Assembly (NCBI GenBank): GCA_963751455.1
Contig: CAVVUN010000015.1
Location: 384,001-448,000, forward strand
DNA from: Nitrospirota bacterium
Lineage (GTDB): Bacteria > Nitrospirota > UBA9217
Reading direction: 5' to 3'
Length of the DNA stretch: 64,000 bases
In this document: piece by piece, positions 1 to 64,000 of the stretch
Layout of the letters: each line of letters begins with the position of its first letter
How positions within the stretch are numbered: the first letter of the stretch is position 1
Program-made: the position numbers and the translations under genes
Notes under the pieces: model-generated
Database searches by the model: none
The model's input: only the letters and a program-made list of their open reading frames with translations
Told to the model about the DNA's origin: nothing

Positions 1-1
1 C

Positions 2-247
2 AGCGGGAATATTTCTTCTCCCTATAACCCCACTTTTACCTTTATCGGAAATGTAAGCGACACGGGGGAAATTTCTTTTTCAATGTATTATGACGGGACT
101 AATAAACAAAACACGTGGTTCGGCCAATTGACTGGTTCCGGCGATGATTTAGTCGGTAACGGAACTGTTATTTGGTACTGGACAGATTATGATAACAGCC
201 CGAAAACATGTAGCGGAACATGGACTGGACTGGTTGAGAACTTCTGA
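2..247 (+). CDS. 3' end of a hypothetical, probably secreted beta-rich protein (partial, enters from left edge)
   Basis: Frame 2 is open from the window edge to TGA at 245-247 (SGNISSPYNPTFTFIGNVSDTGEISF...CSGTWTGLVENF). Confidence 0.6.
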   Translation, partial: SGNISSPYNPTFTFIGNVSDTGEISFSMYYDGTNKQNTWFGQLTGSGDDLVGNGTVIWYWTDYDNSPKTCSGTWTGLVENF

Positions 248-248
248 C

Positions 249-482
249 GTGATCGAGAATTATTCCTTTATCGAAAACTATATCGTATCCATATGCCAGC
301 GCGATGCCGAGGACAATCAAAAGCTAGCCGGATTTGTTGAGATCGTTGATAACGGCAAAACAAAGGTTTTTTCGAGTATCGAGGAACTTAATCAGATATT
401 GAACCTGGGGAAAATTAGGCGCGAAGGCAATGCTGCGGATAAAAATCAAGCAAGAAGAATTCATGAAAGAACAGCATGTTAG
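249..482 (+). CDS. small hypothetical protein
   Basis: ORF 189..482. GTG at 249, just after the upstream stop, is the more plausible start. Sequence ENYIVSICQRD...GFVEIV...FSSIEELNQIL looks protein-like. Confidence 0.45.
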   Translation: MIENYSFIENYIVSICQRDAEDNQKLAGFVEIVDNGKTKVFSSIEELNQILNLGKIRREGNAADKNQARRIHERTAC

Positions 483-572
483 GTCGCGGATAAAATTGAA
501 TTCACGCTGATGGTCCTGTTCGAGGTATAAACAAAATTCTCAGCGCGAATAATTGAAGGAGGATTTGTAATC

Positions 573-971
573 ATGAAAAAATCAAGCTTGTTGTTATTTT
601 TACCCCAGATTCTGATCTTAGTGGTTTTAGCGTGTGGTGATGATAAGAAAAACCAGACCGCAACAACGCCAACAGGTTCTCTAAAAGTGGTCAATCATTC
701 CGGACGTGACATGTATTTCCTTCAAACACGAACTGTAGGCGAAACGAACTGGCGAAGCCATTTTATAAATGGAGGAACCTTTCCAAACAACTCTAGCGCA
801 ACATGGGATTCTATACCCGTAGGGTCAAAAGATGTGAAAATAACATATAAAGATAATAGTGAGCAGCTACTTTCAAGTGTTGGCCATGCAAGGACAAGAA
901 TCACAAGTCAACATCAAGGCTGGTTTCGCGTGAAACCGCAGAGCCGCAAAGAAAGACCAGCAGGGGGTTGA
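573..971 (+). CDS. small lipoprotein, possibly with degenerate C-terminus
   Basis: SD GGAGG upstream; signal peptide with lipobox-like VLAC; beta-rich GSLKVVNHSG domain. Confidence 0.6.
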   Translation: MKKSSLLLFLPQILILVVLACGDDKKNQTATTPTGSLKVVNHSGRDMYFLQTRTVGETNWRSHFINGGTFPNNSSATWDSIPVGSKDVKITYKDNSEQLLSSVGHARTRITSQHQGWFRVKPQSRKERPAGG

Positions 972-1004
972 TTGACCGAATATAAATAATCTGTATGGAG
1001 GAGC

Positions 1005-2825
1005 ATGATGAAAGCGTTCAATAAAATCAGTATGGCAATTTTTTGTTTTGCGTTCTTTTTTGCTTTGACCGGATGCAGCAGAAAGGACACGTCCAGTCCG
1101 GGGCCCGGTCCCGCCACATTGTTATCTGGAGTTGCTTCAAAGGGCCTGATCAGCGGGGCAACGATAACTGTCTATGCCCTTGATTCTTCCGGGACTCAGG
1201 GATCAGTGCTTGCAACAACAATTACAGACACCAATGGGGCATATTCAGTAAACCTCGGATCGTATACCGGCAATGTTTTGGTTGTCGCTTCAGGCGGCAG
1301 CTATATTGATGAAGCAACGGGCAGCACTGTCACAGGCGTGAATGTGCCGGTCTTGCGGACTGCGGTCCCGAATGTTTCGGCTACTGCCACTGCAGCAGTG
1401 ACACCCCTGACTGAAATCGCGGTCCGAAAAGCCGGAACATTGACATCGGAGAATATCGACGAAGCAAATGCGCTGGTTGCGAACATGATAGGGGGAATCG
1501 ATATCATCACGACAATGCCCGCGAATGTCCTTGTTTCGTCGCAAAGCACCACCACGGAAAAGAACTACGGCCTCATGCTTGCGGCGATTTCAGAGATGGT
1601 CTCCAGCGGAACGGCGACCACGGTGACTGCTGCAATAACATCCATTGTTACGGATCTTGCCGACAACCAGCTTAATACGACCGGCGCGTCGATCGAAACC
1701 GCGTTGAACAGTTTCCTTGGATCGGCAAATAACAACACCGAGCTGGATGCGGCTACCACAACGCTCGACGAAAGCATCAGCGATGCGACAATCTTCACCA
1801 TCGGTGACGGAACGGCACCCAGATATTCGCTCGCTGATCTTGACGGCATATGGTATTCGATCGGGCTCAAGACGCCGGTGAAGAATACCAATAACGCAGC
1901 AAACCTCGGGTACGATGTCGATCAGGTGATTATCAGCAGCGGTACGTTTACGTCCGCGACCATTTCTACGAGCGATGACAGCGGAACGTCTACGGCAGCG
2001 ATTTCTGTCGCCGGCGACGGACGTGTGTCGATTGAGGGGGAGACAGAACCGCATTATATTTACATGAACGCAAGCAAGGATGTGATGGTCGAATTATTTA
2101 CTGATCCTGCTACCGGAGAGCAGCAGATCTGGGCTGATGTCAAGAAGGCCTCGTCTTATACCGCAGCCGACCTTGACGGCACCTGGTATTCGATTGGGCT
2201 CAAGACGCCGGTGAAAAATACCAGCAACGCTGCCAATTTCGGGTACGATGTCGATCAGGTGATTATCAACAGCGGTACGTTTACGTCTACGACCATTTCT
2301 ACGAGCGATGACAGCGGAACGTCTACGGCAGCGATTTCTGTCGTCGGCGACGGACGTGTGTCGATTGAGGGGGAGACGGAACCGCATTATATTTACATGA
2401 ACGCAAGCAAGGATGTGATGATCGAATTATTTACCGATCCTGCTACCGGAGAACAGCAGATCTGGTTCGATGTCAAGAAGGCAGCATCCTATACTGCTGC
2501 CGACCTTGTCGGAACCTGGTATTCGATAGGACTGAAAACACCCGTGAAGAATACGAGCAGCTCTGCCAATTTCGGGTACGATGTGGACCAGGGCGTAATG
2601 AACAGCAGTGGCGCAATTACCTCGACCACAATTTCCACGAGCGATATCAGTTCGACCTCTACCGGTACGATATCAATCAGCAGCGATGGTCAGGTGTCCT
2701 TTGCAGGGGAGACGGAGCCGCATTTTATCTACATGAACGCAAGCAAGAACGTAATGATCGAATTATTTGCGAACCCGGTATCCGGCGAACAGCAGATCTG
2801 GATTGATATCAAGCAGGCGCAGTAA
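1005..2825 (+). CDS. lipoprotein with N-terminal carboxypeptidase-regulatory-like domain and three 111-aa C-terminal repeats
   Basis: Lipobox LTGC; LSGVASKGLISGATITVY...TDTNGAYSV motif; 333-bp repeats starting at 1836, 2169 and 2502. Confidence 0.8.
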   Translation: MMKAFNKISMAIFCFAFFFALTGCSRKDTSSPGPGPATLLSGVASKGLISGATITVYALDSSGTQGSVLATTITDTNGAYSVNLGSYTGNVLVVASGGSYIDEATGSTVTGVNVPVLRTAVPNVSATATAAVTPLTEIAVRKAGTLTSENIDEANALVANMIGGIDIITTMPANVLVSSQSTTTEKNYGLMLAAISEMVSSGTATTVTAAITSIVTDLADNQLNTTGASIETALNSFLGSANNNTELDAATTTLDESISDATIFTIGDGTAPRYSLADLDGIWYSIGLKTPVKNTNNAANLGYDVDQVIISSGTFTSATISTSDDSGTSTAAISVAGDGRVSIEGETEPHYIYMNASKDVMVELFTDPATGEQQIWADVKKASSYTAADLDGTWYSIGLKTPVKNTSNAANFGYDVDQVIINSGTFTSTTISTSDDSGTSTAAISVVGDGRVSIEGETEPHYIYMNASKDVMIELFTDPATGEQQIWFDVKKAASYTAADLVGTWYSIGLKTPVKNTSSSANFGYDVDQGVMNSSGAITSTTISTSDISSTSTGTISISSDGQVSFAGETEPHFIYMNASKNVMIELFANPVSGEQQIWIDIKQAQ

Positions 2826-3041
2826 CAGCTTCCGGGCTGACAAAGGGTATCGCAGAACTGCGGGATTCGTACACATTTTCGTGTTCCTACAGCAATGCCG
2901 GCGACGGGTTAACAGCCGACATAAGGTAGGTACCGCGAAAAAACACTTTCAGCAACTGCGGCAGTATCAAACAGGAAGTAACCAGCATGGCAGATATAAT
3001 TTAACCCTGGTTGCCGGGGAACGACAAAAGGAGGAAAGAAC

Positions 3042-4730
3042 GTGAAAAGGGTTGTTAACTGGCTCGTAGTTTTATGTCTCATGGTTATTGCAGCATGCGG
3101 AGGGAGCGATTCGTCAAGTTCGAAGGCTCCTGCAAAAACAATTTCAGGGACTGCTGCGGCAGGCGCGCCGATCATTGGTTCCGTAACCGTTAAAGACAGC
3201 TCAACGCCTGCAGAAACAAAAACAGTTACTATTGCGGCTGATGGTAATTATACAGTAGATGTCTCTGATATGACTGCTCCTTTTCTGTTTAGAGCTGATG
3301 GCGCGGTTGGCGGCAAAACCTATCATCTTTGCTCTGCGGCGACAGAGGCTGATGTGAACAATACCATCAACATAACCCCGCTCACAGACTTGATCGTCGC
3401 CAACATTGCCGGGACACTGGCAGAGAACTATTTTGACAGTGGGAATTTTTCCACGCTTACAGCAGAGCAGTTGAACACAGAGCAGGAAGCCTTGCAGGCG
3501 GTTCTCTTCCCTACTCTTCAGGCTCTGGGGCTGAGCAGTTCGATTGATTTGCTTCGTGAGTCATTCAGCGCGGATCATACCGGGCTTGACGCAGCTTTGG
3601 ATATCATCAAGGTTTCGGTAGATTCTTCCACAAAAGTGGCAACGCTGACAAATGTCATCACGCAACAGACAATAACCAATGACATTTCTACGGGAACAAC
3701 CGCAGGGACGCTCAACGATACGACCGGGGTAGCGACGGGACTTACCGCAATACAGGCAATAGCCGAAAATTTGAATACCTGGTCTCAATTATTTGCTGCC
3801 GGTCTGCCGAATGAGTTGAATACACAGTTGCTGGCTCTTTTTGACCCGGCGACCTTCCAGTTGGACGGTCAGGATTTGTCCTCCTTTCTTTCAGAAATGA
3901 CAACTGATCCGGAAAACCTGGGAATTTCCTTTGGCAATCTGGTTATCGAATCAATGAATGCGGCCCAAACCAGCGCAGGCATTTCATTCAAAGTAATGCA
4001 AAACGGATCAGTGGTCGATACTGTTACCGGCTGGTATTGTGTAAAGAAAAATGATGTCTGGCTTATTCAAGGCAATCTGCGTATTGCTGAAGTGAGTGTG
4101 GAATCGGCCTCGATTTACCACGTTAAAAATTCCTCTGTAGTCGCAACAGGAATAAGGTTCCGCGTTGCCGATTCAGGCGGCAAAGGCATTACAACAGCCG
4201 AAATATCAGGGCCGGGAATAGTCAGTTCAATTACCGCAACGAATAATATTGGCATGTATTATTTCGTGGTGCCGAACACATTTGACGGCATCATCTACGG
4301 CATGACGGACAACCAAATCGCGCAGATACCGACGACCGGAGCGGCATACACTTTCAAACTCTATAACGGGGCCACTCTGCTGGCTACGTATGCCGAAACA
4401 CTTTCCCATAAGCCTTATGCATCAACCGAGTTGACGGCAGTCGATTACATGACCATCACTGCTCCCACTGCCTCAGCATTATCTGTATTTATCAGTGGTA
4501 ATCTTACTGTGAGTTGGACTCTTCCAGGCGGGATGGAGTCCGATTGGATAACGCTCGGAATGTCCGATAATAGCGGGCATTTCAATTTCTATGAAACAGG
4601 CAACAACCCGACTGATACATCTGCAATGCTGACTGTTACACCCATACCATCGTTTACTACGACATCGCGATGGCTGTGGGTGAACGGTCGAGACAACAAT
4701 GAAGTTGTATTTTCCACGTTCCTTGACTAG
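3042..4730 (+). CDS. lipoprotein with carboxypeptidase-regulatory-like N-terminal domain
   Basis: SD AGGAGG; lipobox IAAC-GG; ISGTAAAGAPI...VTVKDS...INITPLTDLIV motif resembling the N-terminal domain of the preceding gene. Confidence 0.8.
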   Translation: MKRVVNWLVVLCLMVIAACGGSDSSSSKAPAKTISGTAAAGAPIIGSVTVKDSSTPAETKTVTIAADGNYTVDVSDMTAPFLFRADGAVGGKTYHLCSAATEADVNNTINITPLTDLIVANIAGTLAENYFDSGNFSTLTAEQLNTEQEALQAVLFPTLQALGLSSSIDLLRESFSADHTGLDAALDIIKVSVDSSTKVATLTNVITQQTITNDISTGTTAGTLNDTTGVATGLTAIQAIAENLNTWSQLFAAGLPNELNTQLLALFDPATFQLDGQDLSSFLSEMTTDPENLGISFGNLVIESMNAAQTSAGISFKVMQNGSVVDTVTGWYCVKKNDVWLIQGNLRIAEVSVESASIYHVKNSSVVATGIRFRVADSGGKGITTAEISGPGIVSSITATNNIGMYYFVVPNTFDGIIYGMTDNQIAQIPTTGAAYTFKLYNGATLLATYAETLSHKPYASTELTAVDYMTITAPTASALSVFISGNLTVSWTLPGGMESDWITLGMSDNSGHFNFYETGNNPTDTSAMLTVTPIPSFTTTSRWLWVNGRDNNEVVFSTFLD

Positions 4731-4880
4731 GTGGCTTTTCTCGCTTGAAAGCAATATCTCATTTGCCTTGCCGCTAAAAAGGCAGGCGAACCGCGGACGG
4801 AGCCGCAACCAAAGGTACTTGTTATAGCTAGGGCCATAACAGTGAAAAAAAACTGAAAGTTTTGACCAATTTAAAAAATG

Positions 4881-4913
4881 AAAGAGGCAGGGATTTCCCC
4901 TGCCTCTTTTTTT
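4881..4913 (+). terminator. rho-independent terminator
   Basis: AAAGAGGCAGGG-loop-CCCTGCCTCTTT followed by a T run. Confidence 0.85.
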
Positions 4914-4951
4914 GCTAGCCGTTTCTCGCCCAATCTGGTAGTTTATACATC

Positions 4952-6220
4952 ATGAAAAATCAACCCGCCCCCCGCAATCCCTGGGCATTCATTCCCACGC
5001 TCTACTTCGCCGAAGGCCTTCCGTACGTGCTGATCAATACCGTATCCGTTATCCTGTACAAGAGGATGGGGATAGACAACGCGCATATTGCGTTCTGGAC
5101 GAGCTGGCTCTACCTTCCCTGGGTGATCAAAATGTTCTGGGGGCCGCTGGTCGATGTTACCTTGACCAAGCGGCGCTGGATTCTCTCGACGCAGGCCGCC
5201 ATGAGCTTCAGCATGTTCGTAGTCGCGTTCTCGCTTCGGACCGAGCACTTTTTTTTCCTCTCGCTCGCGGCATTCTGCGCGGGCGCGTTTATTTCCGCTA
5301 CCTACGACATTGCGACCGACGGGTTCTACATGCTCGCGCTTACCGGGAAAGAACAGGCGCTGTTTGTCGGAATCCGGTCTGCATTCTACCGGCTGGCAAT
5401 GATATTCGGCTCCGGTTTTCTGGTGTATGTTGCCGGGATGCTTGAAACCTCGACCGCCAATGTTGCCGGAAGCTGGTCCACGATCATGACCGTATCGGGA
5501 CTGATTTTTGCTTCAGTTTTCGTGTATCACCGGTTCATACTGCCCTTTCCTTCATCCGACGTAGATAGGACAGAAGCGGGAACCACCGAGAAGGCATCTT
5601 TCGGAGAGGTCATTCGGTCTTACTTCAGGCAGGAAAAGGTGGGCGTAGTGCTCGCCTTCATTCTATTTTACCGCCTCGGCGAGGCCATGCTCCTCAAACT
5701 GGTGTCTCCGTTTTTACTGGACAAGGCGGCCGCAGGCGGATTGGGACTGACTACCCAGCAGGTCGGCCTTGTCTACGGAACCGTGGGCATGCTTTGCCTT
5801 GTTCTGGGCGGTGTGCTCGGCGGCTGGTTTATTTCCCGCTTCGGGTTCAGAAAGTGTGTCTGGCCCATGGTGATCGCGATGCACTTGCCGGACCTGTTCT
5901 TTGTTTATATGGCCTCTGTTCAACCCGGAATAGGCATGGTCTATCCGCTGGTAGCGCTCGAGCAGTTCGGATACGGCCTCGGGTTTACCGTTTTCACCGT
6001 TTACCTGATGTATTCGGCGCAGGGCAGGTATAAAACATCACACTACGCCATTTCGACCGGTATCATGGCACTCGGCATGATGCTGCCGGGCTTTATCAGC
6101 GGTTATCTGCAGCAGGCCGTCGGGTATCGCCTGTTCTTTATTATCGTCTGCTTCATGACGGTCCCCGGCATGCTGACTATCCCGTTTCTGCCGAAGGACA
6201 AAATCGAGAAGCGGGGATAG
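4952..6220 (+). CDS. ampG: AmpG-like MFS permease
   Basis: PTLYFAEGLP, LPWVIKMFWGPLVD and SATYDIATDGFY motifs; about 12 TM segments. Confidence 0.8.
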   Translation: MKNQPAPRNPWAFIPTLYFAEGLPYVLINTVSVILYKRMGIDNAHIAFWTSWLYLPWVIKMFWGPLVDVTLTKRRWILSTQAAMSFSMFVVAFSLRTEHFFFLSLAAFCAGAFISATYDIATDGFYMLALTGKEQALFVGIRSAFYRLAMIFGSGFLVYVAGMLETSTANVAGSWSTIMTVSGLIFASVFVYHRFILPFPSSDVDRTEAGTTEKASFGEVIRSYFRQEKVGVVLAFILFYRLGEAMLLKLVSPFLLDKAAAGGLGLTTQQVGLVYGTVGMLCLVLGGVLGGWFISRFGFRKCVWPMVIAMHLPDLFFVYMASVQPGIGMVYPLVALEQFGYGLGFTVFTVYLMYSAQGRYKTSHYAISTGIMALGMMLPGFISGYLQQAVGYRLFFIIVCFMTVPGMLTIPFLPKDKIEKRG

Positions 6221-6262
6221 CCAAGCGCAGTTTTTTACACGTCGCGCAGCGGTTGCTGAAAA

Positions 6263-6290
6263 TAAAAACGGCGGCCTATATGGCCGCCGT
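6263..6290 (-). terminator. terminator between convergent genes
   Basis: ACGGCGGCC-TATAT-GGCCGCCGT hairpin preceded by an A run, giving a U tract on the minus strand. Confidence 0.75.
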
Positions 6291-6322
6291 ACGAGAGAAC
6301 AAGAACCGTATGAACAATTTCG

Positions 6323-6568
6323 CTACTCTTTGCCGAACCAGGAAAGAATAAATCCGACAATCACTCCCAGAAGTGTGCCGATCGTTTCCCGTCCCAGTAC
6401 GTTATATAAGCCCAGGATCAGAAGAAGAGGCAGAATGAACACAATTGAAATGAATTGTATGGTTTTGATCCCAATCGTCGCATTCTGCTTAATAACAAGA
6501 TAAAATATACCGCCTAATCCGCCTGCCATAATAAGTGCAGCAATCAATGCCACCCATATCTGCGTCAT
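6323..6568 (-). CDS. small membrane protein (3 TM)
   Basis: 81-aa hydrophobic ORF with a G-rich SD. Confidence 0.7.
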   Translation of the reverse strand: MTQIWVALIAALIMAGGLGGIFYLVIKQNATIGIKTIQFISIVFILPLLLILGLYNVLGRETIGTLLGVIVGFILSWFGKE

Positions 6569-6850
6569 GTTTTCCCCCCAGCGTTAAAATTTGATCGACC
6601 GGAAACCGGTTTTAAAATCTAGATATTATAGGAAATGGCACCGCTTTTGTCAAAGAGATAAAATGAATTCCGGACGCGCTGAGCGAGTCAGAAAACGCGT
6701 ATTCGGGACGCAAACATTTTCTGGAAACTTTTGATTAAAGCATGTACAATGAAGTCGCTTTCCGCGCCCTACGATTACAAGCGCTGTTCGGCTCACAGGG
6801 AGCTGCATTCACGCCGTAGATTTACTGGTATAATTAGAAACAAAAGGAGC

Positions 6851-7782
6851 ATGCAATCGACGAAGTTCTGTATTCATTCGGGTTGATTATCGCCGCAGGG
6901 TACGTTTGGCGGTTTTTCAATCCCGGCGGTGTCGATCGTCATGCTCTCCGCCATGCCCTGAGCGTGACCGTTCTTCATTTTTTCCTGCCTGCTCTGGCCT
7001 TTGGCCTGCTGGCGTCCGCGCGGATTGACAAAAGCTTTTTCGCCATTCCTTTAACAGCGGGATTGGTAACGATTGTAGGCCTGGCAGCGGCCTATGCAGC
7101 CTACCGGCTGCTGCCAGGGTTCAGAAAGACCGATCGCCGCTCATTTGGCGTCGTGGTGCTCGTTGCTGCATTCGGCAACGTGACCTACCTGGGTCTTCCG
7201 GTAATCAGTGAAATGCTCGGAACGCAGCTCGGCTACGTTGCCATCCTGTATGACTTGCTTGCGACGACCCCGCTGCTGCTGACGGTCGGCGTCTTCATTG
7301 CAGCCCGGTACGGCAGCGGTAAATCCGTATCTTTCGCCGCCTCGTTCAAGCGGGTGCTGAGTCTTCCCCCGCTCTGGGGTGTCGCACTGGGCATGGCCGT
7401 GCAGATCGCGGGGATCACGGTCCCGGCGATTATTCTGAATACCGCTTCGCTCATGGGCAAGGCGGTAATCCCGATTATGACTTTTACGGTCGGGCTCGCT
7501 CTCGATTTTCGCGATATCCGGCGGCTTTCGATTGCCGTGCCGGCTCTTGCGCTTAAGCTGCTGGCTGCACCGCTTCTCGCATGGTGGATAGGGACCCGTC
7601 TCGGCGTGACTGGCAATCTTCTCAGGGGCGTCACGATCGAAGGGGCGATGCCGGTGATGGTGCTTTCCCTTGTCATTGCAGACGAATTCGAGCTTGACGT
7701 GCCGCTGGCCGCGATGTGCATTGCGGTTTCCACCATCGCGCTGTTCTTCACAATGCCGGCGGTGATGAAGATTATCTTTTAG
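6851..7782 (+). CDS. AEC (auxin efflux carrier) family transporter; start uncertain
   Basis: FGNVTYLGLP, LPPLW and AMP motifs; about 10 TM. SD AGGAG plus ATG at 6851 is out of frame with the body ORF (6883..7782), suggesting an indel. Confidence 0.85.
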
Positions 7783-7785
7783 CAT

Positions 7786-7862
7786 AGCATAGGGCATAGC
7801 GCATAGCGTAGAGAATAAGGCAATGATTCTAAACCCTTGCGCCATGCGCTATGCTCTATGCT
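7786..7862. repeat. periodic (7-nt) palindromic intergenic element
   Basis: AGCATAGGGCATAGCGCATAGCG (7786-7808) and CGCCATGCGCTATGCTCTATGCT (7840-7862) form a 21/23 inverted match. Confidence 0.85.
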
Positions 7863-7874
7863 GGAGGTTGTTAT

Positions 7875-8108
7875 ATGGACGACCATCACGAGCATTCACA
7901 CAAGCATGACGAGCAATGCGGCCACGACCATGGGGAGCACGAGCACGGGCTGGTCCCGGTTACGATAGAGCTCGAGGACGAGCATATCCCCGCGCTTGAC
8001 GAGGTTGCGATCGAGCTGACCAGGGAATTGAAGCAGCCGTGGGACCGGGGCGCGGTTGTGCGGCTTGCATTGAGCGAGTTTTTCTCCAGAAGGGGAAAGA
8101 TCACGTAA
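7875..8108 (+). CDS. His-rich ribbon-helix-helix-like small protein
   Basis: SD GGAGG plus ATG at 7875; DDHHEHSHKHDEQCGHDHGEHEHG followed by VTIELED...ALDEVA...RGAVVRLALSEFF. Confidence 0.65.
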   Translation: MDDHHEHSHKHDEQCGHDHGEHEHGLVPVTIELEDEHIPALDEVAIELTRELKQPWDRGAVVRLALSEFFSRRGKIT

Positions 8109-8244
8109 CAAGAAAAAGACCGCTATTCGTTGTGCGGTAAGGAGGCCCGTATCGTCGTTCGGCCAGGAAAACGAACCACGTGTCCGAAACGGGCTTCGTG
8201 GCCGCTTGACGTTCTTTTCGGGCTCGCTAATGTTCAGGAGGCTT

Positions 8245-9123
8245 ATGGCGTACAAGACCATCGGGCAGAAGCAGTATCTTATTGATATCCACGTGCATGG
8301 CGCCGAAAATTATGACACGCGCACGAGAAGACAGGATGATATTCTGAGGATTGCCGACGTTCACGGCGAACGGGGCACCTCCGCCCTGCTGCCGACGATC
8401 TATCCCGGGCCGGTTGAAACGATGCGCGAAAACATGAAAGCCGTGAGGCGCGCCATGGAAATCCAGAGGCACGGCGCTGAGCTGCTGGGAATACACATCG
8501 AGGGACCGTTCCTGAACCCGGAGCGGGCAGGATCCCTTGACGGGAAGAGCTTCATGGACCCCTCAACCGGCGCTCTCGAACTTCTTACCGAGGACTTCGA
8601 GGACATCATAAAAATCGTGACGATTGCCCCGGAACTGCCCGGAGCGCTCAAGGTGATCGAACAATGCCGAGAAAAAGGTTTCCTGGTTCACATGGGACAT
8701 AGTGATGCGTCGTTCGAGCAGGCAGAGGAAGGGAAAAAAGCGGGAGCAACGGGCATAACGCATATTTTTAACGCAATGCGCGGGTTTCATCATCGTGAAC
8801 CTGGCCTTGCGGGGTTCGGTCTAATGGACGAGGACATCTATGTGGAGGTGATCGCGGACATGGCGCACCTTCACCCGCAAAGCTTGAAGATGCTGTTTGA
8901 TATGAAATCGCCGGACAAGATACTCCTCGTCTCGGATTCCGTGAAAGGCCCTGGCTGGGGCAGCGGTCCTATTCGCGGGCCTGGCGGAATGCTCATGGGC
9001 AGCGGTATCGTTCTCGCTGATGCCATGAAGAACCTTGTGACGCTCGGGGTGCCTCTCGAACGAGCGGTTCGGTTCGCATCACAGAACCCGAAACAGTATC
9101 TGGGGCTCGCTGCGGTATCATAA
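8245..9123 (+). CDS. nagA: N-acetylglucosamine-6-phosphate deacetylase
   Basis: IDIHVHG, GIHIEGPFLN, TIAPE, GHSDA, THIFNAM and LVSDS motifs; SD AGGAGG before ATG 8245. Confidence 0.9.
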   Translation: MAYKTIGQKQYLIDIHVHGAENYDTRTRRQDDILRIADVHGERGTSALLPTIYPGPVETMRENMKAVRRAMEIQRHGAELLGIHIEGPFLNPERAGSLDGKSFMDPSTGALELLTEDFEDIIKIVTIAPELPGALKVIEQCREKGFLVHMGHSDASFEQAEEGKKAGATGITHIFNAMRGFHHREPGLAGFGLMDEDIYVEVIADMAHLHPQSLKMLFDMKSPDKILLVSDSVKGPGWGSGPIRGPGGMLMGSGIVLADAMKNLVTLGVPLERAVRFASQNPKQYLGLAAVS

Positions 9124-9156
9124 ATTGAAGCTGCGGATTTCGCCTGACAACTGAAC

Positions 9157-10269
9157 ATGGACTATTCGATACAGAACATCAGAGATGAACGCTTGTCGAC
9201 GCTGCTCAAGGTCGGGACGCGGCTCGCAGCCGAGCGCAACCTTGACCGGCTGCTGTCGATGATCATGGAGGAAACGACCGCCGTGATGGAGGCCGAGCGC
9301 AGCTCGCTTTTCCTGATCGACCGGGACAGGAACGAGATGTGGGCCAAGATCGCCCAGGGCGTGGAGACGACCGAGCTCCGGTTCCCGGTCGGCGTGGGCA
9401 TTGCGGGTTCCGTCGGAAAGACCGGCGAGATCATCAATATCCCGGATGCCTACCAGGACAAGCGGTTCAATCCTGAATTCGATGTAAAGACGGGCTATCG
9501 AACGAGGAGCATCCTGTGCGTCCCTATGAAAAACTTTCCGGAAAACATCATCGGCGCAATCCAGGTGTTAAATAAAAAGTCCGGTTCTTTTCAGGCGGAA
9601 GACGAAGCGCTCCTGACTGCGCTGGCCTCGCAGGCAGCGGTCGCCATCGATAATGCGGATCTATACCAAAAGCTCCATGAATTGAATATTTCGCTCGAAA
9701 GAAAAGTCGAGGAAAGGACCTCGGAGCTGGTCAGGGCGAACGAGCGGCTCTCCGTATTGAACCGGGAACTCGAAGAGAGCGCCATTACCGACGGCCTTAC
9801 GCAGGTCTTTAACCGCCGTTATTTCATGGATAGGCTCAGACAGGAAGTGAAGCGTGCCTACCGGTACGGGACGCCTGTCTCGCTGCTCATGTTCGACATT
9901 GACCATTTCAAACAGGTAAACGATACGTTCGGACACCAGGCAGGCGATGCGGTCCTGATCGGCGTAACCCAGCTCATCAAGGCGCGTCTCCGCGGGACGG
10001 ACCTGCTGGCCAGATACGGCGGCGAGGAGTTCTGCCTGATCTGCGCCGCGATGGACCAAGGTGAAGCGGCAATGCTCGCGGAGCGGCTGAGGGAGGCCAT
10101 AGCCGGTTCCCGCTTTGAACACGGCAGCAAGCCGATCACAATCACTGTGAGCATCGGCATCGGCAGCTGGAAGAAGACGTTGCGCGACAATCACGAGGAA
10201 CTGATCAGAATGGCCGACGAGGCGCTGTACCGGGCAAAGGCGGAGGGCAGGAACCGGGTGTGCAGCTGA
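9157..10269 (+). CDS. GAF-domain diguanylate cyclase
   Basis: GAF domain (DAYQDKRFNPEFDVKTGYRTRSILCVP...NKK) plus RYGGEEF, with RxxD I-site (RGTD). Confidence 0.92.
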   Translation: MDYSIQNIRDERLSTLLKVGTRLAAERNLDRLLSMIMEETTAVMEAERSSLFLIDRDRNEMWAKIAQGVETTELRFPVGVGIAGSVGKTGEIINIPDAYQDKRFNPEFDVKTGYRTRSILCVPMKNFPENIIGAIQVLNKKSGSFQAEDEALLTALASQAAVAIDNADLYQKLHELNISLERKVEERTSELVRANERLSVLNRELEESAITDGLTQVFNRRYFMDRLRQEVKRAYRYGTPVSLLMFDIDHFKQVNDTFGHQAGDAVLIGVTQLIKARLRGTDLLARYGGEEFCLICAAMDQGEAAMLAERLREAIAGSRFEHGSKPITITVSIGIGSWKKTLRDNHEELIRMADEALYRAKAEGRNRVCS

Positions 10270-10343
10270 GGGGTACAAATTCGCCTTTACTATTTCCGAA
10301 CGATTCGCTAAAATGATAGCGATCTGAGACAAGAAAATCATCG

Positions 10344-10418
10344 CCGCAGATTTCGCAGATTAAAAGCCGGAGCGGACTTTTTTTAAGCCTGAATCTACGC
10401 AATCGGCGCAATCCGCGG
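10344..10418. repeat. periodic (9-nt) palindromic intergenic element
   Basis: CCGCAGATT/TCGCAGATT ... AATCTACGC/AATCGGCGC/AATCCGCGG. Confidence 0.75.
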
Positions 10419-10442
10419 ACAATGTATTTATAAGGAGTTTCC

Positions 10443-11558
10443 ATGCCCCATCCAGACTCACTCAAAGCGCCTCACGGCCACGGTCATTCGGCCGGCGACG
10501 GCAAGGAAAAGAAATATCTTCCCCGCCTGATTGCCTGGGAAGTGACCAGAACCTGCCTGCTGAACTGTGTCCATTGCCGTGCGTCGGCAAAGGCCGGACC
10601 GTATGAAGGAGAGCTCGATACCGGGGCCTGCCTCCGGTTTCTCGACGACGTCAAGTCCTTCAGCGACCCTATCATCATCCTGACCGGCGGCGAGCCGATG
10701 ACGAGGGCGGATATTTACGACATTGCCAAATACGGCACTAAGCTCGGTCTGCGCATGGTGATGGCCCCCTGCGGCCTGCTCGTAACCGAGGAACTGGCCC
10801 GGAAGATCAAGGACTCCGGCATCATGCGGGTATCGCTCTCGATCGACGGGTTGACCGCCGAGAGCCACAATGCATTTCGGCGGGAAAAAGGTGCGTTCGA
10901 GGGCGTGATGAAGGCGATAGAAAATTTCAAGAAGGTCGGTATGGAGTTTCAGGTCAATACCACCATCTCGAAACATAACGTCCAGGATTTACCGAAGCTC
11001 CTCGAGATGGTGATAAAGCTGGGTGCGGTGGCGTACCATCCCTTCCTGCTCGTACCTACGGGCCGCGGCAAGGAGATGATCGACCAGGAAATCCCGCCCG
11101 ATGAATATGAGAGTACGCTCAAATGGTTCTACGAGATGCGCGACAAAGTGCCGATCCAGTTTAAACCTACCTGCGCCCCTCACTACTACCGGATTTTCCG
11201 GCAGGGCGAAAAGGCGAAGGGCAAGACCGTGACGGCCGAGTCGCACGGGTTCGACGCGATGACCAAAGGCTGCATGGGCGGACAGAGCTTCGCCTTCGTG
11301 TCACATATAGGCAAGGTGCAGATTTGCGGACTCCTGGATGTAGAGGCAGGCGATATCAAAAAGGAGCCCTTCTCGAAGATCTGGAACACGTCGCGGCTCT
11401 TTCAGGAGATGCGCGACCTTGACCACTATCACGGCAAATGCGGGATCTGCGAGTATCGCAGGGTCTGCGGCGGCTGCCGGGCGCGCGCTTTTGCCATATC
11501 GGGCGACTACCTTGCTGCGGAGCCGTTCTGTACGTACGAGCCGGTGAGGGCCAGGTAG
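10443..11558 (+). CDS. ahbD: radical SAM/SPASM heme b synthase (alternative heme pathway)
   Basis: AWEVTRTCLLNCVHCRA, LTGGEP, PTCAPHYYR and the SPASM motif CGICEYRRVCGGCRARA...PFC. Confidence 0.8.
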   Translation: MPHPDSLKAPHGHGHSAGDGKEKKYLPRLIAWEVTRTCLLNCVHCRASAKAGPYEGELDTGACLRFLDDVKSFSDPIIILTGGEPMTRADIYDIAKYGTKLGLRMVMAPCGLLVTEELARKIKDSGIMRVSLSIDGLTAESHNAFRREKGAFEGVMKAIENFKKVGMEFQVNTTISKHNVQDLPKLLEMVIKLGAVAYHPFLLVPTGRGKEMIDQEIPPDEYESTLKWFYEMRDKVPIQFKPTCAPHYYRIFRQGEKAKGKTVTAESHGFDAMTKGCMGGQSFAFVSHIGKVQICGLLDVEAGDIKKEPFSKIWNTSRLFQEMRDLDHYHGKCGICEYRRVCGGCRARAFAISGDYLAAEPFCTYEPVRAR

Positions 11559-12125
11559 CTTCAAAGTTGACAGCGGGACTTCAACAAGGCCCCCGCATCT
11601 CTGTATACAAACCGTAGAGAAACTCCATCGTCCACTGGTTGGTTAAGCCGGAAATACAGCTTTGAGAAGGCCTTGATGGGAATCCGGACATTCCTCACTG
11701 TCATGATGATGGCGCTGCCCGTGCAACTCCTTGCGGATACGGAAAGAACAATCGAACCCCTGCCTGCGGAATTTACGATCAGGATGCGAACCCCCTGGCA
11801 CAGAAGGAAATCGAAACGCAGAGCACCGACAAGTTACGGTCTGCCCTGGAAATCTCATGACGAAAAGCGGCAAGCTACTAAGCGCGAAGTAACAAACGCC
11901 CCGGTTGCGCTGCCCGGTGAACGAAACACTATCTCGATATTTCTTGACGGAAAGCCGTTTGGCAAAGACGACCCATCAGGACCTGCCGTTCTATCTCGAA
12001 GTCCACGTTGACGGTGTAAAATACCGTATCATCTGTGTGCGTGTTGAAGAACCGATAGAAGGCGGAGAAGCAGGTGCGGCCGGCGGTGTCCATTCGAGCC
12101 CTGCTGCTTCCGGCATCGGTTCCCG

Positions 12126-12339
12126 CTAGTGTAGCGTCTCACAAACGACTGGTGTTATCATAGCGCGGCAGTAGGCCGCAACCAAACTTGTAGGGCAAGG
12201 CTTTAGCCTTGCTGAAAGCGCCGGAACAGCAGCAACCCTAAAGGGTCGCCCTACAAATTCATCAGCAAATATTTATGCGAAGATAAGTTTTCGATGAGAA
12301 ATCATCATAACACCGTCCATTTAAGAGACACTACACTAG
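12126..12339. mobile_element. IS630-like MITE containing a REP doublet
   Basis: 33-bp terminal inverted repeats (26/33) starting CTAGTGTAGYGTCTC, with CTAG at both ends; no ORF. Confidence 0.75.
12188..12256. repeat. inverted pair of GTAG-type REP sequences (REPIN-like)
   Basis: TTGTAGGGCAAGGCTTTAGCCTTGCTG and, on the reverse strand, TTGTAGGGCGACCCTTTAGGGTTGCTG. Confidence 0.8.
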
Positions 12340-12424
12340 AGAATCGCCTGGGAGCAGCTGTTTTCAGCTTTTTGGAAAAACGGCCCTTCACCGTGCGTGT
12401 TTTTTGAAGAAGGGGAGAACGAGA

Positions 12425-12928
12425 ATGAAAACAATTGTAAAACTGGGCTTGTTGTTCATCATCACGGCGGTTGTCGTATTTGCCGTTTATATCGTTCGGC
12501 AGGCATCCTCGCCTGAAAGCGCCATTATCGCAGGAGAGAGAGACAGCCTAGCCGCGCAACAGGACACGGACCGGATGGAAAAGGACCCGATTTACGCGAT
12601 TGATTCAGAGAACAAGTTAAGCATGCTGGACTTCCGGCTCGCCGAGGCTTATAACAGGGAAAAAAAACCCGAACAGGCGATCTTGGTGCTGCAGCGGCTG
12701 ATCGGGGAAGAAGAAGCAAAGGGACGAAGGGGCATTCCCCGGCAATCGCGCAGTTATCTGAAACAGGCCCGTTACTATGAAACGCTGCACGAATCCTATA
12801 ACCTTAAAGGCGACCAGGCTGCCGGGATGAAAGCATTGTCCACCCGCGAGCAACTTATGGCAAAAGCAACAGCACTCAGAAAGAGTGAAACAACGGAAGA
12901 AGGAAGATCAGTGCTGCCCCCGGATTGA
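12425..12928 (+). CDS. membrane-anchored helical (TPR-like) hypothetical protein
   Basis: N-terminal TM segment and helical repeat-like body. Confidence 0.65.
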   Translation: MKTIVKLGLLFIITAVVVFAVYIVRQASSPESAIIAGERDSLAAQQDTDRMEKDPIYAIDSENKLSMLDFRLAEAYNREKKPEQAILVLQRLIGEEEAKGRRGIPRQSRSYLKQARYYETLHESYNLKGDQAAGMKALSTREQLMAKATALRKSETTEEGRSVLPPD

Positions 12929-12992
12929 GATTTTAAAAATATCCGGTGCGCTATAAAGCGCTTCAGCGAACCTTCGCGAATGGGGTTCTCCC

Positions 12993-13892
12993 ATGAACCG
13001 ATGCCGCAACAAAGAACGGGACGTTTGGTGCTTGTTCTTTCTGATTTTTCTGATAACGGGCCGGTTTCTTGTTTGCCCGGTGCCGTCCTGCGCAGAGGAA
13101 GGCAGTGCAGAAACCGGCGTTCTTGGCAGGAAAACTACCGGATATGCCGATTTCGCCGGCGCCTGGAACCCGAAGGGGATCGGGATCCTGACCGGTGTTG
13201 ACTATCGAAACTCCTACCGCTACAGCCCCGAGTACGGTGCGGTGAGCGCCTACCGCCAAATCGGGCTCGGGCTCGGGGTCAACCCGGCCTATCTCCAACC
13301 GTCCATCAGCGCAGAATGGATGCCGGTTCTCTTCCTGGCGCTCCGCCTATCAGCCGACGGTTACTATTTCTACGGTTTGAACGGCGGCCTCCTTTCTTTT
13401 TCATCAGCGAATGATCCGTTTGGAAACAGCGTTCGCAGGGAGCGTGAGGGCACCGAGGAGTCCGGTTTCGGCACGAGGATCTTTGTGCAGCCCACGCTTC
13501 GGGCCAAGATCGGCGGCATCATTATCCGAAACCAGACCGACTACGGTTACTATCGGTTCCCGGGCAGAGGGCCGTATTTTCTGGAACTCGAATATGACAC
13601 GCTGCTGAAGGACAAGGACCGGCTTTTCGCGAACCGGACGCAGGCGCTTGCAGACCTTGGGAAAGGCCAAGCAGCGACCTTGCTTGGTCTTTTTTATGAA
13701 ACGGTGCGCGCGGATGCGGCCCATTTAAGCCGCAAACGGATAGGCATCCTGGGCTATACCGAGCAGGGACCCCACCTGGGATGGTTTCGCGCGACCCGCT
13801 ATTTTGGACAGGCCGGGTACAATCTGGAAGATCCGAACAGAGCGCACGAATTCTTTTTCGTTATCGGCGCGGGAGGCACGTTCGACTTATGA
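12993..13892 (+). CDS. hypothetical outer-membrane beta-barrel-like protein
   Basis: Signal peptide, Gly/aromatic-rich amphipathic strands, C-terminal GAGGTFDL. Confidence 0.65.
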   Translation: MNRCRNKERDVWCLFFLIFLITGRFLVCPVPSCAEEGSAETGVLGRKTTGYADFAGAWNPKGIGILTGVDYRNSYRYSPEYGAVSAYRQIGLGLGVNPAYLQPSISAEWMPVLFLALRLSADGYYFYGLNGGLLSFSSANDPFGNSVRREREGTEESGFGTRIFVQPTLRAKIGGIIIRNQTDYGYYRFPGRGPYFLELEYDTLLKDKDRLFANRTQALADLGKGQAATLLGLFYETVRADAAHLSRKRIGILGYTEQGPHLGWFRATRYFGQAGYNLEDPNRAHEFFFVIGAGGTFDL

Positions 13893-13936
13893 ATGAGCAA
13901 GGAACCGCAGGAGGCGCAATGGAACAGGCGACTCTG

Positions 13937-14383
13937 TCAGGTACTGCAGGGTAATTTAACCACCGTCAACCAAAAATCCTCAATTGATTTCACGACCTTC
14001 ATGAATTGCTCGAAATCGACCGGTTTTGTGACATAGCAATTTGCATACAGTTTATAGGACTTGAGGATGTCTTCTTCCGCCTTCGAGCTGGTAAGGATTA
14101 CTACCGGAATAAATTTCAGTTTCGCATTCGATTTGATTTCCTCGAGCACTTCCCTTCCGCTTTTTTTGGGAAGATTCAAATCCAGCAGGACAAGGTCGGG
14201 ACACGGAGAATCCTCGTATCCGGCCTCTCTTTTCAGGAATTTCATCGCCTCGATACCGTCCTGCGCTACATGCAGTTCATTTCGTATTTTCCCTTCGCTC
14301 AGCGCTTCCCGGACCAGTTCCACATCCCCGGGGTTGTCCTCTACGAGCAAAATATCTATCATTTTACCGTATTCTTTTTTCAT
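13937..14383 (-). CDS. single-domain response regulator (Rcp1-like)
   Basis: [33 protein letters not shown] and FWLTVVKLP motifs. Confidence 0.93.
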
Positions 14384-14494
14384 AATGCCTCATCTCCTTT
14401 AAAAAATTCAGGCGCGAGGACGAGGACCATGAGAGAAAGTACAGGAGCGATCCTTTTCCTCGCGACGTGTGCTCCGTCGCTGCAAGGCCTAATA

Positions 14495-16817
14495 CTATTT
14501 TCTCCTGTCCCTAATCGTAAAGAAGAACGTCGACCCGGTCCCCGGCGTTGATTCAACCCAGATGCGCCCGTGATGGCGCTCAGTTATTCTCTTGCACAGG
14601 GCCAACCCGATGCCCGTACCCGGATATTCTTCACGGGAATGCAGCCGCTGAAATATCAGAAAAATACGGCCCCAATACAGCGATTCTATTCCGATGCCGT
14701 TATCCTGAACGGAAAATATCCATTCATCGCCCTTGCTCTTTCCGGATACATGGATCCGGGGGGGGACATCAGGCTTTCTGAATTTTATGCTGTTCCCGAT
14801 AAGATTCTGGAATAACTGTGATAGCTGTATTTCGTCTCCCCACACTCCAGGCAGTTGATCCCTGGTGACCACGGCCCCGTTTTCCTTAATCGCGACGGAC
14901 AGGTTCTTGACGGCCTGCGAAAATGATTTGTTCATATCGACATGCGTGAACGGCGCCCCCCGGGGAACCCGGGAGAATGCCAGCAGGCCGTCAATCAGTT
15001 TCTGCATCCGTTTGGCGCCGTCGACAGCGAAATATATGTATTTCAGCGCTTTGTCATCCAGCTGACCCGTGTATTTCCTTTCAAGGAGCTGAACGTAGCT
15101 TGCGACCATGCGAAGAGGCTCCTGGAGATCATGGGATGCGACATACGCGAACTGCTCCAACTCCTTATTAGAGCGTTCAAGCTCGGTAAGGAGCCGTTTC
15201 AGTTCGTCTTCGGACTGCTTGCGCTCGGTCACATCCTGGATGGTGACGACGGCCAGCAGGGGTTTGCCGTCACTGCTTCGCGCGAGGGTGCCTCCGTAGC
15301 TGAAGACGCGCACCCAGTCGGTCGCGTGCCGGCGAAGGGTCACTTCCCAGTTGCGAAGAGTTTCACCCCGAAGGATGCGTGATAACGGCCACTCTTCCAC
15401 GGGCAGGACGCCTGCCTCGGTAGAGAGTTCAAATATGTCGGCAAGTTCGGGCAGACGACGAAGGCCCTCTTCCAAACTGGCAAATCCGTGCATTGCAATC
15501 GCGGCCGGGTTCCAATGGAAAAGGTTGCCGTCCATGTCTGAAACGACGAGCCCGTCCGTAATATTATTCAGTACTATCTCGAGCTGCGCCGAGTATCTCT
15601 CCTGGTCCTGCTTGCTTTTCTGCAGTGCAGCTTCAGCGCGCTTTCTCTCGGTAATGTCCTGCACGGCCCCGATTATCCGGACTGGCCGGTCCCCATTGCC
15701 AAATATGACCTCGGCGTGTTCCAGTACAACGCGCTCGGACCCGTCCGGCCTCACAATCCGGTGCTCGATGCTGTACGGGCTCCTGGTCGAAACGGCCCGT
15801 GCAACCGAATTCGCAATCGGCTCCCTGTCTTCCGGATGGACGCTTTGGAAGAAAAGATCATTGGTTACTTCCACGTGACCAGGCTCGTATCCGAAGATGC
15901 GATACACTTCATCGGACCAGTGCAGCGGATTCGCGTTCACGTCGCTTTGGTTCAGAAACTCTATCTCCCAGGCGCCCAAGTGGGTCATTTGTCCGGCCTG
16001 CTTCAGGATCGCCTCGCTCCTCCGGAGCGCGTCCTCGGCCCGCTTGCGTTCCGCTATTTCTTTTGCAAGCTCGTCCCGGGAGACCGTAATGGACTGCAGG
16101 TTGGCCGCCATCCGGTCGAACGACCAGGAAAGTTCTCCGATCTCGTCATCGGTCTGTGTGCCTATCCGGTGGTCCAGGTTCCCTGAGCCGATGATGTTTG
16201 CTCCTTCCGAGAGCCGTGAAATAGAGCGTGATATTTTTCTGTTTATGGGAAGCAGGGTGCCGAGCGTGACCAAAACGGACCCGAAGAGAAGAACCAGAAT
16301 AACCGTATTTGCATTCACGCGCGTCCTTTTTCTCTCGGCAGACGTCATTTCATAAAGGCGGGATGCATCGAACGAGATATAACGCGCCCTGATGAGGATC
16401 TGGCCCGAGAGCCTGTCCTGCATTTCCCGTAAAAGGGCCGGATTAGACCGGAATGCCGGGTTTTTGTCCGCATCTATTCTGCGCGGTAAATATTTCGCGG
16501 ATTTCCCCTAAATTACGCCGGATTCTCTGGAGTACCTCGTCCTGCTCCAACGTTCCGAATTGTAAGTCCTTCATCAGCCCTGTCAGATCATCAAATATCA
16601 GATACCATTCGTTTTTTGCGCGGCCCTCCTTATAGAGGAGATAATAGTAGGTACGCTGATTCAGCTCCGTCATCTCCGACAGCAGAGAAAAAGCAATGGT
16701 ACTTTTGCTGTCCGCCTCATTCTGCCGTTGAATGGTTGAAGCCATAATGAAAATAATGACCACCATGGTGGCGATGGGTAGGAATATATTGATCGCTAAT
16801 TTTGTATTGAGTCTCAT
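14495..16817 (-). CDS. membrane HAMP-PAS-PAS sensor histidine kinase (split by a frameshift near 16440-16480)
   Basis: ORF 16443..16817 (TM plus periplasmic region) and ORF 14495..16423 (TM, HAMP, PAS, ASHDLQEPL H-box, HATPase GTGIGL). Confidence 0.88.
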
Positions 16818-17828
16818 TGCCTGCGTTTTCCGCGTATGCTGACTGCGTCCGGTTTTACACTTTGCAATCCCTCCGTGTAAATGAACCGGTTGAAGTCAGG
16901 AATGCTCTTTCTGTTTTTGTAATAAGTTTTTGAGCGCCCAACGCGCCTGGTCTTCCAAGTTAATCAGAAGCACTTCGCTTATCCGTATGTCGAAATTATA
17001 TTTTCCCCAGTCCCTCGCCAGGAGCTCGCGGTCAAAACGACCCAAATCAGAAGTTATGGCGATAGCCTCAACGGGGCTCTCTCTCATGAAGCGCTGGGCC
17101 CGCAAGAGACCGTTGAGTATTTTTTTTACGAGTTCGGGGTTGCCTGCTATAAATTCGCTTTTTCCGACTATATTCCAGGTCATGAGATAATTATTGTCCG
17201 AAAAAACGACGGCCTGAGCGCCGAATTTCTTCAGCAATGTCCCTACGGTAGGGGGCCAGGTTGCAGCTGCATCTATTTCCCCGGCCTCGAACGCGGCAGC
17301 CATGTTTTCGGGCTTAATATCCACCCGCGTGACACTGTTGTCCGGAATGCCGTGAAAGAGAAGAAAGGAATGCAGGAAGAATTCGCCGGTTGTCCCTTTT
17401 GTTACTCCTATCCTTTTTCCTCTGACGTCGCCGGCTTCGGAAATGCCCCTGTTTGTTAACCCGATAATCTTATGATGTTCATTCGAGTCGGATATGGTCG
17501 CGATTGCCGCTATGTTTCGATCGTTAATTCCGGCAAACATGAGAACAGTGTCCGCGATCGTGGCAAACCGGACCCTGCCTTCGTACATTGATTCCAGGGC
17601 AGCCTTGCCAGTTGTGTGCATTTTCAGGGAGACATCGAGGCCTTCATCCAAGAAAAAACCTTTTTTATATGCAATGAATATTGACGCCGAGGAGGGATCG
17701 AATGAAACACCCAGCCTGATTTTTTCCGCGATGGCAGGCGGTCTGCTCATAAACCTGGTAATGATGGCAGCCAGTACGGAAATAGTAAATATGGACACGA
17801 ACAGTATTATGATCTTTTTACGCACCAA
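16814..17828 (-). CDS. NMT1/SsuA/NrtA-like substrate-binding protein (frameshift near 16910)
   Basis: AYKKGFFLDEGL and GKRIGVTKGTTGEF motifs. An alternative frame gives the typical tail IPDFNRFIYTEGLQSVKPDAVSI, ending in a TGA that overlaps the kinase ATG. Confidence 0.85.
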
Positions 17829-18010
17829 TATTTCTCCGTGTCATGAAGCAGAAGCAAAGACTGACAATAACAAAACTCTTTTCATTATGATAAACCCTCT
17901 AAAAATGGCAAGTCAATACGTTTCAATTTTAAGCACATCCAAAATATTTTGCGACGAAAGAACTATACGGTTTCGTGATGAACCAGTACCACGAACAACG
18001 ACTTCGCGCT

Positions 18011-21000
18011 TCAATCCTTGTTGTCTTTCTTTCCTCTCTCGAAAAAGGGTGAAATGATTTCAACGGGAAGCTCTACGATATTTTTAAAGAGCTCCACAAT
18101 CCTTGAACCAACAACCGAAGGATCAAGGAAGATGACGTCAGGGTTCTCGAAATCGCCGGTAACTTTTACGGGTATGGAGACCAGAGTGCCGCCCAACAAC
18201 TTGCCGACGATGGGAATATGCCTGATGATCCAGTTGATGGTTGAAAAAGGCGCTACGAGAACGACGAGGTCCATTCGCCTGCTGGCAAAATCCACGCTGC
18301 CTTCAGCGATAAGGTCCACGGAAGATCCGGTTATGTAGGCCTGCTCAAGACGTAATTTTCCCTGGTGCAGTTTTCCTTTAAGCATTAACTTTTTATAGGG
18401 AAATCCGCTCCCTCCGAGGACTGGCGTCTTTCCACGAAAAATTTCGGTCACGCTCAGGACTGAAAATATCTTAGCCAGAGTCGGGGCGCGGTAGATTTTC
18501 CCGTTGCGGCTGGTAAAATCAACGTTGCCCTCCAGCGAGGATACCAGCGAGCCGCTTTTCCCCTGCATGCGCAGGTCCGCGTTGAGATCGTAATTTCCTG
18601 TGATGTGAACATTCAGACCTGTCAGGCAGCTGATGGAATATGCCAGCGGCTGATTTCTGATCGCAGGAGTGAACTCGACTTCGACGTTTTTATTGAATAC
18701 GGAAAAAGTGCCCGGCGCTGAAACTCCACACACCTCAGCCTCGGTAATTGCCGCACTGATGCCGGGAGGACCGAACGTAACCATGGCATTCAAGGGGCTG
18801 AAGGTATAACGGCCGTACGTCAGCGAGGAAGAGCCCAATTTGATCATTCCGGACAGCGCGCTTCTCTCTGTCCCTCCGGCTGCGCTCTCCCTGTTCGAAA
18901 TATTCTTCTCTTTTTCCCCCTGGTCTGCGGTTTTCAAAGCGTCCAGCAGTTTGTTGATGTTCACCTTGTCGTTCTCAAGGTCGAGGTCCACGATGAAACC
19001 ATTTTTTGAAGCGGAAACCTCTCCGGTGACGGAAAAATGGGACTCACCCCAGATAGCGACTGCGGAATCTATCACAAAGCTGTTTTTATCCGCATGCAGC
19101 AAAAAAGTGTTGAGCACGAGCGGTATGGCCATTCTGGAGGGAACAACGAAATCCTGACCGGTAAGTCTTCCGCGGGCGGAGGACTCAGGCGGGTTATCCG
19201 CTCTTATTTTCACGTGCAGATTGCCCTGTATCTTGCCGCTTCCGGACGTCGGGCTTCGTTCGAATATGCGTGTCATGCTCGCCTCGGCGAAGGTTCCGGA
19301 AAACGCAAATTCTATCGTGCTTCCACTTCCGGAATAGGAGATCGAGGCGTCCGAATCGCGGTCCTTGACTGAAGCCCGTCGGACCACGAGCTCCTCAGGG
19401 CTGCGGGAAAAATCAATTGAGATGTCCGGGCCGCCGCTAATGCTCGCGTTTCCAGCCATGGACAGCCCCGACGCTCTGTTCCACTGCAGATGCATGTCCA
19501 GAGATGAAATCGGATGTACGATCAGTTCATCGGGAAGAGTAAATTTTGTGAATACCCATCGAATTGCGTCACGACCCGAATCTTCCCCTTGACGAAAAGC
19601 TCTGCTGCGTCCGGTTCTGTCAGGAAATTCCGGACGAGAACCCGATAAGGATATGGATGAATCCAGCATGAGGGCAGAAACATCCTGGAAAGAAATCTCG
19701 CCTCCCGAAATACTGAAATTGCCTCCTTGCACCGCAGCCGGTCCCGGCAGCAGCGGAGAAGCGACTGTAATAGTATGAACACTTCCGGCAGCTGCCATCC
19801 GCCATGGCGTGCCATCCGTCGGTATAGTCCCTTTCATTGAGGTGAGCGTTACCGTTCCGTGAATTTCACTGATATCTTTGAATATCTCATCAAGACGGGG
19901 GAAGTATGATCGCCAGCCGTAAAGCTCTTCAAGTACAATGGCTGCGCTCCCGGAATATAATGCGAAGCCCCTCTTTTTGCCCCATGAATATTGTGCTGTA
20001 ATCCCTGACGCCGAAGATTTACCCAGGGAGGCCGACAGGCCACTTACCTCGACCCTGGTGCCCTCGACGGAAAACAGACCGCTTGCGGAAGCGAGTGAAG
20101 GGAAAAACGATGAAGCGACCGCAACTTTCTCGGCCTTGCCGCGGATCTCGATTTCCCAGTCGGAAGGCTTTGCAAGCAAACCTTTCACCCGGAGTGAAGA
20201 GAAATTTATAATGCCCTTCAGTGATGTAATTGCCTTAAGATACTCGCGCCCTGCCGGGTAAGACGAAAACCATCCAAACAACTGATCGAGCGCCAGGGTG
20301 CCTCTTCCGGAATCAATCGAAAGAACGCGCGGCTTCGCTCGTGTGACGACAGCAGACAGTCCCGCAAGCGAAGACCTCCCGACGGAAAGCGAGAGATTTT
20401 TTACTGCGGTTTCAGATTCGCGCAGCGAGACCGATGAGCTCACCGAGACCGCCCCCCAGGGCTCCGAGTCGGCCGTAAGAGAGAAGATGACATCGCCGGG
20501 AGGGGCAATAATACGGACATTGAGATTGCGAAGCAAAAGGATCGTGCCGGCTTTGTCGGAGACTGTCAGTTCTCCGCCGTGTATCAGAAATACAAGCCCC
20601 GGCGCGGCTGCTTCGAGGGACGATACTGCGGGCCCTATTGCTGCTTCAAGTTCTTCTAAAGCGCCTTCTTGTTGTCGCGCAGTACGCGGTCTTTTTTTTC
20701 GGGCAGTCTGACCGTAAAATCAGGCTGCTCAAATATCATCTTCGCGATCCTTACGTTCCCTTTAAATAACGGAGCAATTTGCGGGTACAGGCTCAGGGAC
20801 TTCATTTTTCCTGATGTATTCCGGATTGCGATGTCCGGATCACGGAAAACGAGGTGAGGATCGGGGAAGAGGGCAAAGTCCAGTTTCCGGTAATCCACTT
20901 CTCCGTGGATTGCGCCGGATACGGACCCGCGAATTTTTGCTTTAACGTCAGGAGAATTAAGGACAGCAGGCGCAAGAAAAAAAACAGCAGCCAGCAGGCC

Positions 21001-21057
21001 GGCCGCTGTGCCGAGTACAAGTACGCCCCAGATCGCCAGTTTTTTTCGTCGGCCCAT
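18011..21057 (-). CDS. AsmA/YhdP-like protein (frameshifted)
   Basis: N-terminal TM ORF 20656..21057 plus ORF 18011..20536 with an AsmA-like C-terminus (IPIVGKLLGG...VKVTGDFENP). Confidence 0.8.
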
Positions 21058-21223
21058 CTCGCACGCTCCCTATTCTTTATTATTATACCTTTTGTGTCAG
21101 AAAATCCGAAACTGCTCAAACAGGGAGTGTGCAGTCGAAACCGTGCAGGGTCTGTCAATCTTGAAGGGTTTGTAATAGAAAAGAATTACTAAATAAGAAT
21201 TGCTTTGCGCAGTTTCTGGCGGG

Positions 21224-23907
21224 CTAATGTAATAGCCGTTCGAACTCCTTGGGTGGCACGGCCGGGCTGAAGTAGAAACCCTGGCCCATGTCGCACTTCA
21301 GCAGCCGCAGGATTTTCCATTGTTCTTCGGTCTCGATGCCCTCCGCGATCGTCCTGAGTCCGAGACTATGCGCCATGGTGATGATGGCCGTAACGAGAGA
21401 CGTAGTATCGGGATCGCTGGCAACGTCCCTCACGAAAGACTGGTCGATCTTGATGGTGTCGACCGGAAACTTCTTCAGATAGCTCAGCGACGAATACCCC
21501 GTGCCGAAGTCGTCGATGGAGATCCTCACGCCGATCTTCTTGAGTCTTTGCAGTATCGAGATCGAAATATCCTGGTCCTTCATAAAGATGCTTTCCGTTA
21601 TTTCCAGCGAAAGGCGGGCGGGGTCGATACCGGCCTCCCGCACGGTGTGCTCCACGGTTTCCACCAGATATTCGCTCCGGAACTGTGACGGCGAAAGATT
21701 GACCGCGATTGGAATACTTGACGCGCCGTTCGTCCACTGCCTGATCTGCGTGCATGCCGTCTGGAGCACCCACTTCCCGACATCGGCGATCATGCCTGTC
21801 TCCTCGAGCATCGGAATGAACTTGACCGGCGGAGACAAGCCCGAACTCGTCGTTGTTCCACCTGAGCAGGGCCTCCGCACCTGCCACCTTCCGCGTGGAC
21901 AGGATATGGTACGGTTGATACGACAGGATATATTCGCTGTTCCTCAGAGCGTCGGAAAGACGCCGCTCCATGAATACGAGTTCCGATATGCCTATATTCA
22001 TATCGGCAGTATAGAACTGATAGCGGTTCCTGCCCAGGTCCTTGGCTTTCGAGAGCGCAGTGTCCGCGTTCTTCATGAGCAGGCGCGCGTCTTTGCCGTC
22101 CGCGGGATAGATCGCTATTCCGATCGCCAGGGTCACAGAGATTTCCTCGCCCCCCGACATGATGATCTGCGGCACGTTCTTCATGATCATCTTCACGAAA
22201 AGGACAATGTCCGCGGGCCGTTCGATGTCATGGAGCGCGATCCCGAATTCGTCGCTGCCGAGGCGGCCGACAATGTCGCCTTTGTTGACGGAAACAGAAA
22301 GGCTTTCCGCCACCTGTTTCAGAACCTTGTTGCCCGCCTCGAGGCCGTAGATTTCGTTCAGATACTTGAAGCGGTCAATGTCGATTGCGAGCACGGCAAC
22401 CGACTTTTTTTGCCTTTGCCTTCCGCGGAAAGGTCCCGGTCCAGTCTCTCGGCAAACAGGCCCCGGTTCGGGAGTCCGGTCATGGCGTCGTAGGACGCCA
22501 GGTAGTCCAGCCGGTCCCGCATCAATTTAACGTGCGTCATATCGCTGCAGGTAAAGACAATGTGCGTGACGCTTCCCGCGTCGCCCTTGATGGGCGCTGC
22601 AACCGCGTCGAGATGGATATACTGACCGTCCTTGCCCGTGCAGACCATTTCCGCTTCAAACGTACGCCCGGAAAGCACCGTTTCCCACATGGTTCGGGAC
22701 CGCGCCGGGTCCTGCTGGTCCGGCTGCAGGAGCGCCAAGCCGCGGCCCATCAGCTCTTCGCGGCTGTACCCGGTGACTTTTTCCACTGCCCTGTTCAAAA
22801 ATTCCACGTTGCCTGCCGGGTCCGTGATTATCATGAGATCCGCCGCCTGTTCAACTGTAAGGGCAAGCTTTTTAAGCAGGTCTTCTGAACGTTTTTGCTC
22901 GGTGACGTCCCGGCTGACGACCGAAAAGCCGCGCAGACCGCTTTCGCCGTCACGGAGGGGTGTAACGATCGTGTGCGCCAGGAACGTTGAGCCGTCCTTT
23001 CTGACCCGCGTGCCGACCTGTTCATGGCGTCCATCCGCCTCGGCGATCTTCAGGCACTGGTCCGGTTTCCCGAGCTTGAGGTCGTCGGCCGGAAACAGGG
23101 AGGAATAATGCTTCCCGATAATTTCAAGACCGGTGAAGCCCTGGAGGCGCTCAGCTGCGGCGCTCCAGTGCAGTATGGCTCCGTTGGGATCGAGCATCAT
23201 GAAGGCGGCGTCCTTGAGGCCCTCGGTAAAAAGCCGGAAACGCTCTTCAAGATCCAGCAGTTCGCGGTTTGTCCGGCGGTACCGCGAGAATTCGCGGCCG
23301 ATGATAACGAGGGAGCAGAGAACGATGAGGAGTGCGCGGCGTAGCCGGCTGCTATAAGGGAAATATCTTTTTTGACATGGCGCTCCAGCAGGCGGTCCTG
23401 ATACGCGCTTATCATGAGCCCGTCCTGCTCGATGCCCGTCAAGGCGGATGCTATTTCTTCCGACAAACGTCTCCCGATGCCTGTTTGCACCAGAGCGTAC
23501 GATGCCCTTCCTTTGCCGTTTGTCCGGGCGGCTATGATCTGTTCCGTGTTTTGAATGCGCTGATCAACCAGCGGTTCCAGGCGCTGCATTCTCTGCTCGC
23601 CTGCCGCGCTCGCGCAGAGTTTCTTCAATTCGCGAAGATTCCTGCGAAGCTGGCTTGATATGTCCCGCGCGGCAATAAGGTAAATTTGTTCGCCTGATAA
23701 CGCGAATCCTAATTCAGCGGCTTCAATATCCTTGAGTCCTGAACGGATCCCGCTTGCCCATTTCAAGGTTGCGTAGTTAGAGGTAGTTGTTTCATTTAAA
23801 GCGGACCGGAGAGGATTATCGGTGAACAACTCGAAGCCGATGGCTGCGAAGCCAAGCAGCCCCGCCCCGAAAACAGCGAGTATTTTTTTCCAAAGACTCG
23901 AACCCAT
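21224..23907 (-). CDS. CHASE3-PAS-PAS-GGDEF-EAL signalling protein split by three frameshifts
   Basis: Four abutting ORFs give CHASE3 (DIEAAELGFALSGE), two PAS domains, a degenerate GSDEF, EALLRW and DDFGTGYSSL. Confidence 0.88.
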
Positions 23908-24283
23908 TTGTGGTTTCCCGAAGCGACGCCGAGCTCAAATTGCCTGGTCAGAAAGACTGCAGGGAAGTGCAGAAAGTTTCGGTCTCATTCTACCTGACAA
24001 TTAATATTTGTCAATTTTTTTTGTTTTGCCGTCGCAAAATTAAAGTGCGCCGGAGTTTTATGATTACTTATCTTCGGCTGTCGGCGCTCCGCAGCGCCAG
24101 GGCATGGTCTGCTTGTTCACCTGCGGCGATTCTTGAATTTCTTTATTTTTGCACAATTCTGTTGTATTATTACAGCTCGAAGCTGCGTGTTGTCTATCTC
24201 AGTATGGGACAGATTCTCACATTCGTTTGCGACCTTGCCCACGTTGAGGGCGCACGCTTCAGAATTCGTCAAAAGGGGGATGA

Positions 24284-25378
24284 ATGCAGAAGGAAGAACT
24301 GAAGAGCCTTGCATCCGTTGTTTCCAGGCTTTCCGCGCTCCTCACGAAGGACCGTGAAAACCTTCCTGTCGCCTATCTCAAGGATCCGGAACTTCGGAAT
24401 GCCTATATCCGATACTTTTTACCGGCGAACATGAAAAAAGTCCATTTGCCCTTAACGGATCTTTCGCTCAACCCGGCATCGCTTCCTGGCGCGCGGCTGC
24501 GCGTTCTCGACCTCGGCTGCGGTCCGGGCACCGCACTGCTGGGGGTCCTTTCATTTTTTGCGCAAAGGCCGCAGCGGCCCTCGCTTGCCTGCGTTGCAGT
24601 GGACCGGGTGGGAGAGAACCTGCGGGCGGCGGAAGATGTGTTCAACTCGTATACAAACAGCAATTCGCTCGACGCATCAATCAAGACGGTCCGGGCTGAC
24701 ATCGGGACAGAGTATGCTGTGGAGGGCCTGTTCGACCTTATATTGTTCTCAAACGTTCTGAACGAGCTTTACCCTTTCGATGAGGACCGCATTGAGCGCC
24801 GCGCGTCTCTTGTCAAGGCCGTGATGACGCGGCACCTGGCCGATACCGGCAGCTGCATCATCATCGAGCCGGCGCTTCGTACGACATCGCGCGAAATGCT
24901 CGAAATCAGAGACAATATCCTGGGGCAGGGCGCGCATATCTATTCCCCCTGCCTTGCACACGGGAAGTGTCCGGCGCTCGCAAACCCGCGTGATTGGTGC
25001 CACGAGGATATCGCATGGGACCCTCCCGCTGTCATAAAGGAGATCGACAGCCTTACCGGGCTGCGAAAGGATTCACTCAAATTTTCCTACCTGGTCCTCA
25101 GAAAGGACCGTTTGTCGCTCGCCGACATTCTCGGTCATCATTCGTTTCGAGTCGTGAGCGAGCCGCTTGTTTCAAAAGGTAAGCTGGAAATTTTCATATG
25201 CGGAGCGCCGGGGCGAAAGCTCGTAACGAGGCTCGACAAGGACAAGAGCCCGGAGAACCAATTCTTCGATGTGCTGAAGCGGGGTGCAATCGCCGGTTTT
25301 GCCGGGCTCATCGATGAGGGCACGAGATTTAAGATAGAGCAGGGGACAAAAGTAATTATTCACCGGCATGCGACATAA
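24284..25378 (+). CDS. Rsm22-family SAM-dependent methyltransferase
   Basis: AYIRYFLP, VLDLGCGPGT, IIIEP, SPC...CP...DWCH and FSYLVLRK motifs. Confidence 0.85.
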   Translation: MQKEELKSLASVVSRLSALLTKDRENLPVAYLKDPELRNAYIRYFLPANMKKVHLPLTDLSLNPASLPGARLRVLDLGCGPGTALLGVLSFFAQRPQRPSLACVAVDRVGENLRAAEDVFNSYTNSNSLDASIKTVRADIGTEYAVEGLFDLILFSNVLNELYPFDEDRIERRASLVKAVMTRHLADTGSCIIIEPALRTTSREMLEIRDNILGQGAHIYSPCLAHGKCPALANPRDWCHEDIAWDPPAVIKEIDSLTGLRKDSLKFSYLVLRKDRLSLADILGHHSFRVVSEPLVSKGKLEIFICGAPGRKLVTRLDKDKSPENQFFDVLKRGAIAGFAGLIDEGTRFKIEQGTKVIIHRHAT

Positions 25379-25475
25379 ATCCTTAAAAACGGTCTCACAC
25401 AAAGCCGCGAAGACAGAAAGAAAAATGCATACTGCCTGACCCGGACAAGCAGGAAACAAGACAAATTCATTTTAA

Positions 25476-25717
25476 CCGCGGATGCACACACCCTTCACTC
25501 GAAATATCGCAATACTTAGACCCTTTGTTGACCATCGCACTAAGAAACGTGTGACGGGAATCAAGGACCGCAGAGACGGGAATCAAGGACCTCATAAACG
25601 CGCCCTGTACTCGCGCTGTGCACTCGTGGCACTGGGTGCAGGCTGGGTGCAGGCGGATGGATGGCCACAGATAATCAATCAAGTTCTCATCCGTGCTAAT
25701 CTGTGTCAATCCGTGGC
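25476..25717. repeat. composite nested palindromic element
   Basis: CCGCGGAT...ATCCGTGG periodic host. An ACCC..GGGTGCAGGC element (25490-25654) sits inside it and itself contains a second copy (25602-25643) and a 17-bp direct repeat. Confidence 0.75.
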
Positions 25718-25769
25718 AAAAAAGTCTTAACGTTCTTGCTTTCAGCTCCGATTTTCCGTACGATGGATC

Positions 25770-26276
25770 ATGACCAGATACCGACCCCCACAGAAACCCG
25801 GCTCGAAGTACATTACGCCGGAAGGAAAAAAGCGTTTGAGCGATGAGTTCGAATACCTCTGGAGGGAAAAGCGTCCGGAGGTGACCGCGGCTCTTGCCGC
25901 GGCTGCTGCGGAAGGGGACCGCTCTGAAAACGCCGAATACATCTACCGCAAAAAGCAGCTGCGGGAAATCGATGCCCGCATTCATCACCTCAAAAACCGG
26001 CTGGAGCATATCGTAGTTGTCGACACCAAGCCTGACGATGAGTCCATAGTGTTCTTCGGCGCGTGGGTCCGGCTCGAAGACGAAGAAGGAAATGTGAGCG
26101 AGTACCGCATCGTCGGACCCGATGAGTTCCACCATACCCCCGGGTCAATCAGCATGGACGCTCCTATGGCGCGTGCGTTAATGAGGAAGTCCGAGGGCGA
26201 AGAAGTTATTGTGAAACGTCCCAAGGGAGATGCAGTGTTCACGATAGTAAAAGTGCAGTACAAGCCGTTCAAATAG
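25770..26276 (+). CDS. greB: transcription elongation factor GreB
   Basis: YITPEG, LW..KRPEVT, GDRSENAEY, VFFGAWV and ISMDAPMARAL motifs. Confidence 0.92.
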   Translation: MTRYRPPQKPGSKYITPEGKKRLSDEFEYLWREKRPEVTAALAAAAAEGDRSENAEYIYRKKQLREIDARIHHLKNRLEHIVVVDTKPDDESIVFFGAWVRLEDEEGNVSEYRIVGPDEFHHTPGSISMDAPMARALMRKSEGEEVIVKRPKGDAVFTIVKVQYKPFK

Positions 26277-26744
26277 CGGCACGCCCGAGCGTAAAGTTCA
26301 GGGAACCAGTTTCTTCCTGTACTGTACAGTCAGAGAGTATCGTGATTGGTATTGAGTACAACCGGTAATTGAGAGTCGATTGTCACTTAAATCATTCGAC
26401 ACCCAGAAGTGATTTTGCCAATTCTTTAATCCTCAATTCGCAATTGAAACAAAGGCATTTCTGTGCTATTCTCGCTTCAATGGCGGCCGGAAATCCCTTC
26501 CTTGTTTCCGCATCTGCGTCCTCTCCTGCAATAGTGACGATTGAACTTGATTGGTTTGAACGTCCGTGCAACAATCTATTGAAATTTTTTTTTGTTGCTT
26601 GATTTCATATTCCCAGGCCTGCATGAGAGTAAAACTTACAAAAAAATAACAAGATGCTCAACTCGCACGACACATTCCTGAACATACAGCAGGTCCTACC
26701 CTGAGAGAACAAGATCGGCGGACGACGCATGGAATTTAGATACT

Positions 26745-28199
26745 ATGTTTGAACAGTCATTCAAAAACATTGACGACGTCCTCTGGAAAGAGGCCGGCTG
26801 CACCACCGAGCTGGATTATACCGAGCAGACCTCGTGGCTTCTCTTCCTGAAGTACCTCGATGACCTGGAGCAAGATAAGAAGACCGAAGCTGAGTTGGAG
26901 GGTAAGAAATACACCTTCATCCTCGACAAAGACTACCGATGGGAAAGCTGGGCTGCGCCCAAGGGCAAAGACGGCAAACTCGACCATAACAAAGCTCTGA
27001 CCGGAGACGATCTGCGCGACTTTGTGGATCGCAAGCTCTTTCCGTATCTGCACAAGTTCAAGCAGAAGGCAAGCGGACCGAACACGATCGAGTACAAGAT
27101 CGGTGAAATATTCGGGGAGATTAAAAATAAGATTCAGAGCGGCTACAACTTGCGGGAGATCATCGACCACATAGACGAACTGCATTTCCGCTCACAGAAC
27201 GAGAAACACGAGCTGTCAGACCTCTATGAGGCCAAGATCAAGAACATGGGCAATGCTGGCAGGAATGGCGGCGAGTATTACACCCCGCGTCCACTTATCC
27301 GCGCAATCGTTCATGTAATCAAGCCCAAAATGGGAGAGCAGATCTATGATGGCGCTGTCGGATCGGCAGGGTTCTTGTGCGAAGCGTTTGATTATCTCAA
27401 GGCAAAGAAGAACCTGACCACGAAGGACCTCAAAACGCTTCAAGAACGCACCTTTTACGGGAAGGAAAAGAAGTCCCTTGCCTATGTTATTGCGATCATG
27501 AATATGATCCTGCACGGCATCGAAGCGCCGAACATCATCCATACCAACACACTCTCCGAGAATCTTGCCGACATTCAGGAGAAGGACCGCTATGACGTGG
27601 TGCTGGCCAATCCGCCCTTTGGCGGCAAGGAGCGCAAGGAAGTGCAGCAGAACTTTTCGATTCGCACCGGCGAGACCGCCTTTCTCTTCCTTCAGCACTT
27701 CATCAAAATTCTGAAGGCGGGTGGGCGCGGCGGTGTGGTCATCAAGAACACCTTCCTCTCGAACACTGACAACGCCTCGGTGAGTTTGCGCAAGATGCTG
27801 CTTGAAAACTGCAACCTGCAAACCGTGCTCGATTGTCCCGGCGGCACGTTTCAGGGCGCGGGTGTGAAGACCGTGGTGCTGTTCTTTGAAAAAGGCGCGT
27901 CCACCCGCAAGGTCTGGTATTACCAGCTTGATCCCGGCCGCAATCTTGGGAAGACCAACCCGCTCAATGACACCGACCTCGCTGAGTTTGTGAAACTGCA
28001 AAAGACCTTTGCTGACTCGCCCAAGAGTTGGAGCGTTGATACGAAAAACATCGACAAGACAACCTTTGACCTCTCCGTGAAGAACCCGAACGGCGGCGAG
28101 GAAGTAAAGCACCGCAACCCAAAAGAGATTATGAAGGAAATCGCCGCGCTGGATGCAGAGAGCGCGAAGGTGCTGACGAGGATTCGGGAGCTGCTATGA
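26745..28199 (+). CDS. hsdM: type I R-M methyltransferase subunit (N6-adenine)
   Basis: GEYYTPRP, YDGAVGSAGFL and ANPPF motifs. Confidence 0.95.
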   Translation: MFEQSFKNIDDVLWKEAGCTTELDYTEQTSWLLFLKYLDDLEQDKKTEAELEGKKYTFILDKDYRWESWAAPKGKDGKLDHNKALTGDDLRDFVDRKLFPYLHKFKQKASGPNTIEYKIGEIFGEIKNKIQSGYNLREIIDHIDELHFRSQNEKHELSDLYEAKIKNMGNAGRNGGEYYTPRPLIRAIVHVIKPKMGEQIYDGAVGSAGFLCEAFDYLKAKKNLTTKDLKTLQERTFYGKEKKSLAYVIAIMNMILHGIEAPNIIHTNTLSENLADIQEKDRYDVVLANPPFGGKERKEVQQNFSIRTGETAFLFLQHFIKILKAGGRGGVVIKNTFLSNTDNASVSLRKMLLENCNLQTVLDCPGGTFQGAGVKTVVLFFEKGASTRKVWYYQLDPGRNLGKTNPLNDTDLAEFVKLQKTFADSPKSWSVDTKNIDKTTFDLSVKNPNGGEEVKHRNPKEIMKEIAALDAESAKVLTRIRELL

Positions 28200-28858
28200 A
28201 AAAAAATGGGAATAATGAGAACTCTGTGAAAAATGGGAGTCATGGGAGGAAGCCTTCTCATAACTCGCATAATTCCCCTGATTCCCAGCCCTCGATTTTG
28301 CCTCCGAGAGGCGATTATAAGACCTTGCTCTCTTACCAGAAGTCAGAGGTTGTCTATGAAATAACCTACCGCTTTTGTAGCCGATTCCTCGCCAAAGGCG
28401 ACCGCACCATTGATCAAATGGTGCAGGCTGCCCGATCAGGAAAGCAAAACATCATTGAGGGCAGCAAAGCCGCTGTGACTTCAAAGGAGACCGAGATAAA
28501 ACTGACGAATGTCGCGCGTGCAAGCCTGGAGGAATTGCTTGAGGATTATCGGGATTTTCTGCGCGTGCGCGATATGCAGATCTGGGACAAAGACAGCCGC
28601 GAAGCGCTCTATGTCCGTGAGTTGAGCAAGACGACTCCTCTGACGTTTGATGTCTTTCGCGAATTTGTGGAAACCCGCCCAGCAGAGGTCGTGGCCAATA
28701 TCGCCATCTGCCTGATTCACCAGGCCAACTACCTGCTCGACCAGCAACTCAAAGGACTCGAAAAAGCGTTCCTCAAGGATGGCGGCTTGCGGGAACGGAT
28801 GACGCGCGCCCGCCTGCAGATGCGGGATCAGCAGCGCAAAGGGCGGGCAAAGATATGA
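28196..28858 (+). CDS. four-helix-bundle (23S IVP/Avd-like) suffix-domain protein
   Basis: GDYKTLLSYQKS, RTIDQMVQAARSGKQNIIEG, VARASLEELLEDY and FLKDGGLRERMTRAR motifs; ATGA overlaps with both hsdM and hsdS. Confidence 0.88.
   Translation: MKKNGNNENSVKNGSHGRKPSHNSHNSPDSQPSILPPRGDYKTLLSYQKSEVVYEITYRFCSRFLAKGDRTIDQMVQAARSGKQNIIEGSKAAVTSKETEIKLTNVARASLEELLEDYRDFLRVRDMQIWDKDSREALYVRELSKTTPLTFDVFREFVETRPAEVVANIAICLIHQANYLLDQQLKGLEKAFLKDGGLRERMTRARLQMRDQQRKGRAKI
28206..28287. repeat. 9-nt periodic palindrome inside the four-helix-bundle gene
   Basis: Five ATGGGAA-like units at 28206, 28215, 28224, 28233 and 28242, followed by four TTCCCAT-like inverted units. Confidence 0.75.
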
Positions 28859-30702
28859 AGGCGGGATGGCAACATAAAAAGATCGGCGATTTGTGCGAGG
28901 TCATTGCGGGCCAATCGCCTGATGGAAATTTTTACAACTCCGACGGCAAGGGAAAGCCCTTCTACCAAGGGAAAAAAGGCTTCGGAGAGAAGTTAATCGG
29001 AGCCCCGACGACGTGGACGACTCAAGTTACAAAGATTGCCCAAAAGGGAGACATCCTGATGTCGGTGCGTGCTCCTGTTGGGCCAGTGAACTTCGCAACC
29101 GATGAGATATGCATTGGCAGAGGCTTAGCCGCAATACGCAGCAATCCTGAACTTGACCGTGATTTTCTATTTTACCAAATGCTGCATTTGCAACCCACGA
29201 TTGCAGGTAAGGAAGGAGCGGTCTTCGCCTCAATCAGCAAATCGGAAATTGAAGCCTTACCTCTCTCTTTCCCGCCGCTCCCCGAACAGCGGCGTATCGT
29301 CGGAATCCTTGACGAAGCGTTGGATGGCATCGCCATTGCCAAAGCCAACGCCGAAAAGAATCTCCAAAACGCCCGCGCCCTGTTTGAAAGCCACCTGCAA
29401 GCCGTCTTCATTCAGAGCGGTCACGGGTGGGAGGAGAAGCGGTTGGGTAACGAGAGCCTGATAGAAATCGTTGATGGCGACCGAGGAGTAAATTACCCAA
29501 AAGCCACAGATTTTCATGATGAGGGCGACTGCCTCTTTTTGAACACGAAGAATGTCCGACCTGATGGTTTCGACTTTACGTCCACTATGTTTATTACGGC
29601 GAAAAAAGATGGACAGCTTCGTAAAGGTAAGCTCAAACGAGACGATGTTGTTCTGACAACACGTGGCACCATTGGTTATGTCGGGCATTACTCGGAAGAC
29701 GTTCCATTCGACGATATCCGAATCAATTCGGGAATGCTCATTTTTCGACCTAACAAACGCTCACTGCTGCCCTCGTTTCTCTTTGAGCTGCTGAGGTCTG
29801 AAATCGTGAAGGAGCAGATAAAGAAGTACACGACTGGCGCAGCACAACCACAGTTACCAATAAAAACACTGGTCAACTTCACGATCCCAGTTCCTAAAGA
29901 TCTCAAAGATCAACGTGCCCTCGTTGCAAAACTGCGTGCTTTTGAACCAGAAACCCAACGCCTCGCCTCTTTCTACCAGCAAAAACTTGCCGCGCTCGCA
30001 GAGCTGAAAAAATCCCTCCTTCACCAAGCCTTCTCCAGCGAGCTGACCAAGGCTTCGGTAAAAGCCGCCGTCATTCCGTTCCCCATAGCCATATCCAATA
30101 TCACCACGACTGATCTTCACGCAGGCATTCTCGCCATGGCATATCAAATGCACGAAAAGCATGGGAGGCAAAGCAACTACGGGCATGTGAAAGCGGAAAA
30201 GATAGCCCACATGATCGAGGCTTATGTGGGTATAGATCTCGGACGAAACCCGGTCAAGGACGCAGCCGGGCCGAATGACTTTCAGCATCTAATGAAGGTC
30301 GAGTCTCGGGCGCGCAAGGCCCGCTTTTTCGATTTCAAGCGGGTCAAGGGTTCAGCCTACCGAGTCACCAAGTACCGACAATTCGACTCGTTGATCACGC
30401 GAGCACGGCAGGCGCTTGGAGATCGCATAGCCGCAGTAGACCGCTTGCTCGCATTCATGTTGCCGATGGATACGCAACAGGCCCAGATATTCTGCACAGT
30501 GTACGCCGCTTGGAACAATCTTATGCTGGACCAGCAGCAGCCTATCACCGACGAGCAAATTGTTCTCGAAGCAAGGGAGCACTGGCATCCCGAGAAGCTC
30601 AAAATTCCGCGCGGAAAATTTTTCAGCGCAATCGAATGGCTCAGAGAAAAGGGCCTCACTCCGCTGGGCAGAGGGAAAAAAGTAAACAGAAGGGCTAAGT
30701 AG
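28855..30702 (+). CDS. hsdS: type I R-M specificity subunit with an extra ~218-aa C-terminal domain
   Basis: Two TRDs, PPLPEQRRIV, and conserved LKKSLLHQAF; the ORF continues well beyond the normal end. Confidence 0.9.
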   Translation: MKAGWQHKKIGDLCEVIAGQSPDGNFYNSDGKGKPFYQGKKGFGEKLIGAPTTWTTQVTKIAQKGDILMSVRAPVGPVNFATDEICIGRGLAAIRSNPELDRDFLFYQMLHLQPTIAGKEGAVFASISKSEIEALPLSFPPLPEQRRIVGILDEALDGIAIAKANAEKNLQNARALFESHLQAVFIQSGHGWEEKRLGNESLIEIVDGDRGVNYPKATDFHDEGDCLFLNTKNVRPDGFDFTSTMFITAKKDGQLRKGKLKRDDVVLTTRGTIGYVGHYSEDVPFDDIRINSGMLIFRPNKRSLLPSFLFELLRSEIVKEQIKKYTTGAAQPQLPIKTLVNFTIPVPKDLKDQRALVAKLRAFEPETQRLASFYQQKLAALAELKKSLLHQAFSSELTKASVKAAVIPFPIAISNITTTDLHAGILAMAYQMHEKHGRQSNYGHVKAEKIAHMIEAYVGIDLGRNPVKDAAGPNDFQHLMKVESRARKARFFDFKRVKGSAYRVTKYRQFDSLITRARQALGDRIAAVDRLLAFMLPMDTQQAQIFCTVYAAWNNLMLDQQQPITDEQIVLEAREHWHPEKLKIPRGKFFSAIEWLREKGLTPLGRGKKVNRRAK

Positions 30703-30703
30703 G

Positions 30704-33097
30704 ATGAACGAAGCTGAAACCAGAGCCGAACATATTGATCCTGCCCTCAAGGCTGCGGGCTGGGGTATGGTGGATGGCAGCCGCATTCTGCGCGAGTATC
30801 CCATTACGCTGGGCCGACTCGAAGGCGCAGGTCGGCGCGGCAAAGCTCTCTCAGCTGATTATGTGCTGGTCTTTCGCAACCGTAAGCTTGCGGTCGTTGA
30901 GGCCAAGGCGTGGGATGAAGATCTGACCGAGGGCGTGGCGCAGGCGAAGAACTATGCGGAGAAACTGGCCATCCGCTACACATATTCCACGAACGGGCAG
31001 GGTATCTACGGCATTGACATGCAGTCCGGCAAGGAAGGCGAGGTGCCTCGCTACCCCACGCCAGAAGACCTCTGGAATTTGACCTTTTCCGAAGAAAACA
31101 TCTGGCGCGACCGTTTTGCTTCCGTGCCGTTCGAGGACAGAGGCGGCACCTATAGCGTGCGGTATTATCAGGACATCGCCATTAACAGGGTGATGGACGC
31201 CATAGCCGAAAACAAATCGCGCATCTTGATAACACTGGCGACCGGTACGGGCAAAACCTTCATTGCCTTCCAGATCGCCTGGAAGCTCTTTCACAGTCGT
31301 TGGAACCTGAACCGCGAAGCCACACGCCGACCGCGTATCCTGTTTCTCGCCGATCGCAATATCCTGGCAGACCAGGCTTATAATGCCTTCTCCGCTTTCC
31401 CAGAAGATGCGCTGGTGCGGATTGCGCCGGATGACATCCGCAAGAAGGGCAGAGTCCCGAAGAACGGCAGCTTGTTCTTTACAATCTTTCAAACCTTCAT
31501 GAGCGGGCCGCCCGTGGATGGCAAGCCGTCCCCCTATTTCGGCGAGTATTCTTCGGATTTCTTCGATTTCATCGTCATCGACGAGTGTCATCGTGGCGGC
31601 GCGAACGACGAGAGCAACTGGCGCGGCATCATGGATTACTTCGCCCCTGCCGTGCAACTCGGGCTCACCGCAACACCCAGGCGCAAGGACAACGCGGATA
31701 CTTACGCCTACTTTGATGATCCGGTATATATCTATTCTCTTAAAGAAGGCATCAACGACGGTTTCTTGACGCCATTTAAGGTGAAACAGTTTGCCACTAC
31801 GCTGGATGAATATGTCTATACATCAGATGACACCTTGGTCGAAGGCGTAGTAGAATCGGGCAGGCTTTATACGGAGCCGGATTTTAATAAGATCATCGAG
31901 ATCGACGTGCGTGAAGCCTACAGGGTAAAGTTGTTCATGGAGCAGATCAACCAGAAGGAAAAGACGCTGGTATTTTGCGCTAACCAGGCCCATGCTCTGG
32001 CTGTGCGAGACCTTATTAATCAGATGAAGACGAGCAGGGAGCCGAACTATTGTGTTCGTGTAACGGCGAATGACGGCGCGCTCGGTGACCAGTACCTGAG
32101 AGAATTTCAGGACAACGAAAAGAGTATCCCAACGATTCTGACCACCTCGCAAAAACTTTCGACGGGCGTGGACGCACGAAATATCCGAAACATTGTGCTG
32201 ATGCGGCCGATCAACTCGATGATTGAGTTCAAGCAGATTATTGGGCGCGGAACCCGGCTGTTTGACGGCAAGGATTACTTCACGATTTACGATTTTGTGA
32301 AAGCGCACCACCACTTTAGCGATCCGGCATGGGACGGGGAACCGTTAGAACCAGAGCCGTGCTCGAAATGTGGAGAAAGACCGTGCGTCTGTGAAAAAAG
32401 GCCGCCTCAACCCTGCAAGGTCTGCGGCAAGCAACCTTGCGTTTGTATAAAGGAGCCTTGTGCGATATGCGGCCAACGACCTTGTGGATGCAAGAAGAAA
32501 GCGAAGGTAAAGCTGGCCGACGGTAAGGAGCGAACTATTCAGCATATTATGGTGACGACTTTCTGGGGGCCGGATGGAAAGCCTCTGTCTGCTGCGCAAT
32601 TTTTGGAGAGTCTGTTCGGGACGCTGCCTGAATTCTTCCAGGACGAGGACGAGTTGAGAAAGATATGGAGTGTTCCTAATACTAGGAGGAAATTCTTAGA
32701 GGGTTTGGCTGACAAAGGTTTTGGAAGAGAACCATTGGCAGAGATGCAGAAGATCATCGAAGCTGAAAAGAGCGACCTTTTTGATGTCCTCGCCTATGTT
32801 GCCTTTGCGCTGCAGCCGGTGACCCGTGAAGAACGGGCGAATAAGGCAAAGACGGTCATCCATGTTCAGTTCAACGATAAACAACAGGCTTTCTTAGATT
32901 TTGTGCTGGCGCAATATGTAAAAGAGGGCGTTGACGAGTTGGATCAAGCAAAGCTTACGCCGCTTCTGCGGCTGAAGTATCGTGATTCACTTGCGGATGC
33001 CGTGGCCGATCTTGGTCCGGCGACTGAAATCGGCAAGGTGTTCAGCGGCTTTCAGAAGTATCTTTATCAACATACGGGGGGAACTGCGGGACGTTGA
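30704..33097 (+). CDS. hsdR: type I restriction subunit R (EcoAI-like)
   Basis: MNEAETR...ID, ADYVL...VVEAK, ATGTGKT, DECHR, GLTATP and QIIGRGTR motifs, plus an EcoEI_R_C-like tail. Confidence 0.95.
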   Translation: MNEAETRAEHIDPALKAAGWGMVDGSRILREYPITLGRLEGAGRRGKALSADYVLVFRNRKLAVVEAKAWDEDLTEGVAQAKNYAEKLAIRYTYSTNGQGIYGIDMQSGKEGEVPRYPTPEDLWNLTFSEENIWRDRFASVPFEDRGGTYSVRYYQDIAINRVMDAIAENKSRILITLATGTGKTFIAFQIAWKLFHSRWNLNREATRRPRILFLADRNILADQAYNAFSAFPEDALVRIAPDDIRKKGRVPKNGSLFFTIFQTFMSGPPVDGKPSPYFGEYSSDFFDFIVIDECHRGGANDESNWRGIMDYFAPAVQLGLTATPRRKDNADTYAYFDDPVYIYSLKEGINDGFLTPFKVKQFATTLDEYVYTSDDTLVEGVVESGRLYTEPDFNKIIEIDVREAYRVKLFMEQINQKEKTLVFCANQAHALAVRDLINQMKTSREPNYCVRVTANDGALGDQYLREFQDNEKSIPTILTTSQKLSTGVDARNIRNIVLMRPINSMIEFKQIIGRGTRLFDGKDYFTIYDFVKAHHHFSDPAWDGEPLEPEPCSKCGERPCVCEKRPPQPCKVCGKQPCVCIKEPCAICGQRPCGCKKKAKVKLADGKERTIQHIMVTTFWGPDGKPLSAAQFLESLFGTLPEFFQDEDELRKIWSVPNTRRKFLEGLADKGFGREPLAEMQKIIEAEKSDLFDVLAYVAFALQPVTREERANKAKTVIHVQFNDKQQAFLDFVLAQYVKEGVDELDQAKLTPLLRLKYRDSLADAVADLGPATEIGKVFSGFQKYLYQHTGGTAGR

Positions 33098-33256
33098 TGT
33101 TTTTTGTTGCAAAGAAGACTTAGAGGATGAAGGTCACAGGGACAATAGTAGAGCCTATTAGAGGACTTTGAGATTGACATTTTAAATTGACGAAAACGTT
33201 TATTTCAACCAGTAATTGATAATTGAAGTTCCCTCTGGCGAAGTGAACAGTTAGCA

Positions 33257-33541
33257 GGTGAAATCAATAACCGTTTTTTCTCAATGTGCTCCGGTGACCT
33301 TATTTTTTCCACGATTTTGGGAGAACGCCCTCTGAATCTTATTCTTTTGTTTCCTGAAGATTTTATCCATGGCACAAATCGCGTACGGCTTGAAGGCCGA
33401 CGGTTAAAGCACGTGTTTGAAGTCCATCGGGCGAAGATCAATGACGAGCTTTGCGTCGGACTCATGAATGACCGGATCGGGACGGGACGGATCTCCGCTC
33501 TCAAGCTCCTGAATGCCTTTCGGGTGGAGAAAAGCTATTGA
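33257..33541 (+). pseudogene. rsmE: truncated, internally deleted copy of the rsmE upstream region and 5' half
   Basis: Highly similar to 38012-38260, then jumps to the LLNAFRVEKSY segment (~38405-38440) and stops. Confidence 0.85.
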
Positions 33542-33578
33542 AAACTTCTTGGGGTCAAAAACTTCTTGGGGTCAGGTC
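33541..33578. repeat. 17-bp perfect tandem repeat ending in GGGGTCAGGTC
   Basis: AAAACTTCTTGGGGTCA twice (33541-33557, 33558-33574), exactly at the rsmE' breakpoint. Confidence 0.8.
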
Positions 33579-33755
33579 CATACTGTTGGACTTTTCCTTA
33601 AAACGTCCCACCTTGAAAAATCTGCTTTGTTAAAAGCAACACTTGTAGGTATCAATTAAGACGAAGAACAATCCGGGACGTTGATACGCAACGTGCAAAA
33701 AACCATCTGAGTAGAGCCGACGAAATCGTTCAGCCCAACCACGCCCTGATACTCT

Positions 33756-33977
33756 TTAATCCAACAGCGTTTCCCATCGGCAACCAATCGCTCTTTGAAT
33801 TCTTTTTGCCGTGGTTAAGAGAATATTGGTTTGTCCCGCCTCAATTTTTTGAACAGTCCTCACGTTTAAAAAGGTAAGCTCTGCGAGTTTTTCCTGGGTG
33901 ATATTGCGTGCGGTTCTTTCTCGCCGCAAATTCTCGCCGAAAAGCTTTAATTCTTTTTGTATTTGTTTTTTATTCAT
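33756..33977 (-). CDS. XRE/Cro-C1 HTH transcriptional regulator (controller-protein-like)
   Basis: FGENLRRER...TQEKLAE...TVQKIEAGQTN...IQRAIG; ATG at 33977. Confidence 0.88.
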   Translation of the reverse strand: MNKKQIQKELKLFGENLRRERTARNITQEKLAELTFLNVRTVQKIEAGQTNILLTTAKRIQRAIGCRWETLLD

Positions 33978-34034
33978 ACGCCCTATTATGCCGTAAAATA
34001 ATTCTTGACAACACGGCATGATAGGGCGTAAAGT
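33977..34034. promoter_or_regulatory. operator palindrome overlapping divergent promoters
   Basis: TACGCCCTATTATGCCGT / ACGGCATGATAGGGCGTA (17/18 inverted match) with TTGACA in the spacer and TAAAGT at 34029. Confidence 0.7.
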
Positions 34035-34118
34035 AATTTATTGTGGATCGCGTTTCTCAGACCCAAAATCGAGATAAATAAATGGAAAAATAAGTAACCG
34101 CGTGTTTGGGGGTCTATC

Positions 34119-34376
34119 GTGAGCACATCGAAGAAACGGGTGAAATCACTGCGAAGAAGACAGCCGGTAACGCTGGACATGATCGATCAGGCCAATGTGG
34201 ACATTGATTTTGTCGAAAGCTTCATAGATCTGCTTTCCATTGTCAGCGAGGCGGCACAGCTTGACGGCGTCAGAAGCAGCGCAATAACTTGCATGTGCAG
34301 CCAGTCGAAAATCAGGATAGACGCGATTAAAGGATTTATAAGAAGCCTTCCGGGGTGTACCGGGGTAAGCCCGTGA
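34119..34376 (+). CDS. small hypothetical helical protein
   Basis: 85-aa ORF divergent from the HTH gene, downstream of the TTGACA promoter. Confidence 0.5.
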   Translation: MSTSKKRVKSLRRRQPVTLDMIDQANVDIDFVESFIDLLSIVSEAAQLDGVRSSAITCMCSQSKIRIDAIKGFIRSLPGCTGVSP

Positions 34377-34413
34377 CCGGACTTTAGCTTGTAACCACAT
34401 AAAGGTCGGGTCA

Positions 34414-34776
34414 TGAAATATCACTTTTTAGTTTACAGACCTTGATCTCATTCCCCTGTTTTCCTTGATTCGTAATCCCGCGACTTAGCATCCCCCGGCC
34501 CTGCCGGGATGAAACGCGCTTACTCGCGCGTGGCTTCAACGAGCCAGGCTGTCGCGAGTGCGCAGTCCCGGGAGGTCGCGACTATTTAGACCCGACAAGT
34601 CGGGATGCCGGAGGGGGCTCCACTCAGCCAGCGGCCTTGCCCATATCGATCAGCATTTTTCGATCCTGATCGACTCTCATCTCCAGCAATGCAGAAGTTC
34701 TTCCTCGATCTTCACGAAATGTCTGAACGCTTCGATCAGCTTCGGGTCCTGCATGGCTTCCGCATCATGCCTGCCC
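34414..34776 (-). pseudogene. duplicated 3' gene fragment plus downstream DNA, copy 1
   Basis: Matches 35568-35779; the minus strand encodes a decayed ...EAFRHFVKIEEELL...RVDQDRKMLIDMGKAAG*. Confidence 0.75.
34474..34623. mobile_element. small palindromic non-autonomous element (IS200/IS605-end-like), copy A
   Basis: Absent from the paralogous fragment at ~35625. Shares AATCCCGCGACTT, GGGAGGTCGCG and TGCCGGAGGGGGCTCCAC with 59020-59128. Confidence 0.75.
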
Positions 34777-34850
34777 GTTCGATGTATTGACATCGGTCTG
34801 ATCCAAGCATATAGTCGTTACAGATAGTTTCATCGTATAGGAGACGTTAT

Positions 34851-35450
34851 ATGAGTTCTTCTCATTATCTTCCTGATAATTTGAAAGCACATACTAAGGC
34901 TATGATGTTTATCGATGGCGAAAACTTGGCAATTCGGTATAAGAACGCGATATCTGGAGATCAGCCGTTACCGCACGTCGAAGTGTTGGAGGACGTTTAC
35001 GTCTGGTCCAGAGTAGCCAATATTCCCCACCATACTCATTGTGAGGTAATGCGTAAATACTATTATACAGCAGTACAGGGAGACGAAGACAAAATTCGGG
35101 ATGTAGAGCGAAAGTTAAAAGATCTCGGCATTGAAGCGCCGAAGGTTTTTAAAAAGGTAAAAGGCCGGTCATCAAAAAGAGTGGATATAACATTGGCTAC
35201 AGATATGCTTACTCATGCAAATCGCGGAAATTATGATATCGCGATTCTTGTTGCTGGTGATGCTGATTACGTCCCTCTCGTTCAGGCAATAAAAGGCGAA
35301 GGCCGCCGCGTTGTAGTTTGGTTTTTTGAGTCAGGCGGAGGTCTAAGTGATAAATTGCAAATGGAGGCAGATTACTTTTCTGACATATCCTGGTTTTTCC
35401 TTAAACCAGCTGACAAAATTAGGGTGTATTATCCGGGGGTAGGGCTGTAA
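34851..35450 (+). CDS. NYN domain (LabA/DUF88, PIN-like) putative ribonuclease
   Basis: FIDGENL, KRVDITLATDM, LVAGDADYVPLV and ADYF motifs. Confidence 0.92.
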   Translation: MSSSHYLPDNLKAHTKAMMFIDGENLAIRYKNAISGDQPLPHVEVLEDVYVWSRVANIPHHTHCEVMRKYYYTAVQGDEDKIRDVERKLKDLGIEAPKVFKKVKGRSSKRVDITLATDMLTHANRGNYDIAILVAGDADYVPLVQAIKGEGRRVVVWFFESGGGLSDKLQMEADYFSDISWFFLKPADKIRVYYPGVGL

Positions 35451-35567
35451 AGCCTGGCTTCTTTAGACCTGCCCCTCGAAAATAGTGCCATTTCCGATTA
35501 GAGTGTGACATAATATCGCCACTCGAAAAGAGAACTTTGCGAACCAAATGGGATCGCGTCTTCGTCT

Positions 35568-35779
35568 TGAAATATCACTTTTCAACTTACAGACCTGATC
35601 TCATTCCCCGGTTTTCCTTGATTCGTGGTCAGCCAGCGGCCTTGCCCATCTCGATCAGCACTTTTCGATCCTGGTCGACTCTCATCTCCAGCAAATGCAT
35701 AAGTTCTTCCTCGATCTCCACGAAATGTTTAAATGCTTCGAGCTTCGGGTCCTGCAGCGCTTCAGCATCATGCCTGCCC
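35568..35779 (-). pseudogene. duplicated 3' gene fragment, copy 2 (empty site)
   Basis: Direct repeat of 34414-34776 without the 150-bp insertion. Confidence 0.75.
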
Positions 35780-35998
35780 ATGGGCAGGTCCCGGTATCCT
35801 GCCATCCGCCTTGCAGTTTTTTCAAGGTGCGGACATCTTGCGAGACAGTGACCGAAATGGGATAAAATTAATTCTGCAGCCCGTTACTTCTTCACATCTT
35901 TCACACCTTAATTGCTATTTTTTCAGCTTTAAACAAAATCAAGATTTGTAGGTGTAGTATTTATCCCGGCTCAAACCATCGCAAAATCAATCAACTCT

Positions 35999-36265
35999 TC
36001 AGTTTCCCTTTTTCAGCTCCTGCGCCACAACAGCCATTGCTACGCCGCCGAGGATCAGTATTGATGCGATCACGAGCCTGAGCGTGACGAGTTCGGACAG
36101 GAATATCACCCCGCCGAACGCGTCCAGGACAGGGACCGACAGCCGGACTGCGGCTGCGCGCGTCGAAGAAAGGCCGCGGAGCGCAGCGTACCAGATGACG
36201 TAGCCGATTCCTGAAGCAGCAGTGCCGGAGAGGACTGCGAGCAGGACGGCTTCAGCGTCCACATG
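35999..36265 (-). pseudogene. C-terminal fragment of a DMT/EamA transporter
   Basis: ASGIGYVIWYAALRGLSSTRAAAVRLSVPVL...GGVIFLSE; N-terminal part missing. Confidence 0.75.
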
Positions 36266-36269
36266 AAGC

Positions 36270-36387
36270 AAAATGTCGGCACATAGTGCTCATATGCCGA
36301 CATTTTTTATCGCAAAATGGGAAGTGTGAACAAAATTTATAGTGTGAAACTGTTGACATTTAATTATAAGTGTGTACAATTTCACAC
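36270..36387 (+). promoter_or_regulatory. abiE promoter with inverted-repeat operators, probably leaderless
   Basis: TTGACA (36353)-16 bp-TACAAT (36375), with ATG 7 nt downstream. Inverted repeats GTGTGAAACTGT/ACAATTTCACAC and AAAATGTCGGCA/TGCCGACATTTT. Confidence 0.75.
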
Positions 36388-36993
36388 ATGAAGCGGTCAC
36401 AAGTCAACGAAACCCTAAAGTTCGCCCGGAAGCGGGGGATTTTCACTGCCGGGGAGGCGGCGCGAGAGGGCATTCACAGCCAAATTCTTACGCGGCTCGT
36501 TCAGCAGGGCGCCGTCGAGCGCATTGCCCGGGGACAATACCGTCTCCCGGAGCAACCATTCACCGAGCATCATACGCTCGCTGTGGTCGCTCGCGCCGTA
36601 CCTGACGGCGTGGTCTGTCTTATCTCTGCGCTGAGCTTTCACGAAATCGGCACCCAGCTCCCTCCCCACATCTGGCTTGCTGTTGACCGGCGAGCACGCA
36701 GCCCGAAGATGCGCTACCCTGCGCTTCGCGTCGTAAAATTCAGCGAAAAGGCTTTTACCGAGGGCATCGAAATTCACAACATCGAAGGGCAGCCGGTGAA
36801 AATATACGGCGTTGCCAAGACCCTTGCTGACCTTTTCAAATACCGCAACAAGATCGGTCTTGATGTCGCTCTTGAAGCCCTGCGCGAGGCATGGCGAGAG
36901 CGCCGCTTCACCATGAATGAAATGGATCGCTATGCGCGGATTTGCCGCGTCCAACGTGTCATGAAGCCGTATCTGGAGGCCTTGGTCGCATGA
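36388..36993 (+). CDS. abiEi: type IV TA antitoxin, AbiEi family
   Basis: N-terminal wHTH (ERIARGQY), VVCLISALSFHEIGTQLP, KTLADLFKYRNKIGLDVALEAL and VMKPYLEAL. Confidence 0.92.
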   Translation: MKRSQVNETLKFARKRGIFTAGEAAREGIHSQILTRLVQQGAVERIARGQYRLPEQPFTEHHTLAVVARAVPDGVVCLISALSFHEIGTQLPPHIWLAVDRRARSPKMRYPALRVVKFSEKAFTEGIEIHNIEGQPVKIYGVAKTLADLFKYRNKIGLDVALEALREAWRERRFTMNEMDRYARICRVQRVMKPYLEALVA

Positions 36994-37928
36994 GAGCCAA
37001 GACCCACGGCCTTTCCCGGTCAATACACACGCGCCTTGTCAGTCACGCCCGGTCGCTGGGCGTAGAGACGGAGCTCCTGCTGACGCGCTTCGCCACAGAG
37101 CGGTTCCTCTACAGGTTGTCCCGTTCGCCTCATGCCGGGCGATTTGTTCTCAAGGGCGCGCTCCTCATGCTCGCGTGGCTTGGTGAGACGATCCGGCCGA
37201 CGCGCGATGCCGATCTTCTCGGTTTCGGAGACCTGTCGGATGAAGCGTTGGTCAATATTTTTCAGGACGTATGTGCCGTGGAAGTAGAGCCGGACGCCAT
37301 GACGTACCATCAGGACTCCATCCGGGTGGCGGCAATCCGTGATGAGGATGCCTACGGCGGAAGACGTGTAACGCTTCGCGCGCAGCTCGGGTCGGCCCGT
37401 CTTCGCGTTCAGGTGGACGTGGGCCTCGGGGATGCGATATCACCGCCGCCTCAATGGCTGAACTATCCAGGTCTGCTTAATCTACCGGAGCCGCGGTTGC
37501 GGGCGTATCGTCCGGAGACGGTGATAGCAGAAAAGTTCCATGCCATGGTGCTGCTTGGCACAAACAACAGCCGCATGAGGGACTTCTTTGACGTGTACGT
37601 GCTGGCTCAGTTCCAAACCTTTAACGGCGATCTTCTCGCGGGTGCGCTTCGCGCAACCTTCGAGCGGCGACGCACCGCCATCCCTGGCGGGCTGCCGACA
37701 GCGCTCAGGTCCGAGTTCGCAGCAATGCGGGACAAACAGGCGCAGTGGCGGGCATTTCTTACGAAGAGCGGCCTTACCTCCGCACCATCGGGACTTGCAG
37801 AGGTCATTAAGCGTCTTGCGCAATTCATGGAACCGGTCATCAAGGCTGCACGCACGGGTACACCTTACCCCAAATCATGGCCACCCGGCGGTCCATGGGA
37901 GGCGGCGAAGAATCCGCCGAGATTATGA
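36990..37928 (+). CDS. abiEii: type IV TA toxin, AbiEii nucleotidyltransferase
   Basis: ERFLYRLS, FVLKGA, RPTRDADL, DVGLGD, ETVIAEK and NSRMRDFFD motifs; ATGA overlap with the antitoxin. Confidence 0.93.
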   Translation: MRAKTHGLSRSIHTRLVSHARSLGVETELLLTRFATERFLYRLSRSPHAGRFVLKGALLMLAWLGETIRPTRDADLLGFGDLSDEALVNIFQDVCAVEVEPDAMTYHQDSIRVAAIRDEDAYGGRRVTLRAQLGSARLRVQVDVGLGDAISPPPQWLNYPGLLNLPEPRLRAYRPETVIAEKFHAMVLLGTNNSRMRDFFDVYVLAQFQTFNGDLLAGALRATFERRRTAIPGGLPTALRSEFAAMRDKQAQWRAFLTKSGLTSAPSGLAEVIKRLAQFMEPVIKAARTGTPYPKSWPPGGPWEAAKNPPRL

Positions 37929-38086
37929 GGGTCACTTCTCGATTCTTGCCAAATAGCACCTTTCAAGCAGTAAATGGTGCAATCTCACTTCTGCGCCATC
38001 TGTTTAGTTGTAGGTGAAGTCAATAACCGTTTTTGCTCAATGCCGCTCCGGTGACCTTCTTGTTTCACGATTTCGGGAGAACGCCT

Positions 38087-38798
38087 CTGAATCTTATCCT
38101 TTTATTTCCTGAAGACCTTATCCATGGCACGAATCGCGCGCGGCTTGAAGGCCGACGTTTAAAGCACGTGCTTGAAGTTCATCGCGCGAAGATCAATGAT
38201 GAGCTTTGCGTGGGACTCATGAATGACCGGATCGGCACGGGACGGATCAACGTGCTCAATGGGTCCTTCCTTGAAATGGACGTGCGGCTCGAAGCGTATG
38301 CCGCCCGCACCCTTGCCCGTTACGCTTATTCTCGCGCTTCCTCGGCCTAAAGTGCTGAAAAGGGTTCTTCGCTCCGCGTCGGCAATGGGCGTGAAGCGGA
38401 TCGTTCTTCTGAATGCTTTCCGGGTGGAGAAAAGCTATTGGGGAAGTCCGGCTCTCGCGTCCGATAATCTGCGGGAGCAGCTTATCTCCGGCCTGGAGCA
38501 GGCGCGCGACACGGTTATTCCCGAAGTGCTGTTGCGACCTCTGTTCAAGCCCTTTGTCGAGGACGAACTTCCCGGTATTGCAAAGGGCACGGTTTCACTC
38601 GTTGCCCATCCCTATGCATCATTACCCTGCCCTCGAACAGCGGAAAAAGCCGTTACTCTCGTAGTGGGCCCTGAAGGCGGATTTATTCCGTATGAAATCG
38701 AAAAACTTGCTGCAGCCGGATTTACGGCTGTCCAGGCAGGTGAGCGGATTCTGAACGTGGAAACCGCTGTGCCAGCTCTGCTGTCCCTTCTGTTCTAG
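38087..38798 (+). CDS. rsmE: 16S rRNA m3U1498 methyltransferase (one +1 frameshift near 38294; CTG start)
   Basis: LNLILLFPED, LALPRPK, GLEQARDT, VGPEGGF and GERILNVETA; total length 712 = 3n+1. Confidence 0.9.
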
Positions 38799-38875
38799 TC
38801 TCTTCTTTAAGTATTAAAAAAATAAATAATTTTTCGCCGTTAATAAGCAATGTCTGCGTAAAAAAGTATCTCAAA

Positions 38876-39057
38876 AGTGGCGTCAAATAACGCCACTGGC
38901 GTTAAATGCCGATGCTTTTTTCGATCTTTATTATCAGATAACGGTATATCGTCGCCCGTTGTAATACTTTTGGCACACATCTTTTTAAATTAAATGTCAA
39001 AAGACGGATATTTTCTGTATTTTCCTTCTTAAACAGGTACATGGCAGTTATCGTGCA
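38876..39057 (+). promoter_or_regulatory. putative sigma-54 promoter with upstream activator palindrome
   Basis: TGGCAGTTATCGTGCA (GG-N10-GC) at 39042-39057; AGTGGCGT-N6-ACGCCACT at 38876-38897, about 150 bp upstream. Confidence 0.5.
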
Positions 39058-39180
39058 TATATTCTCCATGCATTTAATAATCTGTTGCAGGGAACCGAAG
39101 CAGGGTCATTTACGAGCAACTCAGCAAACTGGATTTACTCGGTCTGAATAAAACCAGGCTTTTATTTAAGGAGATCTTTT

Positions 39181-42100
39181 TTGAAGATAATTAGCCTGAT
39201 ATACCCGAGGAAATCCGGCTGGAATCACGGAAGAAGTATAACTCTCATAATCCTTGTCGCCCTTCTTTCTCTTGGCGCTGTTTTTGTTCCAAGCGCTGAG
39301 GCCTCGGACGAGACTGCATCGTTGTTAGTCAAGATGAAGAACGGCCTTTCTCCGCAAGAACAGGCTGCTGTCATCTCACGAAACGGCGGGACCGAGAAAT
39401 CATCCATTCCTGCTCTCCGGCTGCACGTTGTCCAGATTCCTGCTAATGTTCTCTCTACGGCTTTGTCGAGTTATCAGTTCGATTCCCAGGTGGAAAGAGC
39501 GGAGATAAATCAAACACGCAAGTCCGAGGCAATGCCGTCTGACCCCCGATATAATGAGCAGTGGGCCTTGCCCCAAATTTCATGGGATCAGGTTTACGGT
39601 TCAGTAACAACATCCGGCACGGCAACAGTAGCGGTCCTTGACACCGGGATAGATGCTTCTCATCCCGACCTCAGCGGGGTTCTTGTTCCCGGCACTTCGA
39701 TTCTGGACTTATCAACGGGTATGACGGACTCAAACGGCCACGGGACCTGGATGGCGGGAATTATCGCTGCGGTCCCCAATACGGAGGGAATCGCGGGTGT
39801 AGCGTTTTCCGGAGTGAGAGTCATGCCTGTGGCTGTCCTCGGCGAGGACGGTACAGGCTGGGACAGCGATATCATCGCGGGCGTCATGTATGCCGCCGAC
39901 CATGGAGCCGACGTAATATTAATGGGGTTCAGTAATCCGGGATTCAGCCAGGGTCTTCAGGACGCCATTGATTATGCATGGTCCAAGAACGCGGTCCTCG
40001 TAGCGGCAACAGGCAACGACCGATCCGGGACCCCGACGTATCCCGCGGGCGATCGCGGCGTTGTGGGCGTCTCCGCGACGAACGCCGAGGACATCCTGGC
40101 CGACTTCAGCAATTACGGGGAAGATGCCTTCCTTGCTGCGCCTGGCACGAATATCCTGACTACTAACTTAACCGGCACTTATACACCTTATACGCCAGTC
40201 ACGGGTACATCCGCATCAGCTGCCATTGTCGCGGGCGTTGCAGCGTTCATGAGGGCTGTTGATCCGAGCCTGACAAATGGCGTCATCGTCGGTCGTCTCG
40301 CAGGCACAGCCGATCCTGCGGGTTCAGAGAATCAGACCGGAAACGGACGCGTTAACATGGCACGGGCTGTGTCGAGTACGGCAACCGAATCTATCCAGCC
40401 CGTTGGCATACCGGGAGGAGGCCCGATATTAGGGCCGTATGTAGCGGGGGCTCTTGTCCTGCGCAATGTTACTCTCGGTTCACAGAACGGTACACTGGCT
40501 TCGGGCACTCCAGGCTCCGTGACATTTGCTCTCACAGTAACAAAAGTCGGCGGCTCAGGTAATGCCGCACTGACCGTTACCACGCCGCTCCCCGCCGGAA
40601 CGAGCGTCTCTTTCAGCCCGGACCCCCTTGTTTTTCTTGACAACGGCAACTATACCGAAACCTGCACATTGACAATCAGTACATTGTCCTCGACTGCTGC
40701 CAGTACTACAACCTTTACTCTGCAAACAGCAGCAAGCAATGCGGTTACAGCCACCGGTACATTGACAATCGTAAAAGGGACTCCCATTATCACCTGGGCC
40801 AACCCGGATAACATAACTTATGGAACGCCTCTCGGCGATACACAGTTGAATGCCAGCGCATCAGTGTCCGGCACACCATCAGTTCCCGGCTCATTCTCCT
40901 ATACACCGGCCGGCGGCACAGTACTTTCAGCAGGCAGCGGCCAGGGACTGCACGCAGACTTTAGCCCGGCTGAACCGAACAATTACAATACTGCTTCTGC
41001 TGATGTCCAGATCAACGTGCTAAAGGCTCCGGCGACAGTGACGTTAGGCAATCTCAGCCAGACCTACGATGGGACAGCCAGGAACGCTACAGCAACGACA
41101 TCCCCGGAGGGTCTTAATGTGACGTTCACTTACAACGGTTTATCAATAGCCCCTAACAATGCCGGCACGTACACTGTGATCGGAACGATCAACGAGACGA
41201 ATTACGCAGGCAGCGCCACGGGCACAATGATCATTGACATGGTCACGCCGAGCGTGACGACCTGGCCCACGGCGAGCGGTATCACATACGGGCAGCCGCT
41301 CTCGGCATCGTCGCTGACAGGGGGCAGTGCATCAGTTTCCGGCAGCTTCGCTTTTACCGTACCGACCACTGCACCCGATGCCGGCGCCTACAGCGCTGCA
41401 GTGACCTTTACCCCGACTGATACCACGAACTACAACCTTGTGAGCGGCAGCGTGGAGGTGGCAATTGCCAGAGCGAACCAGGAAACGCTCCTGGTTATCG
41501 CTCCCGGGACTCTTACCTACGGGACCACAGCGACGCTCTCGAGCAGCGGCGGCAGCGGGAATGGAGCGGTTTCATACAGTGCGGGCTCCTCCACAGGCTG
41601 TTCGGTGTCCGGCAGCACTCTCTTTGTTAATAATGCAAGCGGCGATTGCATGGTAACAGCGACAAAAGCCGGAGACGCTAACTACAATGAAGCTACTTCA
41701 TCAGCGGCAACGGTCGCGCTGCAGAAGGCAAGCCAGGCAACGGTCGCGCTCATTGCTCCGGCAATTCTTACCTATGGGACCACAACGACGCTCTCGAGCA
41801 GCGGCGGCAGCGGCACGGGAGCAGTGTCATACAGCGTTGGCTCCTCCACAGGCTGTTCGGCGTCCGGCAGCACTCTCTCGGTTACGAACGCAAGCGGCGA
41901 CTGCATGGTAACAGCGACAAAAGCCGGGGATTCGAACTTCAATGAAGCGTCCTCTTCAGCGGCAACGGTCGCGCTGCAGAAGGCAAGCCAGGCAACGGTT
42001 GCGATCATCGCTCCCGGAATTCTTACCTATGGGACCACAACGACGCTCTCGAGCAGCGGCGGCAGCGGCACGGGAGCAATGTCATACAGCGTTGGCTCCT

Positions 42101-45100
42101 CCACAGGCTGCTCAGTGTCCGGCAGCATCCTCTCGGTTAAGAATGCAAGCGGCGACTGCATGGTAACAGCGACAAAAGCGGGAGATTCGAACTTCAATGA
42201 AGCGTCCTCTTCAGCGGCAACTGTCGCGCTGCAGAAGGCAAGCCAGGCAACGGTCGCGCTCATTGCTCCGGCAATTCTTACTTACGGAACCACAACGACG
42301 CTCTCGAGCAGCGGCGGCAGCGGCACTGGAGCAGTGTCATACAGCGTTGGTTTCTCCACAGGCTGCTTGGTATCCGACAGCGTCCTCTCGGTTACGAACG
42401 CAAGCGGCGACTGCATGGTAACAGCGACAAAAGCCGGAGACTCGAACTTCAATCAAGCATCCTCTTCAGCGTCAACTGTCATGCTGCAGAAGGCCATCCC
42501 CATCGTGACAGCATGGCCCACAGCAAGCGGGATCACGTACGGGGAGGCGCTATCGCTCTCGACACTGACCGGGGGCAGTCCATTAGTGCCGGGCAGCTTC
42601 GCTTTTACGTCGCCGTCCTTCATACCGAATGCCGGTACCTATAGCGCCTCTGTGTCTTTCACTCCTGCGGACACGACCAACTACAACATTGTATATGGCA
42701 GCGTTTACGTTGTGGTTGCCAAGGTCACGCCGAGCGTGACGACCTTGCCCACGGCGAGCCAAATCACCTACGGGCAGCAACTTTCGGCATCGACACTGAC
42801 AGGGGGCAGTGCATCAGTTTCCGGCAGCTTCGCTTTTACCGTACCGACCACTGCACCCGATGCCGGCGCCTACAGCGCTGCAGTGACCTTTACCCCGACT
42901 GATACCACGAACTACAACCTTGTGAGCGGCAGCGTGGAGGTGGCAATTGCCAGAGCGAACCAGGAAACGCTCTTGGTTATCGCTCCCGGGACTCTTACCT
43001 ACGGGACCACAGCGACGCTCTCAAGCAGCGGCGGCAGCGGGAATGGAGCGGTTTCATACAGTGCGGGCTCCTCCACAGGCTGTTCGGTGTCCGGCAGCAC
43101 TCTCTCTGTTAATAATGCAAGCGGCGATTGCATGGTAACAGCGACAAAAGCCGGAGACGCTAACTACAATGAAGCTACTTCATCAGCGGCAACGGTCGCG
43201 CTGCAGAAGGCAAGCCAGGCAACGGTCGTGCTCATTGCTCCGGCAATTCTTACCTATGGGACCACAACGACGCTCTCGAGCAGCGGCGGCAGCGGCACGG
43301 GAGCAGTGTCATACAGCGTTGGCTCCTCCACAGGCTGTTCGGCGTCCGGCAGCACTCTCTCGGTTACGAACGCAAGCGGCGACTGCATGGTAACAGCGAC
43401 AAAAGCCGGGGATTCGAACTTCAATGAAGCGTCCTCTTCAGCGGCAACGGTCGCGCTGCAGAAGGCAAGCCAGGCAACGGTTGCGATCATCGCTCCCGGA
43501 ATTCTTACCTATGGGACCACAACGACGCTCTCGAGCAGCGGCGGCAGCGGCACGGGAGCAATGTCATACAGCGTTGGCTCCTCCACAGGCTGCTCAGTGT
43601 CCGGCAGCATCCTCTCGGTTACGAATGCAAGCGGCGACTGCATGGTAACAGCGACAAAAGCGGGAGATTCGAACTTCAATGAAGCTACTTCATCAGCTGC
43701 GGCGGTCGCGTTGCAGAAGGCAGACCAGGAAACGCTCTTGGTCCTCGCTCCCGGAATTCTTACCTATGGAACCACAACGACGCTCTCGAGCAGCGGCGGC
43801 AGCGGCACGGGAGCAGTGTCATACAGCGTTGGCTCTTCCACAGGCTGCTCGGTGTCCGGCAGCATCCTCTCGGTTACGAACGCAAGCGGCGACTGCATGG
43901 TAACAGCAACAAAAGCCGGAGACTCTAATTACAATGAAACATCCTCATCTCCGGCCACGGTCTCGCTGCAGAAGGCCGGCCCCATCGTGACAACATGGCC
44001 CACAGCGAGCGGGATCACGTATTTGCAGCCGCTGTCGGCCTCGACGCTTACCGGGGGAAGCGCATCAGTTCCCGGGAGCTTTGCCTTTAGTACGCCAACC
44101 ATGACGCCGACTGCCGGGACTTACAGCGCGCCGGTAAACTTTACGCCTACGATGGAGTACAGAACAAACTATACCACTGTAAGCGGCAGCGTGAATGTTG
44201 CGGTTGCCAGGGCTGACCAGGAAGTATTGACGATCAACGCACCGCCGACTCTTGCCTACGGGAGCACGGCTACCTTGACGACCATGGGCGGCAGCGGCAC
44301 GGGAGTGATATCTTACAGCACCGGCTCCTCGACAGGGTGTTCGGTATCCGGCAGCATTCTTTCGGTAACGGATGCAAGCGGCACATGCTCAATAACAGCG
44401 ACAAAAGCCGGAGATGTGAACTACAACGAAATAACGTCGGAGCAGGCCACGGTCTCCCTGAAGAGATCGAACCAGCAAACGCTCACCATCATCGCTCCCG
44501 GGACTCTTACCTATGGGACCACAGCGACGCTCTCAAGCAGCGGCGGCAGCGGCACGGGAGCGGTGTCATACAGCGTTGGGTCCTCCACAGGCTGCTCAAT
44601 ATCCGGCAGCACCCTCTCGGTTACGAATGCAAGCAGCACCTGCTCTGTTATTGCCATGAAGGCCGCTGACGCTGACTATACTGAAGCCACGTCATCAGCG
44701 GCCACAGTAGTGCTCCAGAAGGCGAACCAGGCAACGCTCTCGGCCATCGCTCCCGGAATTCTTACCTATGGGACCACAACAGCCTTGACAAGCAGCGGCG
44801 GCAGCGGCACGGGAGCGGTCTCATACAGCGCTGGTTCCTCTACAGGGTGCTCGGTGTCCGGCAGCACTCTCTCTGTTAATAATGCAAGCGGCGATTGCAT
44901 GGTAACAGCGACAAAAGCCGGGGATTCGAACTTCAATGAAGCGTCCTCTTCAGCGGCAACGGTCACGCTGCAGAAGGCGAACCAGGCAACGCTCTTGGCC
45001 GTCGCTCCCGGAATCCTTACCTATGGGACCACAGCGACGCTCTCGAGCAGCGGCGGCAGCGGCACTGGAGCGGTGTCATACAGCGTTGGTTCCTCCACAG

Positions 45101-48100
45101 GCTGCTTGGTATCCGGCAGCGTCCTCTCGGTTACGAATGCAAGCGGCACATGCATGGCAACAGCAACAAAAGCCGGGGATTCGAACTTCAATGAAGCGTC
45201 CTCTTCAGCGGCAACAATCACGCTGCAAAAGGCAGAACAGCAAACGCTCCTGGTCATTGCTCCCGAAACCCTTACATACGGGAACACGGCGACTTTGACG
45301 AGCAGCGGAGGCAGCGGCACGGGGGCTGTGTCATACAGCGCGGGTTCCTCAACAGGGTGTTCGGTGTCAGGCAGCATCCTTTCGGTAACGGATGCAAGCG
45401 GCACCTGCTCGGTGACAGCAACGAAATCGGTTGATAATAACTACAACGCAGTCGCCTCATCTTCAGCGACAATAACGCTGCAGAAGGCGATCCCTATCGT
45501 CACAGCATGGCCCACTGCAAGCGGTATCACTTACGGACAGCAGCTTTCCGCTTCGACGCTGAGCGGCGGCAGCGCATCGGTACCAGGCAGCTTTGCCTTC
45601 GCCGCGCCGTCTACGATACCGAATGCCGGTGTCTACAGTGCCGAGGTCACCTTTACGCCCATGGACACGATCAACTACAACACTGTGATCGGCACCGTGA
45701 ATGTTACAGTTGCCAGGGCAGACCAGGCAACGCTCTTGGTCATCGCTCCCGGAACTCTTACCTACGGGAGTACGGCAAGCTTGACCATCAACGGCGGCAG
45801 CGGTACGGGGGTTGTATCGTACAGTGTTGGTTCCTCGACAGGGTGCTCGGTATCCGGCAGCATTCTGTCGGTGACGAATGCAAGCGGCACATGCATGGTA
45901 ACAGCGTCGAAAGCCGCAGACAGCAACTATAATGCTGCAGCTTCATCCCCGGCCACAGTCTCACTGCTGAAAGCAGACCAGACAGCGCTCCTGGTCATCT
46001 CTCCCGCAAGCGTTACCTATGGGAGCACAGCGACCTTGACGAGCAGCGGCGGCAGCGGCATGGGAGCAGTGTCATACAGCGCCGGTTCTTCCACGGGGTG
46101 CTCGGTGTCCGGCAGCATTCTCTCAGTTACGAACGCAGGCGGCACGTGTTCAATAACAGCAACAAAGGCCGGAGATCCCAACTACAATGAAGCGTCCTCT
46201 TTAGCAGCCACGGTCATGCTGCGGAAAGCCAACCAGGCAGCGCTCGCGGTCATCGCTCCCGGAAGTCTTACCTATGGGACCACAACAGCCTTGACAAGCA
46301 GCGGCGGCAGCGGCACGGGAGCGGTCTCATACAGCGCTGGTTCTTCCACAGGGTGCTCGGTTTCCGGCAGCACTCTCTCGGTTACAAATGCAAGCGCCAC
46401 TTGCATGGCAACAGCGACAAAAGCCGGCGATTCCAACTACAATGAAGCGTCCTCTTTACCGGCCACGGTCACGCTGCAGAAGGCCAACCAGGAAACGCTC
46501 CTGGTCATTGCTTCTGCAACCCTTGTATACGGAAACACCTCAGGCCTGATGAGCAGCGGCGGCAGCGGGGATGGAGCGGTAACTTACAGTGCGGGTTCCT
46601 CCACAGGCTGTTCGGTGTCCGGCGGCATTCTCTCGGTTACGAACGCAGGCGGCACGTGTTCAATAACAGCAACAAAGGCCGGAGATCCCAACTACAATGA
46701 AGCGTCCTCTTCAGCAGCCACGGTCACGCTGCAGAAGGCAGAACAGCAAACGCTCCTGGTCATTGCTCCCGAAACCCTTACATACGGGAACACGGCGACT
46801 CTGACGAAGAGCGGAGGCAGCGGCACGGGCGCGGTGTCATACAGCGCGGGTTCCTCAACAGGCTGTTCGGTGTCAGGCAGCATCCTTTCGGTAACGGACG
46901 CAAGCGGCACCTGCACGGTGACAGCAACGAAAGCCGGAGACACCAACTATAATACAATAACTTCGCCGGAGGACACAATTTCCCTGCAAAAAGCGACGCC
47001 CACCGTGACGATATGGCCCCTGGCAAGCGGAATCACATATGGGCAGCAGCTTTCGGCCTCCACACTGACAAGCGGAAGCGGATCTATCCCGGGCAACTTC
47101 GGCTTCACTACGTCGGCTACAGCACCGAATGCCGGCATATACAGCGCAGCGGTTACCTTCACTCCCACGGATATGACGAATTACCTCACCGTAACCGGCT
47201 ACGTATATGTTGCGGTTGCAAGGGCGACGCCGACAATCACCTGGAATAACCCTGCGGACATCACCTATGGAACGGCCCTGGCCGGAGCTGAGTTGAATGC
47301 AGCCGCATCAGTACCCGGCACGCTCATCTATACCCCGGCTGCCGGTGTTGTGCTCACTGCGGCCGGCAACCAGACATTATCGGTGAACTTTACGCCGATT
47401 GACACGAGCAATTACAACGTCGCCTCGGCAACCGTCAGAATCAACGTGTTAAAGGCAGCAGCGACAGTGACGTTAGGCAATCTGAGCCGGATATATGACA
47501 CGACAGCCAGGAATGCCACAGGCACAACGGACCCGGCAGGGCTGACGATCGCGTTCACCTACAATGGCTCAGCCACACCGCCGATCAACGCAGGAAGTTA
47601 CACGGTGGTAGGAACAATCGAAGACACCAATTACCAGGGCAGTACAACCGGCACGATGACCATAGCAAAGGCGACCCCCACCGTGACGACATGGCCCCTG
47701 GCCGGCGAAATCACATACACGCAGCGGCTTTCCGCCTCGACGCTGAGCGGCGGCAGCGCATCGGCACCCGGCAGCTTTGCCTTCGCCGCGCCGTCTACAA
47801 TGCCGAATGCCGGCGTCTACAGCGCCGCGGTCGCCTTCGCGCCCATGGACACGATCAACTACAACACGGTGAGCGGCAGCGTGGACATTACGGTTTCGAA
47901 GGCGACTCCTGTTCTCACATGGAATAACCCTGGGGACATCACATATGGAGCGGCCCTGGGCGGAGCACAGTTGAATGCGACTGCATCAGTGCCGGGCAGC
48001 TTCATATACACACCCGCTGCCGGCACCGTCCTTCCGGCAGGCAACAGCCGGACATTATCCGCGGAGTTTACTCCGAGCGATACGAGTAACTACGACACCG

Positions 48101-50154
48101 TATCGGCAAGCGCTACAATCAACGTCTTAAAGGCAATTGCCGCAGTGACCTTAGACAACCTGGGCCATACGTACAACAGCACAGCCAAAAATGCAACAGC
48201 CGCAACAAATCCGGCTGGACTCACGGTCGCGTTCACCTATGATAGTTTGCCTACAGCGCCCACGAACGCCGGGAGCTACACCGTGGTGGGAACAATCGAA
48301 GACGAAAATTACCGGGGCAGCGCCGCCGGCACGATGACCATAGCAAAGGCGACCCCCGACGTGACGACATGGCCTCTGACAAGCGGAATCACATACACGC
48401 AGCAGCTTTCCGCCTCGACGCTGAGCGGCGGCAGCGCATCAATACCCGGCAGCTTTGCCTTCACCGCGCCGTCTACGATACCGAATGCCGGCGCCTACAG
48501 CGCTGCCGTCACATTCACGCCCACTGACGCCGCAAACTACAACACGGTAAACGGCAATGTGATTGTTGAAGTTGCCAGGGCAGACCAGGCAGCGCTGAGG
48601 GTAAGCGCTCCTGCAAGCCTTGCCTACGGAAACACGGCGACCTTGACAAGCAGCGGAGGCAGCGGTACGGGGCTTGTATCGTACAATGTTGGATCCTCGA
48701 CAGGCTGCTCGGTATCCGGCAACGTTGTCACCATTATAGCCGCAACCGGCACCTGTTGGGTAACGGCGGCGAAAGCGGCTGAGAGCAACTACAATGCAGC
48801 CATTTCACCGGCGGTTACCATTGTACCTCAGAAAGCCGGCCAGACGATTACATTCGGCGCGGTTACGGGCAAGATGTACGGAGATGCGCCGTTTATGGAT
48901 CCCGTAAGCTCAAATTCAGGCCTCGCTGTAAGCCTTATCAGCCTTACCGGCGATGTTTGTACGGCAGCCGATAATACCGTTACAATCCATGCTGCGGGAA
49001 CATGCACGCTCGAGGCTTCCCAGGGCGGAAATACGAACTATAATGCCGCACCCATCGTGAAACAGTCTTTCACGGTTGCCAAGGCCAACCAGGCTATCAC
49101 CTTCGGTTCGCTCCCCGGCAAGACAGTCGGAGACCCGGACTTCGCCCCAGGCGCTACGGCCAGCTCGGGGCTTCCGGTCTCCTACGCGAGCTCGCTCACG
49201 CAAATAGCGACGATCGTGGACGGAAACATTCATATATTGAAACCGGGGACAACGACGATCATTGCGTTCCAGGACGGTGACATGAATTATAACGCAGCGC
49301 CAAGCGTACAGCAGAGTTTTACGGTAAGTAACATAGCATCATTCATCGGCGGCGGCACGGGGGGGCGTGGTCGTTCTCATTGGCTAACATGGAGCGGGGA
49401 CCCATCGAGGGATAATACGATCAATTTTTACACTAAATTACTTTGCCCGTATGGCGACGCCTGTTCTTATAACTGGAACTTCGGCGATCCGGACTCGGGT
49501 CCGGCAAATACAACGACAGGGAGAACCGTCTTCCATACATTCAGCAGTTTCGGCACTTATAAGGTGATATTGAGTGTTACTGATGGCAGCAGGAGCCATA
49601 TGTACACTACTTCGGTATTCGTTAATACGAAACCGCTGGTGTCTCATGGTCCGATAACTACAGATCTCTATACCATAAGCTTTATTGACAAATCTTTATC
49701 CACAGATGGTGTAGCTCTGCCGAATAATGCAGTTACCGTATTTTGGGGGGACGGTGCGGTCTCACGGCAGAATGCGGGCACTGTTTTCACGCATACCTAC
49801 AAAAAGGCAAGAAAATTCAACGTCCTCCATACCGTGACCGACTCGGGAGATGAGCAGGGTCGAAGGAAGTTGAGGACTATCGAGAGGATAATGGTGTCGG
49901 TGCCCCAGAAGTTTACTGTGGAGGGGACTGTCAGCAAGAGAGGTGAAGGTCTTCCCCACGTGATTGTGTCGCTCACGTATAACGGGCGTACAAGGGCCAC
50001 TGCGAGGACAGATGCAAGCGGTAATTACATTTTCAAGAATGTTCTGCCGGGTGTGTATACGATAAAGGCATACAAGTATAACACGACCTTCTCGGACTTG
50101 CCGGATTCCATCACCGTGAATGCGGGTACGATATTAAACTTTACCGCACAATAG
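39181..50154 (+). CDS. giant (3657 aa) secreted S8 subtilase with Ig-like/MBG repeat stalk, PKD and carboxypeptidase-regulatory-like C-terminal domains
   Basis: Signal peptide and propeptide; catalytic VAVLDTG / NGHGT / GTSAS; about 19 two-Cys 85-aa repeats and other Ig-like modules; WNFGD and VFWGDG PKD motifs. Confidence 0.9.
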   Translation: MKIISLIYPRKSGWNHGRSITLIILVALLSLGAVFVPSAEASDETASLLVKMKNGLSPQEQAAVISRNGGTEKSSIPALRLHVVQIPANVLSTALSSYQFDSQVERAEINQTRKSEAMPSDPRYNEQWALPQISWDQVYGSVTTSGTATVAVLDTGIDASHPDLSGVLVPGTSILDLSTGMTDSNGHGTWMAGIIAAVPNTEGIAGVAFSGVRVMPVAVLGEDGTGWDSDIIAGVMYAADHGADVILMGFSNPGFSQGLQDAIDYAWSKNAVLVAATGNDRSGTPTYPAGDRGVVGVSATNAEDILADFSNYGEDAFLAAPGTNILTTNLTGTYTPYTPVTGTSASAAIVAGVAAFMRAVDPSLTNGVIVGRLAGTADPAGSENQTGNGRVNMARAVSSTATESIQPVGIPGGGPILGPYVAGALVLRNVTLGSQNGTLASGTPGSVTFALTVTKVGGSGNAALTVTTPLPAGTSVSFSPDPLVFLDNGNYTETCTLTISTLSSTAASTTTFTLQTAASNAVTATGTLTIVKGTPIITWANPDNITYGTPLGDTQLNASASVSGTPSVPGSFSYTPAGGTVLSAGSGQGLHADFSPAEPNNYNTASADVQINVLKAPATVTLGNLSQTYDGTARNATATTSPEGLNVTFTYNGLSIAPNNAGTYTVIGTINETNYAGSATGTMIIDMVTPSVTTWPTASGITYGQPLSASSLTGGSASVSGSFAFTVPTTAPDAGAYSAAVTFTPTDTTNYNLVSGSVEVAIARANQETLLVIAPGTLTYGTTATLSSSGGSGNGAVSYSAGSSTGCSVSGSTLFVNNASGDCMVTATKAGDANYNEATSSAATVALQKASQATVALIAPAILTYGTTTTLSSSGGSGTGAVSYSVGSSTGCSASGSTLSVTNASGDCMVTATKAGDSNFNEASSSAATVALQKASQATVAIIAPGILTYGTTTTLSSSGGSGTGAMSYSVGSSTGCSVSGSILSVKNASGDCMVTATKAGDSNFNEASSSAATVALQKASQATVALIAPAILTYGTTTTLSSSGGSGTGAVSYSVGFSTGCLVSDSVLSVTNASGDCMVTATKAGDSNFNQASSSASTVMLQKAIPIVTAWPTASGITYGEALSLSTLTGGSPLVPGSFAFTSPSFIPNAGTYSASVSFTPADTTNYNIVYGSVYVVVAKVTPSVTTLPTASQITYGQQLSASTLTGGSASVSGSFAFTVPTTAPDAGAYSAAVTFTPTDTTNYNLVSGSVEVAIARANQETLLVIAPGTLTYGTTATLSSSGGSGNGAVSYSAGSSTGCSVSGSTLSVNNASGDCMVTATKAGDANYNEATSSAATVALQKASQATVVLIAPAILTYGTTTTLSSSGGSGTGAVSYSVGSSTGCSASGSTLSVTNASGDCMVTATKAGDSNFNEASSSAATVALQKASQATVAIIAPGILTYGTTTTLSSSGGSGTGAMSYSVGSSTGCSVSGSILSVTNASGDCMVTATKAGDSNFNEATSSAAAVALQKADQETLLVLAPGILTYGTTTTLSSSGGSGTGAVSYSVGSSTGCSVSGSILSVTNASGDCMVTATKAGDSNYNETSSSPATVSLQKAGPIVTTWPTASGITYLQPLSASTLTGGSASVPGSFAFSTPTMTPTAGTYSAPVNFTPTMEYRTNYTTVSGSVNVAVARADQEVLTINAPPTLAYGSTATLTTMGGSGTGVISYSTGSSTGCSVSGSILSVTDASGTCSITATKAGDVNYNEITSEQATVSLKRSNQQTLTIIAPGTLTYGTTATLSSSGGSGTGAVSYSVGSSTGCSISGSTLSVTNASSTCSVIAMKAADADYTEATSSAATVVLQKANQATLSAIAPGILTYGTTTALTSSGGSGTGAVSYSAGSSTGCSVSGSTLSVNNASGDCMVTATKAGDSNFNEASSSAATVTLQKANQATLLAVAPGILTYGTTATLSSSGGSGTGAVSYSVGSSTGCLVSGSVLSVTNASGTCMATATKAGDSNFNEASSSAATITLQKAEQQTLLVIAPETLTYGNTATLTSSGGSGTGAVSYSAGSSTGCSVSGSILSVTDASGTCSVTATKSVDNNYNAVASSSATITLQKAIPIVTAWPTASGITYGQQLSASTLSGGSASVPGSFAFAAPSTIPNAGVYSAEVTFTPMDTINYNTVIGTVNVTVARADQATLLVIAPGTLTYGSTASLTINGGSGTGVVSYSVGSSTGCSVSGSILSVTNASGTCMVTASKAADSNYNAAASSPATVSLLKADQTALLVISPASVTYGSTATLTSSGGSGMGAVSYSAGSSTGCSVSGSILSVTNAGGTCSITATKAGDPNYNEASSLAATVMLRKANQAALAVIAPGSLTYGTTTALTSSGGSGTGAVSYSAGSSTGCSVSGSTLSVTNASATCMATATKAGDSNYNEASSLPATVTLQKANQETLLVIASATLVYGNTSGLMSSGGSGDGAVTYSAGSSTGCSVSGGILSVTNAGGTCSITATKAGDPNYNEASSSAATVTLQKAEQQTLLVIAPETLTYGNTATLTKSGGSGTGAVSYSAGSSTGCSVSGSILSVTDASGTCTVTATKAGDTNYNTITSPEDTISLQKATPTVTIWPLASGITYGQQLSASTLTSGSGSIPGNFGFTTSATAPNAGIYSAAVTFTPTDMTNYLTVTGYVYVAVARATPTITWNNPADITYGTALAGAELNAAASVPGTLIYTPAAGVVLTAAGNQTLSVNFTPIDTSNYNVASATVRINVLKAAATVTLGNLSRIYDTTARNATGTTDPAGLTIAFTYNGSATPPINAGSYTVVGTIEDTNYQGSTTGTMTIAKATPTVTTWPLAGEITYTQRLSASTLSGGSASAPGSFAFAAPSTMPNAGVYSAAVAFAPMDTINYNTVSGSVDITVSKATPVLTWNNPGDITYGAALGGAQLNATASVPGSFIYTPAAGTVLPAGNSRTLSAEFTPSDTSNYDTVSASATINVLKAIAAVTLDNLGHTYNSTAKNATAATNPAGLTVAFTYDSLPTAPTNAGSYTVVGTIEDENYRGSAAGTMTIAKATPDVTTWPLTSGITYTQQLSASTLSGGSASIPGSFAFTAPSTIPNAGAYSAAVTFTPTDAANYNTVNGNVIVEVARADQAALRVSAPASLAYGNTATLTSSGGSGTGLVSYNVGSSTGCSVSGNVVTIIAATGTCWVTAAKAAESNYNAAISPAVTIVPQKAGQTITFGAVTGKMYGDAPFMDPVSSNSGLAVSLISLTGDVCTAADNTVTIHAAGTCTLEASQGGNTNYNAAPIVKQSFTVAKANQAITFGSLPGKTVGDPDFAPGATASSGLPVSYASSLTQIATIVDGNIHILKPGTTTIIAFQDGDMNYNAAPSVQQSFTVSNIASFIGGGTGGRGRSHWLTWSGDPSRDNTINFYTKLLCPYGDACSYNWNFGDPDSGPANTTTGRTVFHTFSSFGTYKVILSVTDGSRSHMYTTSVFVNTKPLVSHGPITTDLYTISFIDKSLSTDGVALPNNAVTVFWGDGAVSRQNAGTVFTHTYKKARKFNVLHTVTDSGDEQGRRKLRTIERIMVSVPQKFTVEGTVSKRGEGLPHVIVSLTYNGRTRATARTDASGNYIFKNVLPGVYTIKAYKYNTTFSDLPDSITVNAGTILNFTAQ
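41240..43680 (+). repeat. recent internal duplication (1482-bp offset) plus 255-bp tandem units
   Basis: ~41240-42200 is nearly identical to ~42722-43680; shadow ORFs recur every 255 bp. Confidence 0.85.
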
Positions 50155-50220
50155 GTTCATTCGCACATATTTTTATAGCCAAGAGAACTCATTGCCTATG
50201 CGGCTTGCGCTTTGCGCCCC

Positions 50221-51228
50221 CTATTCCCACCTGAAAATGTAGGAACCGACCGACAGAAAAAGCGCCGACATAACGAGCAGTATCCAGATGTGCGGAGCGA
50301 TTTCGGCAAGTCCCGCTCCTTCCGTCATGACGGCCCGGGCGCCGTCCACAAGGTGGGTCAGCGGCAGGAACCACGCAATTTTTGCCACGATCGGGTTCGT
50401 GCCTTCCAGAGAGAACCATACCCCCGAGAGCAGCATCATGGGCCATGTGATTACGTTCAGAATGCCGTTTGCAAGCTCTTCACTCGAGAACCGCGCTGCC
50501 ACGAGCAGGCCCAGGCAAATCAGGCATATCGCGCCTGCAACGGAGATGAGCAGCAGGTCCATGTACGAACCGCGCATCTGGAAATGGATAAAGTAATTGC
50601 ATCCTGCGTACACGCCCGCTGCCACGATCTGCGTCAGCAGAAGCCGCGACACCATCTGGGCGAGCAGAAATTCGAACGGGGTCAGCGGCGTTGCCTTGAG
50701 CCTCTTCAGGAAGCCGTTCTTGCGGTATCTCACGATCACGTAGCCGACGCCGAACAGACAGCTGAACATCATATTCATGGCGAGGATACCCGGGACGACC
50801 CAGTCGACGTAGCGTATCTCGCGTCCGCGCACGGTAAACCGCCGGTATTCCGAATGGGACGCCCCATTGAGCAGGCGTTCCAGCACATACCCGTTCGGGG
50901 AATTTTCATTGATCCAGTACCGTTTGACGCCTTGCACGTCCACGAGCATGTCGAGTTGGAAATGCTCCACCTTGTCGACCGCCTTCTCGAGGTTCTCGAC
51001 CGGGATGAATTGAATATACTGCATTTGCAAAAATGAAGAGTCGCGGCCCGTTACGGCCGCCCGATCGCCGACAACTCCGACCTTGAACATGGCTTTCGGC
51101 GGACCGCTGAAAACGAAGGCAAAGCCCAGCACGAGCAGGACCGGGAAGACGACGCTCCAGCCGAACGTGGACCTGTCGCGGAGAAACTCCATGTTGCGCG
51201 CGTGCAGTATGGCGAGAAAACGTTTCAT
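50221..51228 (-). CDS. ABC-2 type exporter permease
   Basis: YVDWVVPGILAMN, LKRLKATP, LSGVWF and LPLTHLVDGAR motifs. Confidence 0.9.
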   Translation of the reverse strand: MKRFLAILHARNMEFLRDRSTFGWSVVFPVLLVLGFAFVFSGPPKAMFKVGVVGDRAAVTGRDSSFLQMQYIQFIPVENLEKAVDKVEHFQLDMLVDVQGVKRYWINENSPNGYVLERLLNGASHSEYRRFTVRGREIRYVDWVVPGILAMNMMFSCLFGVGYVIVRYRKNGFLKRLKATPLTPFEFLLAQMVSRLLLTQIVAAGVYAGCNYFIHFQMRGSYMDLLLISVAGAICLICLGLLVAARFSSEELANGILNVITWPMMLLSGVWFSLEGTNPIVAKIAWFLPLTHLVDGARAVMTEGAGLAEIAPHIWILLVMSALFLSVGSYIFRWE

Positions 51229-51247
51229 GCTAACCTCGTAATCAATC

Positions 51248-51504
51248 AGCCACACCCCGCACTCGCGCAGAATGCACTCCTTGCGCCGGGTGCAGGCGGA
51301 TGGACACGGATCGACTGGGATGAGGACCGAGAATCCGGTTTGCCGCGAATGATCTCGAATAAAAGCGAATTAATTGTGAAATCATGAATTACTTTGAGAA
51401 CTTTGCAGTTGTTTTCTTTTCATCTTTTATTCGCGAATATCCGCGTTCATTCGCGGCATGGTAGTTTTCGCTTTTATCCGTGTATTTCAGTGTTTATCCG
51501 TGGC
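51248..51504. repeat. composite nested palindromic element between ABC genes
   Basis: Outer CCAC..GGATGGACACGGAT/ATCCGTGG arms, inner GCCGCGAAT/ATTCGCGGC arms, and a 44-bp ACCC..GCAGGC insertion at 51254-51297. Confidence 0.8.
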
Positions 51505-51956
51505 AAAAAAGAATTTAGCTTCTTAGTCCTTTTCCCGTCAATGCAATGAACAGGTCCTCAAGGCTCCAGGAGCGCATATTCATCCGGTTCAGTGAGACGC
51601 CCCGTTCGATAAGCGTCCTGATTGTTCCGTCCACATCGTTCGTCTGGATTTCGCACCAGCCCAATGCACTCCTTGCGCCGGGTGCAGGCGGATGGACACG
51701 GATGAGGACCGAGAATCCGGTTTGCCGCGAATATCCGCGTTCATTCGCGGCATGGTAGTTTTCGCTTTTATCCATGTATTTCAGTGTTTATCCGTGGCAA
51801 AAAAGAATTTAGCTTCTTAGTCCTTTTCCCGTCAAGGCAATGAACAGGTCCTCAAGGCTCCAGGAGCGCATATTCATCCGGTTCAGTGAGACGCCCCGTT
51901 CGATAAGCGTCCTGATTGTTCCGTCCACATCGTTCGTCTGGATTTCGCACCAGCCC
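51271..51956. repeat. imperfect tandem duplication (392 bp + 294 bp) including the 3' end of the ABC ATPase
   Basis: 51271-51662 versus 51663-51956; the second copy lacks 10-bp and 88-bp segments and differs by 2 SNPs. Confidence 0.88.
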
Positions 51957-52693
51957 GCCTGCTTTGAAACGCAGAGACCGAGTCCCTCAAACTTCCCGTT
52001 GAGATCCTGCTCGGGAAACTCGAGCACGATGTTTCCGAAATGCTCCTTCAGCAACCGCTCCGGTGTGCCCTGCGCGACGATCTTCCCGCGGTCCATGATC
52101 GCTATTTCATCGCAGAGCGTATAGGCCTCGTCCATGTAGTGGGTTGTCAGTACGATTGTTTTATTTCTCGATTTTATGAGATTAATGAGGTCCCAGAAAT
52201 TGCGGCGTGACTGGGGATCCAGTCCGGTCGTCGGCTCGTCGAGAAACAGAATTTCAGGATCGTTGATGATCGCAACCGCCATGAGCAGCCGCTGCCGCTG
52301 CCCGCCAGAAAGCTTTTTGGTGTCGCGGTCAAGAAATTCCTCGAGAGAGCAGAGGCGGATCACGTCGTCGAGTTCCAGTGTCCTGGGGTACAGGTTCTTG
52401 AAGAGCTTCAGCGTCTCGCGGACGGTCAGAAATTCCTGGAGCGCGGTGACCTGGAACTGGATGCCGGCTTCCCTGCGAAATTGCGGGCCCTGCGGAGCGC
52501 CTTTGTAAAGAATGACGCCTGAATCAGGAGATTTGATGGCTTCCATCATCTCGATGACGGTCGTTTTTCCGGCGCCGTTCGGCCCGAGCAGGCCGAAGCA
52601 TATTCCCTGCCTGATGCTCAGGGTCAGCCCGTCGACTGCGCGGACGCCGGGATACAGCTTGACCAGATTTTTCACCTCGATTACGGGAACCAT
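51809..52693 (-). CDS. ABC transporter ATP-binding protein
   Basis: GPNGAGKT, LSGGQRQR, LDEPT and TTH motifs. Confidence 0.95.
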   Translation of the reverse strand: MVPVIEVKNLVKLYPGVRAVDGLTLSIRQGICFGLLGPNGAGKTTVIEMMEAIKSPDSGVILYKGAPQGPQFRREAGIQFQVTALQEFLTVRETLKLFKNLYPRTLELDDVIRLCSLEEFLDRDTKKLSGGQRQRLLMAVAIINDPEILFLDEPTTGLDPQSRRNFWDLINLIKSRNKTIVLTTHYMDEAYTLCDEIAIMDRGKIVAQGTPERLLKEHFGNIVLEFPEQDLNGKFEGLGLCVSKQAGWCEIQTNDVDGTIRTLIERGVSLNRMNMRSWSLEDLFIALTGKGLRS

Positions 52694-52827
52694 GACTTGA
52701 AACTACCACGAGGGGGTTGATACTGTCAAGCCGGGGAAATAATGGTCTTGAGTCAAGGTCGATATTCGTGTAAAGTAGCCCATAGTTGCTTTGGCGTTTT
52801 ATAGCTGCGAGCTCCTGCTTTGTCAAG

Positions 52828-52938
52828 CCGCGGATGGACACACCCTGCACTTGCGACGGAGCACGCCTCAACGCTGGGTGCGGGCTGATGGTCGCGGACT
52901 GATCCATTTTATCCGTGTAATCCGTGTAAGTCCTGGGC
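52828..52938. repeat. periodic palindrome with nested 44-bp element
   Basis: CCGCGGATGGACAC[ACCCTGCAC...GGGTGCGGGC]TGATGG...ATCCGTGTAATCCGTGTAAGTCC. Confidence 0.78.
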
Positions 52939-52961
52939 AGCTTGCGAATGGACAAACATTC

Positions 52962-53384
52962 ATGATCCAAGTTACAAGAACTATAGCGATTGACGAAAAC
53001 GAAATGGAGTTCCATTTTGTCCGTGCCTCCGGTCCCGGCGGCCAGAATGTGAATAAGGTGTCGAGCGCGGTCCAGCTTCGGTTCGATGTCGGAAATTCTC
53101 CTTCCCTGCCCGGTGACGTGAGAACCCGGCTTATCCGCCTGGCCGGCAGACGAATCACCCAGGACGGGATCCTGATCATCGAAGCCCGACAGCACCGCAC
53201 GCAGGAGCGAAACAGGGAAGACGCAATTGAACGGCTGGTTGACCTGGTACGGAAAGCAGCCGAAAAGCCGAAGCCGCGCAAAGCGACCAGGCCTTCGAAA
53301 GCGGCAAAGGAACGGCGGATAGAGACCAAGAAACTGAGGGGAGCAGTCAAAAAAACCCGCAGAAGCGCAGGATATAGTGAATAG
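52962..53384 (+). CDS. arfB: alternative ribosome rescue peptidyl-tRNA hydrolase
   Basis: RASGPGGQNVNKV, RTQERNR and basic tail KPRKATRPSKAAKERR. Confidence 0.95.
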   Translation: MIQVTRTIAIDENEMEFHFVRASGPGGQNVNKVSSAVQLRFDVGNSPSLPGDVRTRLIRLAGRRITQDGILIIEARQHRTQERNREDAIERLVDLVRKAAEKPKPRKATRPSKAAKERRIETKKLRGAVKKTRRSAGYSE

Positions 53385-53517
53385 CATTGGTCGGTTTTCA
53401 CCAATAATTAACGAAAAAAATGAATAAAACTTGTCTCACGCGGAGCCGCGGAGGTCGCGGAGAATACAAATCTTGTTTGTTTCACTGTGTCCCGGTGGCA
53501 GGTACTTCTAATTCCCT

Positions 53518-54247
53518 ATGGCCCTTCCATGGCATACAATAGAAAAGGTTAATACGCGCGACGGGGTTCTCGAGCTTCGGCAGCGCGCGGAGCGCGATTT
53601 TTTGATCCTTATCAACAACCGGGTGCTGATGAACAGCAGCTCCAACAGGTCCGAGATCGCGCTGGGGGAGTCGGCATGCAAGGCCGTGCGGGAGCGTCCC
53701 GGTCCGCGCGTGCTCATTGGCGGACTCGGCATGGGGCTGACACTGAGAGCGGCTCTCGACTGCCTTCCGGCAAAGGCGCAGGTCATTGTAGCGGAGCTGA
53801 ATCCTGTAGTTCTCGACTGGTGCCGGGGACCGCTCGCGGCGCTTACGAACGGCGCGGTGAAGGACCCGAGAGTCGTGGCTGTAAGCAAGGATGTTTCGGC
53901 TGTGATACGACAGGCAGCATTGCACCGGTCCGGGCAATTCGACTCAATTATCCTCGACCTTTATGAAGGCCCTCATACAGGAACAGACCCGAGGCATGAT
54001 CCCTTTTACGGAACAGGCGCCTTGAACAAGGCCTCCGCCGCGCTGAATGCCGGAAGGAGTTTTGGCGGTTTGGGGCGAGAGTATTGACAAAGGCTTCGAG
54101 GCGCGCCTGGCTACTGCGGGATTTTCCGTCATGACCGACAGGCCGGGAAAGGGCGGGCTGCGCCACGTCATATATATCGCAAAGAAGCCTCTTAAAACGG
54201 GGAATGTTTTTTTGAAGGAGGCGCACACACTATATGATTCTCGATAG
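53518..54247 (+). CDS. spermidine synthase-like methyltransferase (frameshift near 54056)
   Basis: [15 protein letters not shown] and FDSIILD; continues GVLAVW in the shifted frame. Confidence 0.82.
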
Positions 54248-55028
54248 GAAACTTATTGTGATAATGCCTGCCTATAATGCGGAGAAGACGCTCCGCCAGA
54301 CGCATGCCGAACTGCCCCATGAATATGTAGATGAGGTCATTCTGGTTGACGACGCATCCCGAGACGCTACCGCAAAAGTCGCGGCTGAACTCGGCATCAA
54401 GACGATAATCCATCGGCAAAACAAGGGCTACGGAGGCAATCAGAAGACCTGTTATCGTGAAGCGCTCAGGCACGGCGCGGACATCGTTGTCATGGTCCAT
54501 CCGGACTACCAGTATTCTCCGCGGCTCGTGACAGCAATGGCTTCCATGATTGCCTCGGAGCATTACGATGTTGTGCTCGGGTCGCGGATTCTCGGCGGCA
54601 CGGCGCTCAAAGGCGGAATGCCGCTGTACAAATATATCGCAAACAGATTCCTGACGCTGTTCGAGAATATCGGCCTCGGCGTCAAGCTCTCCGAGTATCA
54701 TACCGGGTTCAGGGCATTCACCCGGGAGGTGTTGGAAACCTTGCCGCTTGAGGAGAACTCCGATGATTTTGTTTTCGACAGCGAGATGCTCGTTCAAGCC
54801 GTTTATTTCGGCTTTAGAATCGGAGAACTGAGTTGTCCCACGAGATACTTCCGGGAAGCGTCTTCTATTAATTTCAGCCGGAGTGTCAAATACGGTTTCG
54901 GAGTGCTGGGCAGTACAATGAAGTACGTGATTGCCAAATCCGGCATGAAAAAATTTATGATTTTTAACAGCGAGGGCGGGAAACTGTCCTCAGCGAAGGA
55001 AAAGCTGAAGCGGAGCGCTCCCTGTTAA
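54234..55028 (+). CDS. GT2 glycosyltransferase (DPM1-like)
   Basis: [28 protein letters not shown] and EYHTGFRAF motifs. Confidence 0.92.
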
Positions 55029-55047
55029 AACACGCAAGAGTAATTGA

Positions 55048-56961
55048 ATGGCATTGGTAAGTTTACAGAATGTAAAGGTAAGCTTCGGCGGACCGCTTCT
55101 GCTCGAAGGGGTGGATCTCTCCATCGACCGCGGCGAGCGGGTCTGTCTCGTCGGCAGGAACGGCACGGGCAAATCCACGATCCTGCGCCTGATCACCGGC
55201 GAGGTGAAGCCGGACGGCGGCAAGATCGTGTTTCAGCAGGGCGTGCGAATCACGCTTCTGACGCAGGAAGTGCCGCATGACATTCCGGGGAAGCGTGTTC
55301 GATGTCGTGTCGAGCGCCTTCGGCGAGCAGGGGAAGCTGCTTGCCGCGTACCATCATGTGAGCGCCAGGCTGGCCCATGACCACAGCGAGAAGCTGATGG
55401 CCGAGCTCGAGGATGTGCAGCACAAGTTCGAGTCAGCCGGCGGCTGGCAGATGCAGCAGCGGGTCGAGGAGATCCTGACGCGGCTGCAGCTTCCCGAGGA
55501 TGCCGAGTTCTCCGAGCTTTCGGGCGGCCTCAAGCGCCGGGTGCTGCTTGCAAAGGCGCTGGCCGGAGCGCCGGACCTTTTGCTCCTCGACGAGCCCACG
55601 AACCATCTCGATATCGATTCCATTGCCTGGCTCGAAGAATTTCTGCTTTCCTTCGGCGGCACCCTGCTTTTCGTGACCCATGACCGGGCGCTGCTTCAGA
55701 AGCTCGCGACCCGGATCGTGGATCTTGACCGCGGCCGGCTCACGAGCTGGCCCGGAAGCTACCAGGCCTATCTCGAGCTCAAACAGGCGGCGCTCGATGC
55801 CGAGGCGGTGGAGAACGCGAAGTTCGACAAGAAGCTTGCTGCGGAAGAGGTCTGGATCAGGCAGGGGGTCAAGGCGCGCCGCACCCGGAACGAAGGCCGC
55901 GTGCGGGCGCTCAAGGAACTGCGCAGGGTCAGGAGCGAACGGCGGGAGGTGACCGGCACCGCGCGCATGCAGATGCAGGAGGCGGAGCGCACCGGCAAGC
56001 TGGTGATCGAGGCGACAAAGGCTAAGCCACGGCTACGGGGAACGGCAGGTTATCCGCGATTTTTCAACGACCATCATCCGCGGAGACAAGATCGGCATCA
56101 TCGGGCCGAACGGTGCGGGCAAGACCACGCTCCTCAAAATTCTTCTCGGCGAACTGAAGCCGCAGAAGGGCACGGTGAAGCACGGAACGAACCTCGAGGT
56201 CGCCTATCTCGATCAGCACCGGGAGCAGCTTGACGACGAGAAGACGGTGCAGGACAACGTGGCCTTCGGCAGCGATCACGTCACCATCAACGGAAACCGG
56301 CGGCATGTGATCGGCTATCTGCAGGACTTTCTGTTCGCGCCCGCCCGGGCGCGAAGCCCGGTAAAGGTCCTGTCCGGCGGAGAACGGAACCGGCTGCTGC
56401 TCGCCCGGCTCTTCACCAAGCCGTCGAACGTGCTCGTGCTCGACGAGCCGACAAACGACCTGGACATCGAGACCCTGGACCTGCTCGAAGAGCTGCTCAT
56501 GGAGTATCCGGGCACGGTGCTGCTCGTGAGCCACGACCGCGCGTTCATCAACAACGTCGTAACCAGCACGCTGGTGCTCGAAGGCGAAGGCAGGGTGAAC
56601 GAATACGTGGGCGGGTATGACGACTGGCTGCGCCAGAGCAGGAACAAGAGAGAAGCCGCTGCAGATCCTGCGCGGAATGAGGAAAAAAAAGGCGTCTTGC
56701 CGGTTCCTCAAAAAGAAAAGCCCCGCAAGCTGACCTTCAAGGAGCAGAAAGAGCTCGATGCGCTGCCGAAGCGCATCGAAGAGCTTGACGCAGAGCAGCA
56801 AAAGATCATTGCGGTCATGGCTGATCCGGCTTTTTACCGTGAAAGCGGCAAGAAGGTTTCCGAGATTCAAGGCGAGGCTCGAGCAGGTGGAAAAAGAGCT
56901 TGCCGCGGCGTATAAACGGTGGGAGGAGCTTGAGGCTGTGGGTAAGAACGAGAAAAGTTGA
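55048..56961 (+). CDS. uup: ABC-F family ATPase Uup (three frameshifts)
   Basis: Two NBDs (GRNGTGKS/LSGG/DEPTNHLD and GPNGAGKT/LSGGE/DEPTNDLD), WIRQGVKARRTRNEGRVRAL linker and C-terminal YKRWEELE. Confidence 0.9.
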
Positions 56962-57169
56962 GCCACTTTTTAACCACGGATGAACGCGGATAAAAACTTG
57001 AGTTAGGTTCTGTCAGTCACAATCCGCCTGCGCTCAGCGTTTATGAATTCCTTGATTCCAGGACGAGCCACAACGATATGAAACATTCACGCAAAAACCT
57101 TTGCGCGCTCCTCCCCGCCTGGAAACAGCTTGCCTCTAGGCGCGGGCACAAGAGATACGGAGGCTGACC

Positions 57170-58948
57170 GTGGAAAAGAAACGAGAGAACATAAAGCCGC
57201 GCCATTCAGACCCGCCAGCGGAAAAAGTGAAACCTGAAAAAGACCGCTCCAGGCACGTGCTTGCCGGAATTGTTTCAGCACTCACCTTTCTTGTATACCT
57301 TGCGTCGCTGTGGAACGACTTTGTACTCTGGGATGACGACAGGTATGTTTACGAAAATGAGTTTATTCGGTCATTTGATAGGGATTTCTTAAAGCGGGCG
57401 TTCCTTGATTTCTACTCCGGTAACTGGCATCCGCTCACGTGGATTTCGCATGCTCTCGATTACGCGGTGTGGGGCTTAAATCCTCTGGGGCATCATTTGA
57501 CCAACAACGTGCTCCACGCGATGAATACCTATCTGGCAGTATTGCTCACGATCAGCCTGGCAGTGAAATACGGGGAACGGGCGACAGCAAACGGAACATC
57601 CCTGTTCCGGGATAAACGAAGCATATTGATTTTAGGAGGTGTTACGGGTTTATTGTTCGGTCTTCACCCGCTGCATGTCGAATCAGTAGCATGGGTTTCA
57701 GAACGGAAAGATCTTTTATGCGCTTTATTTTACCTGCTCAGCATCTATAGCTATCTGGCGTATGCGGGCTCTCTTGGCAGCGAAACAGTAAAAAAGACAG
57801 GATTAGCACAATACTTCAACAAGCACTATGTATTTGTCATCGGCTTCTTCATTCTTGCGTTACTCAGCAAGCCGATGGCGATAACGCTGCCTGTTGTTTT
57901 GGTTGTTCTGGATTGGTATCCGCTTTCTAGAATTCAGTCTTTTAAATCATTCCAGGGCGTCCTCATCGAAAAAATTCCCTTTATAGCGTTGAGTCTTGTC
58001 TCGTGTGTCCTGACTGTTCTGGCGCAAAAAGCGGGCGGGGCTTTAAGTACAGTTGTTATGGCGTTTGAGCCCTTGTCATCACGGCTTGCTCTGGCTGCCA
58101 AATCTCTTCTCTCGTATCTCTGGATGATGATTTTGCCGCTCGACCTGATTCCTCTTTATCCTTATCCGATGAAGATAGCGCCTTTATCATTTGAATACCT
58201 CGCGCCTGCAGTTCTTGTAATTGCCATAACGGTAATCTGCGTGGTCTATGTAAAGAAGCAGAAATTCTGGCTGGCCGTCTGGGGTTATTATATAATAACC
58301 TTGCTCCCGGTTATCGGCATTGTTCCGGTTGGAATTCAGGCAATGGCCGACAGATATACGTATTTGCCGAGTATCGGTCCATTTCTGATTGCGGGCTTAC
58401 TCGCATCATGGGTCTCGAAAAGAATGGATGCCGTAAAAAACAGAGGGATCCTTATCAAGATTGCGCGTGCAGCGGCAGCCCTGGTTATTGTCGTTCCGAT
58501 GACATACCTTACATTCGAACAGATCGCGGTATGGAGAAACAGTATTGCTCTCTGGAGTCATGTCATAGAAATAGAACCTGTGAAAGCGCCTACAGCCTAT
58601 GGAAATAGAGGTGTCAGCTTTACCGAAATCGGTGACTTGAATAAGGCGCTTGAGGACTATAACAGGGCAATTGTTCTCGACCCGTTCTATACCGGTATTT
58701 ATTTCGAACGAGGTCTCGTTTTTGCCGAGATGCGTCAATTCGATAAGGCAGTAGCAGACTTCGATAAGGCAATTACGCTGGATCAATATGGCGCGAAGAG
58801 CGACGTCGGCGTGCAATTTTACTTCCTTCATCGGGGGCTTGCATACCTGGAAATGCAGCAGCCCGGACCTGCCGTCTCTGATTTTAAGCATGCCTGCGAG
58901 CTCGGGAGCAACAAGGCGTGCACTGCTTTGCAAACCTTACCGAACTAA
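57170..58948 (+). CDS. GT-C fold multi-TM glycosyltransferase-like protein with C-terminal TPRs (TMTC-like)
   Basis: DFVLWDD, NWHPLTWISH, HPLHVESVAWVSERKD, LLSKP and ADRYTYLP motifs, followed by TPR repeats. Confidence 0.85.
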   Translation: MEKKRENIKPRHSDPPAEKVKPEKDRSRHVLAGIVSALTFLVYLASLWNDFVLWDDDRYVYENEFIRSFDRDFLKRAFLDFYSGNWHPLTWISHALDYAVWGLNPLGHHLTNNVLHAMNTYLAVLLTISLAVKYGERATANGTSLFRDKRSILILGGVTGLLFGLHPLHVESVAWVSERKDLLCALFYLLSIYSYLAYAGSLGSETVKKTGLAQYFNKHYVFVIGFFILALLSKPMAITLPVVLVVLDWYPLSRIQSFKSFQGVLIEKIPFIALSLVSCVLTVLAQKAGGALSTVVMAFEPLSSRLALAAKSLLSYLWMMILPLDLIPLYPYPMKIAPLSFEYLAPAVLVIAITVICVVYVKKQKFWLAVWGYYIITLLPVIGIVPVGIQAMADRYTYLPSIGPFLIAGLLASWVSKRMDAVKNRGILIKIARAAAALVIVVPMTYLTFEQIAVWRNSIALWSHVIEIEPVKAPTAYGNRGVSFTEIGDLNKALEDYNRAIVLDPFYTGIYFERGLVFAEMRQFDKAVADFDKAITLDQYGAKSDVGVQFYFLHRGLAYLEMQQPGPAVSDFKHACELGSNKACTALQTLPN

Positions 58949-59019
58949 GTTCGCAGCATCGGCGAACTTTGTGAATACCTTAAAAAAGGCCCCTACCGCA
59001 TAAGAAATACCCCTTGATG

Positions 59020-59128
59020 AATCCCGCGACTTGCAATCCCCCGGCTCCTGCCGGGGGTAATGCGCCGTAGTCCGCGGGAGGTCGCGTTATTAAAGGGAGC
59101 CTCCGGCTCCTGCCGGAGGGGGCTCCAC
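59020..59128. mobile_element. small palindromic non-autonomous element (IS200/IS605-end-like), copy B
   Basis: Same termini as 34474-34623; two CCGGC-TCCT-GCCGG hairpins. Confidence 0.72.
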
Positions 59129-59319
59129 TACCCCGCCCCGTTGTTCGAATCCTGGGAAGCGTACTTTTGTCGAATTGATATAATTTCAGGCAGCGGTATC
59201 GTTTAAGAAGAAAATATTTTTTGAATTGGGATATAAAACCGCAGATTCGCAGATTTCGCCGATAAAAAAGGGTCCGAAATCTGCGGGATAAATATTTGTT
59301 ATAAATCAGGAGATAAGAC

Positions 59320-59979
59320 ATGAAAATACAAAAAATCGGTATCGTGGGATCAGGTCATATCGGGGGAAATCTTGGAATTCTGCTGGCAAAGGCAGGATAC
59401 GAGATTTTCTACAGCTCAAGACATCCTCATGCCCTCAAAGACCTTGTAAAGGCCGCCGGGCCCAAAGCCCGTGCCGGAAGCGTCGCCGACGCAATCGCAT
59501 TTGGAGATGTAATCGTGCTGTCAGTTCCCTTGAAGGCTATTCCGGAGCTTGACGCTGAAACCAAGGACGCCCTGAAGGGCAAGATCGTGATTGATACTTC
59601 GAATCCTTACCCTGAGAGGGACGGTCTGATCGCGGAAGAAGCAAGAAAAGAACCAGGCGGCACCGGCACCTTTGTGGCCCGTCTTCTGCCGGGTGCAAGG
59701 ATAGTACGGGCGTTCAATACGGTTTATTTTGTAGACCTCAAAAAAACGCTTAACAAAGACAATGAAAAAATCGGTATCCCCATGGCAAGCGACGATCAAG
59801 AGGGATTGAAAGCTGCCAGCGAGCTTGCGGACCGGGCCGGGCTTGAACCTGTTGTCGTTGGGGGCTTGAGCACATCAAAATTGTTTGACGTTGGAACAGC
59901 TGTGTATGCAACAAGCGCTGCGGCAAGAGAGATAAGACAGAAATTAAATTTGAAACCAGAGTCAGGGCTTGCGGCTTAA
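59320..59979 (+). CDS. NADPH-dependent F420 reductase-like oxidoreductase
   Basis: IGIVGSGHIG, IDTSNPYP, VRAFNT and ASDD motifs. Confidence 0.88.
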   Translation: MKIQKIGIVGSGHIGGNLGILLAKAGYEIFYSSRHPHALKDLVKAAGPKARAGSVADAIAFGDVIVLSVPLKAIPELDAETKDALKGKIVIDTSNPYPERDGLIAEEARKEPGGTGTFVARLLPGARIVRAFNTVYFVDLKKTLNKDNEKIGIPMASDDQEGLKAASELADRAGLEPVVVGGLSTSKLFDVGTAVYATSAAAREIRQKLNLKPESGLAA

Positions 59980-60378
59980 CTGGCGGGCACACCCTCGCTT
60001 CTTTATGGGTCTCTTTTCATAAAGGTTTTTATCGTATTCACGGTGAACAGAGCGCCCTGCGGGTACACATGCATGGCTCCGTGCTGAACGCACCGTCAAA
60101 AATCAACTGCCTTTTCACGGTCAAGGATGCACATCGGTAATCCAACACGACCTCTCTCCCCAAAATAAGTGGGGACAATAATAGAGAAACTGTTATCAAA
60201 TCACCACAAATAATTCCATGCGAATGCTCGTCTTCCGCAAAAATAAAAACTAACGCAATGATATAATCTCCGGATAATCAAGGTGATACTGTTCGAATTG
60301 ACACTGACATGAGGGTTTGGTACACTTCCTTTAGTCATACGACTTTTGTAGTATTAATGAAGCGAGAACGGGGATCAA

Positions 60379-61272
60379 ATGAGAAAAGCAATTCTCGGGT
60401 TTTTGGTTTTTGCCTTCATCTTGGGGGTTCATACTCCGGCATTTTCAAGGGAGAGCTATGGAGCTCTTCCAAAATATGCCGCGGACGATCAAATAATCAA
60501 TCGGCCGGTTAACATGCAGGGTTTGACAGGACTCCTGTTCACGAACTCTGCCTACACCCAGCCCGCAGGCAGCGTTACGTTCGGTATATCCGGGCTCGGT
60601 GAAAACAGCGATATACCTGACTACAGTGTCGCGCAGGGAGCGGCCACCATTACGATCGGACTTACGGACCGGGTGGAGGCAGGCGTAAGGGGAAAGATGT
60701 TTGGAACGAATTTCGGGAGTTCAACGGGCCCTGAAACGGGTACAGGTGATACTGATCTGCTCTTAAAGTGGAACTTCTCCGCACAGGGAGAAAACATGCC
60801 GGCTCTGGCATTCGGGTTTGGATGGACATTTCCCACAGGTGACCCCGAAATGGGCTTCACGGAGATAAAATATGAAAGTATTAAGCTGATGGTAATCGCT
60901 GCGGGCGAGAACAAAGTTCTCAACGACGGGTTTTTGGGTATTTATATGGAGGCGCAAGCGGTCTTCAATGACCAGCTGCACAAAGACGGTGACAGCCCAT
61001 ATAAGGAAAAGTACGGGGTGGTGAATGCAGGGATTTTGTTTCCCCTGAGTGACGACAATCACCTGCAGTTATTGTTTGAGTATACCAGCGTATTGAAAAG
61101 AGATTACGCGTTGCTGTATGACCGTAATTATAGAGGCGTGGTTCCAAGCCTGCGCTATGTCACAGAGAACTTTAACCTCACGCTTGGCTTGCAGCGAATA
61201 AGCAGAGCGGATGCCGGGCCCGGAGCGAATGAAGCTAATAGATTTGCGGGCACAATGAGTTACCGGTTTTGA
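60379..61272 (+). CDS. outer-membrane beta-barrel protein
   Basis: Signal peptide, GLTGLLFTNSAYT, FPTGD and C-terminal MSYRF. Confidence 0.7.
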   Translation: MRKAILGFLVFAFILGVHTPAFSRESYGALPKYAADDQIINRPVNMQGLTGLLFTNSAYTQPAGSVTFGISGLGENSDIPDYSVAQGAATITIGLTDRVEAGVRGKMFGTNFGSSTGPETGTGDTDLLLKWNFSAQGENMPALAFGFGWTFPTGDPEMGFTEIKYESIKLMVIAAGENKVLNDGFLGIYMEAQAVFNDQLHKDGDSPYKEKYGVVNAGILFPLSDDNHLQLLFEYTSVLKRDYALLYDRNYRGVVPSLRYVTENFNLTLGLQRISRADAGPGANEANRFAGTMSYRF

Positions 61273-61365
61273 TCCTGCGGTTTTGCCGCAGATTCTGCCA
61301 GACCGAAGCGGAGAGCACGAATGATCGATGCGCTCCGCTGTCGTCTGGTAGATCCTTATTCGGCC

Positions 61366-61917
61366 TTACGCTGCCTTGTGAGCGACGGCTTCTTTGCGTG
61401 TAACCGTCATCTCCATTACCTTCTCTTCCTTCCCCCCCTCGGGGATGAAATACATTTCATATTCCAGCGTATTGTCATCCTTGATCCTGCTCACACTGCG
61501 CCAAACCATGGGACCTCTGACAGGGTCGTCATAACTGCTTTCCTGTGTAATGGTTTTATCATCCGCGCTGGCAGTTCCCTCAAAATAATAGATACCGGTG
61601 CTCATGGTATCGATCCAGGTAGACATATACTTTTTAGTATGGTTGTCGTACCCCATGATGTTGATTCCGGTGAATGGTTCCCCCATCATGTCGCCGGTAT
61701 ACTCCTGCTGCAGATAACGTCCGCCGAGGAGCATCTTCTGCTCGCACGTGCCGGTCGTTTCCACGGGGGGCGTGCCAGGTTCCATCCATGATTTTGTCCT
61801 GGTAGTCCAGGTTCCCTCCAGGCCGGCCAGCAGCTTATGAGGCTCGCCCGGAGTTCCCACCTTCTTGTACACTTCCATCATTGCCTGCATGTCCATTTTG
61901 GCTTCTTGTTTTGCCAT
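61366..61917 (-). CDS. DUF1579 family protein
   Basis: PGEPHKLL..LEGTW, LGGRYL and GYDN..KKY..TWIDTMSTG. Confidence 0.88.
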   Translation of the reverse strand: MAKQEAKMDMQAMMEVYKKVGTPGEPHKLLAGLEGTWTTRTKSWMEPGTPPVETTGTCEQKMLLGGRYLQQEYTGDMMGEPFTGINIMGYDNHTKKYMSTWIDTMSTGIYYFEGTASADDKTITQESSYDDPVRGPMVWRSVSRIKDDNTLEYEMYFIPEGGKEEKVMEMTVTRKEAVAHKAA

Positions 61918-61947
61918 CGTTCTAAGCCTCCCTATTTTAAGGGCGTC

Positions 61948-62160
61948 CTATGGCCTCGGACCAGAACCGGATGCCCTCGAGCGCTTAAGGAGTTTCCGCC
62001 TTCGCTTCTCTGCCTCCAGTTGCTTCGTCTTTTTTTTCACCGAGGGCTTTTCGTAAAAGCGGCGCTTCTTCAACTCCCCGAATAAACCATCAACCTGGAG
62101 TTTCTTTTTCAGGTTCCGAAGCGCTTTTTCTATGTCACGGGAGAAGACTTTTATCTCCAA
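61948..62160 (-). CDS. rpsU: 30S ribosomal protein bS21
   Basis: TTG start with GGAGG SD; IEKALRNLKKK...KKRRFYEKPSVKKK. Confidence 0.88.
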   Translation of the reverse strand: MEIKVFSRDIEKALRNLKKKLQVDGLFGELKKRRFYEKPSVKKKTKQLEAEKRRRKLLKRSRASGSGPRP

Positions 62161-62475
62161 GACCCGCCTCCTCCACCGCCATAGCCGCCGCGGCCGCCAC
62201 CTCTGCCGCCCGAAGCCGAACGCCTCAGTCTTCGGCCGGGCCTCATTCACGGTGATTGACCGGTCCATGAACGTTGTGCCGTTCAGCGATGAGATCGCCT
62301 TTTGTGCGTCCTCATCCGACGCCATTTCCACGAAACCGAACCCCTTAGACCTGCCGCTTGACTGGTCGACAATCAGCGTTGCAGATACTACTTCGCCGAA
62401 CTTCGAGAATGCCTCCCGCAAATCCTCCTCATGGGTGTTGTACGACAGATTTCCGACATAAAGCTTCTTAGCCAT
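62151..62475 (-). CDS. RRM RNA-binding protein with Gly-rich tail (one +1 frameshift)
   Basis: KLYVGNL, SKGFGFVEM and VNEARPK; the shifted frame gives GGRGGGRGGYGGGGGGSWR*; length 325 = 3n+1. Confidence 0.88.
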
Positions 62476-62998
62476 AATACTCTCCTTTGTCGTTTCAAGT
62501 TAGCGCTGTGGGTCGTTGCCGCACAGCGTGGATACGTCCCTTTTCGAATCAGGGCATTTCCCCCGAAGGGGAACGCATAATCGTCGATGACCAGCAAATC
62601 CACATCGTTCACCAACATGCTTTGCCGTCGTTTTTTTGCGAGAAAAGGTGAGAGCAGAGAAGTCAGTGACCGATGATAGGTGCAGAAGACATTTTGCGGA
62701 AAAACAAAGTCCTGCCCGTTCAATTATGTATGTTTATATTATACCGCATTTACCGTGAGTTGCTCTAGGCGGAAAGTGCTACTCAAGTCCACCCCTGTTT
62801 TGCATGGGCGTCTCCCGGGCTGCCTCTGTATGTTGCTCCCAGTGCATTTCAGGCAGCGCTAATGATGATTCCGTTTTCGCAAGGGAGAGACGGAGCATTT
62901 TTCCGATAACGACCCGGCCGGGGCAAACTCACAGGGGTTCAGGAACACTGAGCGTGCTATAGTAAAAGGGGAGGGAGGTTCCCGAGGAGGTGGCGTTT

Positions 62999-63232
62999 AT
63001 GGCAATAAAAGCGTATGTGCTTATCGAGGCGGATCCGGGCGCGTCGCGAGACGTTGCCGCAAGAGTAGGAAAAATCGATGGGGTAAAATCCGTGTCTGTT
63101 GTGACGGGGCCCCATGATGTGATCGCCGTTGTAGAGACAACCGATGCAAAGGCCCTGGGCGACGTCCTGATCACAAAAATCCAGAAGATTGAAGGCATTG
63201 CCCTGACGATCACGGACGTAGTTATCGATTGA
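62999..63232 (+). CDS. stand-alone Lrp/AsnC ligand-binding (RAM) domain protein
   Basis: KAYVLI...GVKSVSVVTGPHDVIAVVE...IQKIEGI; SD GGAGG. Confidence 0.88.
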   Translation: MAIKAYVLIEADPGASRDVAARVGKIDGVKSVSVVTGPHDVIAVVETTDAKALGDVLITKIQKIEGIALTITDVVID

Positions 63233-63485
63233 GTCAGGGGTGACAATGCCTATTTAGGCCTCACGGCGCGCCGTCGACTGCGATGCCCACAGGCGCATTA
63301 AGGTTAGCGTTATTGGCTCAAGGGTCAAGAAGACAATATCGGCTGCAGATCATGATTCAATCCGACAGAGGCACCTGCTGCCTCACGTGGGTCTCTTGAA
63401 ATACCCGGCTTTTGATCATTCTCGAAGCTGCTGTTGCTGGGGCGAAGGACGGAGCGGCGGTGATGATGATGAGGTAGAGAGGCCC

Positions 63486-64000
63486 CTAAACCGCGCGCAT
63501 AACAATATATATAGCTCCGGAAAAGAGCATGCCCAGCAGGACGCCAAAGACCTCCAGCCAGAGCAGATGCGATCGTATATTCTCTTCAATAATGTCGCGT
63601 ATCTTTGACGGCGCGTACGTCGTAAGCTTGTCGGCGACCATGCCTTTTATATCAAGGCTGTCGAAGAGCAGTTGCGCAATCGATTTGTCCGAATGGTAAT
63701 GGCGGACGACAAGCTCGTTGTTCGGCCTGAACAGGAAATCCTCAAGCGTGCCGACCTTGTGAATGGTCTTGAGGATCATCGGTTTTGACACTTTTAACCG
63801 GTTTATTCTCTCATGGAGTTCCCCCACTATTGCATCGGTCATCTCGTCATATTCCTTGATGCGCGTGACGTTCAGGAACTTTCCGAGAAATCCCAGCTTC
63901 GTCTTGAGCGCGTCTGTGATCTCATCGTGGACCTTCTGCGATTGAAGGTACTCGCGGAGAGCGTCACGGAACTCATCAATCACTTTATTAATGATCTGCT
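63486..64000 (-). CDS. DUF445-like protein (partial, runs off right edge)
   Basis: Frame is open to the edge; C-terminus MVADKL...IIEENIRSHLLWLEVFGVLLG. Confidence 0.75.
   Translation of the reverse strand, partial: QIINKVIDEFRDALREYLQSQKVHDEITDALKTKLGFLGKFLNVTRIKEYDEMTDAIVGELHERINRLKVSKPMILKTIHKVGTLEDFLFRPNNELVVRHYHSDKSIAQLLFDSLDIKGMVADKLTTYAPSKIRDIIEENIRSHLLWLEVFGVLLGMLFSGAIYIVMRAV

Follow-up and report, generated by a model that had tools for sequence, protein, structure and literature searches.

The window, a 64,000-nt stretch of a Nitrospirota genome, contains nine sites that the earlier note described as short tandem units followed by a spacer and the same units inverted. The gene-less GCATAGC hairpin at 7786..7862 (arms 7786-7808 and 7840-7862, 91% complementary) lies between the stop codon of an AEC-family transporter gene and the ribosome-binding site that follows, and belongs to the 7-nt class, the period class that brackets short four-helix-bundle genes. 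Two further hairpins are built from CGCAGAT: one at 10344..10418, gene-less, of the CRCRRAK/GxxExxY class and with a decayed right arm, is flanked by GGDEF and radical-SAM genes; the other, at 59239..59286, lies in the 5' UTR of an F420-type oxidoreductase gene, with a promoter-like match before it (59175-59202) and a ribosome-binding site after it. The CRCRRAK-class hairpin at 25476..25717 (CGCGGAT/CACAGAT), at the Rsm22-like methyltransferase-greB junction, is interrupted by nested repeats, one of them a palindrome of about 44 nt. At 51248..51504 an outer CACGGAT hairpin holds an inner CGCGAAT hairpin (51341-51458) in its spacer, and a duplicate of 51271-51536 with an internal deletion, evident in the sequence itself and absent from the earlier list, follows at about 51663..51830. 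Upstream of arfB, at 52828..52938, lies a CRCRRAK-class hairpin with an inserted palindrome; after arfB, at 53434..53499, stands a left arm of the same class with three CGCGGAG units, its right arm decayed; and at 56972..57045 a left arm of that class (CACGGAT and CGCGGAT) is followed by a right side broken by a palindrome remnant. A GC-rich palindrome of about 44 nt is inserted into an arm at 25602-25643, 51254-51297, and 52842-52885, making the sites at 25476, 51248, and 52828 composites. The ninth site, 28206..28287 on the forward strand, has a 9-nt period (ATGGGAA) and is of the four-helix-suffix class.

The units named in that description are present at all nine sites, but a hairpin is significant on its own at only five, the other four being decayed or interrupted. 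Tested against 100 dinucleotide shuffles per site, the arm complementarity score gave p=0.01 at each of 7786, 59239, and 51248, p=0.02 at 10344, and p=0.04 at 28206; it was not significant at 25476 (p=0.13), 52828 (p=0.30), 56972 (p=0.36), or 53434 (p=0.50). The folding z score of the transcribed strand is clearly low at 7786 (-9.0), 51248 (-4.9), and 59239 (-4.0) and lies between -1.9 and -0.3 at the remaining six (only -1.4 at 10344). Exact CRCRRAK units are kept at the four weak sites, confined to the left arm at 53434 and 56972, and 7786 alone passes the strict detector used for the genome. A position between co-oriented genes, proposed for most sites, holds for seven; of the other two, 52828 separates a divergent gene pair and 28206 is contained in the 5' end of a four-helix ORF. 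No target duplication is readable at the nine sites except a 6-bp repeat around the insert in the hsd operon, which translational coupling could explain equally well, and no Rfam family was matched in the window.

The hsd insert is a four-helix-bundle suffix gene (28196..28858, forward strand; TIGR04258 above cut-off, and TIGR02436) that shares ATGA overlaps with both neighbors, hsdM and hsdS, and whose low-complexity N-terminus is the 28206..28287 hairpin translated in frame. In 8 of 11 orthologous loci hsdM and hsdS are directly adjacent by tblastn (nine by eye), which bears out the proposal that the gene inserted into an existing operon; one orthologous locus carries a different, gene-less 7-nt hairpin instead. 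Among 79 four-helix-suffix homologues, 20 have a 5' hairpin (mirror controls, 0) and 38 have arms that bracket the gene (mirror controls, 3). The best fold matches of the window protein are 2GSC (Xcc0516) and 2RLD (BT_0352), at E 0.07-0.3 (Foldseek), and a sequence search of the PDB with both alignments gave no match below E 0.2. Avd, the accessory variability determinant of diversity-generating retroelements (DGRs), is presumably related to this family through the common four-helix-bundle fold class; no Avd structure is among the listed fold matches. The locus also differs from a DGR in that the gene is flanked by hsdM and hsdS and that no reverse transcriptase occurs among the 49 window ORFs scanned.

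The window sites belong to a genome-wide family. The strict detector found 297 inverted periodic pairs with a gap below 120 bp in the whole genome, against 7 mirror-repeat controls, and a relaxed CRCRRAK scan gave 356 positive 150-bp bins against 6 control bins; the periodic inverted family proposed earlier is thus real and far above chance, but its periods span 7-10 rather than 7-9 nt. The units are non-palindromic tandem words, arranged as inverted doublets with a variable spacer, and all but three of the 297 pairs are extragenic. Genes outside the window come from a simple gene caller written for this analysis, whose starts are often late, so start-codon distances were left out. A spacer twin is absent for 250 of 333 hairpins, and the multi-copy ones lie mostly within larger units; in one 3-copy family with related spacers, the ends coincide with the arm ends at unrelated loci. 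A pyrimidine-purine-purine motif common to the 7-nt units (79/81) was set aside because there was no control for it and most purine-rich 7-mers should show it anyway.

One high-copy subfamily exists, and it has a known vehicle. Forty-four CGCAGAT copies lie within an IS66-type MITE of 157-172 bp with 12-bp terminal inverted repeats starting GTAA; a perfect 8-bp duplication flanks 35 of 48 MITE repeat pairs, and the commonest hairpin spacer lies inside the MITE in 52 of 56 copies. The hairpin is cargo, one 69-bp MITE copy lacking it. In metagenomes, elements with a single PF03050 ORF are bounded by these ends as well; the genome's one full IS66 transposase (G000:C9:162404) has ends that differ from those of the MITE at 3-4 of 12 positions and is no more than a candidate mobilizer. 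The spread of this subfamily by the MITE is invisible from the window alone. Together with the 33 Y1 transposase matches in the genome, these features would suit a reading of the whole family as ordinary, non-autonomous dependents of known transposases (MITEs of IS66, or REPINs moved by RAYTs) or as intrinsic terminators. However, MITE-borne copies make up only 55 of the 297 strict hairpins, and such ends are absent from the window sites and most of the family; Y1 genes occur in 37 of the 45 genomes with hairpins and in 13 of the 15 without (60 genomes), so their presence is unrelated to the hairpins, and the terminal repeats of two RAYT-like loci inspected are unrelated to the hairpin arms. 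A U-tract follows 24 of 201 hairpins on the transcribed strand and 17 of 201 on the opposite strand, which argues against simple terminators; in window positions 50000-60000, a single terminator-like match overlaps a site, a weak one at 59239 on the non-coding strand. This reading is refuted for the family as a whole, where its chance is very slight indeed, and holds for the MITE-borne subfamily alone. The hairpins are in turn exploited by secondary parasites: the MITE has amplified one CGCAGAT hairpin, and the palindrome of about 44 nt enters arms.

Rather than being arbitrary, the unit words sort into three classes by sequence and period, and each class brackets one family of small genes: 7-nt units accompany four-helix-bundle genes, CRCRRAK units of 8-10 nt accompany GxxExxY nucleases, and units of 9 nt accompany four-helix-suffix genes. 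Four-helix genes are also present in Bacteroides thetaiotaomicron, which served as a control. In relatives, with the best-scoring match per genome taken rather than a random draw, inverted arms surround 26 of 29 four-helix genes (period 7 in 23 of the 26; mirror controls, 2) and 27 of 30 GxxExxY genes (period 8-10 in 25 of the 27; mirror controls, 0). By eye, all eight GxxExxY loci in the source genome are preceded by a left arm and followed by an inverted one; at one four-helix locus (G000:C9:376636) the repeats on both sides run in the same orientation. The arm word tracks the GxxExxY protein clade, and one clade is found at differing junctions. The GxxExxY family (PF13366, E 1e-41) is a predicted PD-(D/E)XK nuclease with an intact D...E-x-K motif and a predicted nuclease fold: D63, E73, and K75 are invariant in 28 proteins, and the best fold matches are Cas4, lambda exonuclease, and Hjc resolvases (Foldseek, all E >0.001). 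The association with four-helix-bundle and GxxExxY genes that the earlier note anticipated is therefore present, but its definition of the family by structure rather than sequence is not supported as worded, and most of the window does not match the four-helix protein that it put forward as a candidate partner: six of the nine sites are of the GxxExxY class rather than that of the adjacent four-helix gene, 7786 is of the 7-nt class, and 28206 is of the four-helix-suffix class.

Of 47 genomes with GxxExxY genes, 43 contain gene-less CRCRRAK hairpins, as do 2 of the 13 genomes without such genes, and the number of four-helix genes correlates with hairpin quality at atp junctions (rho 0.62, n=30); this co-occurrence is overstated and not class-specific, since related genomes are not independent and losses of the four-helix and GxxExxY genes largely coincide. 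The recurrence of the same few words across genomes, matching the arms of specific protein families and clades, and the absence or decay of hairpins where cassette genes are not found both speak against an origin in place, in which replication slippage and template switching would build the hairpins and no protein would take part. Slippage has been proposed for heptamer repeats (PMC4692102), and it would fit the freely varying unit copy number, the mostly unique spacers, and the lack of visible co-conversion of the genes flanking atp sites. Co-conversion would mark a free-standing homing endonuclease cassette; atpA-atpG flank identities of same- and different-class pairs are about equal (0.751 vs 0.741 and 0.898 vs 0.889), at genus-level distances that may be too coarse for this purpose. 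An origin in place is largely refuted already and is highly improbable.

Orthologous junctions of relatives are empty, hold a hairpin of another class, or hold a full cassette, which supplies the presence/absence polymorphism and filled and empty sites that had been sought, with class replacement in addition. Among 29 relatives, the 7786 junction is empty (21-27 bp) in four or carries one of several other unit classes (assigned by eye); the Rsm22-like methyltransferase-greB junction is short (about 30-75 bp) in 15 of 25 syntenic relatives, and the 59239 hairpin is absent from the 140-nt upstream regions of all 29 relatives. Of 21 junctions occupied by a cassette in a relative, 2 have a cassette in the source genome as well, 5 have a gene-less hairpin of the strict set, and about 6 more have a decayed hairpin (by eye); nuoH-nuoI is a bare 12-bp gap in the source genome and holds a cassette in a relative. 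Between sister genomes, atpA-atpG carries a hairpin vs a 15-bp empty site at 94.5% atpG identity, and differing units at 97.5%. Polymorphism, protein association, and behavior unlike that of terminators were thus all found, the three points whose failure had been named beforehand as grounds for refutation.

These states could arise passively, if whole cassettes insert, lose their gene, and leave an inert hairpin. Seven of 16 cassette loci in the source genome are broken, two of them by internal deletion with both arms retained, and some may be assembly frameshifts; such deletion intermediates, the cassettes of relatives at junctions where the source genome has hairpins, and the mostly unique spacers are what inert scars predict, and younger scars in cassette-bearing genomes would account for the co-occurrence with no activity in trans. 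Yet hairpins outnumber cassettes about 20-fold (297 vs 16), no protein or ORF remnant was found in the spacers of gene-less hairpins (gap <300 bp), classes swap quickly at atp junctions where no cassette was seen in the relatives examined, and the 3-copy family ends at its arms at unrelated loci. Passive scars are a somewhat unlikely account of the family.

Stem-loop control of operon stoichiometry is a known phenomenon, and the hairpins might be host-useful processing or stabilization sites of this kind, possibly bound by four-helix or GxxExxY proteins, with classes interchangeable since structure alone matters. Many atp junctions in relatives hold some hairpin, and sites are depleted between divergent genes (16/293 vs 484/3500, p=1e-5); a regulatory role is also proposed for Beggiatoa heptamers (PMC4679880). 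Against this stand sister genomes with no hairpin at the same junction, the tolerance of the arms for inserted palindromes and MITEs, the arrival of new classes, which regulation leaves unexplained, and the wobble pairs. G-U pairs show no bias over A-C on the transcribed strand of the genome's hairpins (190:165, p=0.20) or on cassette strands (27:20 and 19:19, none significant), and neither pairing at the RNA level nor the RNA-processing role suggested earlier is supported by this test. A regulatory function is unlikely to explain the family.

The closest known relatives are the S23p-bearing 23S rRNA intervening sequences and REPIN/RAYT systems. The former (PMC4990558) carry an S23p (PF05635) four-helix ORF looped within a terminal inverted repeat, have heptamers in the arms, and are sporadically distributed; the Coxiella example combines heptamer repeats with a stem of 28 bp and is cut by RNase III. 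Here, likewise, inverted-repeat stems surround four-helix ORFs, with heptamer arms in 23 of the 26 such cassettes. In contrast, the other two classes have 8-10-nt units and belong to two further protein families, gene-less hairpins lack the ORF and greatly outnumber cassettes, RNase III excision is only proposed, and the window sites and flank-mapped cassettes lie at protein-gene junctions instead of in rRNA. REPINs (PMC3116915; GTAG/CGTC REPs, PMC3733652) are also numerous intergenic hairpins with conserved arms and variable spacers, accompanied by a few genes flanked by the same arms; however, REPs are palindromic with GTAG/CGTC tags, whereas the arms here are tandem 7-10-nt words, and the partners are a predicted PD-(D/E)XK nuclease or helical bundles, multi-copy at changing sites, and not an HUH transposase. 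Heptamer repeats of Xanthomonas and Nostoc (PMC4692102) and the TAACTGA repeats of Beggiatoa (PMC4679880) are likewise arrays of heptamers in tandem, found close to stop or start codons where neighboring genes share an orientation, with 70-75 convergent pairs per Xanthomonas genome (PMC4692102). They differ in the G-quadruplex or translational roles proposed there, and the available parts name no four-helix or GxxExxY partner (the terms "four helix" and "S23" are absent from the main text of PMC4679880); here several classes coexist, 8-10-nt periods included. In a mostly open literature, searched in main texts, no paper was found that connects GxxExxY genes, or four-helix genes located elsewhere than in rRNA, with periodic inverted arms.

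Possession of the periodic inverted arms that bracket three gene families, together with turnover at orthologous junctions, makes the hairpins likely gene-less members of a barely described selfish cassette system. That they derive from small-gene cassettes and are renewed or mobilized in trans by proteins that the cassettes encode has about an even chance of being correct. A cassette would land downstream of a stop codon or promoter but ahead of the following ribosome-binding site; in the transcript its arms would pair as a long, irregular stem with the gene in the loop, and RNase III, for which the source genome has a gene, might clip this stem as it does in 23S rRNA intervening sequences, making the insertion nearly harmless. 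Deletion of the gene would leave the hairpin behind. Excision or insertion may start when the predicted GxxExxY nuclease cuts hairpin or cruciform DNA that has been extruded; the four-helix proteins, which are non-catalytic, might bind their own arms and depend on a host enzyme. A broader proposal, less likely than the first, is a transposase-free mobile system over many bacterial phyla. Its tiny proteins, the PD-(D/E)XK nuclease and the two four-helix families, would each recognize a periodic word of their own, in DNA or RNA, and would carry units bounded by arms, whether or not these contain a gene, to the space that separates a stop codon from the following ribosome-binding site, displacing the resident hairpin.

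The pairing of classes joins abundant intergenic 7-10-nt repeat hairpins with the very common four-helix-bundle (S23p) and GxxExxY genes, both unexplained, and assigns each protein a specific candidate substrate. The genome-level co-occurrence and the filled and empty pairs at the window's own sites are new from this source genome, which also carries a warning that a hairpin can reach high copy number by riding on an ordinary MITE. Hairpins at core operon junctions (atp, nuo, hsd) replace one another fast, and this suggests either that DNA moves by an unrecognized route or that mRNA processing has a plug-in layer. If the transposase-free system is true, the long-noted intergenic heptamer repeats would be explained, and the S23p and GxxExxY families would gain a function.

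Hairpins made of tandem short units followed, across a spacer, by their inverted copies form a real and widespread family that has barely been described. A sequence-agnostic detector found 297 inverted periodic arm pairs less than 120 bp apart in the genome versus 7 mirror repeats, which served as the control, and a relaxed genome scan for arms with the unit word CRCRRAK gave 356 bins versus 6 in the control. The left arm is purine-rich in 268 of the 297 pairs; 246 pairs lie between co-oriented genes, 31 between convergent and 16 between divergent ones; a further 3 fall within genes and 1 at the edge of a contig. By our own gene calls, divergent gaps hold fewer hairpins than expected (p=1e-5).

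The repeat units that the earlier note assigned to nine window sites, named here by start position, are present at all nine. Tested singly, the arms at 7786, 59239, 51248, 10344 and 28206 are more complementary than shuffles, and those at 25476, 52828, 56972 and 53434 are not. Folding energy is clearly low only at 7786, 51248 and 59239, and 7786 is the sole window site that passes the sequence-agnostic detector. Site 51248 is one hairpin nested within another and is partly duplicated at about 51663-51830; the 59239 hairpin is placed in a 5' UTR. The window matched no Rfam family.

Matches to PF05635 (S23p-type four-helix bundles; n=9) and PF13366 (GxxExxY; n=10) in the source genome resolve into 16 loci. 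By eye, each of the eight GxxExxY loci is closely preceded by a periodic arm and closely followed by the inverse of that arm, and three of five short four-helix loci likewise have inverted arms on both sides. Of the other two, one is split by a different element, and the last (G000:C9:376636-377073) has no inverted arms: long, purine-rich periodic repeats flank it in a single orientation. The repeat word of this last locus forms an inverted hairpin at G000:C15:1673479. Among the best matches from 30 relatives per family (one four-helix locus was dropped for its short flank), arms bracket 26 of 29 four-helix genes (mirror control 2) and 27 of 30 GxxExxY genes (mirror control 0), with a period of 7 in 23 of the 26 and of 8-10 in 25 of the 27, whose units are mostly CRCRRAK. 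The window's own small gene (28196..28858, plus strand) encodes a four-helix-suffix protein; among 79 homologues with sufficient flank, 38 have bracketing arms (mirror controls 3) and 20 a 5' hairpin like that at 28206-28287 (controls 0); a 9-nt period is seen in 38 of 44. Because arm classes differ by protein family, six window sites can be assigned to the GxxExxY class, 7786 to the 7-nt class and 28206 to the suffix class. The arm word tracks protein clade in a tree of 28 GxxExxY proteins, and a single clade is found at both nuoH-nuoI and nuoE-nuoF; thus protein and arms travel together.

GxxExxY proteins have invariant D, E and K residues in PD-(D/E)XK spacing. The GxxExxY model (pLDDT 96) best matches Cas4, lambda exonuclease and Holliday-junction resolvases (E 0.004-0.02), and that of the window four-helix-suffix protein (pLDDT 92) the S23p-family structures 2GSC and 2RLD (E 0.07-0.3); sequence searches found no solved relative for either.

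Across 60 genomes of the family, exact gene-less CRCRRAK hairpins occur in 43 of the 47 that have a GxxExxY match and in 2 of the 13 that have none, and hairpins at the atp junctions are of better quality in genomes with more four-helix genes (rho 0.62, n=30), associations whose p-values overstate the case since the genomes are related and partly incomplete and both gene families are mostly lost together. Y1 transposases, taken as a control, show no such pattern (37 of 45 hairpin-positive versus 13 of 15 hairpin-negative genomes). Two near-identical Y1-transposase (RAYT-like) genes of the source genome (G000:C1:555331-556135 and C15:1291594-1292494) are enclosed by long terminal inverted repeats edged with short tandem words.

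The four-helix gene of the window is inserted between hsdM and hsdS, where both ends show an ATGA overlap and share an identical six-base sequence. In 8 of 11 orthologous loci (hsdM identity 84-88%), hsdS lies directly 3' of hsdM by tblastn (9 by eye); a gene-less 7-nt hairpin of another kind occupies one locus, and another locus is ambiguous. The surrounding defence cluster (26745-37928) comprises EcoEI-like type I restriction-modification genes, an NYN-domain gene and an AbiEi/AbiEii pair. At the 7786 junction, scored by eye in 29 relatives, 4 are empty (21-27 bp), 5 carry the window's class, 5 CGCAAAG, 2 CAC(A/G)GAG and 2 another 8-nt word, and 11 are decayed or other. The 25476 junction is short in 15 of 25 syntenic relatives, and the 59239 hairpin is absent from all 29 examined. 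In 30 relatives, many atpA-atpG and atpG-atpD junctions carry a 7-nt hairpin immediately after the stop codon, its word varying even within one genus; two of the atpA-atpG intervals (15 and 18 bp) are empty, and no junction of either kind has an inserted gene. Well-supported sister pairs disagree: at 94.5% atpG identity one member has a hairpin and the other an empty site, and at 92% and 97.5% the words differ. At 21 junctions that hold a cassette (a small gene bracketed by inverted arms) in a relative, the source genome itself has cassettes at 2, strict hairpins at 5 and, by eye, decayed hairpins at about 6 more, the remainder including plain gaps such as the 12 bp of nuoH-nuoI. No co-conversion was seen in the atpA-atpG flanks, at genus-level distances that may be too coarse to show it, and no clean target duplication was readable.

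High copy number is no evidence of self-mobility, because the commonest hairpin is MITE-borne and other spacers are mostly unique. This hairpin sits inside a 157-172-bp MITE bounded by 12-bp terminal inverted repeats: of 48 end pairs, 44 enclose it and 35 show a perfect 8-bp duplication. These IS66-type MITEs, mostly with a CGCAGAT hairpin, occupy 48 sites, among them G000:C2:320777-320944; a 69-bp copy has no hairpin, and another copy has split a four-helix cassette whose neighbours are uvrC and an inositol-monophosphatase-like gene (both named from their sequence). Their ends, also present in relatives, are identical to those bounding single-ORF IS66-family elements in metagenomes. The commonest spacer is MITE-borne in 52 of 56 copies, and, MITE and a few other composite units aside, 250 of 333 hairpins lack a spacer twin.

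A GC-rich palindrome of about 44 nt interrupts three window sites (25602-25643, 51254-51297, 52842-52885); 45 of its 84 genome copies adjoin arm units, versus 15% of random intergenic positions, and its preferred insertion sites are periodic arms and other hairpins, where it leaves no obvious duplication. A small repeat family nested with palindromes (25530-25600) has 7 near-full-length copies and 68 partial matches. A sharp-ended, GC-rich 113-bp repeat (59017-59130; 16 near-full-length genome copies, and copies 84-95% identical in other genera of the family) is unrelated to the periodic hairpins, and a MITE-like element (12126-12339) is bounded by imperfect terminal inverted repeats of 36 bp and contains a GTAG-type palindrome (12185-12259). 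CHASE3-PAS-GGDEF-EAL (21224-23907) and ABC-F (Uup-like; 55063-56915) genes are each split over several frames, as pseudogenes or by assembly frameshifts. A 3657-aa ORF (39181-50154) with about 16 tandem 85-aa (255-bp) repeats is probably a surface protein, and an ORF at 61948-62475 matches an RNA recognition motif as well as ribosomal protein S21 (either a fusion, or two genes read through as one).

That the hairpins are linked to the cassettes has good support. Our favoured reading is that the cassettes are IVS-like selfish passengers of operon junctions, that the hairpins are their gene-less derivatives, and that the cassette proteins likely maintain or move the hairpins in trans; jointly, we judge these propositions evenly poised between true and false. 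Several results speak against it: gene-less hairpins have no ORF remnant in their spacers, and wobble pairs show no strand bias, to which add the lack of co-conversion and of a clean target duplication and the four-helix locus without inverted arms. Of the 16 source-genome cassette loci, 7 are broken; in two of them a deletion left both arms in place. Such breakage fits decay, and some breaks may be errors since the assembly also has split housekeeping genes. The hairpins could instead be passive scars, a reading to which we give roughly one chance in five; that they are processing signals selected by the host seems improbable. Under the passenger reading, RNase III would clip the arms and a nuclease would act on extruded arms, steps that we infer, as we do action in trans.

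The Coxiella 23S rRNA IVS, as outlined in PMC4990558, carries an ORF for S23p along with heptamer repeats, and RNase III cuts its 28-bp stem; REPINs are described as hairpin doublets linked to RAYT transposases (PMC3116915; PMC3733652). Intergenic heptamer repeats, often in inverted pairs, are reported from Xanthomonas, where the account leans to G-quadruplexes (PMC4692102), and from Beggiatoa, where the description of the repeats gives no mechanism (PMC4679880). Among open papers, none was found that connects such repeats with GxxExxY genes, or with four-helix genes lying outside rRNA. The hairpin-cassette system works most like a hybrid of IVS and REPIN, yet belongs to neither; were protein-driven mobility shown, it would be categorically new, an outcome that we consider possible but doubtful.

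Follow-up and report, generated by a model that had tools for sequence, protein, structure and literature searches.

Three times within 64 kb of a Nitrospirota genome (the whole stretch of DNA analysed, referred to here as the window), a 9-nt periodic inverted repeat is interrupted by variants of one short sequence, here called element A, which raises the question of whether so small a unit can move and, if so, by what means. A preliminary description had proposed three copies, an expanded outer copy and a partial copy; all were present at these places, but both ends of the element lie one base further left. The outer expanded copy (25489..25653, + strand; from sequence and end register) occupies the purine-rich arm of a periodic host (25476..25716) identified by sequence upstream of greB (NCBIfam). 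Its expansion had been recognized correctly, but in addition to a self-insertion it contains a different element, B, in its apical part (25512..25590, + strand), which comprises one unit of ~59 nt and the 3' arm of another. This segment probably arose by deletion within a B-in-B composite, which is seen intact elsewhere. The inner 42-nt element A (25601..25642, + strand; covariance model score 58.4 bits) interrupts the 3' arm of the outer element at CG^C, and its empty junction occurs nine further times in the genome. The outer copy is written here on the + strand; folding takes place on the - strand.

A 44-nt copy (51253..51296, + strand, 45.2 bits) splits at CA^C a periodic host with a further nested inverted repeat (51250..51503, by sequence), which lies between genes for an ABC permease and an ABC ATPase (NCBIfam). 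The third copy, also of 44 nt but diverged (52841..52884, + strand, 34.1 bits), is found at CA^C in a periodic host (52828..52938, by sequence) upstream of arfB (NCBIfam). All three outer copies are on the + strand, and each splits its 9-nt periodic host with no duplication, as had been described. The 3' half of an element at 51663..51688 (+ strand), previously taken for an insertion, is instead the breakpoint of a tandem duplication and no independent event, 51663–51956 being a copy of 51271–51662 with internal deletions (99 % over 231 nt by BLAST). The covariance model scored the three full copies in the window at E values of 1e-12 to 2e-6 and nothing else below 0.8.

Element A is a real, mobile unit. 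Near-identical empty and filled sites revealed precise insertion with no target duplication: three tandem blocks of 97.6 % identity (G000 C15:158.3–158.8 kb) comprise two filled blocks and an empty middle one, paralogues at 95 % identity differ by exact gaps of 43 and 44 nt that correspond to the element, and a metagenome locus (L226) holds a 31-nt copy where the matching G000 spacer is empty. Within one REP-like host family, some members are empty and the filled ones are interrupted at five different positions, both strands being hit. These observations bear on the idea that element A is immobile by itself and has spread solely through duplication or conversion of host-plus-insert composites. 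Most near-identical element pairs (20 of 29) do share a host, and one host family repeatedly bears the same variant at one site; nevertheless, the other nine pairs are in different hosts, 140 of the 145 flank contexts are distinct rather than identical, as duplication of one composite would imply, and the same target rule is found in other genomes. The composite account is thus very improbable in general and largely refuted, holding for a subset of copies only.

The register of the ends was fixed by 25 copies that start with T, for which known empty junctions arise only if the T is assigned to the element (8 and 3 matches versus 0). Both ends therefore shift one base to the left and the target becomes YR^C, with Y at -2 in 122, R at -1 in 122 and C at +1 in 134 of the 145 sites in this genome; C at +1 was also found in 105 of 109 and 48 of 52 foreign copies. 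The target initially proposed, CAC^(G/T)GATGG, fits only four of the 145 sites, and the fixed orientation relative to the host does not hold, two host families being hit on both strands. The base at the target is predicted by the donor sequence: T-start copies are preceded by G in 15 of 25 own and 24 of 28 foreign cases, C-start copies in 25 of 120 and 19 of 151, respectively. This link recalls the guide-dependent site choice of HUH enzymes mentioned in PMC8266576. A 1-nt target duplication was ruled out by the T-start copies, and no identity was seen that would make the tail a copy of the target flank. Targets fell within a perfect short hairpin in 31 of 145 cases (204 of 1500 controls) and in a hairpin loop or one pair before it in 21 (87 controls), counts which do not establish a structural target rule based on the position of the cut in a local hairpin.

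In the genome, the covariance model recognized 147 of 150 scored candidates as copies. The gene-less element of 31–45 bases thus occupies ~150 sites, all lengths falling within 31–33 and 39–50 nt (modes 31 and 42–45). A profile search gave 163 matches at E≤0.01, whilst the reversed genome gave two (E 1.2 and 4). Carriers were confined to one family, comprising 30 of 56 genomes that span 13 genera, with none among 194 genomes from other families (exact pattern); single copies in two genomes labelled non-Nitrospirota were excluded from spread outside the family. The covariance model reclassified three pattern-based 'non-carriers' as carriers. Copy numbers in other carriers included 20 in G009 and seven in the single-contig G076. 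Larger elements with the same ends enclosing an ORF were sought in the genome, among end pairs within 8 kb, and none was found; the six end pairs more than 170 nt apart were all accounted for by unrelated or unmatched ends. Rfam gave no match in the window and none on element A in nine sources at E≤1, and the literature searched, with most subscription journals outside its scope, held no description of the family. The idea of a minimal mobile element too short to encode anything is borne out by a non-coding sequence with exact empty and filled pairs in varied hosts.

The hosts of element A are periodic repeats (59 of 145 sites), REP-like hairpins, the second, 59-nt element B and its own copies, in agreement with the proposal that it enters both other hairpins and itself; a rough pattern count placed ~31 of 145 copies within another copy. 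Among the hosts are hairpins of the same type as those flanking small GIY-YIG genes in this genome. Element B, the ends of which were not fixed by its 13 simple units, is represented by 68 clusters of half-motifs in the genome, including tandem arrays and insertions in A and in B itself.

Covariation among the copies demonstrates base pairing and points to an irregular hairpin conserved on the strand opposite to that on which the element is written. In the 5' to 3' direction, the folded strand starts with a foot of 4 nt (CCTG, CTTG, TTTA and others), or of five bases in about 20 of 145 tails. A stem of 5 bp comes next, then an A.A mismatch, 2 bp, a bulge of 4 nt and another 2 bp. The 31-nt form is closed by a GNNA loop; in the long form, the corresponding part is made up of tandem G.A pairs, a further 4 bp and a loop that varies. 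The tandem G.A pairs fall in the CGAG block described by NMR (PMC10085684). Among 140 unique copies, double changes were found at seven pairs, each equalled in 0 of 1000 shuffles, although shuffle values here and below overstate significance because related copies are not independent. Seven of the 13 pairs of this hairpin were compensated (0 of 500 shuffles), and 96 % of its cells were paired with 48 double changes, compared with at most 50 % paired in slid controls; RNAalifold yielded the identical structure unaided. The end stem CCTGCAC/GTGCAGG of the preliminary description showed a single compensated cell, and 469 of 500 shuffles scored equally high. Of the unpaired variants at four pairs, 31 were G.T on the bottom strand and nine on the top strand; one position was T.G on the bottom strand in 101 of 124 copies, and another pair of the stem read A.C in the folded strand of 30 of 140 copies. 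Nearest-neighbour energies favoured neither strand (DNA means -7.27 and -7.25 kcal/mol), the covarying stem appeared in the single-sequence minimum-energy fold of 48 of 140 bottom strands as linear molecules and 43 of 140 as circles, and single window copies folded no better than shuffles (z -1.5 to +1.5). It is the unfolded strand, rather than the folded one, that is more often sense (69:35) and richer in G (77:50).

With mobility, ends, target and base pairing established, we consider it about an even chance (roughly 0.5) that element A, a non-coding unit inserted at one bond and folded on one strand, moves as a closed single-stranded DNA circle through an enzyme acting in trans that is predicted to be HUH (Y1-type)-like. 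Such an enzyme, encoded elsewhere, would cut and join the circle. Joining of both ends would turn the 4-nt foot into a loop capping the stem, giving a dumbbell; a single-strand break at a fixed bond would then be exchanged with another in a host strand that is exposed, a reaction for which overlap homology is dispensable, and replication would fix the insertion. The first and fourth tail bases covary (C-G in 126 and T-A in 12 of 140), which lends the circle indirect support. Of the four stable DNA tetraloop motifs that a reference title in PMC10085684 names, two correspond to g-CCTG-c and c-GCAA-g; T-start copies would close the loop with A-T, outside the gCNNGc motif. The predicted circle junction is G^C, G^T or A^T and the target mostly A^C, so that there is no homology at the cut. 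Head-to-tail copies were absent from the genome, and neither a circle nor an end-to-end junction was seen. A more specific version is tentative and rather doubtful: the complete element would be the 31-nt closed single-stranded dumbbell with two extra-stable tetraloops, its terminal pair would set the landing base and the enzyme would belong to no known transposase family, possibly being a core host enzyme. If so, the 31-nt dumbbell would be among the smallest mobile elements possible, and similar hairpin-and-tail micro-elements in other phyla would belong to the same class.

The genome searches bear on which enzyme might act on such a circle. None of the 33 Y1 matches inspected in G000 had element A ends or was flanked by copies, and only one copy was found within 1.5 kb of 30 Y1 and three IS110 loci; the three IS110 matches in G000 had no copy nearby. 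Y1 was not enriched in carriers (23 of 30, compared with 25 of 26 non-carriers), and G076, with its seven copies, had no Y1 match. Y2/IS91 transposases gave no match in G000, nor in the control genomes. GIY-YIG and DUF559 genes were located, the flanks read not being element A, as were four-helix-bundle, GxxExxY and six reverse transcriptase genes. In foreign loci, no recurring neighbour enzyme was detected, only ordinary genes. Integron integrases recombine single strands that are folded and retain unpaired bases, an action also mentioned in PMC8266576, and one of these or another tyrosine recombinase might move the folded strand as a minimal cassette. The integrase (TIGR02249, E<1e-60) was indeed more frequent in carriers (21 of 30) than in non-carriers (8 of 26; Fisher p=0.007), but GxxExxY genes trend likewise (26 of 30 and 17 of 26), so that shared lineage can explain the association. 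Moreover, element A has no GTT/AAC box and overlap homology is absent at the cut; seven loci showed ordinary attC-like repeats where arrays exist and no copy of A there; two of the three reclassified carriers had no integrase, G009 had a partial match only and G076 none. Integrase-driven movement is accordingly improbable.

A side reaction of a core host enzyme, such as a type IA topoisomerase, or a nuclease that cuts hairpins (e.g. an Ssn-type GIY-YIG enzyme) acting with a ligase, would dispense with a dedicated transposase. Long residence in one family, the carrier G076 with no Y1, integrase or GxxExxY matches, the lack of both an ORF-bearing form and a recurrent neighbour, and the hosts resembling GIY-YIG flanking hairpins favour this explanation, and Ssn nucleases cut single strands near such flanking repeats (PMC11893778). 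However, Ssn is shown to cut but not to join, universality alone does not explain why the element stays within one family (0 of 194 genomes outside it), and we regard a core enzyme as unlikely. Topoisomerase I prefers C at -4, in accord with the circle junction, but of the 145 targets only 34 conform. The moving form could alternatively be a small RNA that is reverse-transcribed back or spliced into transcripts. The fold is equally valid as RNA, GCAA and GCGA being GNRA loops and CUUG a known RNA loop; orientation tracks transcription in both leading (58:25) and lagging (13:6) genes, and the six reverse transcriptases could serve. Against this, five of the 14 own 31-nt copies have GCTA or GCCA loops, which are non-GNRA, the folded strand is mostly antisense, the 7-nt hosts themselves lean to the sense strand (48:28), and there are neither intron-like ends nor a target duplication, which makes an RNA form a poor prospect.

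Transposase-free micro-elements that parasitize hairpins were described in 2008 from cyanobacteria and in 2011 from haloarchaea, neither account settling the mechanism (PMC3119063; SDR as cited in PMC4390886). To the extent that these sources relate the earlier descriptions, element A adds what they lacked, namely exact ends, a target rule and a covariation-backed fold on a named strand, as well as a minimal form of 31 nt and naturally occurring variants whose target preference is altered. These features make the mechanism testable with one synthetic oligonucleotide and cell extract. An enzyme able to insert so small a folded circle into single-stranded DNA, independently of homology, would also be a potential tool.

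Among known systems, the SDR of Nostocaceae, reportedly the subject of Elhai et al. 2008 (Genome Res 18:1484), are said to show self-nesting, heptamer hosts and a structure with compensatory changes. They reportedly measure 21–27 nt, SDR5 inserting into HIP1, whereas element A belongs to another phylum, has 31–45 nt and enters many hosts at YR^C. In keeping with the SDR definition given by citing papers, element A is tiny, precise in other repeats and in itself, and lineage-restricted. One Nostoc plasmid gave no match to the model, a weak test, and 50 kb of it held no split HIP1 repeat. Shared traits reported in passing for SDR are very small size, lack of genes, precise insertion into another repeat and occurrence in one lineage (PMC4390886, PMC5861425, PMC3116915). 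SMR-A of Haloquadratum walsbyi, the mobilizer of which is described as enigmatic, is likewise transposase-free and lies without target duplication within palindromes of other mobile elements, but it is ~110 bp long and >95 % identical, with prominent terminal inverted repeats and rare nesting (1 of 114; PMC3119063). Element A is one-third of this size, its foot is unpaired, its hairpin is interrupted by mismatches and a bulge, and ~31 of 145 copies are nested.

REP/REPIN-RAYT systems also have a short, strand-specific irregular hairpin with a 4-nt foot and are intergenic and non-autonomous, as outlined in PMC8266576, PMC3733652 and PMC3116915. Element A differs in lacking a GTAG/CGTC tag, in a foot that varies yet keeps its own pairing, in occurring as single units rather than doublets, in flanking no transposase gene and in inserting into REP-like repeats instead of itself being a REP. 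Lack of target duplication and of a transposase, and a palindromic structure, are shared with PATE and IS200/IS605 as characterized in PMC3119063. IS200/IS605 have a known single-strand circle, made by TnpA, and a short target motif without duplication (YR^C in element A) is a further common trait; unlike them, element A has one whole-unit hairpin rather than two subterminal ones and a conserved target base 3' as written, and its ends have no similarity to those of the Y1 elements of the same genome. It does not fit a MITE, having no target duplication, a 4-nt unpaired end and no ORF-bearing partner among end pairs within 8 kb. Integron attC sites resemble element A in that a single strand folds, leaves some bases unpaired and is favoured over the other, but element A has no RYYYAAC/GTTRRRY boxes and no gene and is absent from the integrase loci. 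Compared by their descriptions, element A would appear to work like the cyanobacterial SDR and haloarchaeal SMR-A, and may represent a novel variant of this little-described kind.

The copies of element A, a gene-less repeat of 31–45 nt, that were named in the preliminary description are present in the window; the genes around them (greB, an ABC transporter pair and arfB) are ordinary. A profile derived from 43 strict copies gave 163 matches at E ≤ 0.01 in the source genome (G000, 5.7 Mb) and two weak matches in the reversed genome. A covariance model recognized 147 copies, a lower bound because only 150 candidates were scored, and no Rfam family matched the element. For counting, 162 copies were anchored and 145 were left after an end-base filter, of which at least two resemble chance matches and 133 are intergenic (rough gene call).

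When copies were removed and the rejoined 16-mers were sought elsewhere in G000, there was a sharp optimum at zero duplication (36/104), bearing out the earlier statement that the target is not duplicated. The end register is ambiguous by one base because C stands at both junctions. Twenty-five copies begin with T, not C, and their known junctions were recovered only if the T was assigned to the element (8 and 3 matches); with the ends placed one base further right, as originally proposed, none was recovered. Confirmation came from a set of three tandem blocks with 97.6 % identity, two of which are filled: the block that is empty is restored only when the T is counted as part of the element. 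The target reads YR^C and then purines (Y at 122, R at 122 and C at 134 of 145 sites), and only four of the 145 fit the longer target CAC^(G/T)GATGG. Foreign copies had C at +1 in 105/109 cases in one set and 48/52 in another. Exceptions to YR^C occur, such as an exact empty/filled pair having the base A at +1. Genome G181 has three identical copies within 3.5 kb (L208–L210), their site lying outside YR^C and their first pair being mismatched.

The start base of the donor and the base of the target are linked: G precedes T-start copies in 15/25 own and 24/28 foreign cases, and C-start copies in 25/120 own and 19/151 foreign cases. P-values for this pattern are too small because the copies are related to one another; it recurs in two distinct sets and with several families of host. 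At the cut site donor and target need share no base; this speaks against recombinases in which overlap homology is tested, and is as expected of a single break-and-join.

Periodic repeats of 7–9 nt host 59 of the 145 sites (159 of 1500 control sites), element B, a second small repeat, hosts five copies, and other copies of element A host about 31 (rough count). A frequent host is a REP-like two-hairpin family, also dispersed alone, that flanks Y1 genes (G000 contigs C9:365971–366610, C15:1661839–1662440 and C15:1721989–1722630); in copies of this family element A is inserted at five positions and on both strands, other copies being empty. A second dispersed host family also has empty copies and carries insertions in both orientations. 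Folding is somewhat better at empty sites than at control sites (median z −1.55 versus −0.56). Composite copying also occurs, the host being common to both members in 20 of 29 near-identical pairs. The 7-nt periodic unit that hosts element A in G000 was also seen on a Nostoc plasmid (L211), which bears a four-helix-bundle gene.

At one metagenome locus a 31-nt copy is present where the corresponding spacer in G000 is empty, with ~80 % identity over both flanking genes. Junction-spanning alignments were found for 60 of 302 rebuilt empty sites, many of them loose, and the empty/filled evidence relied on here is limited to four aligned cases. We regard element A as a real mobile unit, with a probability of about 0.95. 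Its exact pattern occurred in 30 of 56 same-family genomes and in none of 194 from other families of Nitrospirota; the covariance model added three family genomes missed by that pattern and detected no copy in the 15 other-family genomes examined. Record titles of genome-collection matches were nearly all Nitrospirota. Three bacterial-virus loci carry the element (L141–L143), the copies lying in two contigs and flanked by phage-like genes.

Mutual information among copies gave its first signal at pairs absent from the stem proposed initially (CCTGCAC/GTGCAGG). Among 140 unique copies, double changes occur at seven pairs (for example, C-G 113/T-A 23, C-G 117/G-C 22, C-G 109/T-A 17 and C-G 73/T-A 20). 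In an alignment of 40 copies, picked to cover the variants, the hairpin that contains these pairs had 96 % of cells paired and 48 double changes, equalled in 0/500 shuffles, and slid controls paired at most 50 % of cells; the initial stem had one double change, with 469/500 shuffles as high. RNAalifold recovered the same hairpin unaided. Computed energies failed to separate the two strands, and the stem was the single-sequence optimum in only 48/140 copies. The energy parameters used model sheared pairs poorly. Wobble pairs favour the strand opposite to that written (31 versus 9, plus a nearly fixed T.G), which also has a CGAG block with tandem G.A; on both grounds it is taken as the folded strand. 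Such a block is a motif solved by NMR (PMC10085684). The fold as described is very probably correct.

The first and last bases of the 4-nt tail are complementary (C-G 126, T-A 12, other 2). If the ends were joined, this pair would stack on the terminal stem, whereas in the chromosome it would stand alone, and a closed circle of the folded strand would present a g-CCTG-c loop at the joined ends. At the opposite end of the fold, the 31-nt form carries c-GCAA-g; for metagenome copies this apical loop was partly fixed by the search pattern used. Both loops agree with motifs of stable DNA tetraloops that the title of a reference listed in PMC10085684 names. T-start copies and five-base tails fit the circle loop less well, and no end-to-end junction was observed in G000. 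We infer, at roughly even odds, that element A moves via a closed single-stranded DNA intermediate.

No mobilizing enzyme was found among the gene families examined. No pair of ends in G000 encloses a gene, and none of 33 Y1 matches inspected had such ends. Among same-family genomes, carriers and non-carriers had Y1 in 23/30 and 25/26, integron integrase in 21/30 and 8/26, and GxxExxY in 26/30 and 17/26 cases, respectively, counts that are not independent as the genomes are kin; the integrase association weakened once carriers were defined by the covariance model. One single-contig genome with seven copies (G076) gave no match to any of the three at the thresholds applied. The repeats at integrase loci are of the ordinary attC-like type. 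The written strand tends to be sense (69:35) and G-rich (77:50); because the 7-nt hosts share part of this lean, it does not tell whether DNA or RNA is the moving form. It is less likely than not that the enzyme belongs to the Y1 family itself. The integron integrases of the carrier family (L146–L150) are long (~460–495 aa) and adjoin short attC-like arrays; one copy of element A (C2:443057–443098; L144 9058) lies close to an integron integrase and upstream of a group II intron reverse transcriptase gene.

The expanded outer copy (window 25489–25653) is indeed element A; its expansion is a separate element B in the apex plus a second element A in the 3′ arm. Element B, a gene-less hairpin unit of ~59 nt (window 25512–25590; G000 C15:1572329, C15:1354233, C14:11426 and others), occurs alone, inside element A, inside itself and in tandem arrays, with 68 clusters in G000 and head-to-tail arrays of up to six units. 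The supposed partial copy at 51663 is a duplication breakpoint, not an insertion. This tandem duplication (window 51271–51956) copies the 3′ end of an ABC ATPase gene, its second copy lacking segments located between short direct repeats. Several genes in the assembly look split, and mixed strains or errors of assembly could account for single-copy details, this duplication and the empty middle block among them; even so, an exact empty allele would show that the site varies.

Elsewhere in the window, a 3657-aa ORF (39181–50154) contains an 85-aa repeat in 19 copies (255-nt period), and close to its start lies a subtilisin-like protease domain. Type I restriction–modification genes (M, S and EcoAI-family R; 26745–36993) precede weak matches to an NYN domain and an AbiEi antitoxin. 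Uup-like ABC-F (55277–56915) and RsmE-like (38033–38798) genes each match their model over part of its length only and are overlapped by a neighbouring ORF; they look frameshifted, perhaps by assembly errors.

As a REP/REPIN, MITE, PATE or attC site, element A fails the tests that define each. Like the SDR of Nostocaceae and the SMR-A of Haloquadratum, as far as the accessible parts of their sources describe them, it is tiny, gene-less, inserted without target duplication and aimed at other repeats; by the same sources, those two also have a mobilizer yet to be named, and SMR-A differs from element A in size. The kind to which element A belongs is already known and little described, and its family adds to that kind.
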